Positions 1 through 64,000 of a stretch of DNA of 64,000 bases are shown one piece after another; position 1 is the first letter of the stretch, and each line of letters starts with the position of its first letter. The translations under genes and the position numbers were made by a program. Origin of the DNA: Leucoraja ocellata (Eukaryota); assembly GCA_036785375.1 (NCBI GenBank), contig JAWMAR010000070.1:4092001-4156000 (forward strand), read 5' to 3'. Below the pieces are notes generated by a model. That model had not been told where the DNA came from, did no database searches, and saw only the letters and a program-made list of their open reading frames with translations.

Positions 1-131
1 GAAACTGGAGCACTTGTAGAAACCCCACGCGGTCACAGGGAGGAGTTACAAATTCCGTGCAGACAGCATCCGTGGTCAGGATCGAACCCGTGCCTCTGGC
101 TGTAAGGCAGCAACGCTACCGCTGCGCCATC
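1..131 (-). mobile_element. tRNA-derived V-SINE (HE1-like) fragment; copies at ~18600-18775 and ~40070-40250
   Basis: Reverse complement shows A box, B box (gggttcgatcc) and the V-SINE core (gtctgcacggaatttg). Confidence 0.7.
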
Positions 132-332
132 GTGCCATCTACACCTGGAGCCAGAGTTGTTACCAGCACTCCTGCTTGTCATGATAACATCTCCCATTTG
201 CTGCAAATCACACAGAAGAAGCATTGCCCCGTCTGCTAAGCCTATCAACTCCTTGCATCGGAAAATCATAGCTACTTGTTAAACTGCAAGTGAAAAGCAG
301 TGAAACTGACTTTTATTTCCTTGTTCCAACAG

Positions 333-2782
333 GTCTTGAATGTTATTGTGAAAATTCGATACCATCCAATTACTCTGCAAGGTAAAATGCTCTGTTTCCA
401 ATGAAAGTTACAATGTACTAATTGCTGGTGTTTTGATTGGGGAATGCTTTAATTGGGAGAAACTGGCATTAAATGCGTGAGAGTGTTGAGCCACAGTCTC
501 ACAACGCCACGCCATTGGTTCATTAGGAGCTGTCTGTGCGTGGTCTGCATGTTTTGCCTTTAATTGTGTTGGTTTCATTCAAGTGCTCCAGTTTCCTCCC
601 AGCTCCCAAAGATGAACCAGTTGTAAATTGCCCCATGTGTACAGGAGAGTGGCTGAATCTGTGAAGAATGGGTGGGGTGGGGGTGGGGGTGATAGCTGAT
701 GAGCAAGTGGGGGAAATAAAAATAGGATTGACACAGAAATCATGTGAATGCAGTTGACGGAAACGGCCTGTTTCTATACTGTGTTTCTCTATGGGTCTTT
801 GATCCAATGAACCTAAATGTCATGAAGCATAACCAATTGTTGTACAAGTTTCAAGCCTGACACCAAATATAAACGTATCTATTAAATATTATTTAATACA
901 ATAAATATACCTTACAAACCAGTTATTAGTTAACTCATCAGAGGGGGAATCGCACTGGTTTACATCTCATTGTGTTGTGTACATGCTTGGATGATAAGAA
1001 CAAGTTCCTCCATTTGATGCTTTTCAGAGAGCGCTCCCTGTAGTATTCAACATGACTGCTCCATCACTCACCTCATCCGAATACAGCAAAATGAGTTATC
1101 TGACTCTCTCTTACTCGTTGATACTTGAAACTTGAATTAAATATTCAATCATAATATAGTCATGAAAGTGGGAACATTTTGTTGTTTATCTTATCACAAT
1201 TGAAATAGATCTGACTTTCTATCACACTCTTGTGTTATACTTGCGTTAGCAAATGTTCATGAAAGCCACGCCGTTATGAGCGAACCTTAAACCGATTTTT
1301 CGAGCACAATTCCTCCATCCACACACCTACCGCGTTGATCCACGAAGTATCCAGGGTGTGAGATTAAGTATAATCATTTTTTAATTAATTTTATTAATTG
1401 GCCTCATCTGTTTCCATTTTTATTGCCCATCTCCCTTCCATTATTGGAATTGATCCGTTTTTATTATTCCTGTCTATCCAAATGGATTTTATTATAATCT
1501 TCCTTGCAGCTGCATTTTCTTTCTTCCAGGGTATCACACTGTTCTTTGTATCCTTCCACATCCACAGTTCCCTCTCCCGTGACTCTTGGTCTGAAGAAGG
1601 GTCTCGACCCGGAACTTCACGCATTCCTTCTCTCCAGAGAGATGCTGCCTCTCCCGCTGTGTTTCTCCAACATTTTGTGTCCATCTGTTTTGTATTCACT
1701 GTCCCAACTCATGACTTATTTATCTGTATTCTCTAAATCCATTTAACCGTGTAGTCTCTCATTCCCAGTCTTGTAGCCATGCCCCAGCAATGAGGTCAAC
1801 AATTGGTGATCATATGTTGTCCCCCCCCGCCTCCCCCCAGTCCAACACCCGTTCTTTTACAAAGATGGTCTCCACTGACGCTGCCGCTTCGCCGCGCTCC
1901 GCGTCACCAAGATTATGAAGCAAATAACAGGTAAATGCTCCAAAGATTAACCGTCTCGTTTCCTCCCATTGACTCCGTATTTCTTGCCCTTTGCCCAGTT
2001 ACATCTCATGGGAAGTGGGGCGCTGGATGTTCTTTCTCCTGCTTGTGGTCTGGAGTATCTCAACCGCGGTGTTCACAAGAGGCTCTAAGGTAGGTTTTAT
2101 TGTCATCATGTTCATAAATTATAGGAGCAGAATTAGGCCATTCAGCCCATCATATCTAATCGGCCCCCAATCGCGGCTGACCTATCCTTCACTCGATCCC
2201 ATTCACCTGCCTTCTCCCCGTAAACATTGACATCCTTATTTATCAAGAAAATGAAAATCTCCGCCTTAAAAAATATCAATTAATTTGGACAGATACAAAA
2301 ATGCTGGAGTAGCTCAGCGGGACAGGCAGCATCTCCGGTGTGAATTAACTTGGCCTCCACAGCCTCCTGTGGCAATGAAATCCATAGATTCACCAGAAGG
2401 GATTCGCCCAAAGCAATCCCTTCTCTTCGCCGAGTGTTTCCAAACGGTTTCCATTAATGCTTTCATATATCCTGTCCATCAATAGAAACAAAAATCGTGC
2501 ATGTTTTCATATCCTGAGGTTAAACCAAATCTCTATGTAGATGATATCACGAGGTTCTGTCAGGTTGTGCGCGTGCAGGGTGGATGTTTGTGCCCGGTGT
2601 GGGTTCGTTGGCATTGGATTAACTAATTCGTGGGTTAGCATCTTGCAGACAGCAATGTGTTGGGAGTGGTCGGGACAAATAAAGCGTGGTTCTCACTGTC
2701 AGTCTGTCTGATGACTTCACATTGTCTTTTGCAGAGACGCGATGACTCAGAACCTCGCCACTCGACCCACGAATTACAATGA
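333..2782 (+). CDS. 3' end of an upstream CD300/pIgR-like (MDIR-type) receptor gene (gene 0): stalk, TM and tail exons
   Basis: Exons 333-381 (GLECYCENSIPSNYSA), 1865-1930 (RWSPLTLPLRRAPRHQDYEANN), 1999-2089 (SYISWEVGRWMFFLLLVVWSISTAVFTRGSK) and 2735-2782 (RRDDSEPRHSTHELQ*). All have AG/GT boundaries, and phases 1/2/2/0 join into one open frame. The same exons follow the Ig exons in genes A and B. Confidence 0.8.
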
Positions 2783-2979
2783 AGACTCCTAGCCTGCACC
2801 ATCTTAATTTTTGCCACCTCTTCCAAGGTTTCTTTCGTCAGCTTCGAACTATTGTTTTAACCTTTGCGTGGTTTCTGCTGCTTCAGTGTTTTATACTCTG
2901 TTAAACTATATTATATGCATACAATTTCCTGGATTTTTTTTCACAGATTAATGAATAATAATGCAACAGAATTCTTCTT

Positions 2980-3002
2980 AATAAATGGTTGTTGTCAATA
3001 AA
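2980..3002 (+). terminator. Paired AATAAA polyadenylation signals (also 21652-21674 and 43114-43136)
   Basis: Two AATAAA about 200 nt after the stop codon, followed by a GT/T-rich tract; present in all three copies. Confidence 0.6.
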
Positions 3003-3137
3003 CGGTTTGTCTAATTTGTTTTGATTAGACTGCTGGATATTTCTCTTGTTGCCAAACATTAAAGGCGATCAGGGAAGACATTCAATTAATCTTTCAGACT
3101 ATGCTATCCCATCAGACCAAAATTATGCAACGGCATT

Positions 3138-3732
3138 AACCATATAACCATATAACCATATAACCATTACAGCACGGAAACAGCCCTACAAGTCCGTGCC
3201 GAACAATTGTTTTTCCCCTTAGTCCCACCTGCCTGCACTCATACCATAACCCTCCATTCCCTTCTCATCCATATGCCTATCCAATTTATTTTTAAATGAT
3301 ACCGATGAACCTGCCTCCACCACTTCCACTGGAAGCTCATTCCACACCGCTACCACTCTCTGCGTAAAGAAGTTCCCCCTCATATTACCCCTAAACTTCT
3401 GTCCCTAAATTCTGAAGTCATGTCCTCTTGTTTGAATCCTCCCTATTCTCAAATGGAAAAGGTTGTCCACATCAACTCTGTCTATCCCTCTCATCATTTT
3501 AAAGACCTCTATCAAGTCCCCCCTCAACCTTCTGCGCTCCAGAGAATAAAGACCTAACTTATTCAACCTATCTCTGTAACTTAGTTGTTGAAACCCAGGC
3601 AACATTCTAGTAAATCTCCTCTGTACTCTCTCTAATTTGTTGACATCCTTCCTATAATTGGGCGACCAAAATTGTACACCATACTCCAGATTTGGTCTCA
3701 CCAATGCCTTGTACAATTTTAACATTACATCT
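3138..3732 (-). mobile_element. 5'-truncated CR1-clade LINE (HER1-like), specific to this unit
   Basis: Open RT C-terminus (LYKALVRPNLEYGVQFWSP...LERRRLRGDLIEVFK), a short tandem (AACCATAT)n tail, and target duplication GGCATT at 3132-3137 and 3733-3738. Empty sites are at ~21803 and ~43266. Confidence 0.92.
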
Positions 3733-3839
3733 GGCATTGTTCTGGCTATTAGCCTTATTTATCTCTGCGCAGACGCTGACTGACGCGCTAAGCACATCCA
3801 ACATGTACAGATTTCATTGCCGATATGCAACTAATTTTA

Positions 3840-4545
3840 AGGTAGGAAGGAACTGCAGATGCTGGTTTAAACTGAAGATAGGCATAAATTGCTGGGGTAA
3901 CTCAGCGTGACAGGCGGCATCAGTAGATAGATCAGGTAGGGGTAGGCAGACTGGGGGGCGGTGTTCAGCGAAACGATTGCTGAGCCTGCGATTGTTCTCG
4001 CTTCTCGGCGATCGTTTTGCTGAACACCTCCGTTGAGTCCGCCCCTACCTGATACCCCGGTCGCTAAACACGGTAACTCCCCCCTCCCATTCCCATACTG
4101 ACATTCCTGTCCTGGGCATGCTCCATTGTCAGAGTAAGTTGCCGCACAAATTGGAGGAACTGCACCTCATTTTTCGCTTGGGTTGGTTACATCCCAGCGG
4201 TGTGGACGGTGACTTATCTAACTTCAAGTAACCCTTGCGTTCCCTCTCAATCAAACCACCCCCCCCCCCCCCCCCCCCCCCCCCCCCTTCCCAGTTATCC
4301 GATCAGTCTGACGGTCTCCGACTACGTTTTATCTCTAATAACTTTATTGTTACCTTCTCCCAGCTAACAATGACCTATTTTACATTTCCTTTGATCTGCA
4401 AACCCTTTGTCCCGTTTTCACACCTTACTATTCCTTATCCCTCTCCCCTGACTTTAACCTGAAGAAGGGTCTCGACCCGAAACGTCACCCATTCCTTTCA
4501 TCCAGATATGCTACCTGTCCCGCTGAGTTACTCCAGCATGTTGTA
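3840..4545 (+). mobile_element. Penelope-like element relic with an inverted 5' segment (copies ~21910-22600 and ~43375-44063)
   Basis: Degenerate GIY-YIG 3' sequence (ggcgatcgttttgctgaacacctccg...ttcgcttggg), an internal inverted repeat at ~3960-4030, and a terminal ctgaagaagggtctcgacccgaaacgtc motif. Confidence 0.7.
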
Positions 4546-4910
4546 CATGGCTAAAGGGATCAGGGGGTATGGAGAGAAGGCAGGTACAGGATACTGAGTT
4601 GGATGATCAGCCATCATCATATTGAATGGCGGTGCAGGCTCGATGGGCCGAATGGCCTACTCCTGCACCTATTTTATATGTATCTATGTTTCTAACAATT
4701 TTTTTGGATTAAGTAATTGAAAGATACAGCATGGATACAGACCATTTGGCCCACCGAGTCCACGTCAACCAGTAATCAACCCTTTCACACGAGTTCTATA
4801 TCACACCACGTTCGCGTCTTTTGAGTACCGTAATATTGATAAACATTTTAATGCTGCAACGAGTTGTTCATTTTGCCACCGTGCAAAGGAGTTAAAGGAC
4901 TACAAACAAT

Positions 4911-5217
4911 GGCCAATGTGGTGCAACGGTAGAGATGCTGCCTTACAACGCTTGCAGCGCCGAAGACCCGGGTTCGATCCCGACTGCGGGAGCTGTCTGT
5001 GCGGAGTTTGTACGTTCTCCCCATAACATCGTGTTTTCTCCGAGATCTCCAAGGACGTACATATCGATTGGTTAATTGGCATGCTATACATGTAAATCGT
5101 CCCCAGTGTGTGTGGGGTAGTGTAATGTGCGGGGATTGCTGGTCCGTGTGGACTCGGTGGGCCGAAGGGCCTGTTTCATCGCTGTATCTCCAAACTAAAC
5201 TAAACTAAACTAAACTA
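4911..5217 (+). mobile_element. Near full-length tRNA-derived V-SINE (elasmobranch HE1-like); copy at 22967-23273
   Basis: A box tggtgcaacgg, B box ggttcgatccc, V-domain gtctgtgcggagtttgtacgttctcccc, LINE-derived tail gggccgaagggcctgttt and a (TAAAC)n end. Confidence 0.85.
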
Positions 5218-7129
5218 GAGGAAAGTCTATTCTTGTGCAGAACAAAATTGGTGAGTTGCAGCTTGCAAAGCGCGGGGTGTGAAACTGCAAATACATTGTG
5301 TTGCTTTCCTTAGTCTGACTCGTGACTGTAGCCCCGCCATGAAAGAACTTTGAAGGATGTTGTTTGCGAATACAAAATGGTGACCTGCAATAACGGAGTA
5401 ACCGCCATAAAGTTCGGAAAGATTCAAAGATTGCTAAAATGTCCCACTGACAAAGATAAATATTCTCCACACAGTAAGCGGGGAGACGCGGAAATGAGAC
5501 CAGAGTCTGCTTTGAACTCACAAACGCCCAGGTCAGGGATACCAGAGGGGTGCTGAATAGCCAGAGATACTTGCAGATTCTGTGGTCACATTGATGCTGC
5601 CTGGCCCGTTCAAATTGAGCTTGTTAATGGTCTAATGGGAGGAATGATCTTGAGTTGGATCATTTCCCCATTGCAGGACATCCCAAAGTGCCTCTCAGAT
5701 AATGAGAGCTAAACGGTCTGAGATGCCACAGATATACACAAAATACTGGAGCAACCCGCGGGAAGGGCGGCATCACTCGAGGGAAAGAACGGTGGCATTT
5801 CGGGTCGATGCCACTGTAGTGTTTAGCGGTGGGTGCTGACTTGCAATGTACTTTAATCTAATATGATCAAACAGTCACTTCTCCATTTATACTGAATTGT
5901 TCTGCAGTGCTGACACTTTGCTCGCGCTGCTGAAACAAGAGTGTGTAGATTCGTATCTCTGAACCGCATCTTGCGAGCAGCTCGGTGTAACACTGATTGC
6001 TGAGCAGTGTTTGCAGAAGTCATGGGTCAATGGCGAATGAAGACAGGATTAAATTGTTTTGCTGCATCGTCGGTTCCCCTCTGCAGTGTTTTTAGTTGGG
6101 CAAGTAAACAGGGAATAACTCCCAACAAAAGATCATTTACTGAGGGTCGCCAGCGCTCAGCTAACATCAGTGGCGGACACATCAGTGTGTTACACCGATA
6201 CCACGTGATACACTACAATGCCACTGACGGACACAACCCGAATAAACTGCACTGTTCCCCTGAAAGTAACACACCCAGAACGATAGCCCGCAGCAGATAT
6301 TAAGTCATATTATAATATAACTAGTTGCCTACAGAATGAAATCGTTGCAAGCAGATGTACAAAATCAACCAATGGAATGTACATGACCACAACTCTGATA
6401 ATTTATTAGCACTTGTGAAGAAGACAAGTTAACAATTCAATTCACCATGTATATTCTAACTTGCTTTAACTTCACTAAGTGTATCACTTCAGCAATATTC
6501 CAAAACAAAAGTTCCATGTTTTTGGTCTGCCGGTCCACTTACAAAATCATCAAGAGGGAATGATCCGGAAGTGTACACATCTTAGACGTTTTTACTCTTT
6601 TTTTGTTTTGTTTATTTTATTAGAAGTTAATACAGTACAAAACGGCGCAGTGGAACCCAATTTTTACTCTTCTAAATGTCATATTTTATACAACGTATTG
6701 TTTACACGAAGGGTCCCGACCCGAAACGTCATCTATCCATTTTCTCCAGAGGTGCTGACGGGCCCGCAGAGTTGCTCCTGCATTTTTTTTGTCTGTCAAT
6801 ATTTCCACCACAGTTCAGTGTTAACAGACTCTCAGTACAGAGATAACTGCCGCTCCATCCTTACGGATACATCACACTTGACGAAGTGGCTGAAGCAGCT
6901 GCAATAACAACATGGAACGGGCATTTGGCCAGGTCCATGGATAGGGAAGGTTTGGGGAGATATGGGTCGAGCGTGGGCAAATTTGAGTAACTTAGATGAG
7001 CATATTGGTCTAACGAGTTGGGGAGATGGGCCTGTTTCCGTGACGTATGACTCTGTGATCATCTGACCCAACCATTTGCTAAATATAACCCTGAGCCTTT
7101 CACACTACATCGTGTCGAGCTGCTGCTGG

Positions 7130-7249
7130 CTCGCTGTGGTTCACGATCTGACGTCCTGTTCCCTTCTAAGTCATTGCTATTTGAGAGATGCGGTTGTATC
7201 TGAAAGCTCAGAGCTGAGCGACAGACAGACAAGTGCTGGCCTTGTCACT
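7130..7249 (+). promoter_or_regulatory. Probable proximal promoter/5' UTR of gene A (copies ~25213-25332 and ~45864-45995)
   Basis: TATA-less region just upstream of the leader exon with a RUNX consensus TGTGGTT (7135-7141), followed by TGACGTC in A and B or by the ETS consensus ACTTCCTG in C. Motif matches only. Confidence 0.4.
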
Positions 7250-10200
7250 ATGGATAAAACAATGTGGATTCCCCTTCTTCTCATCGCCTCGCTGCCGGGT
7301 GAGTGAAAGCCAGATCTTGATATTCCAATGATCAATGTAGGTTGGGGTCCCGTGCACCCTTTTACAGCAGAGATGGTTAAGTGTGTGTAGACATGTAATA
7401 GGGGAGATGGAACTCAGTGCATTGTGGTGACGGATCTGAAATCACATTTCAATATCTAGACTATGTTCGTAGTTTAACCACCGCTAACACTAGGTCTAAT
7501 TGCATCCTGATGATAGGCATATATAGGCATTAAATAGCGAATGTATTTGGAGCAGATACTCCAAGACACCTGGACCGAAGGACAGAGGTTCCAACATCAC
7601 CAGGAAGTTAATTCTACACTAACAAAATGTGTTTACAACAGAGGTGGAAGTCAGGATTGTGGTCTCATTGTGTCAGTTCAAATATTCCCTGCATTTGTCC
7701 ATCTCAACTCTGTCGCAAACCTAACAATTCCCCGGAGTCTGAGACTCTACCACGGTCCTCGCTCTATCCACCCACCCCCAACTCTCTCTCCATCCGCTCT
7801 CGGATCCGCGGCCCAGTCGTGCTGAAATCCAAGTTCAGTTTATTGTCACGTGTACCGAGGTACAGAGAAAAGCTTTATGTTGCATGCTAACCTGCCAGAT
7901 ACATGATTACAATCGATCATCTTACATACATGAATGGGAAATAAAGTTTAGTGTAAGGTAAGGCCAGCAAAGTCCGATCAAGGGTAGTCCGATGGTCACC
8001 AAAGAGGTAGATAGTTCAGCACTGCTCTCTGGTTATGGGAGGATGATTCCGATGTCTGCTAACAGCTGGGAAGAAACATTCCCCGAATCTGGCGGTGTGC
8101 GTTGTCACGCTACTAACGCTCTCCGTTAATGGACCCGCTCTCCGTTAATGGACCCGTAACTCGTCCGTCCTCTGTCCTCAGTCAGGGCGTTGGAAAGCAT
8201 TGGCGGCGGTGAATGTCTAAACACGGGTCGGTTTTCCGCGTCCGGGAGGGACTCGAGAAGGAGCAGGCGCTGTCCACGGGCACCTGGGGGATTTCCGGGA
8301 CATCTGGGCACCGCCTGCGGTTGAATACATCCTTGACAAGCATTGTAACATAGTTGTATAGTAGTGTATTTAGTATATTTGTTTGTCTTGTATTATGGTG
8401 CTGGGTTCTTGTTTTATTGTAGTGTAAATATTATTTTTAATAATTGAATAAATTATTTGATAATTAAAAAAAACACGGGTCCGGTCCAGTGTCGGTTGAG
8501 AGATGAATGTTGGCAGCGCAGCCGGCGGCACCGCCAATAAAACAGCAAAGTGGGGTATTTCTGTGGGGTGAGAGGCCGGGCACCGCCTGGGATTGTTGAA
8601 AGGCAGCTCCTGCAACACTGCCGCGCTCCCTCAGTACCGCACTGCGATCCCAGCCCAGTTTCTGCTCAGGGATCTGGAGTGGGAAGTGAACCCAAATTGT
8701 ACTGAACCGGGGACAGAACACTGACACAACTGGTACAATAACATCACTGCCTGCACTTCAGACCGGAGACATTGGCCGTGAAGCAATATGACACATCATG
8801 GAACGATTTAAGTTTTCTTTCAGATAATAATAATAATAACAATAATAATAATATTAATATTAATAATAATAATGCATTTTATTTGCTGGCGCCTCTCTGG
8901 ACACCCAAGGACACCTTACAGGACATAAAATCACAATACAATTATCAATATTAAAATTAAGTTGCCAAAAAACAAAAAAAAAAAAAATACACAAAATATT
9001 TTAAGTCATTAAAATCAGGGTGAACATGGTGGAAGTTATGTCGGGTATGCTAATCTAAACAGGTGTGTTTTGAGTTGTGACTTGAATTGATCGATAGTGT
9101 CTAGGTGACGGAAGGGAGGTGGGAGAGTGTTCCAGAGACGTGGGGCAGAGCAGCCAAAGGCTCTGGCAACCATTGTGCTGAGTCTAAATGTGGGGACAGT
9201 TAAAGTTACAGCTGAGGAGGAACGAAGTGGCCGGGAAGGAGTGTATGGTGGCAGCAGGTCAGAGAGGTATTGGGGAGCAAGGTGGTCTAGGGCTTTGAAG
9301 GTCAGCAGTAAATTCTTGTAGTTAATCCGGTGGTGCACAGGGAGCCAGTGGAGCTGAGTGAGGATGGGTGTGATGTGGTCCGATGATCTGGTGCGGGTGA
9401 TGATCCGGGCTGCTGAGTTCTGAATGCATTGGAGGCGATGAAGTAGTTTATATGAAGAAGTAATCTTCAAAATGTATCTATTTCCATTAAACAGTTCATT
9501 GCTCTCCATCTGAAAGTTTCTCCCCTCAGTTTCAGGTGCACTGTGGGCAAAGCGGGATGTAAGAGGAGTTGTGGGAACAGCGACCACAATCGATTGTTAC
9601 TATGCAGCAGAGTACCGCTCACACACAAAATACTGGTGCCGTGGGATGAGTCTTCAATGTACAGTTTTGGTGGAAACAAATGAGCAACACGGACGTAGTG
9701 GAAGATTGTCAATCACAGATAACCCGGCACGAGGAATATTTACTGTGACTGTGGACGATCTTCAGGATGGAGATACAGGATGGTACAGATGTGGAATTAC
9801 AACATCTGCCGACCATCCAATATTTAATGTTCATCTCGAAGTATCTGACGGTACGTTTCGCAGCGATTGATTGACGTCTCCAGCAGAAAGACAATACAGG
9901 ATTACAATCGATTCTCATACAGTGCATAGATACATGGAAATTAAATAACGTTTAGTGTAAGGTAAAGGCAGCAAAGTCCGATCAAGGGTGGTCCGAGGGT
10001 CGTCAAAGAGGTAGATGGGAGTTCAGGACAGATCTCTGGGCGTGGTAGGATGATTCAGATGCCTGATAACTGCTGTGAAGAAATTGTCACCGCCAATGAA
10101 ATAGCAAAGTGGGGTCTTTCGTGGGGTGAGAGGCCAGGCACCGCCTGGGATTGTTGAAAGGCAGCTCCTGCAACACTGCCGCGCTCCCTCAGCACTGCAC

Positions 10201-13200
10201 TGCGATCCCAGCCCAGTTTCTGCTCAGGGATCTGGAGTGGGAAGTGAACCCTAATTGTACTGACCCGGGGACAGAACACTGACACAACTGGTACAATAAC
10301 AGCACTGCCTGCACTTCAGACCGGAGACATTGGCCGTGAAGCAATATGACACATCATGGAACTATTTAAGTTTTCTTTCATGTAATCTTCAAAATGTATC
10401 TATTTCCACTAAACTGTTCATTTGCTCTCCATCTGAAAGTTTCTCCCCTTCAGTTTCAGGTGCAGTGTGGGGAGAGATGTATGTAAGAGGAGTTGTGGGA
10501 AGTGCGATTGCAATCGATTGTCACTATGCAGCAGAGTACCGCTTACACACAAAATACTGGTGCCGTGTGCAGAATCGCCAATGTACAGATATGGTGGAAA
10601 CAATTGGGCTACGCGGAAGGAGTGGAAGAGTGTCAATCACCGATAGCCCGGAACGAGGAATATTTACTGTGACTGTGGAGGATCTTCTCTCTGGCGATAC
10701 AGGCTGGTACAGATGTGGAATTACAACATCTAACGGCCTCCCAATGTTTACCGTAGAACTCCTTGTATCTGACGGTACGTTTCGCAGCGATTGACTTGTC
10801 GTCTCCACTGACTCGCCACTTCCCGCCATTCAGAAAAGGACCCGTTCACTCCTACTCTTTGCTTCCTGTCTGCCAACCAATTTCCTATCCACGTCAACAC
10901 CCTTCCATGCGCTCTCAATTTAGTCACCAGTCTCCCGTGCGGAACCTTATCAAAGGATTTCTTGAAGTCTAGACGACATTCACTGGCTCACCTTCGTCCA
11001 TTTTATTTGCCACATCCTCAAAAAATTCCCGAAGATTAGTCAGGCATGATTTTCCTTTCATAAATCCATGCTGACTTGGACTAATTATTTTACTGCTATT
11101 CAAATACCCCATTATTACCTCTTTAATAATTGACTCCGGCACCTTTCCCGCACCGAAGTCAGGCTAACTGGTCTGTAATTTCCCGTTTTCTCTCTTGCTC
11201 CTTTCTTGAAAAGTGGCATTTAACTTCACTTTTCACTTCAAGTGGAATACTCAGCGCATTGCCCTTCCTCTGAACTGTATGAAATGTCACCCGTCAGAAA
11301 TTTGCATTCAGACTCAAACTAATAATCCCAGTGAGGAACAAGTGTTGTTTGATCTGTGGTCCATCTGAAAGTTTCTCCCCTCAGTTTCAGATGCAGTGTG
11401 GGCAGAGAGGGAAGTAAGAGGGGTTGTGGGAAGAGCGATCACAATCGATTGTCACTATGCAGCAGAGTACCGCTCACGCACAAAATACTGGTGCCGTGGG
11501 AGGAATCGCCCATGTACAGATTCAGTGGAAACAAATGGCCAAAACGGACGGAGTGGAAGAGTGTCAATCACAGATATACCGGCACTAAGAATATTTGCTG
11601 TGACTGTGGAGGATCTTCACTCTGGAGATACAGGACGGTACAGATGTGGAATTACTACACCTGGCGACCGTCCAATATTTACCGTACATCTCCAAGTATC
11701 TGACGGTACGTTTCGCAGCGATTGACTTGACGTCTCCACTGAAATGCCTTATCTATGTTCTCTCCGGGAAGGGTCAGGGCAGCACCGATATCCCGAGGCT
11801 CCGCAGCAGTGCAGAGACCTGCGGGGAACGGGCGGGGGTCGGGAAACCCCACTCATGTTGCTCTCACCCAGTGCGGGCTCTGTTCCACTGAGCGGCCACC
11901 CACTTCAAGTGGGATGCTCAACACATTTCCCTGCCTCTGAACTGTATGAAATGTCACCCTGTCAGAGGTTTGCATTCCGACTCAAACTAATAACCCGACA
12001 GACTCCGCAACTCACTGGTCAACTCGTCCTTTCCCACCCCGTCCCCAGATACCTTCCCCTACAACTGCAGGAGATGCAACACCAGTCCCTATATATCCCG
12101 CTTCTACTCCGTCCAAGGTTCCAACAGTATTTCCGGGTGAGTCAGAGGTTCATTTGCATCTCTTCTAACCTCCTCTACTATTTCCGCTGTTCCAGGTGTG
12201 AACAAGCGGATACAGTAGATGGGAGACCCAACGCAGGCTCGGCGATCGTTTCGCTGAACAATTCCGCACAGTGTTCCTCGGCCTACGCTACATCCCGATT
12301 GCAAAACACCTTTATTCACCCTCCCATTCCCAAACTGATCTTTCTGTCCCGGACCTCCTCCCCTGCAGAGTGAGGCCAAAAGCAAATTGGAGGAACAGTA
12401 CCTCATATTTCGCTTGGGCAGCTTACAACCCAGCGGTTTGAATATTGACTTCTCTAACTTCAAGTAACCCTTGCTTTACTCCTGTCTCCATCCCGCCCCA
12501 TCCGAAGCCTCCAATTATTTTCACTGCCCTCCAGATTATATTTTACTGATTCTATGCCTTCCCTTCAGCTGACAATGATCCATTCTACATTTTTTAAAAC
12601 ATTTTCACCTTTGATCACTTGTTTTCACACCGTACCCTTCCATTTCTCTTCTGTCTCCCTTTCTCATGGTTCTCAGGCTGAAGAAGGGTCACGATTCGAA
12701 ACGTCACCCATTCCTTCTCTCGAAAGATGCTGCCTCATCCGCCGAGTTACTCCTGCATTTTGTGTCTATCTTAAAGGGACGTAACATCCCAACATATGTT
12801 CTGAGGGGCAACATTTTCCACACATTGGGTGATATTTATATGGAACCTGCTGCCAGGGGGAAGGTGTTAAGGCAGTTAGAATAGCAGCATTTAAAATATT
12901 TTTTTGATATTTGCGTAGATTGGGATCATTGCGAGTGATAAGGGAGAAACGTGGACATATGGAAATGGTCCAGAAAGACATGTTGGTCGGCATGAATGAG
13001 CTGTTGTGATGGGCATCTTTCGGTTCTCTATAACTCTAACCTTCTTCAGTTTCTGGGCTTCGCACACTCACAGAGATGTAGATGAGCCGGTGAGATGTCA
13101 ACCGGACGGTTCGGGCTGAGATAAAGGGCTGCTGAGATTTAGCACGTGTTTGGTTTTTAACTGTTCATACAGGTGACTGAATGTTTGCTCCATTCCCACA

Positions 13201-16200
13201 GAACCCATGTCTGCTCCTGTGCTCAGATATCTGTCACCAGCAAATGCCTCACATCTCGGAGGCTCAGTGTCAGTGTCGTGTGAGTCTGTCCGTGGATCCC
13301 TTCCCATCCATTACACATGGTTTGAAAAGAACGAGCATTGGGTTTCAACGATCGTGTCTGACAATCAACTGGATCTGAGTTGTGAAATCCTCGAAGGTCA
13401 ACACCGTCAATATTACTGCACAGCCTCAAATAATCGTGGGACAAAATCCAGTGAAATACTCAACGTGAAAGTCTTCAAAGGAGCAGGAACGTGCAGTTAT
13501 GTGACAGAAATCAACAATGCAGGTGAGTGTTCTTCTCGTGTCCCTGAACCTGCTGCTATTCGCTTTGAGGTGATGTTCATGGATTTCTTGTTATTTGCAG
13601 ACGGCATCATTGCAGCCACCGGGAGCTCATGGTGTAAAATGCGAGAGTTTGTTTGGGGGACTGGTAAATGATTGCCTGTTGCTTTCACCTGGGCGGTGGT
13701 GAGAAATTTCAGCAAATGAGAGAAATACCTGCGGGTTCAGTGCATTCCATCAAAATTATTTTCTGGCTGCCGCACTTTGAGACAGAGAAATAAACCAAAT
13801 TCATTCTGTTTGGATCCATCATCAGTTATAACCAAGGATGCACAATTTTATGATCATGTTCATGATTTTAACTCTGTTAATTTGTGTTAAACTCCAGTAA
13901 TCTCACAAAATTAAATTGGAATCTACTTGGCCGTCACTCCATCAAGTATAACCCTTACTTTTGTCAAAGATAATTTTGAAAAGAACTTCCCTGTAGGTGT
14001 GGAGACGCTCAGATTGGAAGTCCAGAAGAGGGTGTGAATGGTTTACATCAGCGAGACCAATTTTATACAAGGCCAGTTCTTCTTAAACTATTACAGTGTC
14101 ATTCGCCCTTGAGTCTTTATTACAAAATTTAATTCACCCTCCACAAAATGTTCTTATGTTCTTTTGGTTATTATCATCGTATTTTCCTTTGTGCATAATT
14201 TTATAGATAATTGATTTTATCACATGAGCAAAAAACGTAAATTAAGTAATTTACCCCAAAATAATTATATTCGCCCTTGGGTGAACCATTCATCAGTTTA
14301 AGAAGCACTGGCCTAGGCTACAATTTCGCCGAACACTTGTGTTTGGTTTGTCATGACCCAGAGTCGCGCTTGATAGACACCCCATCCTCAACCTCCCCCG
14401 CTGATGCAGAGCAGCAGCAGTTTACACCATCTGCACGATGCACTGCAGCAACTCACCAAGACTCCCTAGACAGCGCCTTCCAATTGCAACAGGCTCCATG
14501 TTCAGTGCATCATTCTTCACCATTCACACCCACATTGGCTGGGAAGCGCTTTGGAACGACCTGTGCAGATGGTGAGGGACGGTGTACAGTATCTGTCTCT
14601 CATCGCAATCTAGGTGGAATTCAACACAGTTAAGAAAATGATTGGGCGGACTCCCCTGTACACATTGATGTATACTCTAATGTATATGTTCGTGAAAGGA
14701 TAATTTTGCTCTTCAATTTATGAAAGATTGTTCCTTCAGTTTCAGGTGCACTGTGGGCAGAGAGCGAAGTGCGAGGGGTTGTGGGAAGAGCGATCACAAT
14801 CGATTGTCACTATGCAGCAGTGTACCGCTCACACACAAAATACTGGTGCTCTGGGACAAGTCGCCAGTGTACACATGTAGGTGAAACAAATGGGAAACAT
14901 GGACGGAGCCGAAGAGTGTCAATCACAGATAACCCGGCACGAGGAATATTTACTGTGACTGTGGAGGATCTTCACTCTGGAGATACAGGCTGGTACAGAT
15001 GTGGAATTACTGCACCTGGCGAACCAACATTTAAAGTACATCTCCAAGTATATGAAGGTAGGTTTCTCAGTGAGTGACTTGATGTCCACTTTGGCAACGG
15101 GCAAAATATTTGTTACGTGGGAGTCTGGTGCACAGTTCTGGTCGCCGCTTTATAAAACAAAAGATGTGAACGGTTTGTAGAGTTTACAGAAAAATGTACA
15201 CCCGGATATACAAATGTAACATGGAAACGGATCCTTCGGCCCATCGAGTCCTCACCACCTAGTGATCACCGGTCACACTAGTTCTATGTTATTCCACTTT
15301 CCCATTCGCTCCCTACACACTATTCTACAATACCGCAAATCACACACCTCATTAGTACAACAGTATCACTATCAACAATTTTATGCAAGGAAATTAAAAA
15401 GTTGTTGATACTGTTGCACTAATGAAGTGTTTGAAAGTTCAGCTTAAAAGCACAGTTTCAGATTAAAAGAAGATTAACTGCAGATGCTGGAATTGTAAAA
15501 CAAAGAGAGATGGTGCAGCTGTGTACTGGTACAGTGGCAGACATGGTAGTTCTGGCGGCTGGGAGGATGGAGAGACACAGAGATGTCTAAATCTGGTAAG
15601 TGGATTGTGAGGAGAAGGAGCAGAGAAGATTTACAAGGATGTTGCGATGACTTGAGGGCCTGGTATGCAGGGAGGGGTTGAGCAGATTAGGGCTTTATTC
15701 CTTGGAACGCAGGAGGATGAGGGGTGATTTTATTGCAGGTAAACAAATCCTGCGAGTTTAAAATAAAATTGGACCCCAACACAGAATTGATTATTTTTGG
15801 AACAATGGAAGCCGGGTCTAAGGTGATTTCGTTCCAAAATTCTCTCCTTAACCATGGCTTGATAACAGCAAAAAAAAACGTATACTCAAATTCTGGAAGA
15901 ACGAACCCACCCCCACGCTTAAAATGTGGATTTCAAGCATGTCTGAAATGTTACACCTCGAAGATATGAGATTCGGCCTTGCAGGTAAAGCAGACCAATT
16001 CCTAAAGATTTGGTCTCATTTTATCGACTTATTCCAAGTACATGGTGCAACATAACCCTGGAAATTAACTGTTTCAGAACTGGGTGAGGGGTGTGGAAAG
16101 ACATGAAGCAGGTATATCCCTTCTCCCTTTTATTCTTTTTCTGTTTTGTTTCCTTATTATTTTATTTTATTTTCTATTTTTTATTTCTATTTACTAATTT

Positions 16201-19200
16201 ATGTATTTATTTTTCGGGGGGGAGTTCACGTTTTTTTTGCGGCTTTATATCTTTACGGGTTCTTTCTATCTATTCTTTCACGAACTATCAATATCACTAC
16301 TTAACTTTCTCTCTCCTTCTCTTTTTGTTTCTGTTACTTTTCTATTAATAAATTAAAAACAAGAAGTTTTACACTAAATGTAATATGTAAAACACGGTTT
16401 ATACTACTGTACATTGATTCAAATAAAAATATTTATTAAATTTTTTTTTTAAATCACAAAAATCACGCGAGGAATAGATCGAGTAAATACACAGTCTTTT
16501 GCCCAGAGTAGGGGAATAGGGAACCAGAGGACATAGTTTTCATATCAGGCGGGAATGATTTAACAGGAACCTGGCGAGTAACGTGTTTACACAAAGGTTG
16601 GTAGGTCCATGAAACGAAATGCTGAAGGAAGTAGTTATGGCTGGTACTAACGTAACATTTCAGAAAATATTGGACAGTTACATGAATAGGATATGTTTAG
16701 AGGGTTGAGGGCCAAGAAAGGACAGGTGGAACTAGTGTACATTGGGCGTGTTGGTCAGCGCGGGCAAGTTAGGCCGAGGTTTCTACTGTATGACTCTACG
16801 AATCTATGTAGATGGGATGGGTCCGACAGTTATATAAACAATGCTCCCTTTTTCCTGCTGGCAATTCCTGAAATGTAAAAGAGAATCGAAGATTGTCTGA
16901 TGATATGTCCGCTCTGTGGTCAGTATTCATCACCATGTTATAGGAAAGATGCTATCAAGTAAGATTGGGTGCAGAAAAGATTTACAATGATGCTGCCATG
17001 ACTTGAGTGCCTGAACTCCAGGGAGGGATTGAGCGGACTAGGACTTTATTTCTGGGAGAGCAGGAGGATGAGGGATGATCTTACGGCAGCTACAAAATCA
17101 CGCGACGAATAGATCGAGTAAATGCACAGTCTCTTCCGTTTGGAAGCTTATGGGCTAAGCAAGGGCAGGTGGAACTAGTGTGGATGGACATGTTGGCCTG
17201 CTTCTACACTATATGCCTCTATGACTCTAAGTAGATGGATGGGTCAGATTCCAACCTGGCGGCTCTGGCGAAGATACAGAGATGGTGGATATTGGCGAGT
17301 GTTTGATTTTCAGATGTTCACTCAGTGTCTGACTGTTTTCTCCTTTCCCACAGAACCCGTGTCTGTTCCTGTGCTTGGGTGTCTGTCACCAGCCAATGTC
17401 TCTTGTCTCGGGGGCTCAGTGACAGTGTCCTGTGAGTCGGTCCGGGGATCCCTTCCCATTAACTACAGCTGGTATGAAAAGACCCCATCTGGGGATTCAA
17501 AGATCTCAGACAACAATGCCCTGGATCTACATTGTCAATCCTTCAAACACCAGCACCATCAATATTATTGCACAGTCTCAAATCAACATGGATCAAAATC
17601 CAGTGAAATGGTCAACGTGTCCATCTCCAGCAGTGACGTGTCCTGCAGTTTCCTGGTGAAAATCAACGGCACTGGTAAGTAGTGGAGGGAATGGGGAGAA
17701 GAAGGGGAAGTGGGGGTGGGGTTGTTCATAAGATCACATGTGATAGAAGCAGAAATAGACCATTCAATCATGGCTGATGTATCTTCCCCTCCTCACCCCA
17801 TTCTCCTGCCTTTTCCCCATAACCCCCGACACCCTGAAATCCATGCACGTTATTTAATTACGTTATCAAGATTAAAATGATGGAATTATGGCCCATTTGT
17901 CAATACTTGGTTGCTGGGCTCCAGAAATAGATTTCCCAGCGCTGGTGTAGACCAGCTTCCCGGCTAGAACTGCCTCTTATGTTTACACAGCTTTAAACTA
18001 GGTTTGCAGTGACATCAGTCCAAGCATTTTCACTTTCCATCATCTTCACATGACCGACACTCAAATATGTGAAGGGATCAGAAATTATCAGTAAATGTGG
18101 CCACAGTTAACTCCTAGACGACGGTATCGCATTTGGGTCACTGTGTTAATGTTGTCCATTCAGTACTATCAATACTCATCCCACTTACCAGCACCTCATC
18201 CATTGAGGCAATTCAGGTACCTCTATCTTCTCGGTTTAAAAATATTTATTTATACCCTTCAAACATCCTGCTCCTTAACTTACCCATATGTTCTCCACTT
18301 TTACACATATCTGTCATGTAAAATGTTCCAAAAATACCCTGTCTATGCTGCTCATAGTTTTGTACACCTGTAATAGCCCCCCCCCCCCCTTCCTCACCTG
18401 TTCTGCATGGAATTTTATAAAACCCCTATCCAACCCCTCCCCATCACTGTAATGTTTCATCCCAAGCAATACTCCTCTCAAATGAAATTGGACCCTTTTG
18501 ATTAATTTGTGGATACATCGTGGAAGCAGGTTCTTCGTCCCACTGAGTACACAACGTCCAGTAATCACCAGTATACTAGTTCCATGGGGAAAATTTACAG
18601 AAGCCAATTAACCAACACACTTGCAAGAGTTCAGACTGTGGGGAAACTGGAGCATTTGTAGAAACCCCACGCGGTCACAGGGAGGAGGTACAAATTCCGT
18701 GCAGACAGCATCCGTGGTCAGGATCGAACCCGTGCCTCTGGCTGTAAGGCAGCAACTCTACCGCTGCGCCACCGTGCCATCTACACCTGGAGCCAGAGTT
18801 GTTACCAGCACTCCTGCTTGTCATGATAACATCTCCCATTTGCTGCAAATCACACAGAAGAAGCATTACCCTGTCTGTTAAGCCTATCAACTCCATTCAT
18901 CGGAAAACCATAGCTACTTGTTAAACTGCAAGTGAAAAGCAGTGAAACTGACTTGTATTTCCTTGTTCCAACAGGTCTTGAATATTATTGTGAAAATTCG
19001 ATACCATCCAATTACTCTGCAAGGTAAAATGCTCTGTTTCCAATGAAAGTTACAATGTACTAATTGCTGGTGTTTTGATTGGGGAATGCTTTAATTGGGA
19101 GAAAGTTGTGCCTTCCTTTCACTGGCATTAAATGCGTGAGAGTGTTGAGCCACAGTCTCACAACGCCACGACATTGGTTCATTAGGAGACCACTGTCTGT

Positions 19201-21453
19201 GCGTGGTCTGCTTGTTTTGCCTTTAATTGTGTTGGTTTCACTCAAGTGCTCCAGTTTCCTCCCAGCTCCCAAAGATGAGCCATTTGTAAATTGCCCCATG
19301 TGTACAGGAGAGTGGCTGAATCTGTGAAGAATGGGTGGGGTGGGGGTGGGGGTGGGGGTGGTAGTTGATGAGCAAGTGGGGGAAATGAAAATAGGATTGA
19401 CACAGGAATCATGTGAATGCAGTTGGCGGAAACGGCCTGTTTCTATACTGTGTTTCTCTATGGGTCTTTGATCCAATGAACCTAAATGTCACGAAGCATA
19501 ACCAATTGTTGTACAAGTTTCAAGCCTGACACCAAATATAAACGTATCAATTAAATATTATTTAATACAATAAATATAACTTACAAACCAGTTATTAGTT
19601 AACTCATCAGAGGGGGAATCGCACTGGTTTACATCTCATTGTGTTGTGTACATGCTTGGATGATAAGAACAAGTTCCTCCATTTGATGCTTTTCAGAAAG
19701 CGCTCCCTGCAGAATTCAACATGACTGCTCCATTACTCACCTCATCCGAATACAGCAAAATGAGTTAACTGACTCTCTCTTACTCGTTGATACTTGAAAT
19801 CATTAAATATTCAATCATAATATAGTCATGAAAGTGGGAACATTTTGTTGTTTATCTTATCACAATTGAAATAGATCTGACTTTCTATCACACTCTTGTG
19901 TTATACTTGCGTTAGCAAATGTTCATGAAAGCCACTCCGTTATGAGCGAAACTTTAACCCATTTTTCGAGCACAATTCCTCCATTCACACACCTACCGCG
20001 TTGATCCACGAAGTATCCAGGGTGTCAGATTAAGTATAATCATTTTTTAATTAATTTTATTAATTGGCCTCATCTGTTTCCATTTGTATTGCCCATCTCC
20101 CTTCCATTATTGGAATTGATCCGTTTTTATTATTCCTATCCAAATGGATTTTATTATAATCCTCCTTGCAGCTGCATTTTCTTTCTTCCAGGGTATCACA
20201 CTGTTCTTTGCATCCTTCCACATCCACAGTTTTCCTCTCCCGTGACTCTTGGTCTGAAGAAGGGTCTCGACCCGGAACTTCACACATTCCTTCTCTCCGG
20301 AGAGATGCTGCCTCTCCCACTGTGTTTCTCCAACATTTTGTGTCCATCTGTTTTGTATTCACTGCCCCAACTCATGATTTATTTATATGTCTTCTCTGAA
20401 TCCATTTAACCGCGTAGTCTCTCATTCCCAGTCTTGTAGCCATGCCCCAACAATGACGTCAACAATTGGTGATCATATGTTGTCCCCCCCCCCCCCCCAC
20501 CTCCCCCCAGTCCAACACCCGTTCTTTTACAAAGATGGTCTCCACTGACGCTGCCGCTTCGCCCCGCTCCACTTCACCAAGATTATGAAGCAAATAACAG
20601 GTAAATGCTTCAAAGATTAACCGTCTCGTTTCCTCCCATTGACTCCGTATTTCTTGCCCTTTGCCCAGTTATATCTCATGGGAAGTGGGGCGCTGGATGT
20701 TCTTTCTACTGCTTGTGATCTGGAGTATCTCAACCGCGGTGTTCACAAGAGGTTCTAAGGTAGGTTTTATTGTCATCATGTTCATAAATTATAGGAGCAG
20801 AATTAGGCCATTCAGCCCATCATATCTAATCGGCTCCCAATCACGGCTGATCTAGCCTTCTCTCTCGATCCCATTCACCTGCCTTCTCCCCGTAACCATT
20901 GACATCCTTATTTATCAAGAAAATGAAAATCTCCGCCTTAAAAATATCAATTAATTTGGACAGATACAAAAATGCTGGAGTAGCTCAGCGGGACAGGCAG
21001 CATCTCCGGTGTGAATTAACTTGGCCTTCACAGCCTCCTGTGGCAATGAAATCCATAGATTCACCAGAAGGGATTCGCCCAAAGCAATCCCTTCTCTTCG
21101 CCGAGTGTTTCCAAACGGTTTCCATTAATGCTTTCATATATCCTGTCCATCGATAGAAACAATAATCGTGCACGTTTTCATATCATGAAGTTAAACCAAA
21201 TCTCTATGTAGATGATATCACGAGGTTCTGTCAGGTTGTACGCGTGCAGGGTGGATTTCTGTGCCCGGTGTGGGTTCGTTGGCAGTGGATTAGCTAATTC
21301 GTGGGTTAGCATCTTGCAGACAGCAATGTGTTGGGAGTGGCCGGGACAAATAAAGCGTGGTTCCCACTGTCAGTCTGTCTGATGACTTCACATTGTCTTT
21401 TGCAGAGACGCGATGACACAGAACCTCGCCACTCGACCCACCAATTACAATGA
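7250..21453 (+). CDS. Gene A: CD300/pIgR-like (MDIR-type) multi-Ig receptor, L-V-V-V-C2-V-C2-stalk-TM-tail, ~741 aa if all major exons are used
   Basis: Leader 7250-7298 (MDKTMWIPLLLIASLP; second ATG 7262). V1 9530-9850, V2 10454-10774, V3 11385-11705, C2a 13202-13522, optional mini-exon 13601-13663, V4 14740-15057, C2b 17354-17674. Stalk 18975-19023 and 20535-20600, TM 20669-20759, tail 21406-21453. All boundaries are AG/GT and in frame with no stops. V exons carry C-x-Y, KYWC-x6-C, F-x-V-T-V-x-D-L and D-T-G-x-Y-R-C-G, the CD300/pIgR/TREM V-set signature. Confidence 0.88.
8824..9459 (-). mobile_element. L2-clade LINE 3' fragment in the leader-V1 intron (copies 26911-27564 and 47554-48232)
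   Basis: ORF LQCIQNSAARIITRTRSSDHITPILTQLHWLPV...FKSQLKTHLF, an (AAT)n tail and a GTAAT duplication. The paralogous site before V2 is empty (ttcatgtaatcttcaaaatg, ~10377-10396). Confidence 0.9.
10811..11215 (-). mobile_element. CR1-clade RT fragment between V2 and V3 (copies ~28914-29320 and ~49584-49990)
   Basis: SQHGFMKGKSCLTNLREFFED...VVYLDFKKSFDKV...WLADRKQRVGVNG, read in the copy in gene B. Confidence 0.88.
12000..12770 (+). mobile_element. Penelope-like GIY-YIG relic between V3 and C2a (copies ~30105-30880 and ~50775-51550)
   Basis: FRVSQRFICISSNLLYYFRCSRC followed by frameshifted GDRFAE and IFRLG-type sequence, ending in the ctgaagaaggg...gaaacgtc motif. Confidence 0.78.
15757..16457 (+). 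mobile_element. L1-clade LINE 3' fragment nested in a CR1 relic (copies ~33872-34582 and ~37409-38111; absent from gene C)
   Basis: ORF2 C-terminus-like sequence (LIIFG...LITAKKRILKFW...PTLKMW), a T-rich 3' UTR with AATAAA, and a flanking duplication aaaaatcacgcgag (clearest at ~37395 and 38112). Empty site at ~54535-54550. Confidence 0.72.
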
Positions 21454-24400
21454 AGACTCCTAGCTTGCACCATCTTAATTTTTGCCACCTCTTCCAAGGT
21501 TTCTTTCGTCAGCTTCGAACTACTGTTTTAACCTTTGCGTGGTTTCTGCTGCTTCAGTGTTTTATCCTCTGTTAAACTATATTATATGCATACAATTTCC
21601 TGGATTTTTTTTTCACAGATTAATGAATAATAATGCAACAGAATGCTTCTTAATAAATGGTTGTTGTCAATAAACGGTTTGTCTAATTTGTTTTGATTAG
21701 ACTGCTGGATATTCCTCTTGTTGCCATACATTAAAGGCGATTTGGGAAGGCATTCAATTAATCTTTCAGACTATGCTATCCCATCAGACCCAAATTATGC
21801 AACGGCATTGTTCTGACTATTAGCCTTATTTTTCTCTGCACAGACGCTGACTGACGCGCTAAGCACATCCAACATGTGCAGATTTCATTGCCGATATGCA
21901 ACTAATTTTTAGGTAGGAAGGAACTGCAGATGCTGGTTTAAACTGAAGATAGACATAAATTGCTGGGGTAACTCAGCGTGGCAGGCGGCAGCAGTAGATA
22001 GATCAGGTAGGGGTAGGCAGACTGGGGGGCGGTGTTCAGCGAAACGATTGCTGAGCCTGCGATTGTTCTCGCTTCTCGGCGATCGTTTTGCTGAACACCT
22101 CCGTTGAGTCCGCCCCTACCTGATATCCCGGTCGCTAAACACGGTAACTCCTCCCTCCCATTCCTACACTGACATTCCTGTCCTGGGCATGCTCCATTGT
22201 CAGAGTAAGTTGCCGCACAAATTGCAGGAACTGCACCTCATTTTTCGCTTGGGTTGGTTACATCCCAGCGGTGTGAGCGGTGACTTATCTAATTTCAAGT
22301 AATCCTTGCATTCCCTCTCAATCCAACCACCCCCCCCCCCCCCTTCCCAGTTATCCGATCAGTCTGACGGTCTCCGACTACGTTTTATCTCTAATTACTT
22401 TATTGTTACCTTCACCCAGCTAACAATGACCTATTCTACATGTCCTTTGATCTGCAAAGCCTTTGTCCCATTTTCACACCTTACTATTCCTTAACCCTCT
22501 CCCCTGACTTTAACCTGAAGAAGGGTCTCGACCCGAAACGTCACCCATTCCTTTCATCCAGATATGCTACCTGTCCCGCTGAGTTACTCCAGCATGTTGT
22601 ACATGGCTAAAGGGATCAGGGGGTATGGAGAGAAGGCAGGTACAGGATACTGAGTTGGATGATCAGCCATGATCATATTGAATGGCGGTGCAGGCTCGAA
22701 GGGCCGAATGGTCTACTCCTGCACCTATTTTCTATGTTTCTATGTTTCTAACAATTTTTTTGGATTAAGTAATTGAAAGAGACAGCATGGATACAGACCA
22801 TTTGGCCCACCGAGTCCACGTCAACCAGTAATCAACCCTTTCACACGAGTTCTATATCACACCACGTTCGCGTCTTTTGAGTACCGTAATATTGATAAAC
22901 ATTTTAATGCTGCAACGAGTTGTTCATTTTGCCACCGTGCAAAGGAGTTAAAGGACTACAAACAATGGCCAATGTGGTGCAACGGGAGAGATGCTGCCTT
23001 ACAACGCTTGCAGCGCCGAAGACCCGGGTTCGATCCCGACTGCGGGAGCTGTCTGTGCGGAGTTTGTACGTTCTCCCCAAAACACCGTGTTTTCTTCGAG
23101 ATCTCCAAGGACGTACATGTCGATTGGTTAATTGGCATGCTGTAAATGTAAATCATCCCCAGTGTGTGTGGGATCGTGTAATGTGCGGGGATTACTGGTC
23201 AGTGTGGACTCGGTGGGCCGAAGGGCCTGTTTCCTCGCTGTATCTCCAAACTAAACTAAACTAAACTAAACTAGAGGAAAGTCTATTCTTGTGCAGAACA
23301 CAATTGATGAGTTACAGCTTGCAAAGCGCGGGGTGTGAAACTGCAAATACATTGTGTTGCTTTCCTTAGTCTGACTCGTGACTGTAGCCCCGCCCATGAA
23401 AGAACTATGAAGGATGTTGTTTGCGAATACAAAATGGTGACCTGCAATAACACAGTAACCGCCATAAAGTTCGGAAAGATTCAAAGATTGCTAAAATGTC
23501 CCACTGACAAAGATAAATATTCTCCATACAGTAAGCGGGGAGATGCGGACATGAGACCAGAGGCGGCTTTGAACTCACAAACCCCCAGGTCAGGGATACC
23601 AGAGGGGTGCTGAATAGCCAGAGATACTTGCAGATTCTGTGGTCACATTGATGCTGCCTGGCCCGTTCAAATTGAGCTTGTTAATGGTCTAATGGGAGGG
23701 ATGATCTTGAGTTGGATCATTTCCCCACTGCAGGACATCCCAAAGTGCCTCTCAGATAATGAGAGATAAATGGTCTGAGATGCCACAGATATACACAAAA
23801 TACTGGAGCAACTCCGCGGGAAGGGCGGCGTCACTCGAGGGAAAGAACGGGTGACATTTCGGATCGATACCACTGTTGTGTTTAGCGGTGGGTGCTGACT
23901 TGCAATGTACTTGAATCTAATATGATCAAACAGTCACTTCTCCATTTATACTGAATTGTTCTGCAGTGCTGACACTTTGCACGCGCTGCTGAAACAAGAG
24001 TGTGTTGATTCGTATCTCTGAACCGCATCTTGCGAGCAGCTCGGTGTAACACTGATTGCTGAGCAGTGTTTGCAGAAGTCATGGGTCAATGGCGAATGAA
24101 GACAGGATTAAATTGTTTTGCTGCATCGTCGGTTCCTCTCTGCAGTGTTTTTAATTGGGCAAGTAAACAGGAAATAGCTCCGAACAAAATATACTTTACT
24201 GAGGGTCGCCAACGCTCAGCTAACATCAGTGGCGGACACATCAGTGTGTTACACCGATACCACGTGATACACAATAATGCCATTGACGGACACAACCCGA
24301 ATAAACTGTACTGTTCCCCTGAAAGTAACACATCCAGAACGATAGCCCGCAGCAGATATTACGTCATATTATAATACAACTAGTTGCCTACAGAATGAAA

Positions 24401-25332
24401 TCGTTGCAAGCAGATGTCCAGAATCAACCAATGGAATGTACAGGACCACAACTCTGATAATTTATTAGCACTTGTGAAGAAGACAAGTTAACAATTCAAT
24501 TCACCGTGCATATTCTACCTTGCTTTAACTTCACTAAGTGTATCACTTCAGCAATATTCCAAAACAAAAGTTCCATGTGTTTGGTCTGACGGTCCACTTA
24601 CAAAATCATCAAATGGGAATGATCCGGAAGTGTACACATCTTAGACGTTTTTACTCTTCTTTTTTTGTTTTGTTTTTTGTTTATTTTATTAGAAGTTAAT
24701 ACAGTAGAAAACAGTACAGTGGAACCTAATTTTTACTCTTCTAAATGTCATATTTTATACAACGTATCATTGTTTACACGAAGGTTCCCGACCCGAAACG
24801 TCATCTATCCATTTTCTCCAGAGGTGCTGACGGGCCCGCTGACTTCTCCAGAGTTGCCCCTGCATTTTTTTTTGTCTGTCAATATTTCCACCACAGTTCA
24901 GTGTTAACAGACTCTGAGTACAGAGATAACCGCCGCTCCATCCTTACTGATACATCACACTTGACGAAGTGGCTGAAGCAGCTGCAATAATAACATCGAA
25001 CGGGCATTTGGCCAGGTCCATGGATAGGGAAGGTTTGGGGAGATATGGGTCGAGCGTGGGCAAATTTGACTAACTTAGATGAGCATATTGGTCTAACGAG
25101 TTGGGGAGAAGGGCCTGTTTCCGTGACGTATGACTCTGTGATCATCTGACCCAACCATTTGCTAAATATAACCCTGAGCCTTTCACACTGTAAAGTGTCG
25201 AGCTGCTGCTGGCTCGCTGTGGTTCACGATCTGACGTCCTGTTCCCTTCTAAGTCATTGCTATTTGAGAGACGCGGTTGTCTCTGAAAGCTCAGGGCTGA
25301 GCGACAGACAGACAAGTGCTGGCCTTGTCACT

Positions 25333-26908
25333 ATGGATAAAACAATGTGGATTCCCATTCTTCTCATCGCCTCGCTGCCGGGTGAGTGAAAGTCAGATCC
25401 TGATATTCCAATGATCAATGTTAGTTGGGGTCCCGTGCACCCTTTCTACAGCACAGATGGTTAAGTGTGTGTAGACAAGTAATGGGCGAGATTGAACTCA
25501 GTGCATTGTGGTGATGGATCTGAAATCACGTTTGAATATCTAGAAAATGTTCGTAGTTTAACCACCGCTAACACTTGGTCTAATTGCATCCTGATGATAG
25601 GCATATATAGGCATTAAATAGCGAATGTATTTGGAGCAGATACTCCAAGACACCTGGACCGAAGGACAGAGGTTCCAGCATCACCAGGAAGTTAATTCTA
25701 CACTAACAAAATGTGTTTACAACAGAGGTGGAAGTCAGGATTGTGGTCTCATTGTGTCAGTTCAAATATTCCCTGCATTTGTCCATCTCAACTCTGTCGC
25801 AAACCCAAAAATTCCCCGGAGTCTGAGACTGAACCACTGTCCTCGCTCTATCCACCCACTCCCAACTCTCTCTCCATCCGCTCTCGGATCCGCGGCCCAG
25901 TCGTGCTGAAATCCAAGTTCAGTTTATTGTCACGTGTACCGAGGTACAGCGAAAAGCTTTATGTTGCATGCTAACCTGCCAGATACATGATTACAATCGA
26001 TCATCTTACATACATGAATGGGAAATAAAGTTTAGTGTAAGGTAAGGCCAGCAAAGTCCGATCAAGGGTAGTCCGAGGGTCACCAAAGAGGTAGATAGTT
26101 CAGCACTGCTCTCTGGTTATGGGAAGATGATTCGGATGTCTGATAACAGCTGGGAAGAAACATTCCCCGAATCTGGCGGTGTGCGTTGTCACGCTACTAA
26201 CGCTCTCCGTTAATGGACCCGCTCTCCGTTAATGGACCCGTAACTCGTCCGGCCTCTGTCCTCAGTCAGGGTGTTGGAAAGCATTGGCGGCGGTGAATGT
26301 GTAAACACGGGTCGGCTTTCCGCGTCCGGGTGGGACTCGACAAGGACCAGGCGCTGTCCACGGGCACCTGGGGGATTTCCGGGACATCTGGGCACCGCCT
26401 GCGGTTGAATACATCCTTGACAAGCATTGTAACATAGTTGTATAGTAGTGTATTTAGTATATTTGTTTGTCTTGTATTATGGTGCTGGGTTCTTGTTTTA
26501 TTGTAGTGTAAATATTATTTTTAATAATTGAATAAATTATTTGATAATTTAAAAAAAACACGGGTCCTGCCCAGTGTCGGTTGAGAGATGAATGTTGGCA
26601 GCGTAGCCGGCGGCACCGCCAATGAAATAGCAAAGTGGGGTCTTTCTGTGGGGTGCGAGGCCGGGCACCGCCTGGGATTGTTGAAAGGCAGCTCCTGCAA
26701 CACTGCCGCGCTCCCTCAGTACCGCACTGCGATCCCAGCCCAGTTTCTGCTCAGGGATCTGGAGTGGGAAGTGAACCCAAATTGTACTGAACCGGGGACA
26801 GAACACTGACACAACTGATACAATAACAGCACTGCCTGCACTTCAGACCGGAGACATTGGCCGTGAAGCAATATGACACATCATGGAACGATTTAAGTTT
26901 TCTTTCAT

Positions 26909-26980
<72 letters not shown>

Positions 26981-29900
26981 CATTTTATTTGCTGGCGCCT
27001 CTCTGGACACCCAAGGACACCTTACAGGACATAAAATCACAATACAATTATCAATATTAAAATTAAGTTGCCAAAAAACAAAAAACAAAAAAATACACAA
27101 AATATTTAAATCATTAAAATCAGGGTGAACATGGTGGAAGTTATGTCGGGTATGCTAATCTAAACAGGTGTGTTTTGAGTTGTGATTTGAATTGATCGAT
27201 AGTGTCCAGGTGACGGAAGGGAGGTGGGAGAGTGTTCCAGAGACGTGGGGCAGAGCAGCCAAAGGCTCTGGCAACCATTCTGCTGAGTCTAAATGTGGGG
27301 ACCGTTAAAATTGCAGCTGAGGAGGAACGAAGTGACCGGGAAGGAGTGTATGGTGGCAGCAGGTCAGAGAGGTATTGGGGAGCAAGGTGCGGTAGGGCTT
27401 TGAAGGTCAGCAGTAAATTCTTATAGTTAATCCGGTGGTGCACAGGGAGCCAGTGGAGCTGAGTGAGGATAGGTGTGATGTGGTCCGATGATCTGGTGCG
27501 GGTGATGATCCGGGCTGCAGAGTTCTGAATGCATTGAAGGCGATGAAGTCGTTTATATGAAGAAGTAATCTTCAAAATGTATCTATTTCCATTAAACAGT
27601 TCATTTTCTCTCCATCTGAAAGTTTCTCCCCTCAGTTTCAGGTGCAGTGTGGGCAAAGTGGGATGTAAGAGGAGTTGTGGGAAGAGCGATCACAATCGAT
27701 TGTTACTATGCAGCAGAGTACAGCTCACACACAAAATACTGGTGCCGTGGGAGGAGTCTCCAATGTACAGTGTTGGTGGAAACAAATGAGCAACACGGAC
27801 GGAGTGGAAGAGTGTCAATCACAGATAACCCGGCACAAGGAATATTTACTGTGACTGTGGACGATCTTCAGGATAGAGATACGGGATGGTACAGATGTGG
27901 AATTACAACATCTGCCGACCATCCAATATTTAACGTTCATCTCGAAGTATCTGACGGTACGTTTCGGAGCGAATGATTGACGTCTCCAGCAGAAAGACAA
28001 TACAGGATTACAATCGATACTTCTACAGTGCATAGATACATGAAAATTAAATAACGTTTAGTGTAAGGTAAAGGCAGCAAAGTCCGATCAAGGGTGGTCC
28101 GAGGGTCGTCAAAGAGGTAGATGAGAGTCCACTGCTCTCTGGGTGTGGTAGGATGATTCAGATGCCTGATAACTGCTGTGAAAAAATTGTCACCGCCAAT
28201 GAAATAGCAAAGTGGGGTCTTTCGTGGGGTGAGAGGCCGGGCACCGCCTGGGATTGTTGAAAGGCAGCTCCTGCAACACTGCCGCGCTCCCTCAGCACTG
28301 CACTGCGATCCCAGCCCAGTTTCTGCTCAGGGATCTGGAGTGGGAAGTGAACCCTAATTGTACTGACCCGGGGACAGAACACTGACACAACTGGTACAAT
28401 AACAGCACTGCCTGCACTTCAGACCGGAGACATTGGCCGTGAAGCAATATGACACATCATGGAACTATTTAAGTTTTCTTTCATGTAATCTTCAAAATGT
28501 ATCTATTTCCACTAAACTGTTCATTTGCTCTCCATCTGAAAGTTTCTCCCCTTCAGTTTCAGGTGCAGTGTGGGGAGAGATGTATGTAAGAGGAGTTGTG
28601 GGAAGTGCGATTGCAATCGATTGTCACTATGCAGCAGAGTACCGCTTACACACAAAATACTGGTGCCGTGTGCAGAATCGCCAATGTACAGATATGGTGG
28701 AAACAAATGGGCAACGCGGAAGGAGTGGAAGAGTGTCAATCACCGATAGCCCGGAACGAGGAATATTTACTGTGACTGTGGAGGATCTTCTCTCTGGCGA
28801 TACAGGGTGGTACAGATGTGGAATTACAACATCTAACGGCCTCCCAATGTTTACCGTAGAACTCCTTGTATCTGACGGTACGTTTCGCAGCGATTGACTT
28901 GTCGTCTCCACTGACTCGCCACTTCCCGCCATTCTGAAAAGGACCCGTTCACTCCTACTCTTTGCTTCCTGTCTGCCAACCAATTTCCTATCCACGTCAA
29001 CACCCTTCCATGCGCTCTCAATTTAGTCACCAGTCTCCCGCGCGGAACCTTATCAAAGGATTTCTTGAAGTCTAGATACACTACATTCACTGGCTCACCT
29101 TCGTCCATTTTATTTGCCACATCCTCAAAAAATTCCCGAAGATTAGTCAGGCATGATTTTCCTTTCATAAATCCATGCTGACTTGGACTAATTATTTTAC
29201 TGCTATTCAAATACCCCATTATTACCTCTTTAATAATTGACTCCGGCACCTTTCCCGCACCGAAGTCAGGCTAACTGGTCTGTAATTTCCCGTTTTCTCT
29301 CTTGCTCCTTTCTTGAAAAGTGGCATTTAACTTCACTTTTCACTTCAAGTGGAATACTCAGCGCATTGCCCTTCCTCTGAACTGTATGAAATGTCACCCG
29401 TCAGAAATTTGCATTCAGACTCAAACTAATAATCCCAGTGAGGAACAAGTGTTGTTTGATCTGTGGTCCATCTGAAAGTTTCTCCCCTCAGTTTCAGATG
29501 CAGTGTGGGCAGAGAGGGAAGTAAGAGGGGTTGTGGGAAGAGCGATCACAATCGATTGTCACTATGCAGCAGAGTACCGCTCACGCACAAAATACTGGTG
29601 CCGTGGGAGGAATCGCCCATGTACAGATTCAGTGGAAACAAATGGCCAAAACGGACGGAGTGGAAGAGTGTCAATCACAGATATACCGGCACTAAGAATA
29701 TTTGCTGTGACTGTGGAGGATCTTCACTCTGGAGATACAGGATGGTACAGATGTGGAATTACTACACCTGGCGACCGTCCAATATTTAACGTACATCTCC
29801 AAGTATCTGACGGTACGTTTCGCAGCGATTGACTTGACGTCTCCACTGAAATGCCTGATCCATGTTCTCTCCGGGAAGGGTCAGGGCAGCACCGATATCC

Positions 29901-32900
29901 CGAGGCTCCGCAGCAGTGCAGAGACCTGCGGGGAACGGGCGGGGGTCGGGAAACCCCACTCATGTTGCTCTCACCCAGTGCGGGCTCTGTTCCACTGAGC
30001 GGCCACCCACTTCAAGTGGGATGCTCAACACATTTCCCTGCCTCTGAACTGTATGAAATGTCACCCTGTCAGAGGTTTGCATTCCGACTCAAACTAATAA
30101 CCCGACAGACTCCGCAACTCACTGGTCAACTCGTCCTTTCCCACCCCGTCCCCAGATACCTTCCCCTACAACTGCAGGAGATGCAACACCAGTCCCTATA
30201 TATCCCGCTTCTACTCCGTCCAAGGTTCCAACAGTATTTCCGGGTGAGTCAGAGGTTCATTTGCATCTCTTCTAACCTCCTCTACTATTTCCGCTGTTCC
30301 AGGTGTGAACAAGCGGATACAGTAGATGGGAGACCCAACGCAGGCTCGGCGATCGTTGCGCTGAACAATTCCGCACAGTGTTCCTCGGCCTACGCTACAT
30401 CCCGATTGCAAAACACCTTTATTCACCCTCCCATTCCCAAACTGATCTTTCTGTCCCGGACCTCCTCCCCTGCAGAGTGAGGCCAAAAGCAAATTGGAGG
30501 AACAGTACCTCATATTTCGCTTGGGCAGCTTACAACCCAGCGGTTTGAATATTGACTTCTCTAACTTCAAGTAACCCTTGCTTTACTCCTGTCTCCATCC
30601 CGCCCCATCCGAAGCCTCCAATTATTTTCACTGCCCTCCAGATTATATTTTACTGATTCTATGCCTTCCCTTCAGCTGACAATGATCCATTCTACATTTT
30701 TTAAAAACATTTTCACCTTTGATCACTTGTTTTCACACCGTACCCTTCCATTTCTCTTCTGTCTCCCTTTCTCATGATTCTCAGGCTGAAGAAGTGTCAT
30801 GATTCGAAACGTCACCCATTCCTTCTCTCGAAAGATGCTGCCTAATCCGCCGAGTTACTCCTGCATTTTGTGTCCATCTTAAAGGGACGTAACATCCCAA
30901 CATATGTTCTGAGGGACAACATATTCCACACATTGGGTGATATGTATATGGAACCTGCTGCCAGGGGAAGGTGTTAAGGCAGTTAGAATAGCAGCATTTA
31001 AAATATTTTTTTGATATTTGCGTAGATTGGGATCATTGCGAGTGATAAGGGAGAAACGTGGACATATGGAAATGGCCTAGAAAGACATGTTGGTCGGCAT
31101 GAATGAGCTGTTGTGATGGGCATCTTTCGGTTCTCTATAACTCTAACCTTCTTCAGTTTCTGGGCTTCGCACACTCACAGAGATGTAGATGAGCCGGTGA
31201 GATATCAACCGGACGGTTCGGGCTGAGATAAAGGGCTGCTGAGATTTAGCACGTGTTTGGTTTTTAACTGTTCGTACAGGTGACTGAATGTTTGCTCCAT
31301 TCCCACAGAACCCATGTCTGTTCCTGTGCTCAGATATCTGTCACCAGCAAATGCCTCACATCTCGGAGGCTCAGTGTCAGTGTCGTGTGAGTCTGTCCGT
31401 GGATCCCTTCCCATCCATTACACATGGTTTGAAAAGAACGAGCATTGGGTTTCAACGACCGTGTCTGGCAATCAACTGGATCTGAGTTGTGAAATCCTCG
31501 AAGGTCAACACCGTCAATATTACTGCACAGCCTCAAATAATCGTGGGACAAAATCCAGTGAAATACTCAACGTGAAAGTCTTCAAAGGAGCAGGAACGTG
31601 CAGTTATGTGACAGAAATCAACAATGCAGGTGTGTGTTCTTCTCGTGTCCCTGAACCTGCTGCTATTCGCCTTGTGATGATGTTCATGGATTTCTTGTTA
31701 TTTGCAGACGGCATCATTGCAGCCACCGGGAGCTCATGGTGTAAAATGCGAGAGTTTGTTTGGGGGACTGGTAAATGATTGCCTGTTGCTTTCACCTGGG
31801 CGGTGGTGAGAAATTTCAGCAAATGAGAGAAATACCTGCGGGTTCAGTGCATTCCATCAAAATTATTTTCTGGCTGCCGCACTTTGAGACAGAGAAAGAA
31901 ACCAAATTCATTCTGTTTGGATCCATCATCAGTTATAACCAAGGATGTACAATTTCATGATCATGTTCATGATTTTAACTCTGTTAATTTGTGTAAAACT
32001 CCAGTAATCTCACAAAATTAAATTGGAATCTACTTGGCCGTCACTCCATCAAGTATAACCCTTACTTTTGTCAAAGATAATTTTGAAAAGAACGTCCCTG
32101 TAGGTGTGGAGACGCTCATATTGGAAGTCCAGAAGAGAGTGTGAATGGTTTACATCAGCGAGACCAATTTTATACAAGGCCAGTTCTTCTTAAACTATTA
32201 CAGTGTCATTCGCCCTTGAGTCTTTATTACAAGATTTAATTCACCCTCCACTAAATGTTCTTATGTTCTTTTGGGTATTATCATCGCATTTTCCCTTGTG
32301 CATAATTTTATAGATAATTGATTTTGTCACATGAGCAAAAAAACATAAATTAACTAATTTACGCCAAAATCATTTTATTCGCCTTTGGGTGAACCATTCA
32401 TCAGTTTAAGAAGCACTGGCCTATGCTACAATTTCGCCGAACACTTGTGTTTGGTTTGTCATGACCCAGAATCGCGCATGATAGACACCCCATCCTCAAC
32501 CTCGCCCGCTGATGCAGAGCAGCAGCAGTTTGCACCATCTGCACGATGCACTGCAGCAACTGACCAAGACTCCCTAGACAGCGCCTTCCAATTGCAACAG
32601 GCTCCATCTTCAATACATCATTCTTCACCATTCACACCCACATTGGCTGGGAAGCGCTTTGGAACGACCTGTGCAGATGGTGAGGTACGGTGTATAGTAT
32701 CTGTCTCTCATCGAAATCTAGGTGGAATTCAACAGAGTTAAGAAAGTGAGTGGGCAGTCTCTCCTGTACATTATACTCTAATGTATATGTTTGTGAAAGG
32801 CTAATTTTGCTCTTCAATTTATGAAATATGTTTCCTTCAGTTTCAGGTGCACTGTGGGCAGAGAGCGAAGTGCGAGGGGTTGTGGGACGAGCGATCACAA

Positions 32901-35900
32901 TCGATTGTCACTATGCAGCAGTGTACCGCTCACACACAAAATACTGGTGCCGTGGGACAAGTCGCCAGTGTACACATGTAGTGGAAACAAATGGGAAACA
33001 TGGACAGAACGGAACAGTGTCAATCACAGATAACACGGCACAAGGAATATTTACTGTGACCGTGGAGGATCTTCACTCTGGAGATACAGGATGGTACAGA
33101 TGTGGAATTACTACACCTGGCGAACCAACATTTAAAGTATATCTCCAAGTATCTGAAGGTAGGTTTCTCAGTGAGTGACTTGATGTCTCCACTTTGGCAA
33201 CGGGAAAACATTTGTTAGGTGGGAGTCTGGTGCACAGGTCTGGTCCCCGCTTTATAAAACAAAAGATGTGAACGGTTTGTAGAGTTTACAGAAAAATGTT
33301 CACCCGGATATTTAGTAATAGTTTATAAATGTAACATGGAAACGGATCCTTCGGCCCACCGAGTCCTCACCAACTAGCGATCACTGGTCACACTAGTTCT
33401 ATGTTATTCCACTTTCCCATTCGCTCCCTACACACTATTCTACAATACCACCATTCACACACCTCATTAGTGCAACAGTATCACTATCAACAATTTTATG
33501 CAAGGAAATTAAAAAGTTGTTGATACTGTTGCACTAATGAAGTGTTTGAATGTTCAGATTAAATGCAGAGTTTCAGATTAAAAGACGATTAACTGCAGGT
33601 GCTGGAATTGTAAAACAAAGAGAGATGGTGCTGCTGTGTACTGGTCCAGTGGCAGACATGGTAGTTCTGGCGGCTGAGAGGATGGAGAGACACAGAGATG
33701 TATAAATCTGGTAAATGGATTGTGAGGAGAAGGAGCAGAGAAGACTTACAAGAATGTTGCGATGACTTGAGGGCCTGGTATACAGCGTGGGGTTGCGCAG
33801 ATTAGGGCTTTATTCCTTGGAGCGCAGGAGGATGAGGGGTGATTTTATTGCAGGTAAAAAAATCCTGCGAGTTTAAAATAAAATTGGACCCCAACACTGA
33901 ATTGATTATTTTTGGAACAATGGAAGCCGGCTCTAAGCTGATTTCGTTCCAAAATTCTCTCCTTAACCATGGCTTGATAACAGCAAAAAAACGTATACTC
34001 AAATTCTGGAACAACGAACCCACCCCCACGCTTAAAATGTGGATTTCAAGCATGTCTGAAATGTTACACCCCAAGATATGAGATTCGTCCTAGCATGTAA
34101 ACCAGACCAATTCCTGAAGATTTGGTCTCCTTTTATCGACTTATTCCAGGTATATGGTGCAACATAACCCTGGAAATTAACAGTTTCAGAACTGGGTGAG
34201 GGGTGTGGAAAGACATGAAGCAGGTATATCCCTTCTCCCTTTTATTCTTTTTCTGTTTTGTTTTCTTATTATTTTATTTTATTCTCTATTTTTTATTTCT
34301 ATTTACTAATTAATGTATTTATTTTTCGGTGGGGGGGGGGGGTTCACGTTTTTTTTTGCGGCTTTATATCTTTACGGGTTCTTTCTATCTATTCTTTCAC
34401 GAACTATCAATATCACTACTTTACTTAACTTTCTCTCTCCTTCTCCTTTTTGCTTCTGTTACTTTTCTATTAATAAATTTAAAACAAGAAGTTGTACACT
34501 AAATGTGATATGTAAAACACGGTTTATACTACTGTACATTGATTCTAATAAAAATATTTATTAAATTTTTTTTAAAAATCACAAAAATCACGCGAGGAAT
34601 AGATCGAGTAAATACACAGTCTTTCGCCCAGAGTAGGGGAATCGGGAACCAGAGGACAGAGTTTTCATATCAGGGGGGAATGATTTAACAGGAACCTGGC
34701 GAGTAACGTGTTTACACAAAGGTTGGTAGGTCCATGGAACGAACTGCCGACGGAAGTAGTTATGGCTGGTACTATCTTAACATTTCAGAATATATTGGAC
34801 AGTTACATGAATAGGATATGTTTAGAGGGTTAAGGGCCAAGAAAGGACAGGTGGAACTAGTGTACATTGGGCGTGTTGATCAGCGCGGGCAAGTTAGGCC
34901 GAATGGCCTGTTTCTACTGTATGACTCTACGAATCTATGTAGATGGGATGTGTCCGACAGTTATATAAACAATGCTCCCTTTTTCCTGCTGGCAATTCCT
35001 GTAATGGAAAAGAGAATCGAAGATTGTCTGATGATATGTCTGCTCTGTGGTCAGTATTCATCACCATGTTATAGGAAAGATGCTATCAAGTAAGATTGGG
35101 TGCAGAGAAGATTTACAAGGATGCTGCCATGACTTGAGTGCCTGAACTCCAGGGAGGGATTGAGCAGACTAGGACTTTATTTCTGGGAGAGCAGGAAGAT
35201 GAGGGATGATCTTATGGCAGCTACAAAATCATGCGACGAATAGATCGAGTAAATGCACGGTCTCTTCCGTTTGGAAGCTTATGGGCTAAGCAAGGGCAGG
35301 TGGAACTAGTGTGGATGGACATGTTGGCCTGCTTCTACACTGTATGCCTCTATGACTCCGTGCAGATGGATGGGTCAGCTTCCAACCTGGCGGCTCTGGG
35401 GAAGATCCAGAGATGGTGGATATTGGCGAGTGTTTGATTTTCAGATGTTCACTCAGTATCTGACTGTTTGCTCCTTTCCCACAGAACCCGTGTCTGTTCC
35501 TGTGCTCGGGTGTCTGTCACCAGCCAATGTCTATTGTCTCGGGGGCTCAGTGACAGTGTCCTGTGTGTCGGTCCGGGGATCCCTTCCCATTAGCTATACC
35601 TGGTATGAAAAGACCCCATCTGGGGATTCAAAGATCTCAGACAACAATATCCTGGATCTACATTGCCAATCCTTCAAACACCAGCACCATCAATATTATT
35701 GCACAGCCTCAAATCAACATGGATCAAAATCCAGTGCAATGGTCAACGTGTCCATCTCCAGCAGTGACGTGCCCTGTAGTTTCCTGGTGAAAATCAACGG
35801 CACTGGTAAGTAGTATAGGGAATCAGGAGAAGAAGGGGAAGTGCGGTGGGGTGGTTCATAGGATCACAAGTGATAGAAGCAGAAATAGACCATTCAATCA

Positions 35901-38900
35901 TGGCTGATGTCTCTTCCCCTCTTCACCCCATTCTCTTGCCTTCTCCCCATAACCCCCGACACCCTGAAATCCATGCACGTTCTTTAATTAACATCAAGAT
36001 TAAAATGATAATATTATGGTCCATTTGTCAATACTTGGTTGCTGGGCTCCAGCCACAGATTTCCCATTGCTGGTGTAGGCCAGCTTCCCTGCTAGAACTG
36101 CCTCTTATGTTTACACAGCTTGAAAATAGGTTTGCAGTGACATCAGTCCAAGCATTTTCACTTTCCATCATCTCCACATGACAGACACTCAAATATGGGA
36201 AGGGAACAGAAATTATCAGTAAATGTGGCCGCAGTTACCTCATAGAATTAACTCCTAGGTGGAATTCAACAGAGTTAAGAAATTGAGTGGGCAGACTCCC
36301 CTGTACATTATACTCTAATGTATATGTTTGTGAAAGGCTAATTTTGCTCTTCAATTTATGAAAGATTTTTCCTTCAGTTTCAGGTGCACTGTGGGCGGAG
36401 AGTGATGTAAGAGGGGTTGTGGGAAGAGCGATCACAATCGATTGTCACTATGCAGCAGTGTACCGCTCACACACAAAATACTGGTGCCGTGAGACAAGTC
36501 GCCAGTGTACACATGTAGTGGAAACAAATGGGAAACATGGACAGAACGGAACAGTGTCAATCACAGATAACCCGGCCCGAGGAATATTTACTGTGACTGT
36601 GGAGGATCTTCACTCTGGAGATACAGGATGGTACAGATGTGGAATTACTACACCTGGCGAACCAACATTTAAAGTATATCTCCAAGTATCTGAAGGTAGG
36701 TTTCTCAGTGAGTGACTTGATGTCTCCACTTTGGCAACGGGAAAACATTTGTTAGGTGGGAGTCTGGTGCACAGTTCTGGTCGCCGCTTTATAAAACAAA
36801 AGATGTGAACGGTTTGTAGAGTTTACAGAAAAATGTTCACCGGGATATTTAGTAATAGTTTATAAATGTAACATTGAAACTGATCCTTCGGCCCACCGAG
36901 TCCTCACCACCTAGCGATCACCGGTCACACTAGTTCTATGTTATTCCACTTTCCCATTCGCTCCCTACACACTATTCTACAATACCGCCATTCACACACC
37001 TCATTAGTGCAACAGTATCACTATCAACAATTTTATGCAAGGAAATTAAAAAGTTGTTGATACTGTTGCACTAATGAAGTGTTTGAATGTTCAGATTAAA
37101 AGCAGAGTTTCAGATTAAAAGAAGATTAACTGCAGATGCTGGAATTGTAAAACAAAGAGAGATGGTGCTGCTGTGTACTGGTACAGTGGCAGACATGGTA
37201 GTTCTGGCGGCTGGGAGGATGGAGAGACACAGAGATGTATAAATCTGGTAAATTGATTGTGAGGAGAAGGAGCAGGGAAGACTTACAAGAATGTTGCGAT
37301 GACTTGAGGGCCTGGTATACAGGGAGAGGTTGAGCAGATTAGGGCTTTATTCCTTGGAGCGCAGGAGGATGAGGGGTGATTTTATTGCAGGTAAAAAAAT
37401 CACGCGAGTTTAAAATAAAATTGGACCCCAACACAGAATTGATTATTTTTGGAACAATGGAAGCCGGCTCTAAGCTGATTTCGTTCCAAAATTCTCTCCT
37501 TAACCACGGCTTGATAACAGCAAAAAAACGTAAACTCAAATTCTTGAACAACGAACCCACCCCCACGCTTAAAATGTGGATTTCAAGCATGTCTGAAATG
37601 TTACACCTCTAAGATATGAGATTCGTCTTAGCATGTAAAGCAGACCAATTCCTAAAGATTTGGTCTCCTTTTATCGACTTATTCCAAGTACATGGTGCAA
37701 CATAACCCTGGAAATTAACTGTTTCAGAACTGGGTGAGGGGTGTGGAAAGACATGAAGCAGGTATATCCCTTCTCCCTTTTATTCTTTTTCTGTTTTGTT
37801 TTCTTATTATTTTATTTTATTTTCTATTTTTTATTTCTATATACTAATTAATGTATTTATTTTTCGGTGGGGGGGTCACGTTTTTTTGCGGCTTTATATC
37901 TTTACGGGTTCTTTCTATCTATTCTTTCACGAACTATCAATATCACTACTTTACTTAACTTTCTCTCTCCTTCTCTTTTTTGCTTCTGTTACTTTTCTAT
38001 TAATAAATTAAAAACAAGAAGTTGTACACGAAATGTAAAATGTAAAACACGGTTTATACTACTGTACATTGATTCTAATAAAAATATTTATTAATTTTTT
38101 TTAAAAATCACAAAAATCACGCGAGGCATAGATCGAGTAAATACACAGTCTTTTGCCCAGAGTAGGGGAATAGGGAACCAGAGGACGTAGTTTTCATATC
38201 AGGGGGGAATGATTTAACAGGAACCTGGCGAGTAACGTGTTTACACAAAGGTTGGTAGGTCCATGAAACGAAATGCTGACGGAAGTAGTTATGGCAGGTA
38301 CTATCGTAACATTTCAGAAAATATTGGACAGTTACATGAATAGGATATGTTTAGAGGGTTAAGGGCCAAGAAAGGACATGTGGAACTAGTGTAGATTGGG
38401 CGTGTTGGTCAGCGCGGGCAAGTTAGGCCGAAGGGCCTGTTTCTATTGTATGACTCTACGAATCTATGTAGATGGGATGGGTCCGACAGTTATATAAACA
38501 ATGCTCCCTTTTTCCTGCTGGCAATTCCTGAAATGTAAAAGAGAATCGAAGATTGTCCGCTCTGTGGTCAGTATTCATCACCATGTTATAGGAAAGATGC
38601 TGTCAAGTAAGATTGGGTGCAGAGAAGATTTACAATGATGCTGCCATGACTTGAGCGCCTGAACTCCAGGGAGGGATTGAGCAGACTAGGACATTATTTC
38701 TGGGAGAGCAGGAGGATGAGGGATGATCTTATGGCAGCTACAAAATCACGCGACGAATAGATCGAATAAATGCACAGTCTCTTCCGTTTGGAAGCTTATG
38801 GGCTAAGCAAGGGCAGGTGGAACTAGTGTGGATGGACATGTTGGCCTGCTTCTACACTATAAGCCTCGATGACTTTAAGTAGATGGATGAGTCAGATTCC

Positions 38901-41900
38901 AAACTGGCGGCTCTAGCGAAGATACAGAGATGGTGGATATTGGCGAGTGTTTGATTTTCAGATGTTCACCCATTGTCTGACTGTTTGCTCCTTTCCCACA
39001 GAACCCGTGTCTGTTCCTGTGCTTGGGTGTCTGTCTCCAGCCGATGTCTCCTGTCTCGGGGGCTCAGTATCAGTGTCCTGTGAGTCGGTCCGGGGATCCC
39101 TTCCCATTAACTACACCTGGTATGAAAAGACCCCATCTGGGGATTCAAAGATCTCTGACAACAATGCCCTGGATCTACATTGTCAATCCTTCAAACACCA
39201 GCACCATCAATATTATTGCACAGCCTCAAATCAACGTGGATCAAAATCCAGTGAAATGGTCAACGTGTCCATCTCCAGCAGTGACGTGCCCTGCAGTTTC
39301 CTGGTGATAATCAACGGCACTGGTAAGTAGTGATGGGAATGGGGAGAAGAAGGGGAAGTGGGGTTGGGGTGGTTCATAAAACCACATGTGATAGAAGCAG
39401 AAATAGACCATTCAATCATGGCTGATGTATCTTCCCCTCTTCACCCCATTCTCCTGCCTTCTCCCCATAACCCCCGACACCCTGAAATCCATGCACATCA
39501 TTTAATTACGTTATCAAGATTAAAACGATGGAATTATGGCCCATTTGTCAATACTTGGTTGCTGGGTTCCAGAAATAGATTTCCCAGTGCTGGTGTAGAC
39601 CAGCTTCCCGGCTAGAACTGCCTCTTGCGTTTACACAGCTTTAAACTAGGTTTGCAGTGACATCAGTCCAAGCATTTTCACTTTCCATCATCTCCACATG
39701 ACCGACACTCAAATATGTGAAGGGAACAGAAATTATCAGTAAATGTGGCCACAGTTAACTCCTAGACGACGGTATCGCATTTGGGTCACTGTGTTAATGT
39801 TGACCATTCAGTACTATCAATACTCATCCCACTTACCAGCACCTCGTCCATTGAGACAATTCAGGTACCTCTATCTTCTCGGTTTAAAAATATTTATTTA
39901 TACCCTTCAAACATCCTGCTCCTTAACTTACCCATATGTTCTCCACTTTTACACATATCTGTCATGTAAAATGTTCCAAAAATACCCTGCTGCTCATAGT
40001 TTTGCACACCTGTAATAGATCCCCCCTTCCTCACCTGTTCTGCATGGAACTTTATAAAACCCCTAAAATTTACAGAAGCCAATTAACCAACACACTTGCA
40101 AGAGTTCAGACTGTGGGGAAACTGGGGCACTTGTAGAAACCCCACGCGGTCACAGGGAGGAGGTACAAATTCCGTGCAGACAGCATCCGTGGTCAGGATC
40201 GAACCCGTGCCTCTGGCTGTAAGGCAGCAACTCTGCCGCTGCGCCACCGTGTCATCTACACCTGGAGCCAGAGTTGTTACCAGCACTCCTGCTTGTCATG
40301 ATAACATCTCCCATTTGCTGCAAATCACACAGAAGAAGCATTGCCCTGTCTGTTAAGCCTATCAACTCCTTGCATCGGAAAATCAAAGCTACTTGTTAAA
40401 CTGCAAGTGAAAAGCAGTGAAACTGACTTTTATTTCCTTGTTCCAACAGGTCTTGAATATTATTGTGAAAATTCGATACCATCCAATTACTCTGCAAGGT
40501 AAAATGCTCTGTTTCCAATGAAAGTTACAATGTACTAATTGTTGGTGTTTTGATTGGGGAATGCTTTAATTGGGAGAAAGTTGCGCCTTCCTTTCACTGG
40601 CATTAAATGCGTGAGAGTGTTGAGCCACAGTCTCACAACGCCACGACATTGGTTCATTAGGAGCTGTCTGTGCGTGGTCTGCATGTTTTGCCTTGAATTG
40701 TGTTGGTTTCATTCAAGTGCTCCAGTTTCCTCCCAGCTCCCAAAGACGAGCCAGTTGTAAATTGCCCCATGTGTACAGGAGAGTGGCTGAATCTGTGAAG
40801 AATTGGTGGGGTGGGGGTGGGGGTGGTAGTTGATGAGCAAGTGGGGGAAATGAAAATAGGATTGACACAGGAATCATGTGAATGCAGTTGACGGAAACGG
40901 CCTGTTTCTATACTGTGTTTCTCTATGGGTCTTTGATCCAATGAACCTAAATGTCACGAAGCACAATTGTTGTACAAGTTTCAAGCCTGATACCAAATAT
41001 AAACGTATCTATTAAATATTCTTTAATAAAATAAATATAACTTACAAACCAGTTATTAGTTAACTCATCAGAAGGGGAATCGCATTGGTTTACATCTCAT
41101 TGTGTTGTGTACATGCTTGGATGATAAGAACAAGTTCCTCCATTTGATGCTTTTCAGAGAGCGCTCCCTGCAGTATTCAACATGATTGCTACATCACTCA
41201 CCTCATCCGAATACAGCAAAATGAGTTAACTGACTCTCTCTTACTCGTTGATACTTGAAACCATTAAATATTCAATCATAATATAGTCATGAAAGTGGGA
41301 ACGTTTTGTTGTTTATCTTATCACAATTCAAATAGATCTGACTTTCTATCACACTCTTGTGTTATACTTGCGTTAGCAAATGTTCATGAAAGCCACTCCG
41401 TTATGAGCGAACCTTTAACCGATTTTTCGAGCACAATTCCTCCATCCACACACCTACCGCGTTGATCCACGAAGTATCCAGGGTGTGAGATTAAGTAAAA
41501 TCATTTTTTAATTAACTTTATTAATTGGCCTCATCTGTTTCCATTTTTATTGCCTCATCTCCCTTCCATTATTGGAATTGATCCGTTTTTATTATTCATG
41601 TCTATCCAAATGGATTTTATTATAATCTTCCTTGCAGCTGCATTTTCTTTCTTCCAGGGTATCACACTGTTCTTTGTATCCTTCCACATCCACAGTTCCC
41701 TCTCCCGTGACTCTCGGTCTGAAGAAGGGTCTCGACCCGGAACTTCACGCATTCCTTTTCTCCAGAGAGATGCTGCCTCTCCCGCTGTGTTTCTCCAACA
41801 TTTTGTGTCCATCTGTTTTGTATTCACTGTCCCAACTCATGACTTATTTATCTGTCTTCTCTGAATCCATTTAACCGCGTAGTCTCTCATTCCCAGTCTT

Positions 41901-42897
41901 GTAGCCATGCCCCAACAATGACGTCAACAATTGGTGATCATATGTTGTCCCCCCCCCCCCGCCTCCCCCCAGTCCAACTCCCGTTCTTTTCCAAAGATGG
42001 TCTCCACTGACGCTGCCGCTTCGCCGCGCTCCACTTCACCAAGATTATGAAGCAAATAACAGGTAAATGCTTCAAAGATTAACCGTCTCGTTTCCTCCCA
42101 TTGACTCCGTATTTCTTGCCCTTTGCCCAGTTATATCTCATGGGAAGTGGGGCGCTGGATGTTTTTTCTCCTGCTTGTGATCTGGAGTATCTCAACCGCG
42201 GTGTTCACAAGAGGCTCTAAGGTAGGTTTTATTGTCATCATGTTCATAAATTATAGGAGCAGAATTAGGCCATTCAGCCCATCATATCTAATCGGCCCCC
42301 AATCACGTCTGATCTATCCTTCTCTCTCGATCCCATTCACCTGCCTTCTCCCCGTAACCATTGACATCCTTATTTATCAAGAAAATGAAAATCTCCGCCT
42401 TAAAAATATCAATTAATTTGGACAGATACGAAAATGCTGGAGTAGCTCAGCGGATCTGGCAGCATCTCCGGTGTGAATTAACTTGGCCTTCACAGCCTCC
42501 TGTGGCAATGAAATCCATAGATTCACCAGAAGGGATTCGCCCAAAGCAATCCCTTCTCTTCGCCGAATGTTTCCAAACGGTTTCCATTAATGCTTTCATA
42601 TATCCTGTCCATCAATAGAAACAATAATCGTGCATGTTTTCATATCCTGAGGTTAAACCAAATCTCTATGTAGATGATATTACGAGTTTCTGTCACGTTG
42701 TACGCGTGCAGGGTGGGTTTCTTTGTCCGGTGTGGGTTCGTTTGCATTGGATTAACTAATTCGTGGGTTAGCATCTTGCAGACAGCAATGTGTTGGGAGT
42801 GGTCGGGTCAAATAAAGCGTGGTTCCCACTGTCCGTCTGTCTGATGACTTCACATTGTCTTTTGCAGAGACGCGATGACTCAGAACCTCGCCACTAG
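25333..42897 (+). CDS. Gene B: CD300/pIgR-like (MDIR-type) receptor, L-V-V-V-C2-V-C2-V-C2-stalk-TM-tail, ~948 aa if all major exons are used
   Basis: Leader 25333-25381. V1 27636-27956, V2 28557-28877, V3 29492-29812, C2a 31309-31629, mini-exon 31708-31770, V4 32841-33158, C2b 35485-35805, V4' 36378-36695, C2b' 39002-39322. Stalk 40450-40498 and 41997-42062, TM 42131-42221, tail 42868-42897 (RRDDSEPRH*). All boundaries are canonical and in frame. Confidence 0.88.
26911..26979. repeat. (AAT)23 microsatellite, the L2 tail; also 47554-47622, and an interrupted copy at ~8824-8873
   Basis: Directly visible; it accounts for the poly-N and poly-Y ORFs in the track. Confidence 0.97.
32718..39765 (+). 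repeat. Internal ~3.5 kb tandem duplication of the V4-C2b module in gene B
   Basis: 32718-36258 and 36255-39765 are colinear copies. The junction aactcCTAGgtggaattc fuses post-C2b intron sequence to pre-V4 intron sequence. Confidence 0.95.
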
Positions 42898-45800
42898 ACC
42901 CACGAATTACAATGAAGACTCCTACCTTGCACCATCTTAATTTTTGCCAACTCTTCCAAGGTTTCTTTCGTCAGCTTCGAATTATTGTTTTAACCTTTGC
43001 GTGGTTTCTGCTGCTCCAGAGATTTATTCTCTGTTAAACTATATTGTAAGCATACAATTTCCTGGATTTTCTTTTCACAGATTAATGAATAATAATGCAA
43101 CAGAATGCTTCTTAATAAATGGTTGTTGTCAATAAACGGTTTGTCTAATTTGTTTTGTTTAGACTGCTGGATATTTCTCTTGTTGACAAACATCAAAGGC
43201 GATTAGGGAAGGCATTCAATTAATCTTTCAGACTGTGCTATCCCATCAGACCAAAATTACGCAACGGCATTGTTCTGACTATTAGCCTTATTTTTCTCTG
43301 CACAGACGCTGACTGACGCGCTAAGCACATCCAACATGTGCAGATTTCATTGTCGATATGCAACTAATTTTTAGGTAGGAAGGGACTGCAGATGCTGGTT
43401 TAAACTGAAGATACACATAAATTGCTGGGGTAACTCAGCGTGACAGGCGGCATCAGTAGATAGATCGGGTAGGGGTAGGCAGACTGGGGGGCGGTGTTCA
43501 GCGAAACGATTGCTGAGCCTGCGATTGTTCTCGCTTCTCGGCGATCGTTTTGCTGAACACCTCCGTTGAGTCCGCCCCTACCTGATACCCCGGTCGCTAA
43601 ACACGGTAACTCCTCCCTCCCGTTCCCACACTGACATTCCTGTCCTGGGCATGCTCCATTGTCAGAGTAAGTTGCCGCATAAATTGGAGGAACTGCACCT
43701 CATGTTTCGCTTGGGTTGGTTACATCCCAGCGGTGTGAACGTTGACTTCTCTAACTTCAAGTAACTCTTGCATTCCCTCTCAATCCACACCCCCCCCCCC
43801 CCCCCCCCCCCCCCCCCTTCCCAGTTATCCGATCAGTCTGACGGTCTCCGACTACGTTTTTATCTCTAATTACTTTATTGTTACCTTCTCCCAGCTAACA
43901 ATGACCTATTCTACATTTCCTTTGATCTGCAAACCCTTTCTCCCGTTTTCACACCTTACTATTCCTTAACCCTCTCCCCTGACTTTAATCTGAAGAAGAG
44001 TCTCGACCCGAAACGTCACCCATTCCTTTCATCCAGATATGCTACCTGTCCCGCTGAGTTACTGTGTTACATTGTGTTGCTTTCCTTGGTCTGACTCGTG
44101 ACTGTAGCCCCGCCCATGAAATAACTATGAAGGATGTTGTTTGCGAATATAAAATGGTGACCTGCAATAACAGAGTAGCCGCCATAAAGTTCGGTTTACA
44201 TACAGTAAGCGGGGGGACGCGGAAATTAGACCAGAGACTGCTTTGAACTCACAAACCCCCAGGTCAGGGATAGCAGAGGGGTGCTGAATAGCCAGAGATA
44301 CTTGCAGATTCTGTGGTCACATTGATGCTGCATGGCCCGTTCAAATTGAGCTTGTTAATGGTCTAATGGGAGGAATGATCTTGAGTTGGATCATTTCCCC
44401 ATTGCAGGACATCCCAAAGTGCCTCTCAGATAATGAGAGATAAATGGTCTGAGATGCCACAGATCTACACAAAATACTGGAGCAACTCCGCGGGAAGGGC
44501 GGCATCACTCGAGGGAAAGAACGGGTGACATTTCGGGTCGATGCCACTGTTGTGTTTAGCGGTGGGTGCTGACTTGCAATGTACTTTAATCTAATATGAT
44601 CAAACAGTCATTTCTCCCTTTACACTGAATTGTTCTGCAGTGCTGACACTTTGCTCGCGCTGCTGAAACAAGGGTGTGTAGATTCGTATCTCTGAACCGC
44701 ATCTTGCGAGCAGCTCGGTGTAACACTGATTGCTGAGCAGTGTTTGCAGAAGTCATGGGTCAATGGCGAATAAAGACAGGATTAAATTGTTTTGCTGCAT
44801 CGTCGGTTCCTCTCTGCAGTGTTTTAGTTGGGCAAGTAAACAGGAAATAGCTCCCAACAAAAGATCATTTACTGAGGGTCGCCAGCGCTCAGCTAACATC
44901 AGTGGCGAACACATCAGTGTGTTACACCGATACCACGTGATACACAACACTGCCACTGACGGACACAACCCGAATAAACTGCACTGTTCCCCTGAAAGTA
45001 ACACATCCAGAACGATAGCCCGCAGCAGATATTAAGTCATATTATAATGCAACTAGTTGCCTACAGAATGAAATCGTTGCAAGCAGATGTACAAAATCAA
45101 CCAATGGAATGTACATGACCACAACTCTGATAATTTATTAGCACTTGTGAAGAAGACAAGTTAACAATTCAATTCACCGTGCATATTCTACCTTGCTTTA
45201 ACTTCACTAAGTGTATCACTTCAGCAATATGCCAAAACAAAAGTTCCATGTTTTTGGTCTACCGGTCCACTTACAAAATCATCAAATGGGAATGATCCGG
45301 AAGTGTACACATCTTAGACGTTTTTACTCTTCTTTCTTTTTTGTTTATTTTATTAGAAGTTAATACAGTACAAAACAGTACAGTGGAACCTAATTTTTAC
45401 TCTTCTAAATGTCATATTTTATACACGTATCATTGTTTACACGAAGGGTCCCGACCCGAAACGTCATCTATCCATTTTCTCCAGAGGTGCTGACGGGCCC
45501 GCAGAGTTGCTCCTGCATTTTTTTTGTCTGTCAATATTTCCACCACAGTTCAGTGTTAACAGACTCTGAGTACAGAGTTAACCGCCGCTCCATCCTTACG
45601 GATACATCACACTTGACGAAGTGGCTGAAGCAGCTGCAATAACAACATGGAACGGGCACTTGGCCAGGTCCATGGATAGGGTAGGTTTGGGGAGATATGG
45701 GTCGAGCGTGGGCAAATTTGACTAACTTAGATGAGCATATTGGTCTAACGAGTTGGGTAGAAGGGCCTGTTTCCGTGACGTATGACTCTGTGATCATCTG

Positions 45801-45995
45801 ACCCAACCATTGCTAGATATACCCCTGAGCCTTTCACACTACATCGTGTCGAGCTGCTGCTGGCTCGCTGTGGTTCACGATCTTACTTCCTGTTCCCTTC
45901 TAAGTCATTGCTATTTGAGAGACGCGGTGGTCTCTGAGAGCTCAGAGCTGAGCGACGGACAGAAAAGTGCTGGCCTTGTCACTGTGGATAAAATA

Positions 45996-47551
45996 ATGTG
46001 GATTCCCATTCTTCTCATCTCCTCGCTGCCGGGTGAGTGAAAGCCAGATCCTGATATTCCAATGATCAATGTTAGTTGGGGTCCCGTGCACCCTTTCCAC
46101 AGCAGAGATGGTTAAGTGTGTGTAGACATGTAATGGGCGAGATGGAACTCAGTGCATTGTGGTGATGGATCTGAAATCACATTTGAATATCTAGACAATG
46201 TTCGTAGTTTAACCACCGCTAACACGTGGTCTAATTGCATCCTGATGGTAGTTTATAGGCATAAAATAACGAATGTATTTGGAGCAGATATTCCAAGACA
46301 CCTGGACCGAAGGACAGAGGTTCCAGCATCACCAGGAAGTTAATTCTACACTAACAAAATGTGTTTACAACAGAGGTGGAAGTCACGATTGTGGACGCAT
46401 TGTGTCAGTTCAAATATTCCCTGCATTTGTCCATCTCAACTCTGTCGCAAACCCAACAATTCCCCGGAGTCTGAGACTGAACCACTGTCCTCGCTCTATC
46501 CACCCACTCCCAACACTCTCTCCATCCGCTCTCGGATCCGCGGCCCAGTCGTGCTGAAATTCAAGTTCAGTTTATTGTCACGTGTACAGAGTTACAGAGA
46601 AAAGCATTTTGTTGCGTGCTAACCTGCCGGATACATGATTACAATCGATCCTCTTACAGCGCATAGATACATGAATGGGAAATAACGTTTAGTGTAAGGT
46701 AAGGCCAGCAAAGTCCGATCAAGGGTAGTCCTAGGGTCCCCAAAGAGGTAGATAGTTCAGCACTGCTCTGGTTATGGGAGGATGATTCCGATGTCCGATA
46801 ACAGCTGGGAAGAAACATTCGTCGAATCTGGCGGTGTGCGTTGTCACGCCACTAACGCTCTCCGTTAATGGACCCGCTTTATTGTATCTCGTCCGTCCTC
46901 TGTCCATAGTCAGGGCGTTGGAAAGCATTGGCGGCGGTGAATGTCTAAACACGGGTCGGCTTTCCGCGTCCGGGTGGGACTCGAGAAGCACCAGGCGCTG
47001 TCCACGGGCACCTGGGGGATTTCCGGCACATCTGGGCACCGCCTGTGGTTGAATACACCCTTGACAAGTATTGTAACATAGTTGTATAGTAGTTTATGTA
47101 GTATATTTGTTTGTCTTGTATTATGGTGCTGGGTTCTCGTTTTATTGTAGTGTAAATATTATTTTTAATAATTGAATAAATAATTTGATAATTAAAAAAA
47201 ACACGGGTCCGGCCCAGTGTCGGTTGAGAGATGAATGTTGGCAGCGTAGCCGGCGGCACCGTCAATTAAATAGCAAAGTGGGGTCTTTCTGTGGGGTGAG
47301 ATGCCGGGCACCGCCTGGGATTGTTGAAAGGCAGCTCCTGCAACACTACCGCGCTCCCTCAGTACCGCACTGCGATCCCAGCCCAGTTTCTGCTCAGGGA
47401 TCTGGAGTGGGAAGTGAACCCTAATTGTACTGACCCGGGAACAGAACACTGACACAACTGGTACAATAACAGCACTGCCTGCAATTCAGACCGGAGACAT
47501 TGGCCGTGAAGCAATATGACACATCATGGAACGATTTAAGTTTTCTTTCAT

Positions 47552-47622
<71 letters not shown>

Positions 47623-50600
47623 TATTATTATATTAATAATAATAATGCATTTTATTTGCTGGCGCCTCTCTGGACACCCAAGGACACCTTACAGGACATA
47701 AAATCACAACACAATTATCAATATTAAAATTAAGTTGCCAAAAAACAAAAAACAAAAAAATACACAAAATATTTTAAGTAATTAAAATCAGGGTGAACAT
47801 GGTGGAAGTTATGTCGGGTATGCTAATCTAAACAGGTGTGTTTTGAGTTGTGATTTGAATTGATCGATAGTGTCCAGGTGACGGAAGGGAGGTGGGAGAG
47901 TGTTCCAGAGACGTGGGGCAGAGCAGCCAAAGGCTCTGGCAACCATTGTGCTGAGTCTAAATGTGGGGACAGTTAAAATTGCAGCTGAGGAGGAACGAAG
48001 TGACCGGGAAGGAGTGTATGGTGGCAGCAGGTCAGAGAGGTATTGGGGAGCAAGGTGCGGTAGGGCTTTGAAGGTCAGCAGTAAAATCTTGTAGTTAATC
48101 CGGTGGTGCACAGGGAGCCAGTGGAGCTGAGTGAGGATGGGTGTGATGTGGTCCGATGATCTGGTGCGGGTGATGATCCGGGCTGCAGAGTTCTGAATGC
48201 ATTGGAGGCGATGAAGTCGTTTATATGACGAAGTAATCTTCAAAATGTATCTATTTCCATTAAACAGTTCATTGCTCTCCATCTGAAAGTTTCTCCCCTC
48301 AGTTTCAGGTGCAGTGTGGGCAAAGTGGGATGTAAGAGGAGTTGTGGGAACAGCGACCACAATCGATTGTTACTATGCAGCAGAGTACCGCTCACACACA
48401 AAATACTGGTGCCGTGGGATGAGTCTCCAATGTACAGTTTTGGTGGAAACAAATGAGCAACACGGACGGAGTGGAAGAGTGTCAATCACAGATAACCCGG
48501 CACGAGGAATATTTACTGTGACTGTGGACGATCTTCAGGATGGAGATACAGGATGGTACAGATGTGGAATTACAACATCTGCCGACCATCCAATATTTAA
48601 CGTTCATCTCGGAGTATCTGACGGTACGTTTCGCAGCGATTGATTGACGTCTCCAGCAGAAAGACAATACAGGATTACAATCGATTATCCTACAGTGCAT
48701 AGATACATGAAAAATAAATCACGTTTAGTGTAAGGTAAAGGCAGCAAAGTCCGATCAAGGGTGGTCCGAGGGTCGTCAAAGAGGTAGATGGGAGTTCAGG
48801 ACAGATCTCTGGGCGTGGTAGGATGATTCAGATGCCTGATAACTGCTGTGAAGAAATTGTCACCGCCAATGAAATAGCAAAGTGGGGTCTTTCTGTGGGG
48901 TGAGAGGCCGGGCACCGCCTGGGATTGTTGAAAGGCAGCTCCTGCAACACTGCCGCGCTCCCTCAGTACCGCACTGCGATCCCAGCCCAGTTTCTGCTCA
49001 GGGATCTGGAGTGGGAAGTGAACCCTAATTGTACTGACCCGGGGACAGAACACTGACACAATGGTACAATAACAGCACTGCCTGCACTTCAGGCAGGAGA
49101 CATTGGCCGTGAAGCAATATGACACATCATGGAACTATTTAAGTTTTCTTTCATGGAATCTTGAAAAGGTATCTATTTCCACTAAACTGTTCATTTGCTC
49201 TCCTTCTGAAAGTTTCTCCCCTTCAGTTTCAGGTGCAGTGTGGGGAGAACCGTATGTAAGAGCAGTTGTAGGAAGTGCGTTTACAATCGATTGTCACTAT
49301 GCAGCAGAGTACCGCTCACACACAAAATACTGGTGCCGTGTGCAGAATCGCCAATGTACAGATATGGTGGAAACAATTGGGCAACACGGAAGGAGAGGCA
49401 GAGTGTCAATCACAGATAACCGGGTACGAGGAATATTTACTGTGACTGTGGAGGATCTTCTCTCTGGCGATACAGGCTGGTACAGATGTGGAATTACAAC
49501 ATCTAACGGCCTCCCAATGTTTACCGTAGAACTCCATGTATCTGACGGTACGTTTCGCAGCGATTGACTTGTCGTCTCCACTGACTCGCCACTTCCCGCC
49601 ATTCTGAAAAGGACCCGTTCACTCCTACTCTTTGCTTCCTGTCTGCCAACCAATTTCCTATCCACGTCAACACCCTTCCATGCGCTCTCAATTTAGTCAC
49701 CAGTCTCCCGTGCGGAACCTTATCAAAGGATTTCTTGAAGTCTAGATACACTACATTTACTGGCGCACCTTCGTCCATTTTACTTGCCACATCCTCAAAA
49801 ATGTCCAGAAGATTATTCAGGCATGATTTTCCTTTCATAATTCCATGCTGACTTGGACTAATTATTTTACTGCTATTCAAATACCCCATTATTACCTCTT
49901 TAATAATTGACTCCGGCACCTTTCCCGCACCGAAGTCAGGCTAACTGGTCTGTAATTTCCCGTTTTCTCTCTTGCTCCTTTCTTGAAAAGTGGCATTTAA
50001 CTTCACTTTTCACTTCAAGTGGAATACTCAGCGCATTGCCCTTCCTCTGAACTGTATGAAATGTCACCCGTCAGAAATTTGCATTCAGACTCAAACTAAT
50101 AATCCCAGTGAGGAACAAGTGTTGTTTGATCTGTGGTCCATCTGAAAGTTTCTCCCCTCAGTTTCAGATGCAGTGTGGGCAGAGAGGGAAGTAAGAGGGG
50201 TTGTGGGAAGAGCGATCACAATCGATTGTCACTATGCAGCAGAGTACCGCTCACGCACAAAATACTGGTGCCGTGGGAGGAATCGCCCATGTACAGATTC
50301 AGTGGAAACAAATGGCCAAAACGGACGGAGTGGAAGAGTGTCAATCACAGATATACCGGCACTAAGAATATTTGCTGTGACTGTGGAGGATCTTCACTCT
50401 GGAGATACAGGATGGTACAGATGTGGAATTACTACACCTGGCGACCGTCCAATATTTAACGTACATCTCCAAGTATCTGACGGTACGTTTCGCAGCGATT
50501 GACTTGACGTCTCCACTGAAATGCCTTATCTATGTTCTCTCCGGGAAGGGTCAGGGCAGCACCGATATCCCGAGGCTCCGCAGCAGTGCAGAGACCTGCG

Positions 50601-53600
50601 GGGAACGGGCGGGGGTCGGGAAACCCCACTCATGTTGCTCTCACCCAGTGCGGGCTCTGTTCCACTGAGCGGCCACCCACTTCAAGTGGGATGCTCAACA
50701 CATTTCCCTGCCTCTGAACTGTATGAAATGTCACCCTGTCAGAGGTTTGCATTCCGACTCAAACTAATAACCCGACAGACTCCGCAACTCACTGGTCAAC
50801 TCGTCCTTTCCCACCCCGTCCCCAGATACCTTCCCCTACAACTGCAGGAGATGCAACACCAGTCCCTATATATCCCGCTTCTACTCCGTCCAAGGTTCCA
50901 ACAGTATTTCCGGGTGAGTCAGAGGTTCATTTGCATCTCTTCTAACCTCCTCTACTATATCCGTTGTTCCAGGTGTGAACAAGCGGATACAGTAGATGGG
51001 AGACCCAACGCAGGCTCGGCGATCGTTTCGCTGAACAATTCCGCACAGTGTTCCTCGGCCTACGCTACATCCCGATTGCAAAACACCTTTATTCCCCCTC
51101 CCATTCCCAAACTGATCTTTCTGTCCCGGACCTCCTCCCCTGCAGAGTGAGGCCAAAAGCAAATTGGAGGAACAGTACCTCATATTTCGCTTGGGCAGCT
51201 TACAACCCAGCGGTTTGAATATTGACTTCTCTAACTTCAAGTAACCCTTGCTTTACTCCTGTCTCCATCCCGCCCCATCCGAAGCCTCCAATTATTTTCA
51301 CTGCCCTCCAGATTATATTTTACTGATTCTATGCCTTCCCTTCAGCTGACAATGATCCATTCTACATTTTTTAAAACATTTTCACCTTTGATCACTTGTT
51401 TTCACACCGTACCCTTCCATTTCTCTTCTGTCTCCCTTTCTCATGGTTCTCAGGCTGAAGAAGGGTCACGATTCGAAACGTCACCTACGTCTTCTCTCGA
51501 AAGATGCTGCCTAATCCGCCGAGTTACTCCTGCATTTTGTGTCTATCTTAAAGGGACGTAACATCCCAACATATGTTCTGAGGGACAACATTTTCCACAC
51601 ATTGGGTGATATTTATATGGAACCTGCTGCCAGGGGGAAGGTGTTAAGGCAGTTAGAATAGCAGCATTTAAAATATTTTTTTGATATTTGCGTAGATTGG
51701 GATCATTGCGAGTGATAAGGGAGAAACGTGGACATATGGAAATGGTCCAGAAAGACATGTTGGTCGGCATGAATGAGCTGTTGTGATGGGCATCTTTCGG
51801 TTCTCTATAACTCTAACCTTCTTCAGTTTCTGAGCTTCGCACACTCACAGAGATGTAGATGAGCCGGTGAGATGTCAACCGGACGGTTCGGGCTGAGATA
51901 AAGGGCTGCTGAGATTTAGCACGTGTTTGGTTTTTAACTGTTCATCCAGGTGACTGAATGTTTGCTCCATTCCCACAGAACCCGTGTCTGCTCCTGTGCT
52001 CAGATATCTGTCACCAGCAAATGCCTCACATCTCGGAGGCTCAGTGTCAGTGTCGTGTGAGTCTGTCCGTGGATCCCTTCCCATCCATTACACATGGTTT
52101 GAAAAGAACGAGCATTGGGTTTCAACGATCGTCTCTGGCAATCAACTGGATCTGAGTTGTGAAATCCTCGAAGGTCAACACCGTCAATATTACTGCACAG
52201 CCTCAAATAATCGTGGGACAAAATCCAGTGAAATACTCAACGTGAAAGTCTTCAAAGGAGCAGGAACGTGCAGTTATGTGACAGAAATCAACAATGCAGG
52301 TGTGTGTTCTTCTCGTGTCCCTGAACCTGCTGCTATTCACCTTGTGATGATGTTCATGGATTTCTTGTTATTTGCAGACGGCATCATTGCAGCCACCGGG
52401 AGCTCATGGTGTAAAATGCGAGAGTTTGTTTGGGGGACTGGTAAATGATTGCCTGTTGCTTTCACCTGGGCGGTGGTGAGAAAGTTCAGCAAATGAGAGA
52501 AATACCTGCGGGTTGAGTGCATTCCATCAAAATTATTTTCTGGCTGCCGCACTTTGAGACAGAGAAAGAAACCAAATTCATTCTGTTTGGATCCATCATC
52601 AGTTATAACCAAGGATGTACAATTTCATGATCATGTTCATGATTTTAACTCTGTTAATTTGTGTTAAACTCCAGTAATCTCACAAAATTAAATTTGAATC
52701 TACTTGGCCGTCACTCCATCAAGTATAACCCTTACTTTTGTCAAAGATAATTTTGAAAAGAACTTCCCTGTAGGCGTGGAGACGCTCAGATTGGAAGTCC
52801 AGAAGAGGGTGTGAATGGTTTACATCAGCGAGACCAATTTTATACAAGGCCAGTTCTTCTTAAACTATTACAGTGTCATTCACTCTTGAGTATTTATTAC
52901 AAGATTTAATTCACCCTCCACTAAATGTTCTTATGTTCTTTTGGTTATTATCATCGTATTTTCCCTTGTGCATAATTTTATAGATAATTGATTTTGTCAC
53001 ATGAGAAAAAAACATAAATTAACTAATTTACCCCAAAATAATTTTATTCGCCCTTGGGTGAACCATTCATCAGTTTAAGAAGCACTGGCCTAGGCTACAA
53101 TTTCGTCGAACACTTGTGTTTGGTTTGTCATGATCTAGTGTCGCGCATGATAGACACCCCATCCTCAACCTCGCCCGCTGATACAGAGCAGCAGCAGTTT
53201 GCACCATCTGCACGATGCACTGCAGCAACTGACCAAGACTCCCTAGACAGCGCCTTCCAATTGCAACAGGCTCCATCTTCAATACATCATTCTTCACCAT
53301 TCACACCCACATTGGCTGGGAAGCGCTTTGGAACGACCTGTGCAGATGGTGAGGGACAGTGTACAGTATCTGTCTCTCATCGCAATCTAGGTGGAATTCA
53401 ACAGAGTTAAGAATTTGAGTGGGCAGACTCCCCTGTACATTATACTCTAATGTATATGTTTGTGAAAGGCTAATTTTGCTCTTCAATTTATGAAAGATTT
53501 TTCCTTCAGTTTCAGGTGCACTGTGGGCAGAGAGCGAAGTGCGAGGGGTTGTGGGAAGAGCGATCACAATCGATTGTCACTATGCAGCAGTGTACCGCTC

Positions 53601-55328
53601 ACACACAAAATACTGGTGTCGTGAGACAAGTCGCCAGTGTACACGTATAGTGGAAACAAATGGGAAACATGGACAGAACGGAACAGTGTCAATCACAGAT
53701 AACCCGGCACGAGGAATATTTACTGTGACTGTGGAGGATCTTCACTCTGGAGATACAGGATGGTACAGATGTGGAATTACTACACCTGGCGAACCAACAT
53801 TTAAAGTACATCTCCAAGTATCTGAAGGTAGGTTTCTCAGTGAGTGACTTGATGTCTCCACCTTGGCAACGGGCAAAATATTTGTTAGGTGGGAGTCTGG
53901 TGCACAGTTCTGGTCGCCGCTTTATAAAACAAAAGATGTGAAAGGTTTGTAGAGTTTACAGAAACGTGTTCACCCGGATATTTAGTAATAGTTTACAAAT
54001 GTAACATTGAAACTGATCCTTCGGCCCACCGAGTTCACACCGACTAGCGATCACCGGTCACACTAGTTCTATGTTATTCCACTTCCCCATTCACTCCCTG
54101 CACACAATTCTACAATACCGCCATTCACACACCTCATTAGTGCAACAGTATCACTATCAACTATTTTATGCAAGGAAATTAAAAAGTTGTTGATAGTGAT
54201 ACTGTTGCACTAATGAAGTGTTTGAATGTTGATATTGTAGAATTGTGGCAGAGGTTTAGATTAAAACATATTAACGGCAGATGCTGGAATTGTAAAACAA
54301 AGAGAGATGGTGCTGCTGTGTCCTGGCACAGTGGCAGACATGGTAGTTCTGGCAGCTGGGAAGATGGAGAGGCACAGAGATAATTAAATCTGGTAAATTG
54401 TGTGGAGAATGAGCAGGGAAGACTTACAATGATGCTGCGATGACTTGAGGGCCTGGCATACAGGGAGGGGTTGAGCAGATTGGGGCTTTATTTCTTGGAG
54501 CGCAGCAGGATGTGGGTTGATCTGAATGCAGGTAAAACATTATGCGAGGAATAGATCGAGTAAATACACAGAGTCTTTTACTCAGAGTAGGGGAATCCAG
54601 AACCGGAGGACATATGTTTAATATGAGGGGGGAATGATTTAACAAGAACCTAGGGAGTAATGTTTTTACATAAAGGTTGGTAGGTACATGACATGAACTG
54701 CCGACAGAAGTAGTTTCGGCAGGTACTATCGTAACATTTAAGAAAATATTCGACAGTTATATGAATATGATATGTTTAGAGGATTAAGGGCCAAGAAAGA
54801 GCAGGTGGAACTAGTGCAGATTGGGCGTGTTGGTCAGCGCGGGCAAGTTAGACCGAAGGGCCTGTTTCTATGCTGCATGACTCTATGACTCTATGTAGAT
54901 GGATGGGTTAGATTCCAACTTGGCGTCTGGCTAAGATACAGAGATGGCGGATATTGGCGATTTTCAGATGTTCACTCAGTGTCTGACTGTTTGCTCTTTT
55001 CCCACAGAACCCGTGTCTGCTCCTGTGCTTGGATTTCTGTCACCAGCCGATGTCTCCTGTTTCGGGGGCTCAGTGACCGTGTCCTGTGAGTCGGTCCGGG
55101 GATCCCTTCCCATTAACTACAGCTGGTATGAACAGACCCCATCTGGGGATTCAAAGATCTCAGACAACAATGCCCTGGATCTACATTGTCAATCCTTCAA
55201 ACACCAGCACCATCAATATTCTTGCACAGCCTCAAATAATAATGGATCCAAATCCAGTGAAATGGTCAACGTGTCCATCTCCAGCAGTGACGTGCCCTGT
55301 AGTTTCCTAGTGAAAATCAACGGCACTG
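45996..55328 (+). CDS. Gene C (3' partial): CD300/pIgR-like (MDIR-type) receptor, L-V-V-V-C2-V-C2, with stalk/TM exons missing at the gap
   Basis: Leader 45996-46032 (MWIPILLISSLP; the upstream ATG of A/B is GTG here). V1 48303-48623, V2 49227-49547, V3 50162-50482, C2a 51979-52299, mini-exon 52378-52440, V4 53510-53827, C2b 55008-55328. All are open with canonical splice sites. Confidence 0.85.
54123..54227. repeat. Intronic inverted repeat, 39 bp arms with a 27 nt loop (MITE-like); shorter-armed copies at ~15338-15436, ~33453-33551 and ~36990-37088
   Basis: attcacacacctcattagtgcaacagtatcactatcaac pairs with gttgatagtgatactgttgcactaatgaagtgtttgaat with 2 mismatches. Confidence 0.85.
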
Positions 55329-56178
55329 GTAAGTAGTGGAGGGAATGAGGAGAAGAAGGGGAAAGTGGGGGCGGGGTGTTTCATAAGATCACGTGATAGA
55401 AGCAGAAATAGACCATTCACTCATGGCTGATCTATCTCCCCCTCTTCACCCATTCTCCTGCCTTTGCCACATAACCCCCGACGCCCTGAAATCCATGCAC
55501 GTTATTTAAATGAAGGAATTATGGCCCATTTGTCAATACTTGTTTGCTGGGCTCCAGACATAGATTTCCCAGTGCTGGTGTAGACCGGCTTCTCGGCTAG
55601 AACTTCCTCTTATGTTTACACTGCTTTAAACTGGGTTTGCAGTGACATCAGCCCAAGCACTTTCACTTTCCCACCATCATCGCCACATGACCGACACTCA
55701 AATATGGGAAGGGAACAGAAACTAGCAGTAAATGTGGCCACAGTTAACTCGTGGACGACGGTATCAGATTTGGCCCACTGTGTTAATGTTGACCATTCAG
55801 TACCATCGATACAATCCCATTTACCAGCACCTCGTCCATTGTGACAATTCAGGCACCTCAATTTTCTGCGTTTAAAAATATGTCTTGAGACCCTTGAAGC
55901 ATCCTGCTCCTGAACCTAACCATATGTTCTCCACATTTACACATGTCTGCCGTGCAAATTTTTCTAAAAATACAATCTTTGCAGCTCACAGTTTTGCCAC
56001 CTGTAATAGGTTCCCCATTCCTCACCTATTCTGCATGGACTTTTATAAAGCCCCTTCCAACCCCTCCCCATAACTGTAATGTTTCATCGCAAGCAATATT
56101 CCTCTCAAGTGAAATTGCACTCTTTAGATTACATTATGGATACAGGTTTGAAACAGGCTCATCGGCCCACTGAGTGCA

Positions 56179-56378
56179 NNNNNNNNNNNNNNNNNNNNNN
56201 NNNNNNNNNNNNNNNNNNNNNNNNNNNNNNNNNNNNNNNNNNNNNNNNNNNNNNNNNNNNNNNNNNNNNNNNNNNNNNNNNNNNNNNNNNNNNNNNNNNN
56301 NNNNNNNNNNNNNNNNNNNNNNNNNNNNNNNNNNNNNNNNNNNNNNNNNNNNNNNNNNNNNNNNNNNNNNNNNNNNNN
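56179..56378. other. Assembly gap (200 N)
   Basis: Run of N; the round length suggests a scaffold join of unknown true size. Confidence 0.99.
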
Positions 56379-56735
56379 AGCCTTGGGGAATGCCTTGAGT
56401 GGCTGTAGCAGAGGTGAGGTTGTGGAGAGAGATGAAGTGGGATCTGTTGGAAAGGTAGGAACAGAGCCAGCTGAGTGCAGAACCTTCAATGCCAAGGTCC
56501 CCAAGTCTAGTAAGCAGGATGTTATGGTTCACTGTATCGAAGGCTGCACTCAGGTCGAGGAGGATGAGGATGTTGAGGGACCGGTGTCAGCAGAGGTGAG
56601 GAGGTCGTTGAGGACTTTGAGGAGAGCAGTTTCTGTGCTATGGAGGGGGCGAAAGCCAGATTGGAGGGGTTCAAGTAGGTTATACGCAAGGAGGTGGGAA
56701 TGAAGTTGTGACGCAACGATACGCTCCAGGGTTTC
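56379..56735 (-). mobile_element. L2-clade reverse transcriptase fragment
   Basis: LERIVASQL...QSGFRPLHSTETALLKVLNDLL, then after a frameshift NHNILLTRL...SWLCSYLSNRSH...QGIPQG. Confidence 0.9.
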
Positions 56736-58429
56736 CCCTGTCCTCTCTCCCCTCCTTCCCCCACCCAAGTCATGTGGAGGAAGGAACTTCAAATGCTGGT
56801 TTACACTGAAGAGAGACACAAAATGCCAGAGTAACTCAGCAGGTCAGGCAGCATCTCTGGAGAAAATGGATAGGTGATGTTTTGGGTTGAGGCTGAAGAG
56901 GTAGTCTCGACCGAAACGTCACCGGCTACTTTTCTCCAGAGATGCTGCCTGACCCACTGAGTTACTCCAGCATTTTGTGTCTATCTCCAGTGTTAAGCTA
57001 GCTCTACAATTGCAAACAACATACTTTTTTTATGCTGCTTGCCCTGGTCACGTACCATTTACACGATTCACACATCGAACTATTACAACATCTGTGGATT
57101 ACACTGTGAATGCACATTTCCGCCAACTTAGATAATGCATATTAATAATTCACGCTTAAGAGGTAAATTTGCAATGCTCCTTCCATGCTGAGATTTAACT
57201 GTTAATTGCACAGAAAATCAACCATCTTTATATGATAAAAATTTGCATGGATCATTCTTAACAATAAAGGAGGCCGTTCAGCCGACTGAGCGATTGCTCG
57301 TCCATGTTGCCACTGAGTCTATGCTCATCAATTCCATTCCCCTACTTATTACCCTGTAAACTATCGATCTCTCACTAAATTTTTCATTTAGTTTCATTTA
57401 TTGTCACATGTCACAGGTACAGTGAAAAGCTTTTGTTCAGTGCTAACCAGTCAGCGGAAAGACAATGCACGATTACAATCGAGTTGTCCACAGTGCACAG
57501 ATACATGACAAAGAGAATAAGGTTTGGTGCGAGATAAAGTCCGATTAAAGATAGTCCGATGGTCTTCAATGAGGTGCGTAGTAGTTCAGAACCACTCTCT
57601 AATTGTTGATAGGATGATTCAGTTCCCCGATAACAGCTGGGATGAAATTGTGGCTTTTAAGAAGCTTTTAGATAGGCATATGGAAGTGCAGGGAATGGAG
57701 GGATTATGTACAGGTAGATCTGTTTAACTTGGCATCATGTTCGGCACAAACATTGTGGGCCAAAGGGCCCATTCCTGCTCTGTGCTGTTCTATGTATATG
57801 TTCTAAAATGTGGAAAGTATACAGGATCTTAAAAAAATCAAAAGCCAATTCATAGAATCATAAAATGATAGGTACTATTGCAATGCTTAAGAATATTTGG
57901 ACAGGGCAGGTTTAGAGGGATGCAGGCTAAATGCAGGCAGGTGGAACTAGTGTAGATGGGACATGTTGGACAGGGCAGGTTTAAGTTCAGTTAGTGAGGA
58001 CCATGTCCCCACCTCTCTTTGAAGGAGGACATTTCTACTCAACTTCACTCTAATCCTTTTAGTTAATAACTTAATTTAAGCCCCAGCCAAATTGTTGTTG
58101 CTTTTAGCTAGTTTTAGCAAAAAACCCATTTTCCTACCTTCTCCCCATAACCCCTGATAATCTATTTATCTCTGGCTTAAAAATATCCATTGACGGCTTC
58201 CGTAGCCTTCTGTGACAAAGAATCCCACAGTGAATGTTTAAGAAGGAACTGCAGATGCTGGAAAATCTGTCCACCACAGATTTAATGATCATTTGATACT
58301 TGGGTCGAGTAACTCACTGAGAAAGATATTTTGCATATCTAAACGCAAATGCAGGTAATCCAAAATTAAAATAGGAAGCTTTGAAGGTACGAAGGAATCT
58401 TTAAAGCAGGCATTTGGGCAAATTCTGAA

Positions 58430-58745
58430 ACATGGAATAGAGCTCAGGGCTGGGATTTGAGGCGAGGGGGTGAAAGATTTAATGGGAACCAGAGGGGCAA
58501 CTTATTTTACACAAAGGGTGGTGGGTGAATGGAACGATTTGCTGAAGGAAATAGTTGGGGCAGGTATCACAACGTTTAACAAACATTTAGTCAGGTACAT
58601 GGATATGACAGGTTTAGAGGTGATATGGACCAAGAGTGGCTGCGGGCAGGTGGGACTAGTGTCGATGGGACATGTTGGTCAGTGTGGGCCAGTTGGGCCG
58701 AAGGGCGTGCTTTCACGCTGTGTGACTAGGACTCAATGATTCTAT
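58430..58745 (+). mobile_element. CR1/HER1-like LINE 3' end relic
   Basis: YFTQRVVGEWNDL...FNKHLVRYM plus the 3' UTR gggccgaagggc. Confidence 0.8.
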
Positions 58746-58856
58746 GGCAATAGGAAGCATTAAAGGTACAAAGGAATCATTAAAACAGGAATTTAGGCAA
58801 AGAATATAACTTGAAGTGAATAGTGAATTTATGTGATGCTTTGACTTTTCTTGTGG

Positions 58857-61800
58857 AATTATCCATCCACATGGCTATTCAAGGGAAGAATGTTTAGCTT
58901 TCTTATCTATCATTAACGGCAACACCCTTCAGTCCATCCTGGCCATTATTCAAGCCATGTCCACCATTAGGATTGATTATGGAAGTACAACCAGTGTTGT
59001 GAGCAAATATCCTAGTTTAGTTTAGTTTAGAGATACAGCACAGAAACGTCCTTGGAAAAGGAAACGAGAGATACAGACGGTGATATCGATGGAGAGACAA
59101 ATGAATGAAAGAAACCATGGACCATTGTGGGCTCATTGTTACTTTTTGCATATATTTAATTCATTTGCTCTGTTTATCACTGTTTATATCTCGTTTCCCT
59201 TTCCCCGACTCTCAGTCTGAAGAAGGGCCTTGACCCAAAATGTTACCTATTCCTTTTCTCCAGAGATGCTGCCTGATCCGCTGCGTTAAACTAAACATTT
59301 GTTAAAATCCTCCAACCTCATCTATTGCATCCGCTGCTCTAGATGTCAGCTGATCTACATCAGTGGGACCAAGCGGAGGCTTGGCGATCGTTTCGCTGAA
59401 CACCTCCGCTCGGTCCGCAATAACCAACCTGACCTCCCGGTGGCTCAGCACTTCAACTCCCCCTCCCATTCCATATCCGACCTCTCTATCCTGGGTCTCC
59501 TCCATGGCCAGAGCGAGCAACACCGGAAATTGAAGGAACAGCACCTCATATTCCGCTTGGGGAGTCTGCATCCTGGGGGCATGAACATTGAATTCTCCCA
59601 TTTTGTTAGCCCTTGCTGTCTCCTCCCCGTCCTGTCTCTCCCTCAGCCCTCGGGCTCCTCCTCCTCTTTCCTTTCTCCTCTGTCTTCCTTCCCCCCCCCC
59701 CCCCCCATCAGTCTGAAGAAGGGTTTCGGCCCGAAACGTTGCCCATTTCCTTCGCTCCATAGATGCTGCTGCACCCGCTGAGTTTCTCTAACATTTTTGT
59801 CTACCTTCGATTTTCCAGCATCTGCAGTTCCTTCTTAAACACTAATAAACTAAACATATGTTGGCTACTAATATAAGCCAAAGTCAGAGATGGGGCAGAT
59901 GGAGGTAGTACTGATAAACGATTGGTGAGTTTCAGCTCTCTCTGTTAATGGCAGGAACAAAGTTATTTGCTAATTCTAATGACTTCCAGTGTGGAGAACA
60001 ACTTAGGGTGTGAACATCAACACCTCTGGTCATGCTGGTAATGAGTGTAATTTAATGCACGTTTAAACAAGTGAACCAAAACACCTAGCACTGTAAGTGA
60101 CGGTGTGAATTATAATGCTGGACTGTGGAAAGGAGCCGGTAGCTTATACAAGTGCAGAAATTATAAGTGCAGAGTTTATGTGTTACCTTTTATTTCCCCC
60201 ACTAAAAAACAGCCCAAGATGTTACCATATCAAACCAGTAAGTAATCCAACGGCATTACTTTATTTGATACAGTTCTTGTGTTTCTTTTTACAAGAGATG
60301 CTTGAAGGAAAAAAGGACATACCCACCATAATCAAATAGCTGTATGGGATGCAGCAGGTTTCTGCGGCTGACACTAATTTGACTGTGATCCCGTTAAATC
60401 GAAGGACCCTGAGGACAAAAAATACAATTGCAGAGATATCCACCAAACTTGTGTTATTTTTGCTGCACATTAGTTTAGAAACAGGCCCTTTGGTTCACCA
60501 TGTCCGTGCCGACCAACGACCACCCGTACACTAGTTCTATCCTACACACTACGGACATTTTAGCGATATTTTAAATTTAGAGATAGACAAATTCTTAATT
60601 AGAATGGGCGTCAAGGGTTATGGGGAGAAGGCAGTTAAATGGGATTAGGAGGCAGAGATCAGCCATGAATGTATGGTGGAGAAGACTCGATGGGCCGAAT
60701 GGTCTAATTCTATTCCTATAACTTGTGAACATGAATAAAAGCGCTGGGATAACAAAAGCTTTACACTGTACCTCGGTACATGTGACAATAAACTAAACTG
60801 AACTAACTCAACGGACCAAGCAGCATCTCTGGAGAACATGGATAGGTGATGTTTTGGGTCAGGCCCCTTCTTCAGACTGGTTAAAAGATTCAGACTAGTT
60901 GAATCCTCATCTCTTTTCTATGTGGGGCTTTTCCGGACAAATGCTGTGCCGGGAGCAGGAGCCTTAGACGTAACGAGGGCGTTATTAACACATTTAGCTT
61001 CGACAAGCATGAATAGAAATATAACTTTCTTTCATCAGCTACTTGAACAATCTGGACACAATTACTTCTCCTGGCTTTATTCCAAATGAAGAAGATGTCT
61101 TGAGGTCCAGAGTTAATACCACAGGTATTATTGAAGAACAGTTCGCTTGCCAGGACCTGAACGTCAGGTAAGGGCTCGGTGACCCTGCAAATTAGTACAC
61201 ACATGTTGCAGTGAGCAAGCAATGAAAGTCATTGTTCCTGACCTACCATCAGTGACAGATCTCCGATGTATCCCAGAACCATACACAGATCCAAATGGAT
61301 CAAGCCCAGGTCTCGTGCCAGAGACCTGGGTTTGGTCCTGACTATGGGTGTTCATAAGTTATAGGTGCAGAATTAGGCCATTCTGCCCATCAAGTACACT
61401 CTGCCACTCAAACATGAGTTACTCCAGCAACTTGTGTCTATCTTCAGTGTAAACCAGTAGCTGAAGTTCCTTCTTAAATCTTATGAACAGGAACAGTAAG
61501 TCAATAGCAGAAGATAGACACAAAAAGCTGGAGGAGCTCAATGCGTCACGCAACATCTCTGGAGATAAAGAATAGGCAATGCTTCATAAGTTCATAAGTG
61601 ATTGGAGCAGAATTAGGCCATTCGGCCCATCAAGTCTACACTATTTAATCACGGCTGATCTATCCCTCCTAACCCCATTCTCCTGCCTTCTCCCCATAAC
61701 CTCTGACACCCGTATTATACAAGAATCTTGGCCTTAACAATATTCATCAACATGGCCTCCACAGCCTTCAGTGACAGAATTTCACAGATTTACCACCCTC

Positions 61801-62208
61801 TAACAAGAAATTCTTCATCGTCTCCTTCCTAAAGGAATGTCCTTTTATTCTGAGGCTACGATCTCTGGTCCTAGACCCTCCCATGAGTGGAAACATCCTC
61901 TCTACATCCACAATCCAGACATTTCGCTTCGGGTTGGAGCATCTTCTTCAACCATTAGCAAACTATTTTCCAAGTAAAGCATTTAAACATGGTCCATGGT
62001 TGGATACACCAATGTCCTTCTTTCATTGATCTGTGATACACTGGTGTGGTGAAATGCCCATTTCTGCTCCCATCTCAGAATGCTTGACGTCCGTGGACAG
62101 GTGTCTGAGCTGAAGAGGTGGATCCACTGTTTCGAGGGAGTTACCTGTATGATCTTCAGCGGTGCAGTCAGTGTGTATAACTTGGCGTTGGTGGAAGATG
62201 ACGATATG
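58857..62208 (+). pseudogene. GNAT2: Degenerate transducin alpha subunit gene, most like cone GNAT2 (coding exons 3, 5 and 6 recognisable)
   Basis: 58857-58998 (142 nt): [47 protein letters not shown]. 61039-61167 (129 nt): [43 protein letters not shown]. 62079-62208 (130 nt): [43 protein letters not shown]. Lengths and phases match GNAI/GNAT exons 3, 5 and 6. LRSR, GVTC and VEDD mark transducin; AMST..IDY, IEEQF.C and F.GA.S favour GNAT2 (from recalled sequences). The exon 3 acceptor is GG and DVGGQ reads DVRGQ. Confidence 0.8.
59299..59840 (+). mobile_element. Penelope-like element: GIY-YIG endonuclease C-terminal part and terminal repeat
   Basis: SSNLIYCIRCSRCQLIYISGTKRRLGDRFAEHLRSV...VAQHFNSPSHS...EQHLIFRLGSLHPGGMNIEF, then ctgaagaagggtttcggcccgaaacg at 59713. 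Confidence 0.9.
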
Positions 62209-62271
62209 GTACGTAACTCTAAATGTTTGTCGTAATCACGGATAATCACATAAACAACAACAACACACACA

Positions 62272-62640
62272 ACAATGTGTAAAATCGTGAGAGGAATAGA
62301 TTGGGTAGATGCACAGATTCTCTTGCCCAGAGTATGTAAATTGAGGACAAGAGGGCATAGGATTAAGGTGAAGGGGACAACATGTAATAGGAATCTGAGG
62401 GGTACTTTTTTCACACAAAGGATGGTGGATGTATGGAACGAGCTGCCAGAGGAGGTAGTTAAGGCAGGGACTATTCCAACATTTAAGAAACAGTTAGTCA
62501 GGTACATGGCTAGGACAGGTTTAGAGGTATAAGGGCCAAACATGGGCAGGTGGGACTAGTGCAGCTGGGACGCATTGGCTGGTGTGGTGATGTTGGGCCG
62601 AAGGGCCTGATTCCACACAGTATCACTCTATGATTCTATA
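62272..62640 (+). mobile_element. CR1/HER1-like LINE 3' fragment
   Basis: KIVRGIDWVD...RTRGHRIKV...FFTQRMVDVWNELPEEVV...FKKQLVRYM and 3' UTR. Confidence 0.88.
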
Positions 62641-63092
62641 ACAACCCTAAAAGAAAGTTGGCATAAAATGTTGGAGTGACTCAGCGGGTCAGGCAGTATC
62701 TCTGGAGAAAAAGAATAGGTGAGGGTTCTTCAAGCAACGTAGAGGTGGGGGGGAGGAAACCTGGAGGTGAGAAAATACCAGAATATTCAGGGCCGGCAAC
62801 AGCTGATCTCAAGAAGGGTGGACCCCATTATTTAGGCCTATTGTTGTATAACAAGAGGGATACAAGGATGCCAAGGGTTGAGCTGGTAGGATGACTAGGG
62901 TGGTGGAGGAAGACACCACCTTGAGAACAAAACTGATTTCAGATCTAAATCCTCAAGGGATGAGCAAAGGTAGGACTGATGTTAACACAATTAGACTGGT
63001 TAAATATTCCTTCCATGCTGGGGAGAAATCGACAAATCTTTTACTTCAAATGAATAGTGAAAGTTTTACATACAAGATACCTTAGAATCAAA

Positions 63093-64000
63093 TCTATATT
63101 ACTAAAAGTCTGTTCTTGAGCAGTTTTGGCCATCTGTGCTGCGATTTCCGAGAGAACGCCGCCACCTACGGCCGTCATTTTTGGCCACCTTGCTCAGAAA
63201 CCCCTCCGCCGCATGTGTGCCAAGGATTTTTTCCGTCGATATAAAATGACAGATATTAATGTTTTTACAAAATTCCCATTCTCTTTGCTGCCCCCGCTGG
63301 CGGCAGGGGGGAGGGACTATAAAACCAGGAAGTGGTGTGCCACACAGTCTCTTCAAGATGGAGGAAGGCAGAGGGTCACGTTTCTCTGAGCTGTGAATAA
63401 CACTGAATGTTTACTCAAATGTAAGTGCCCTTAGTGGTTCTAAAATGCTTGCAGAATGTATCTATTGGTTCTAAAGCTTACAAAAAAAGTGTATATTGGT
63501 TCTAAAGCTTGCAAAAAAGGTCTATTGGTTCTAAAGCTTGCAAAAAAATGTCTATTGGTTCTAAAGCTTGCAAATAAAACGTCTATTGGTTCTAAAGCTT
63601 GCAAAAAATGTCTATTGGTTCTAAAGCTTGAAAAAAAAGTCTATTGGTTCTAAAGCTTGCAAAAAAATGTCTATTGGTTCCAAAGCTTGCAAAAAAACGT
63701 CTATTGGTTCTAAAGCTTGCAAAAAAATGTCTATTGGTTCTAAAGCTTGCAAAAAATATCTATTGGTTCTAAAGCTTGCAAAAAAAATGTCTATTGGTTC
63801 TAAAGCTTGCAAAAAAATGTCTATTGGTTCTAAAGCTGGCAAAAAAACGTCTATTGGTTCTAAAGCTTGCAAAAAAAATGTCTATTGGTTCTAAAGCTTG
63901 CAAAAAATATCTATTGGTTCTAAAGCTTGCAAAAAAAATGTCTATTGGTTCTAAAGCTTGCAAAAAAACGTCTATTGGTTCTAAAGCTGGCAAAAAAACG
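63093..64000 (+). mobile_element. Probable non-autonomous Helitron, 5' part
   Basis: Starts A|TCTATATTACTAAAAG, a Helitron-style 5' TC terminus after an A, and leads into an internal tandem array. The 3' hairpin/CTAG end is not in the window. Confidence 0.5.
63432..64000. repeat. Minisatellite, 29-30 bp unit TCTATTGGTTCTAAAGCTTGCAAAAAAA(T/C)G, about 18 regular copies, running off the window
   Basis: Directly visible; unit length varies with the A-run, and most units contain a HindIII site. Confidence 0.97.

What the first reader, a model, noticed from the sequence alone, without database searches (positions are those of the whole stretch)
7250..55328. Every V exon looks like a first domain: a possible combinatorial exon-cassette immune receptor locus
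Seen: all 13 V exons open with the same residues, (V)SG/DA(L/V)W, which complete the signal peptide begun by the single leader exon (MWIPLLLIASLP-VSGA). All 13 V and 7 C2 exons are phase 1-1 and 318 or 321 nt long. Each gene has only one leader and, where visible, one TM set. Known: CD300/pIgR-like D1 exons normally carry the end of the signal peptide, and skate MDIRs are described as having modular domain combinations. Inference: the leader can splice in frame to any V exon and any subset of Ig exons can be skipped. One gene could then yield many V/C2 combinations, a Dscam-like diversification without DNA rearrangement. The alternative is one unusually long V3-C2-(V-C2)n chain.
Basis: partly seen in the sequence, partly recalled or inferred. 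Interest (0 to 1): 0.85.

Follow-up and report, generated by a model that had tools for sequence, protein, structure and literature searches.

The report
Tandem skate MDIR immune-receptor genes
Three tandem copies of a known skate immune-receptor gene family (MDIR), each most likely making one long chain of Ig domains, with no evidence so far for a Dscam-like splicing lottery.

Summary
The window holds three tandem gene copies, 95-96% identical. Each has one leader exon. Together they carry 13 V and 7 C2 exons, all open, all AG...GT, all phase 1-1, 318 or 321 nt. All 13 V exons open with VS(G/D)A(L/V)W.

These genes belong to a known family, the skate modular domain immune-type receptors (MDIR), which RefSeq calls pIgR-like or CMRF35-like. 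Cloned clearnose-skate cDNAs MDIR3 (leader-V-V-C2-V-C2-TM) and MDIR5 (leader-V-C2-V-C2-TM) keep the same VSGA(L/V)W start inside the mature chain.

The shared start is family-wide in sharks, rays and skates. LWAE... aligns to mature pIgR D1. The V-S codons overlap a second in-phase AG that ray RefSeq isoforms use alternatively.

Some Ig-exon skipping is modelled in ray relatives. No leader-to-internal-V join of the kind proposed, no docking/selector RNA signal and no exon-subset cDNAs were found.

RNA reads laid on this locus were nearly silent, so splicing here remains untested. Other notes of this scan report similar receptor clusters elsewhere in this genome.

Verdict: a new member of a known kind. 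The combinatorial reading is unproven and unlikely.

The parts
7250..7298 (+). Gene A leader exon (MDKTMWIPLLLIASLP + 1 nt; donor CGG|gtgagt, phase 1)
9530..9850 (+). Gene A V1 exon, 321 nt, phase 1-1
10454..10774 (+). Gene A V2 exon, 321 nt
11385..11705 (+). Gene A V3 exon, 321 nt (starts VSDAVW)
13202..13522 (+). Gene A C2a exon, 321 nt
14740..15057 (+). Gene A V4 exon, 318 nt (skate internal-only V4-type clade)
17354..17674 (+). Gene A C2b exon, 321 nt
18975..19023 (+). Gene A stalk exon, 49 nt (GLEYYCENSIPSNYSA), enters in phase 1 and leaves in phase 2
20669..20759 (+). Gene A TM exon, 91 nt (YISWEVGRWMFFLLLVIWSISTAVFTRGSK), 90% identical to the MDIR5 TM
21406..21453 (+). Gene A tail exon (RRDDTEPRHSTHQLQ*)
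25333..25381 (+). Gene B leader exon
27636..27956 (+). Gene B V1 exon
28557..28877 (+). Gene B V2 exon
29492..29812 (+). Gene B V3 exon
31309..31629 (+). Gene B C2a exon
32841..33158 (+). Gene B V4 exon
35485..35805 (+). Gene B C2b exon
36378..36695 (+). Gene B V5 exon (part of the extra V-C2 cassette; 32718-36246 is duplicated as 36255-39766)
39002..39322 (+). Gene B C2c exon
40450..40498 (+). Gene B stalk exon
42131..42221 (+). Gene B TM exon
42868..42897 (+). Gene B tail exon, ended early by a TAG (RRDDSEPRH*)
45984..46032 (+). Gene C leader exon (the first ATG is GTG here; the MWIP... Met at 45996 remains)
48303..48623 (+). Gene C V1 exon
49227..49547 (+). Gene C V2 exon
50162..50482 (+). 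Gene C V3 exon
51979..52299 (+). Gene C C2a exon
53510..53827 (+). Gene C V4 exon
55008..55328 (+). Gene C C2b exon; no stalk, TM or tail exon found downstream before the N run at 56179-56378

Best explanation
The region is three tandem paralogues, in 18-21 kb units, of the skate MDIR family. These are receptors built from CD300/pIgR-like V domains and C2 domains. Each gene reads leader - V1 - V2 - V3 - C2a - V4 - C2b (plus V5 - C2c in copy B) - 49-nt stalk exon - TM exon with charged residues (WEVGRW) - short tail. The main product is most likely the full chain with all Ig exons, i.e. an MDIR5-type membrane anchor on an MDIR3-like but longer ectodomain (inferred from relatives, not shown for this locus). 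Three things explain why every V exon looks like a first domain. (1) L-W-A-E... is the start of the V-domain body. (2) The V-S codons (GTTTCAG) double as the pyrimidine tract and AG of a second in-phase acceptor, which is alternatively used. (3) Each exon plus about 35 nt of flank is kept alike, by selection and/or exon-level homogenisation, with first and internal V exons repeatedly exchanged during family evolution. Minor alternative forms are expected: with or without VS, occasional cassette skipping, and stalk skipping that frame-shifts the TM exon into a short secreted tail. That is ordinary Ig-superfamily splicing, not a diversification system.
For: Family: V exons match pIgR (7jg2_E, E 2.8e-48) and CD300 structures. 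Window exons match cDNA-derived MDIR3 (P0166) and MDIR5 (P0186) at 85-88% for V4 and C2b and 90% for the TM exon. RefSeq names the relatives pIgR-like or CMRF35-like. Long chain is real: the MDIR3 cDNA protein reads L-V-V-C2-V-C2-TM-ITIM tail, with internal starts VSGAVW and VSGALW; MDIR5 reads L-V-C2-V-C2-stalk-TM. Modularity is germline: MDIR2, MDIR3 and MDIR5 domains are 62-89% identical and none is identical, and copies A/C and B differ by a DNA-level V-C2 duplication. The motif is family-wide: the consensus V-S-G-A-L-W-A-E holds in 147 first and 446 internal V domains of 223 proteins, and 28 of 30 internal V domains in 19 chosen proteins start [VIL]S[GDA][AG][LV]W. LWAESEV aligns to residues 4-10 of mature pIgR D1. 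Second AG: all 13 V exons read ...cag|TTTCAG|G, and three ray isoform pairs differ only by VS at an internal V start. Exon maintenance: identity between V types is 0.7-0.97 across the exon and about 35 nt of flank, then random at 0.2-0.4. First/internal exchange: at least 10 label changes on the V-domain tree. All 20 Ig exons are intact.
Against: No transcript evidence for this locus. In 4 RNA runs the Ig exons had depth of 1.35 or less, and none of the 15 listed joints lay at an exon boundary; 22 further joints were not shown. The tissues of the runs are unknown. Old internal-only V clades (skates, 12 rows, support 100/99; rays and sawfish, 7 rows, 99/95) still keep SGALWAE, so recent copying alone does not explain the motif. 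Ray RefSeq isoforms do model leader-to-C2, C2 skipping and an alternative leader+V joined to a downstream V. V1-V3 donors are the weakest Ig-exon donors in the gene, at 6 of 9 matches to the consensus. I could not read Cannon et al. 2006; it or its supplements may report splice variants.
Confidence: 0.7

Rival explanations
1. Combinatorial exon-cassette use. The single leader splices to any V exon, and subsets of V/C2 exons are skipped. One gene then yields many receptor forms, and the conserved VSGA start of internal V exons is kept so that each can complete the signal peptide.
For: All Ig exons are phase 1-1 with near-identical acceptors, and every V exon begins with small residues compatible with signal peptidase. 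The motif is retained in old internal-only V clades. Ray RefSeq isoforms include leader joined directly to C2 (P0244 against P0245 and P0201), an alternative leader+V joined to a downstream V (P0225 against P0218) and one skipped C2 (P0001 against P0154). V1-V3 donors are relatively weak.
Against: cDNAs MDIR3 and MDIR5 contain several V domains at once. Of 22 V4-type domains, 0 follow a leader. No docking/selector complementarity was found (z between -1.4 and +1.6) and there is no reverse-complement copy of the shared upstream element. The N-terminal codons are no more conserved than framework codons. Different MDIR domain combinations come from different genes. Phase 1-1 is generic for Ig exons (established knowledge). 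There are no exon-exon joints in the reads laid, though depth was too low to count as a real test.
Confidence: 0.1
2. Only some of the Ig exons are normally used. V2 and/or V3 are mostly skipped or are decaying extra copies, and the usual product is an MDIR5-like V-C2-V-C2 receptor.
For: MDIR5 cDNA is V-C2-V-C2 with this same TM type. The little-skate RefSeq model P0152 ends in V1 joined directly to C2a-V4-C2b, with exons 90-98% identical to this window. V1-V3 donors match the consensus at only 6 of 9 positions. The clean V2 bin had depth of 0.11 or less, against up to 1.3 for V1 and V3 (numbers far too small to weigh).
Against: All 9 V1-V3 exons are open with intact splice sites in three copies that are 4-5% diverged. 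MDIR3 cDNA and three Amblyraja RefSeq models (P0164, P0165, P0167) contain two consecutive V domains, and some ray models contain three (P0218). P0152 is a merged model of a paralogue or allele, whose gene may simply lack these exons.
Confidence: 0.15

Closest known systems
Modular domain immune-type receptors MDIR3 and MDIR5 of the clearnose skate (cDNA-derived proteins P0166 and P0186; Cannon et al. 2006, which I could not read, so its content is recalled only)
   Same: Same leader (MDKTMWIP...), same V and C2 domain subtypes in the same order, and the same VSGA(L/V)W start of internal V domains. The TM exon is 90% identical to MDIR5. Per-domain identity reaches 85-88%.
   Different: The window genes have three consecutive N-terminal V exons (MDIR3 has two, MDIR5 one), and copy B has a further V-C2 pair. 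They combine an MDIR3-like ectodomain with the MDIR5-type TM and tail rather than an ITIM tail.
Polymeric immunoglobulin receptor (pIgR)
   Same: It is the best solved-structure match. A single V exon aligns to all five pIgR domains, and the chain consists of several V-type domains in series.
   Different: C2 domains are interleaved. The tail is 15 residues after a TM with charged residues, not a long sorting tail. The genes form a multigene tandem cluster. They are not pIgR orthologues.
CD300 / CMRF35-like molecules
   Same: Same V-domain type (E about 1e-18 to CLM-1 structures). Paired inhibitory and activating-type tails occur across the family.
   Different: CD300 receptors have a single V domain (recalled); these genes encode 6-8 Ig domains.
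Dscam1-type mutually exclusive exon arrays (recalled)
   Same: Arrays of similar Ig-coding exons in one gene.
   Different: Here cDNAs of relatives include several array members together. No docking/selector pairing was found. The exons are whole symmetric domains, not alternative halves of one domain.

Membership tests
MDIR (skate modular domain immune-type receptors) | Sequence kinship to the cloned MDIR cDNA proteins | tested here: met
   tblastn of P0166 and P0186 on the window gives V4 86-88%, C2b 85%, TM exon 90% and leader 88-94%. The window V domains nest within skate clades that include MDIR3 and MDIR5.
MDIR (skate modular domain immune-type receptors) | Ectodomain built from a few Ig-domain subfamilies in varying number and order | tested here: met
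   V-set and Ig_2/Ig_3 exons. The order is V-V-V-C2-V-C2, with a further V-C2 in copy B. Relatives show VCVC, VCV, VCVCVC, VVCVC and other orders by an approximate regex census.
MDIR (skate modular domain immune-type receptors) | Large multigene family with inhibitory (ITIM) and charged-TM or short-tail forms | tested here: met
   Three copies plus the 3' end of a fourth lie in this window. The TM reads WEVGRW... with a 15-residue tail. ITIM-type tails occur in MDIR3 and in RefSeq relatives. Signalling itself cannot be tested here.
pIgR (orthologue) | Chain of V-type domains only, with a long cytoplasmic sorting tail (recalled definition) | tested here: not met
   C2 exons are interleaved, and the tail exon encodes 15 residues.
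Dscam-like mutually exclusive / combinatorial exon array | Transcripts carry one member, or a variable subset, of the exon array | tested here: inconclusive
   No usable RNA coverage at this locus. cDNAs of relatives carry 2-3 V domains together. Ray RefSeq isoforms show a few skipping events.
Dscam-like mutually exclusive / combinatorial exon array | Docking-site / selector-sequence RNA pairing upstream of each variable exon | tested here: not met
   RNAduplex of the first 700 nt of the leader intron against 60 nt upstream of V1-V4 gives z between -1.4 and +1.6 relative to 100 mononucleotide shuffles. There are no reverse-complement hits to the shared 27-nt element at up to 6 mismatches. This was a limited test.

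The most novel reading that the evidence does not exclude
Every Ig exon is symmetric phase 1 with a near-identical double acceptor, and every V exon opens with a peptidase-compatible VSGA. A single MDIR gene might therefore produce a repertoire of leader-V(n) starts and cassette-skipped ectodomains. The retention of VSGA in old internal-only V clades of batoids would then reflect selection for that ability. This would be a splicing-based way to diversify innate receptors in cartilaginous fish.
Probability: 0.1. Interest if true: 0.8.

Novelty: new member of a known kind. Interest (0 to 1): 0.3.

Why it matters
If the combinatorial reading were true, it would be a vertebrate counterpart to insect Dscam diversification, in the oldest jawed-vertebrate lineage. 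The evidence instead points to an ordinary tandem cluster of MDIR genes, in which domain variety is written in the germline by exon and gene duplication. Three by-products are useful. The first is a complete exon map of three copies. The second is a double acceptor that explains the conserved V-S codons and the isoforms with and without VS. The third is a warning: RefSeq models in these arrays often merge neighbouring genes, because every V exon accepts any upstream Ig exon in frame.

Tried and rejected
RNA test. I laid 4 RNA runs from 3 studies on 7250-13249. Almost all reads sat on intronic repeats, exon depth was 1.35 or less, and no listed joint lay at an exon boundary.

Transcript fragments in the protein collection. 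The V2 exon used alone as query gave 1 hit among 3 candidates and no fragments.

The alignment A2 was not used further.

Hydropathy scan for TM exons. It missed the real TM exon, which tblastn with relatives found later.

Regex for EYSC stalk and KRDES tail. It found nothing; a local alignment then found both exons.

pN/pS between copies. Values of 0.6-1.2 do not discriminate between the readings.

The idea that internal V exons are just recent copies of V1. I rejected it, because the introns are unalignable beyond about 35-80 nt and old internal-only clades exist.

P0152 as evidence for skipping of V2 and V3 at this locus. I rejected it, because the exons are 90-98% identical, not identical.

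Literature. Only PMC3031540 mentions MDIRs; I read passages of it. Cannon 2006 (PMC3701310) and Cannon 2010 (PMC2823954) are not held. No supplements were opened.

A joined, spliced protein model of the window genes was never built, searched or folded. Exons were handled one at a time, and SignalP-type scoring of leader+V joins was left out for that reason.
Full report
WHAT IS THERE

The window has one N run, at 56179-56378. Self-comparison shows three tandem units that are 95-96% identical. The middle unit carries an extra internal duplication: 32718-36246 recurs as 36255-39766 at 94.9% identity.

tblastn with one V ORF and one C2 ORF from the window finds 13 V and 7 C2 hits. The motif PSVS[GD]A[LV]W occurs 13 of 13 times, and PTEP[VM]S[AV]PVL 7 of 7 times. 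All 20 exons are open and have AG...GT. Nine V exons are 321 nt, four V exons are 318 nt, and all seven C2 exons are 321 nt. All are phase 1-1. Pfam gives V-set for the 4 V exons tested and Ig_2/Ig_3 for the 2 C2 exons tested.

There are three leader exons, each ending in phase 1 before gtgagt.

One refinement applies. Each V exon has two in-phase AGs 6 nt apart (...cag|TTTCAG|G). The V-S residues exist only if the upstream AG is used.

COMPLETING THE GENES

A hydropathy scan missed the membrane anchor. tblastn with related proteins then found a TM exon (YISWEVGRWMFFLLLVIWSISTAVFTRGSK) at 20669-20759 in gene A and 42131-42221 in gene B. A third copy at 1999-2089 belongs to a gene that starts upstream of the window.

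Local alignment with stalk and tail peptides of relatives found two further exons:
- a 49-nt stalk exon (GLEYYCENSIPSNYSA) at 18975-19023 and 40450-40498;
- a tail exon at 21406-21453 and 42868-42897.

The stalk exon shifts the phase from 1 to 2. Without it, the TM exon reads V(I/T)SHGKWGAGC..CL*.

Gene C has no visible 3' exons before the N run.

WHAT FAMILY

A full HMMER scan with one V exon gave 2435 proteins at E of 0.001 or better. Many of them have 2-12 V matches.

The closest are RefSeq models named pIgR-like, CMRF35-like or Fc receptor-like, from skates (Leucoraja, Amblyraja, Rhinoraja), rays, sawfish and sharks. Three are cDNA-derived clearnose-skate proteins labelled Modular domain immune-type receptor 2, 3 and 5.

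The architectures are:
- MDIR3 (P0166): leader-V-V-C2-V-C2-stalk/TM-ITIM tail;
- MDIR5 (P0186): leader-V-C2-V-C2-stalk-TM.

The MDIR5 TM is 90% identical to the window's TM exon. The best solved structures are pIgR (E 2.8e-48) and CD300/CLM-1.

The window genes are therefore MDIR family members with an MDIR5-type anchor and a longer MDIR3-like ectodomain. The source is a skate close to, or the same as, Leucoraja erinacea. The evidence is exon identities of 90-98% to a little-skate model, and a window V4 that is sister to a Leucoraja domain. The species is not established.

IS THE LONG CHAIN REAL?

Yes, in a sister genus. In the MDIR3 cDNA protein the internal V domains begin ...KVSD-VSGAVWAK and ...IYNA-VSGALWAE. 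In MDIR5 the internal V begins ...MNNT-VSGALWAE. The first-domain-like start therefore sits inside the mature chain.

The three MDIR cDNA proteins that I could see are not exon subsets of one gene. Their corresponding domains are 62-89% identical and none is identical. MDIR1 and MDIR4 were not seen.

Copies A/C and B of the window differ by a DNA-level V-C2 duplication. The modularity that can be checked is germline.

WHY DOES EVERY V EXON LOOK LIKE A FIRST DOMAIN?

(a) The pattern is family-wide.
- In 223 retrieved proteins, 147 first and 446 internal V domains share the consensus V-S-G-A-L-W-A-E. Frequencies at V/S/G/A/L/W are 0.47/0.59/0.41/0.57/0.54/0.45 for first domains and 0.30/0.43/0.35/0.39/0.50/0.39 for internal domains. 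Domains were classified by regex, and the rows are not independent.
- In 19 chosen proteins, 28 of 30 internal V domains start [VIL]S[GDA][AG][LV]W.

(b) LWAESEV aligns to residues 4-10 of mature pIgR D1. At most V-S-G-A can be signal-peptide remainder. By the usual V-domain layout, this stretch lies where strand A lies (established knowledge; not tested, because folding was closed).

(c) GTTTCAG, which encodes V-S, is also the tract and AG of the second acceptor. Three ray isoform pairs differ only by VS at an internal V start: P0218/P0226, P0176/P0238 and P0242/P0187.

(d) Between the four V types, nucleotide identity is 0.7-0.97 across the whole exon. The first codons score 0.93, no higher than the framework. 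Identity continues about 35 nt into each intron and then falls to 0.2-0.4.

(e) On a tree of 62 V domains, the first/internal label changes at least 10 times. Shark and chimaera first and internal domains of one protein are sisters. Batoids, however, have old internal-only clades: skates with 12 rows (support 100/99) and rays with 7 rows (99/95).

The motif is thus maintained, not merely recently copied. I cannot separate structural, splice-site and signal-peptide constraints on V-S-G-A.

IS THERE EVIDENCE FOR COMBINATORIAL SPLICING?

RNA. Four runs from 3 studies were laid on 7250-13249.
- 2495-6193 reads were laid per run, and 80-98% of them ran on into unlike sequence, which is typical of repeats.
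- Bin depths by exon: leader 0-0.25; V1 0-1.32; V2 clean bin 0-0.11; V3 0-1.35; start of C2a 0-0.25.
- None of the 15 listed joints lies at an exon boundary, and 22 further joints were not shown.
- The tissues are unknown, so this is no test.

RefSeq isoform sets in rays and Rhinoraja model the following events:
- presence or absence of VS at internal V starts;
- an alternative donor inside a C2 exon (P0239/P0176);
- leader joined directly to C2, skipping V1 (P0244 against P0245 and P0201);
- an alternative leader+V joined to a downstream V (P0225 against P0218);
- one skipped C2 (P0001 against P0154);
- TM-less forms (P0207 against P0246).

These are models in near-identical tandem arrays, and I could not inspect their support. 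Several RefSeq models clearly merge neighbouring genes (P0001, P0003, P0152).

Evidence against the combinatorial reading:
- 0 of 22 skate V4-type domains follow a leader; 21 follow a C2 and 1 follows a V.
- There is no docking/selector complementarity.
- Phase 1-1 symmetry is the norm for Ig-superfamily exons (established knowledge), so in-frame skipping is possible in most such genes.
- Donors of V1-V3 (ACG|gtacgt, 6 of 9 matches to the consensus) are somewhat weaker than those of V4/V5 (7 of 9) and C2 (7-8 of 9). This would allow some skipping but does not show it.

VERDICT

The interpretation's premise is right but generic. The Dscam-like reading is not excluded, and I put it at about 0.1.

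The family is known, so this is a new member of a known kind. Earlier notes of this scan describe similar V-C2 receptor clusters elsewhere in the same genome. I did not test them.

LIMITS

Cannon 2006 and its supplements could not be read. What I say about that paper beyond the sequence labels is recalled.

Noticed in passing
20669-20716, 42131-42178, 1999-2046: If the 49-nt stalk exon is skipped, the TM exon is read in another frame as V(I/T)SHGKWGAGC(S/F)F(S/Y)CL*. RefSeq models in Leucoraja (P0003) and Amblyraja (P0005) end exactly this way. This may be a conserved secreted isoform, or it may be a modelling artefact.
   Followed up: partly
1-3137 (stalk about 333-381, TM 1999-2089, tail about 2735-2782): The 3' end (stalk, TM and tail exons) of a fourth gene of the same family lies at the start of the window. 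The cluster therefore continues upstream.
   Followed up: partly
42895-42897: The gene B tail exon has TAG where copies A and the upstream gene have TCG. This shortens the cytoplasmic tail by 6 residues.
   Followed up: no
45984-45986: In gene C the first ATG of MDKTMWIP is GTG. Translation would have to start at the second Met, at 45996.
   Followed up: no
V3 exons 11385-11705, 29492-29812, 50162-50482; C2a exons 13202-13522, 31309-31629, 51979-52299: V3 and C2a differ by only 0-4 of 318 nt between copies, whereas the other Ig exons differ by 3-24 (V1, V2, V4, C2b). This suggests local gene conversion or stronger constraint.
   Followed up: partly
7650-8049, 9850-10049, 10650-11249, 12250-12849: RNA reads pile up (depth of 10-170) on intronic interspersed repeats, mostly at 90-99% likeness and with loose ends. 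These are transcribed repeat families elsewhere in the genome, not this gene. Retroelement-like ORFs lie on the minus strand at 9036-9587, 27141-27656, 28851-29249, 47809-48360 and 49521-49919.
   Followed up: no
related proteins P0001, P0003, P0152, P0154: RefSeq models in skate MDIR arrays fuse neighbouring genes, for example TM exon joined to the next gene's V, or C2b joined to the next gene's V1. They are then named titin-like or Fc receptor-like. This is an annotation hazard caused by uniform exon phase.
   Followed up: partly
58857-64000: Earlier scan notes place a decaying GNAT2-like (cone transducin) gene here. I did not examine it.
   Followed up: no
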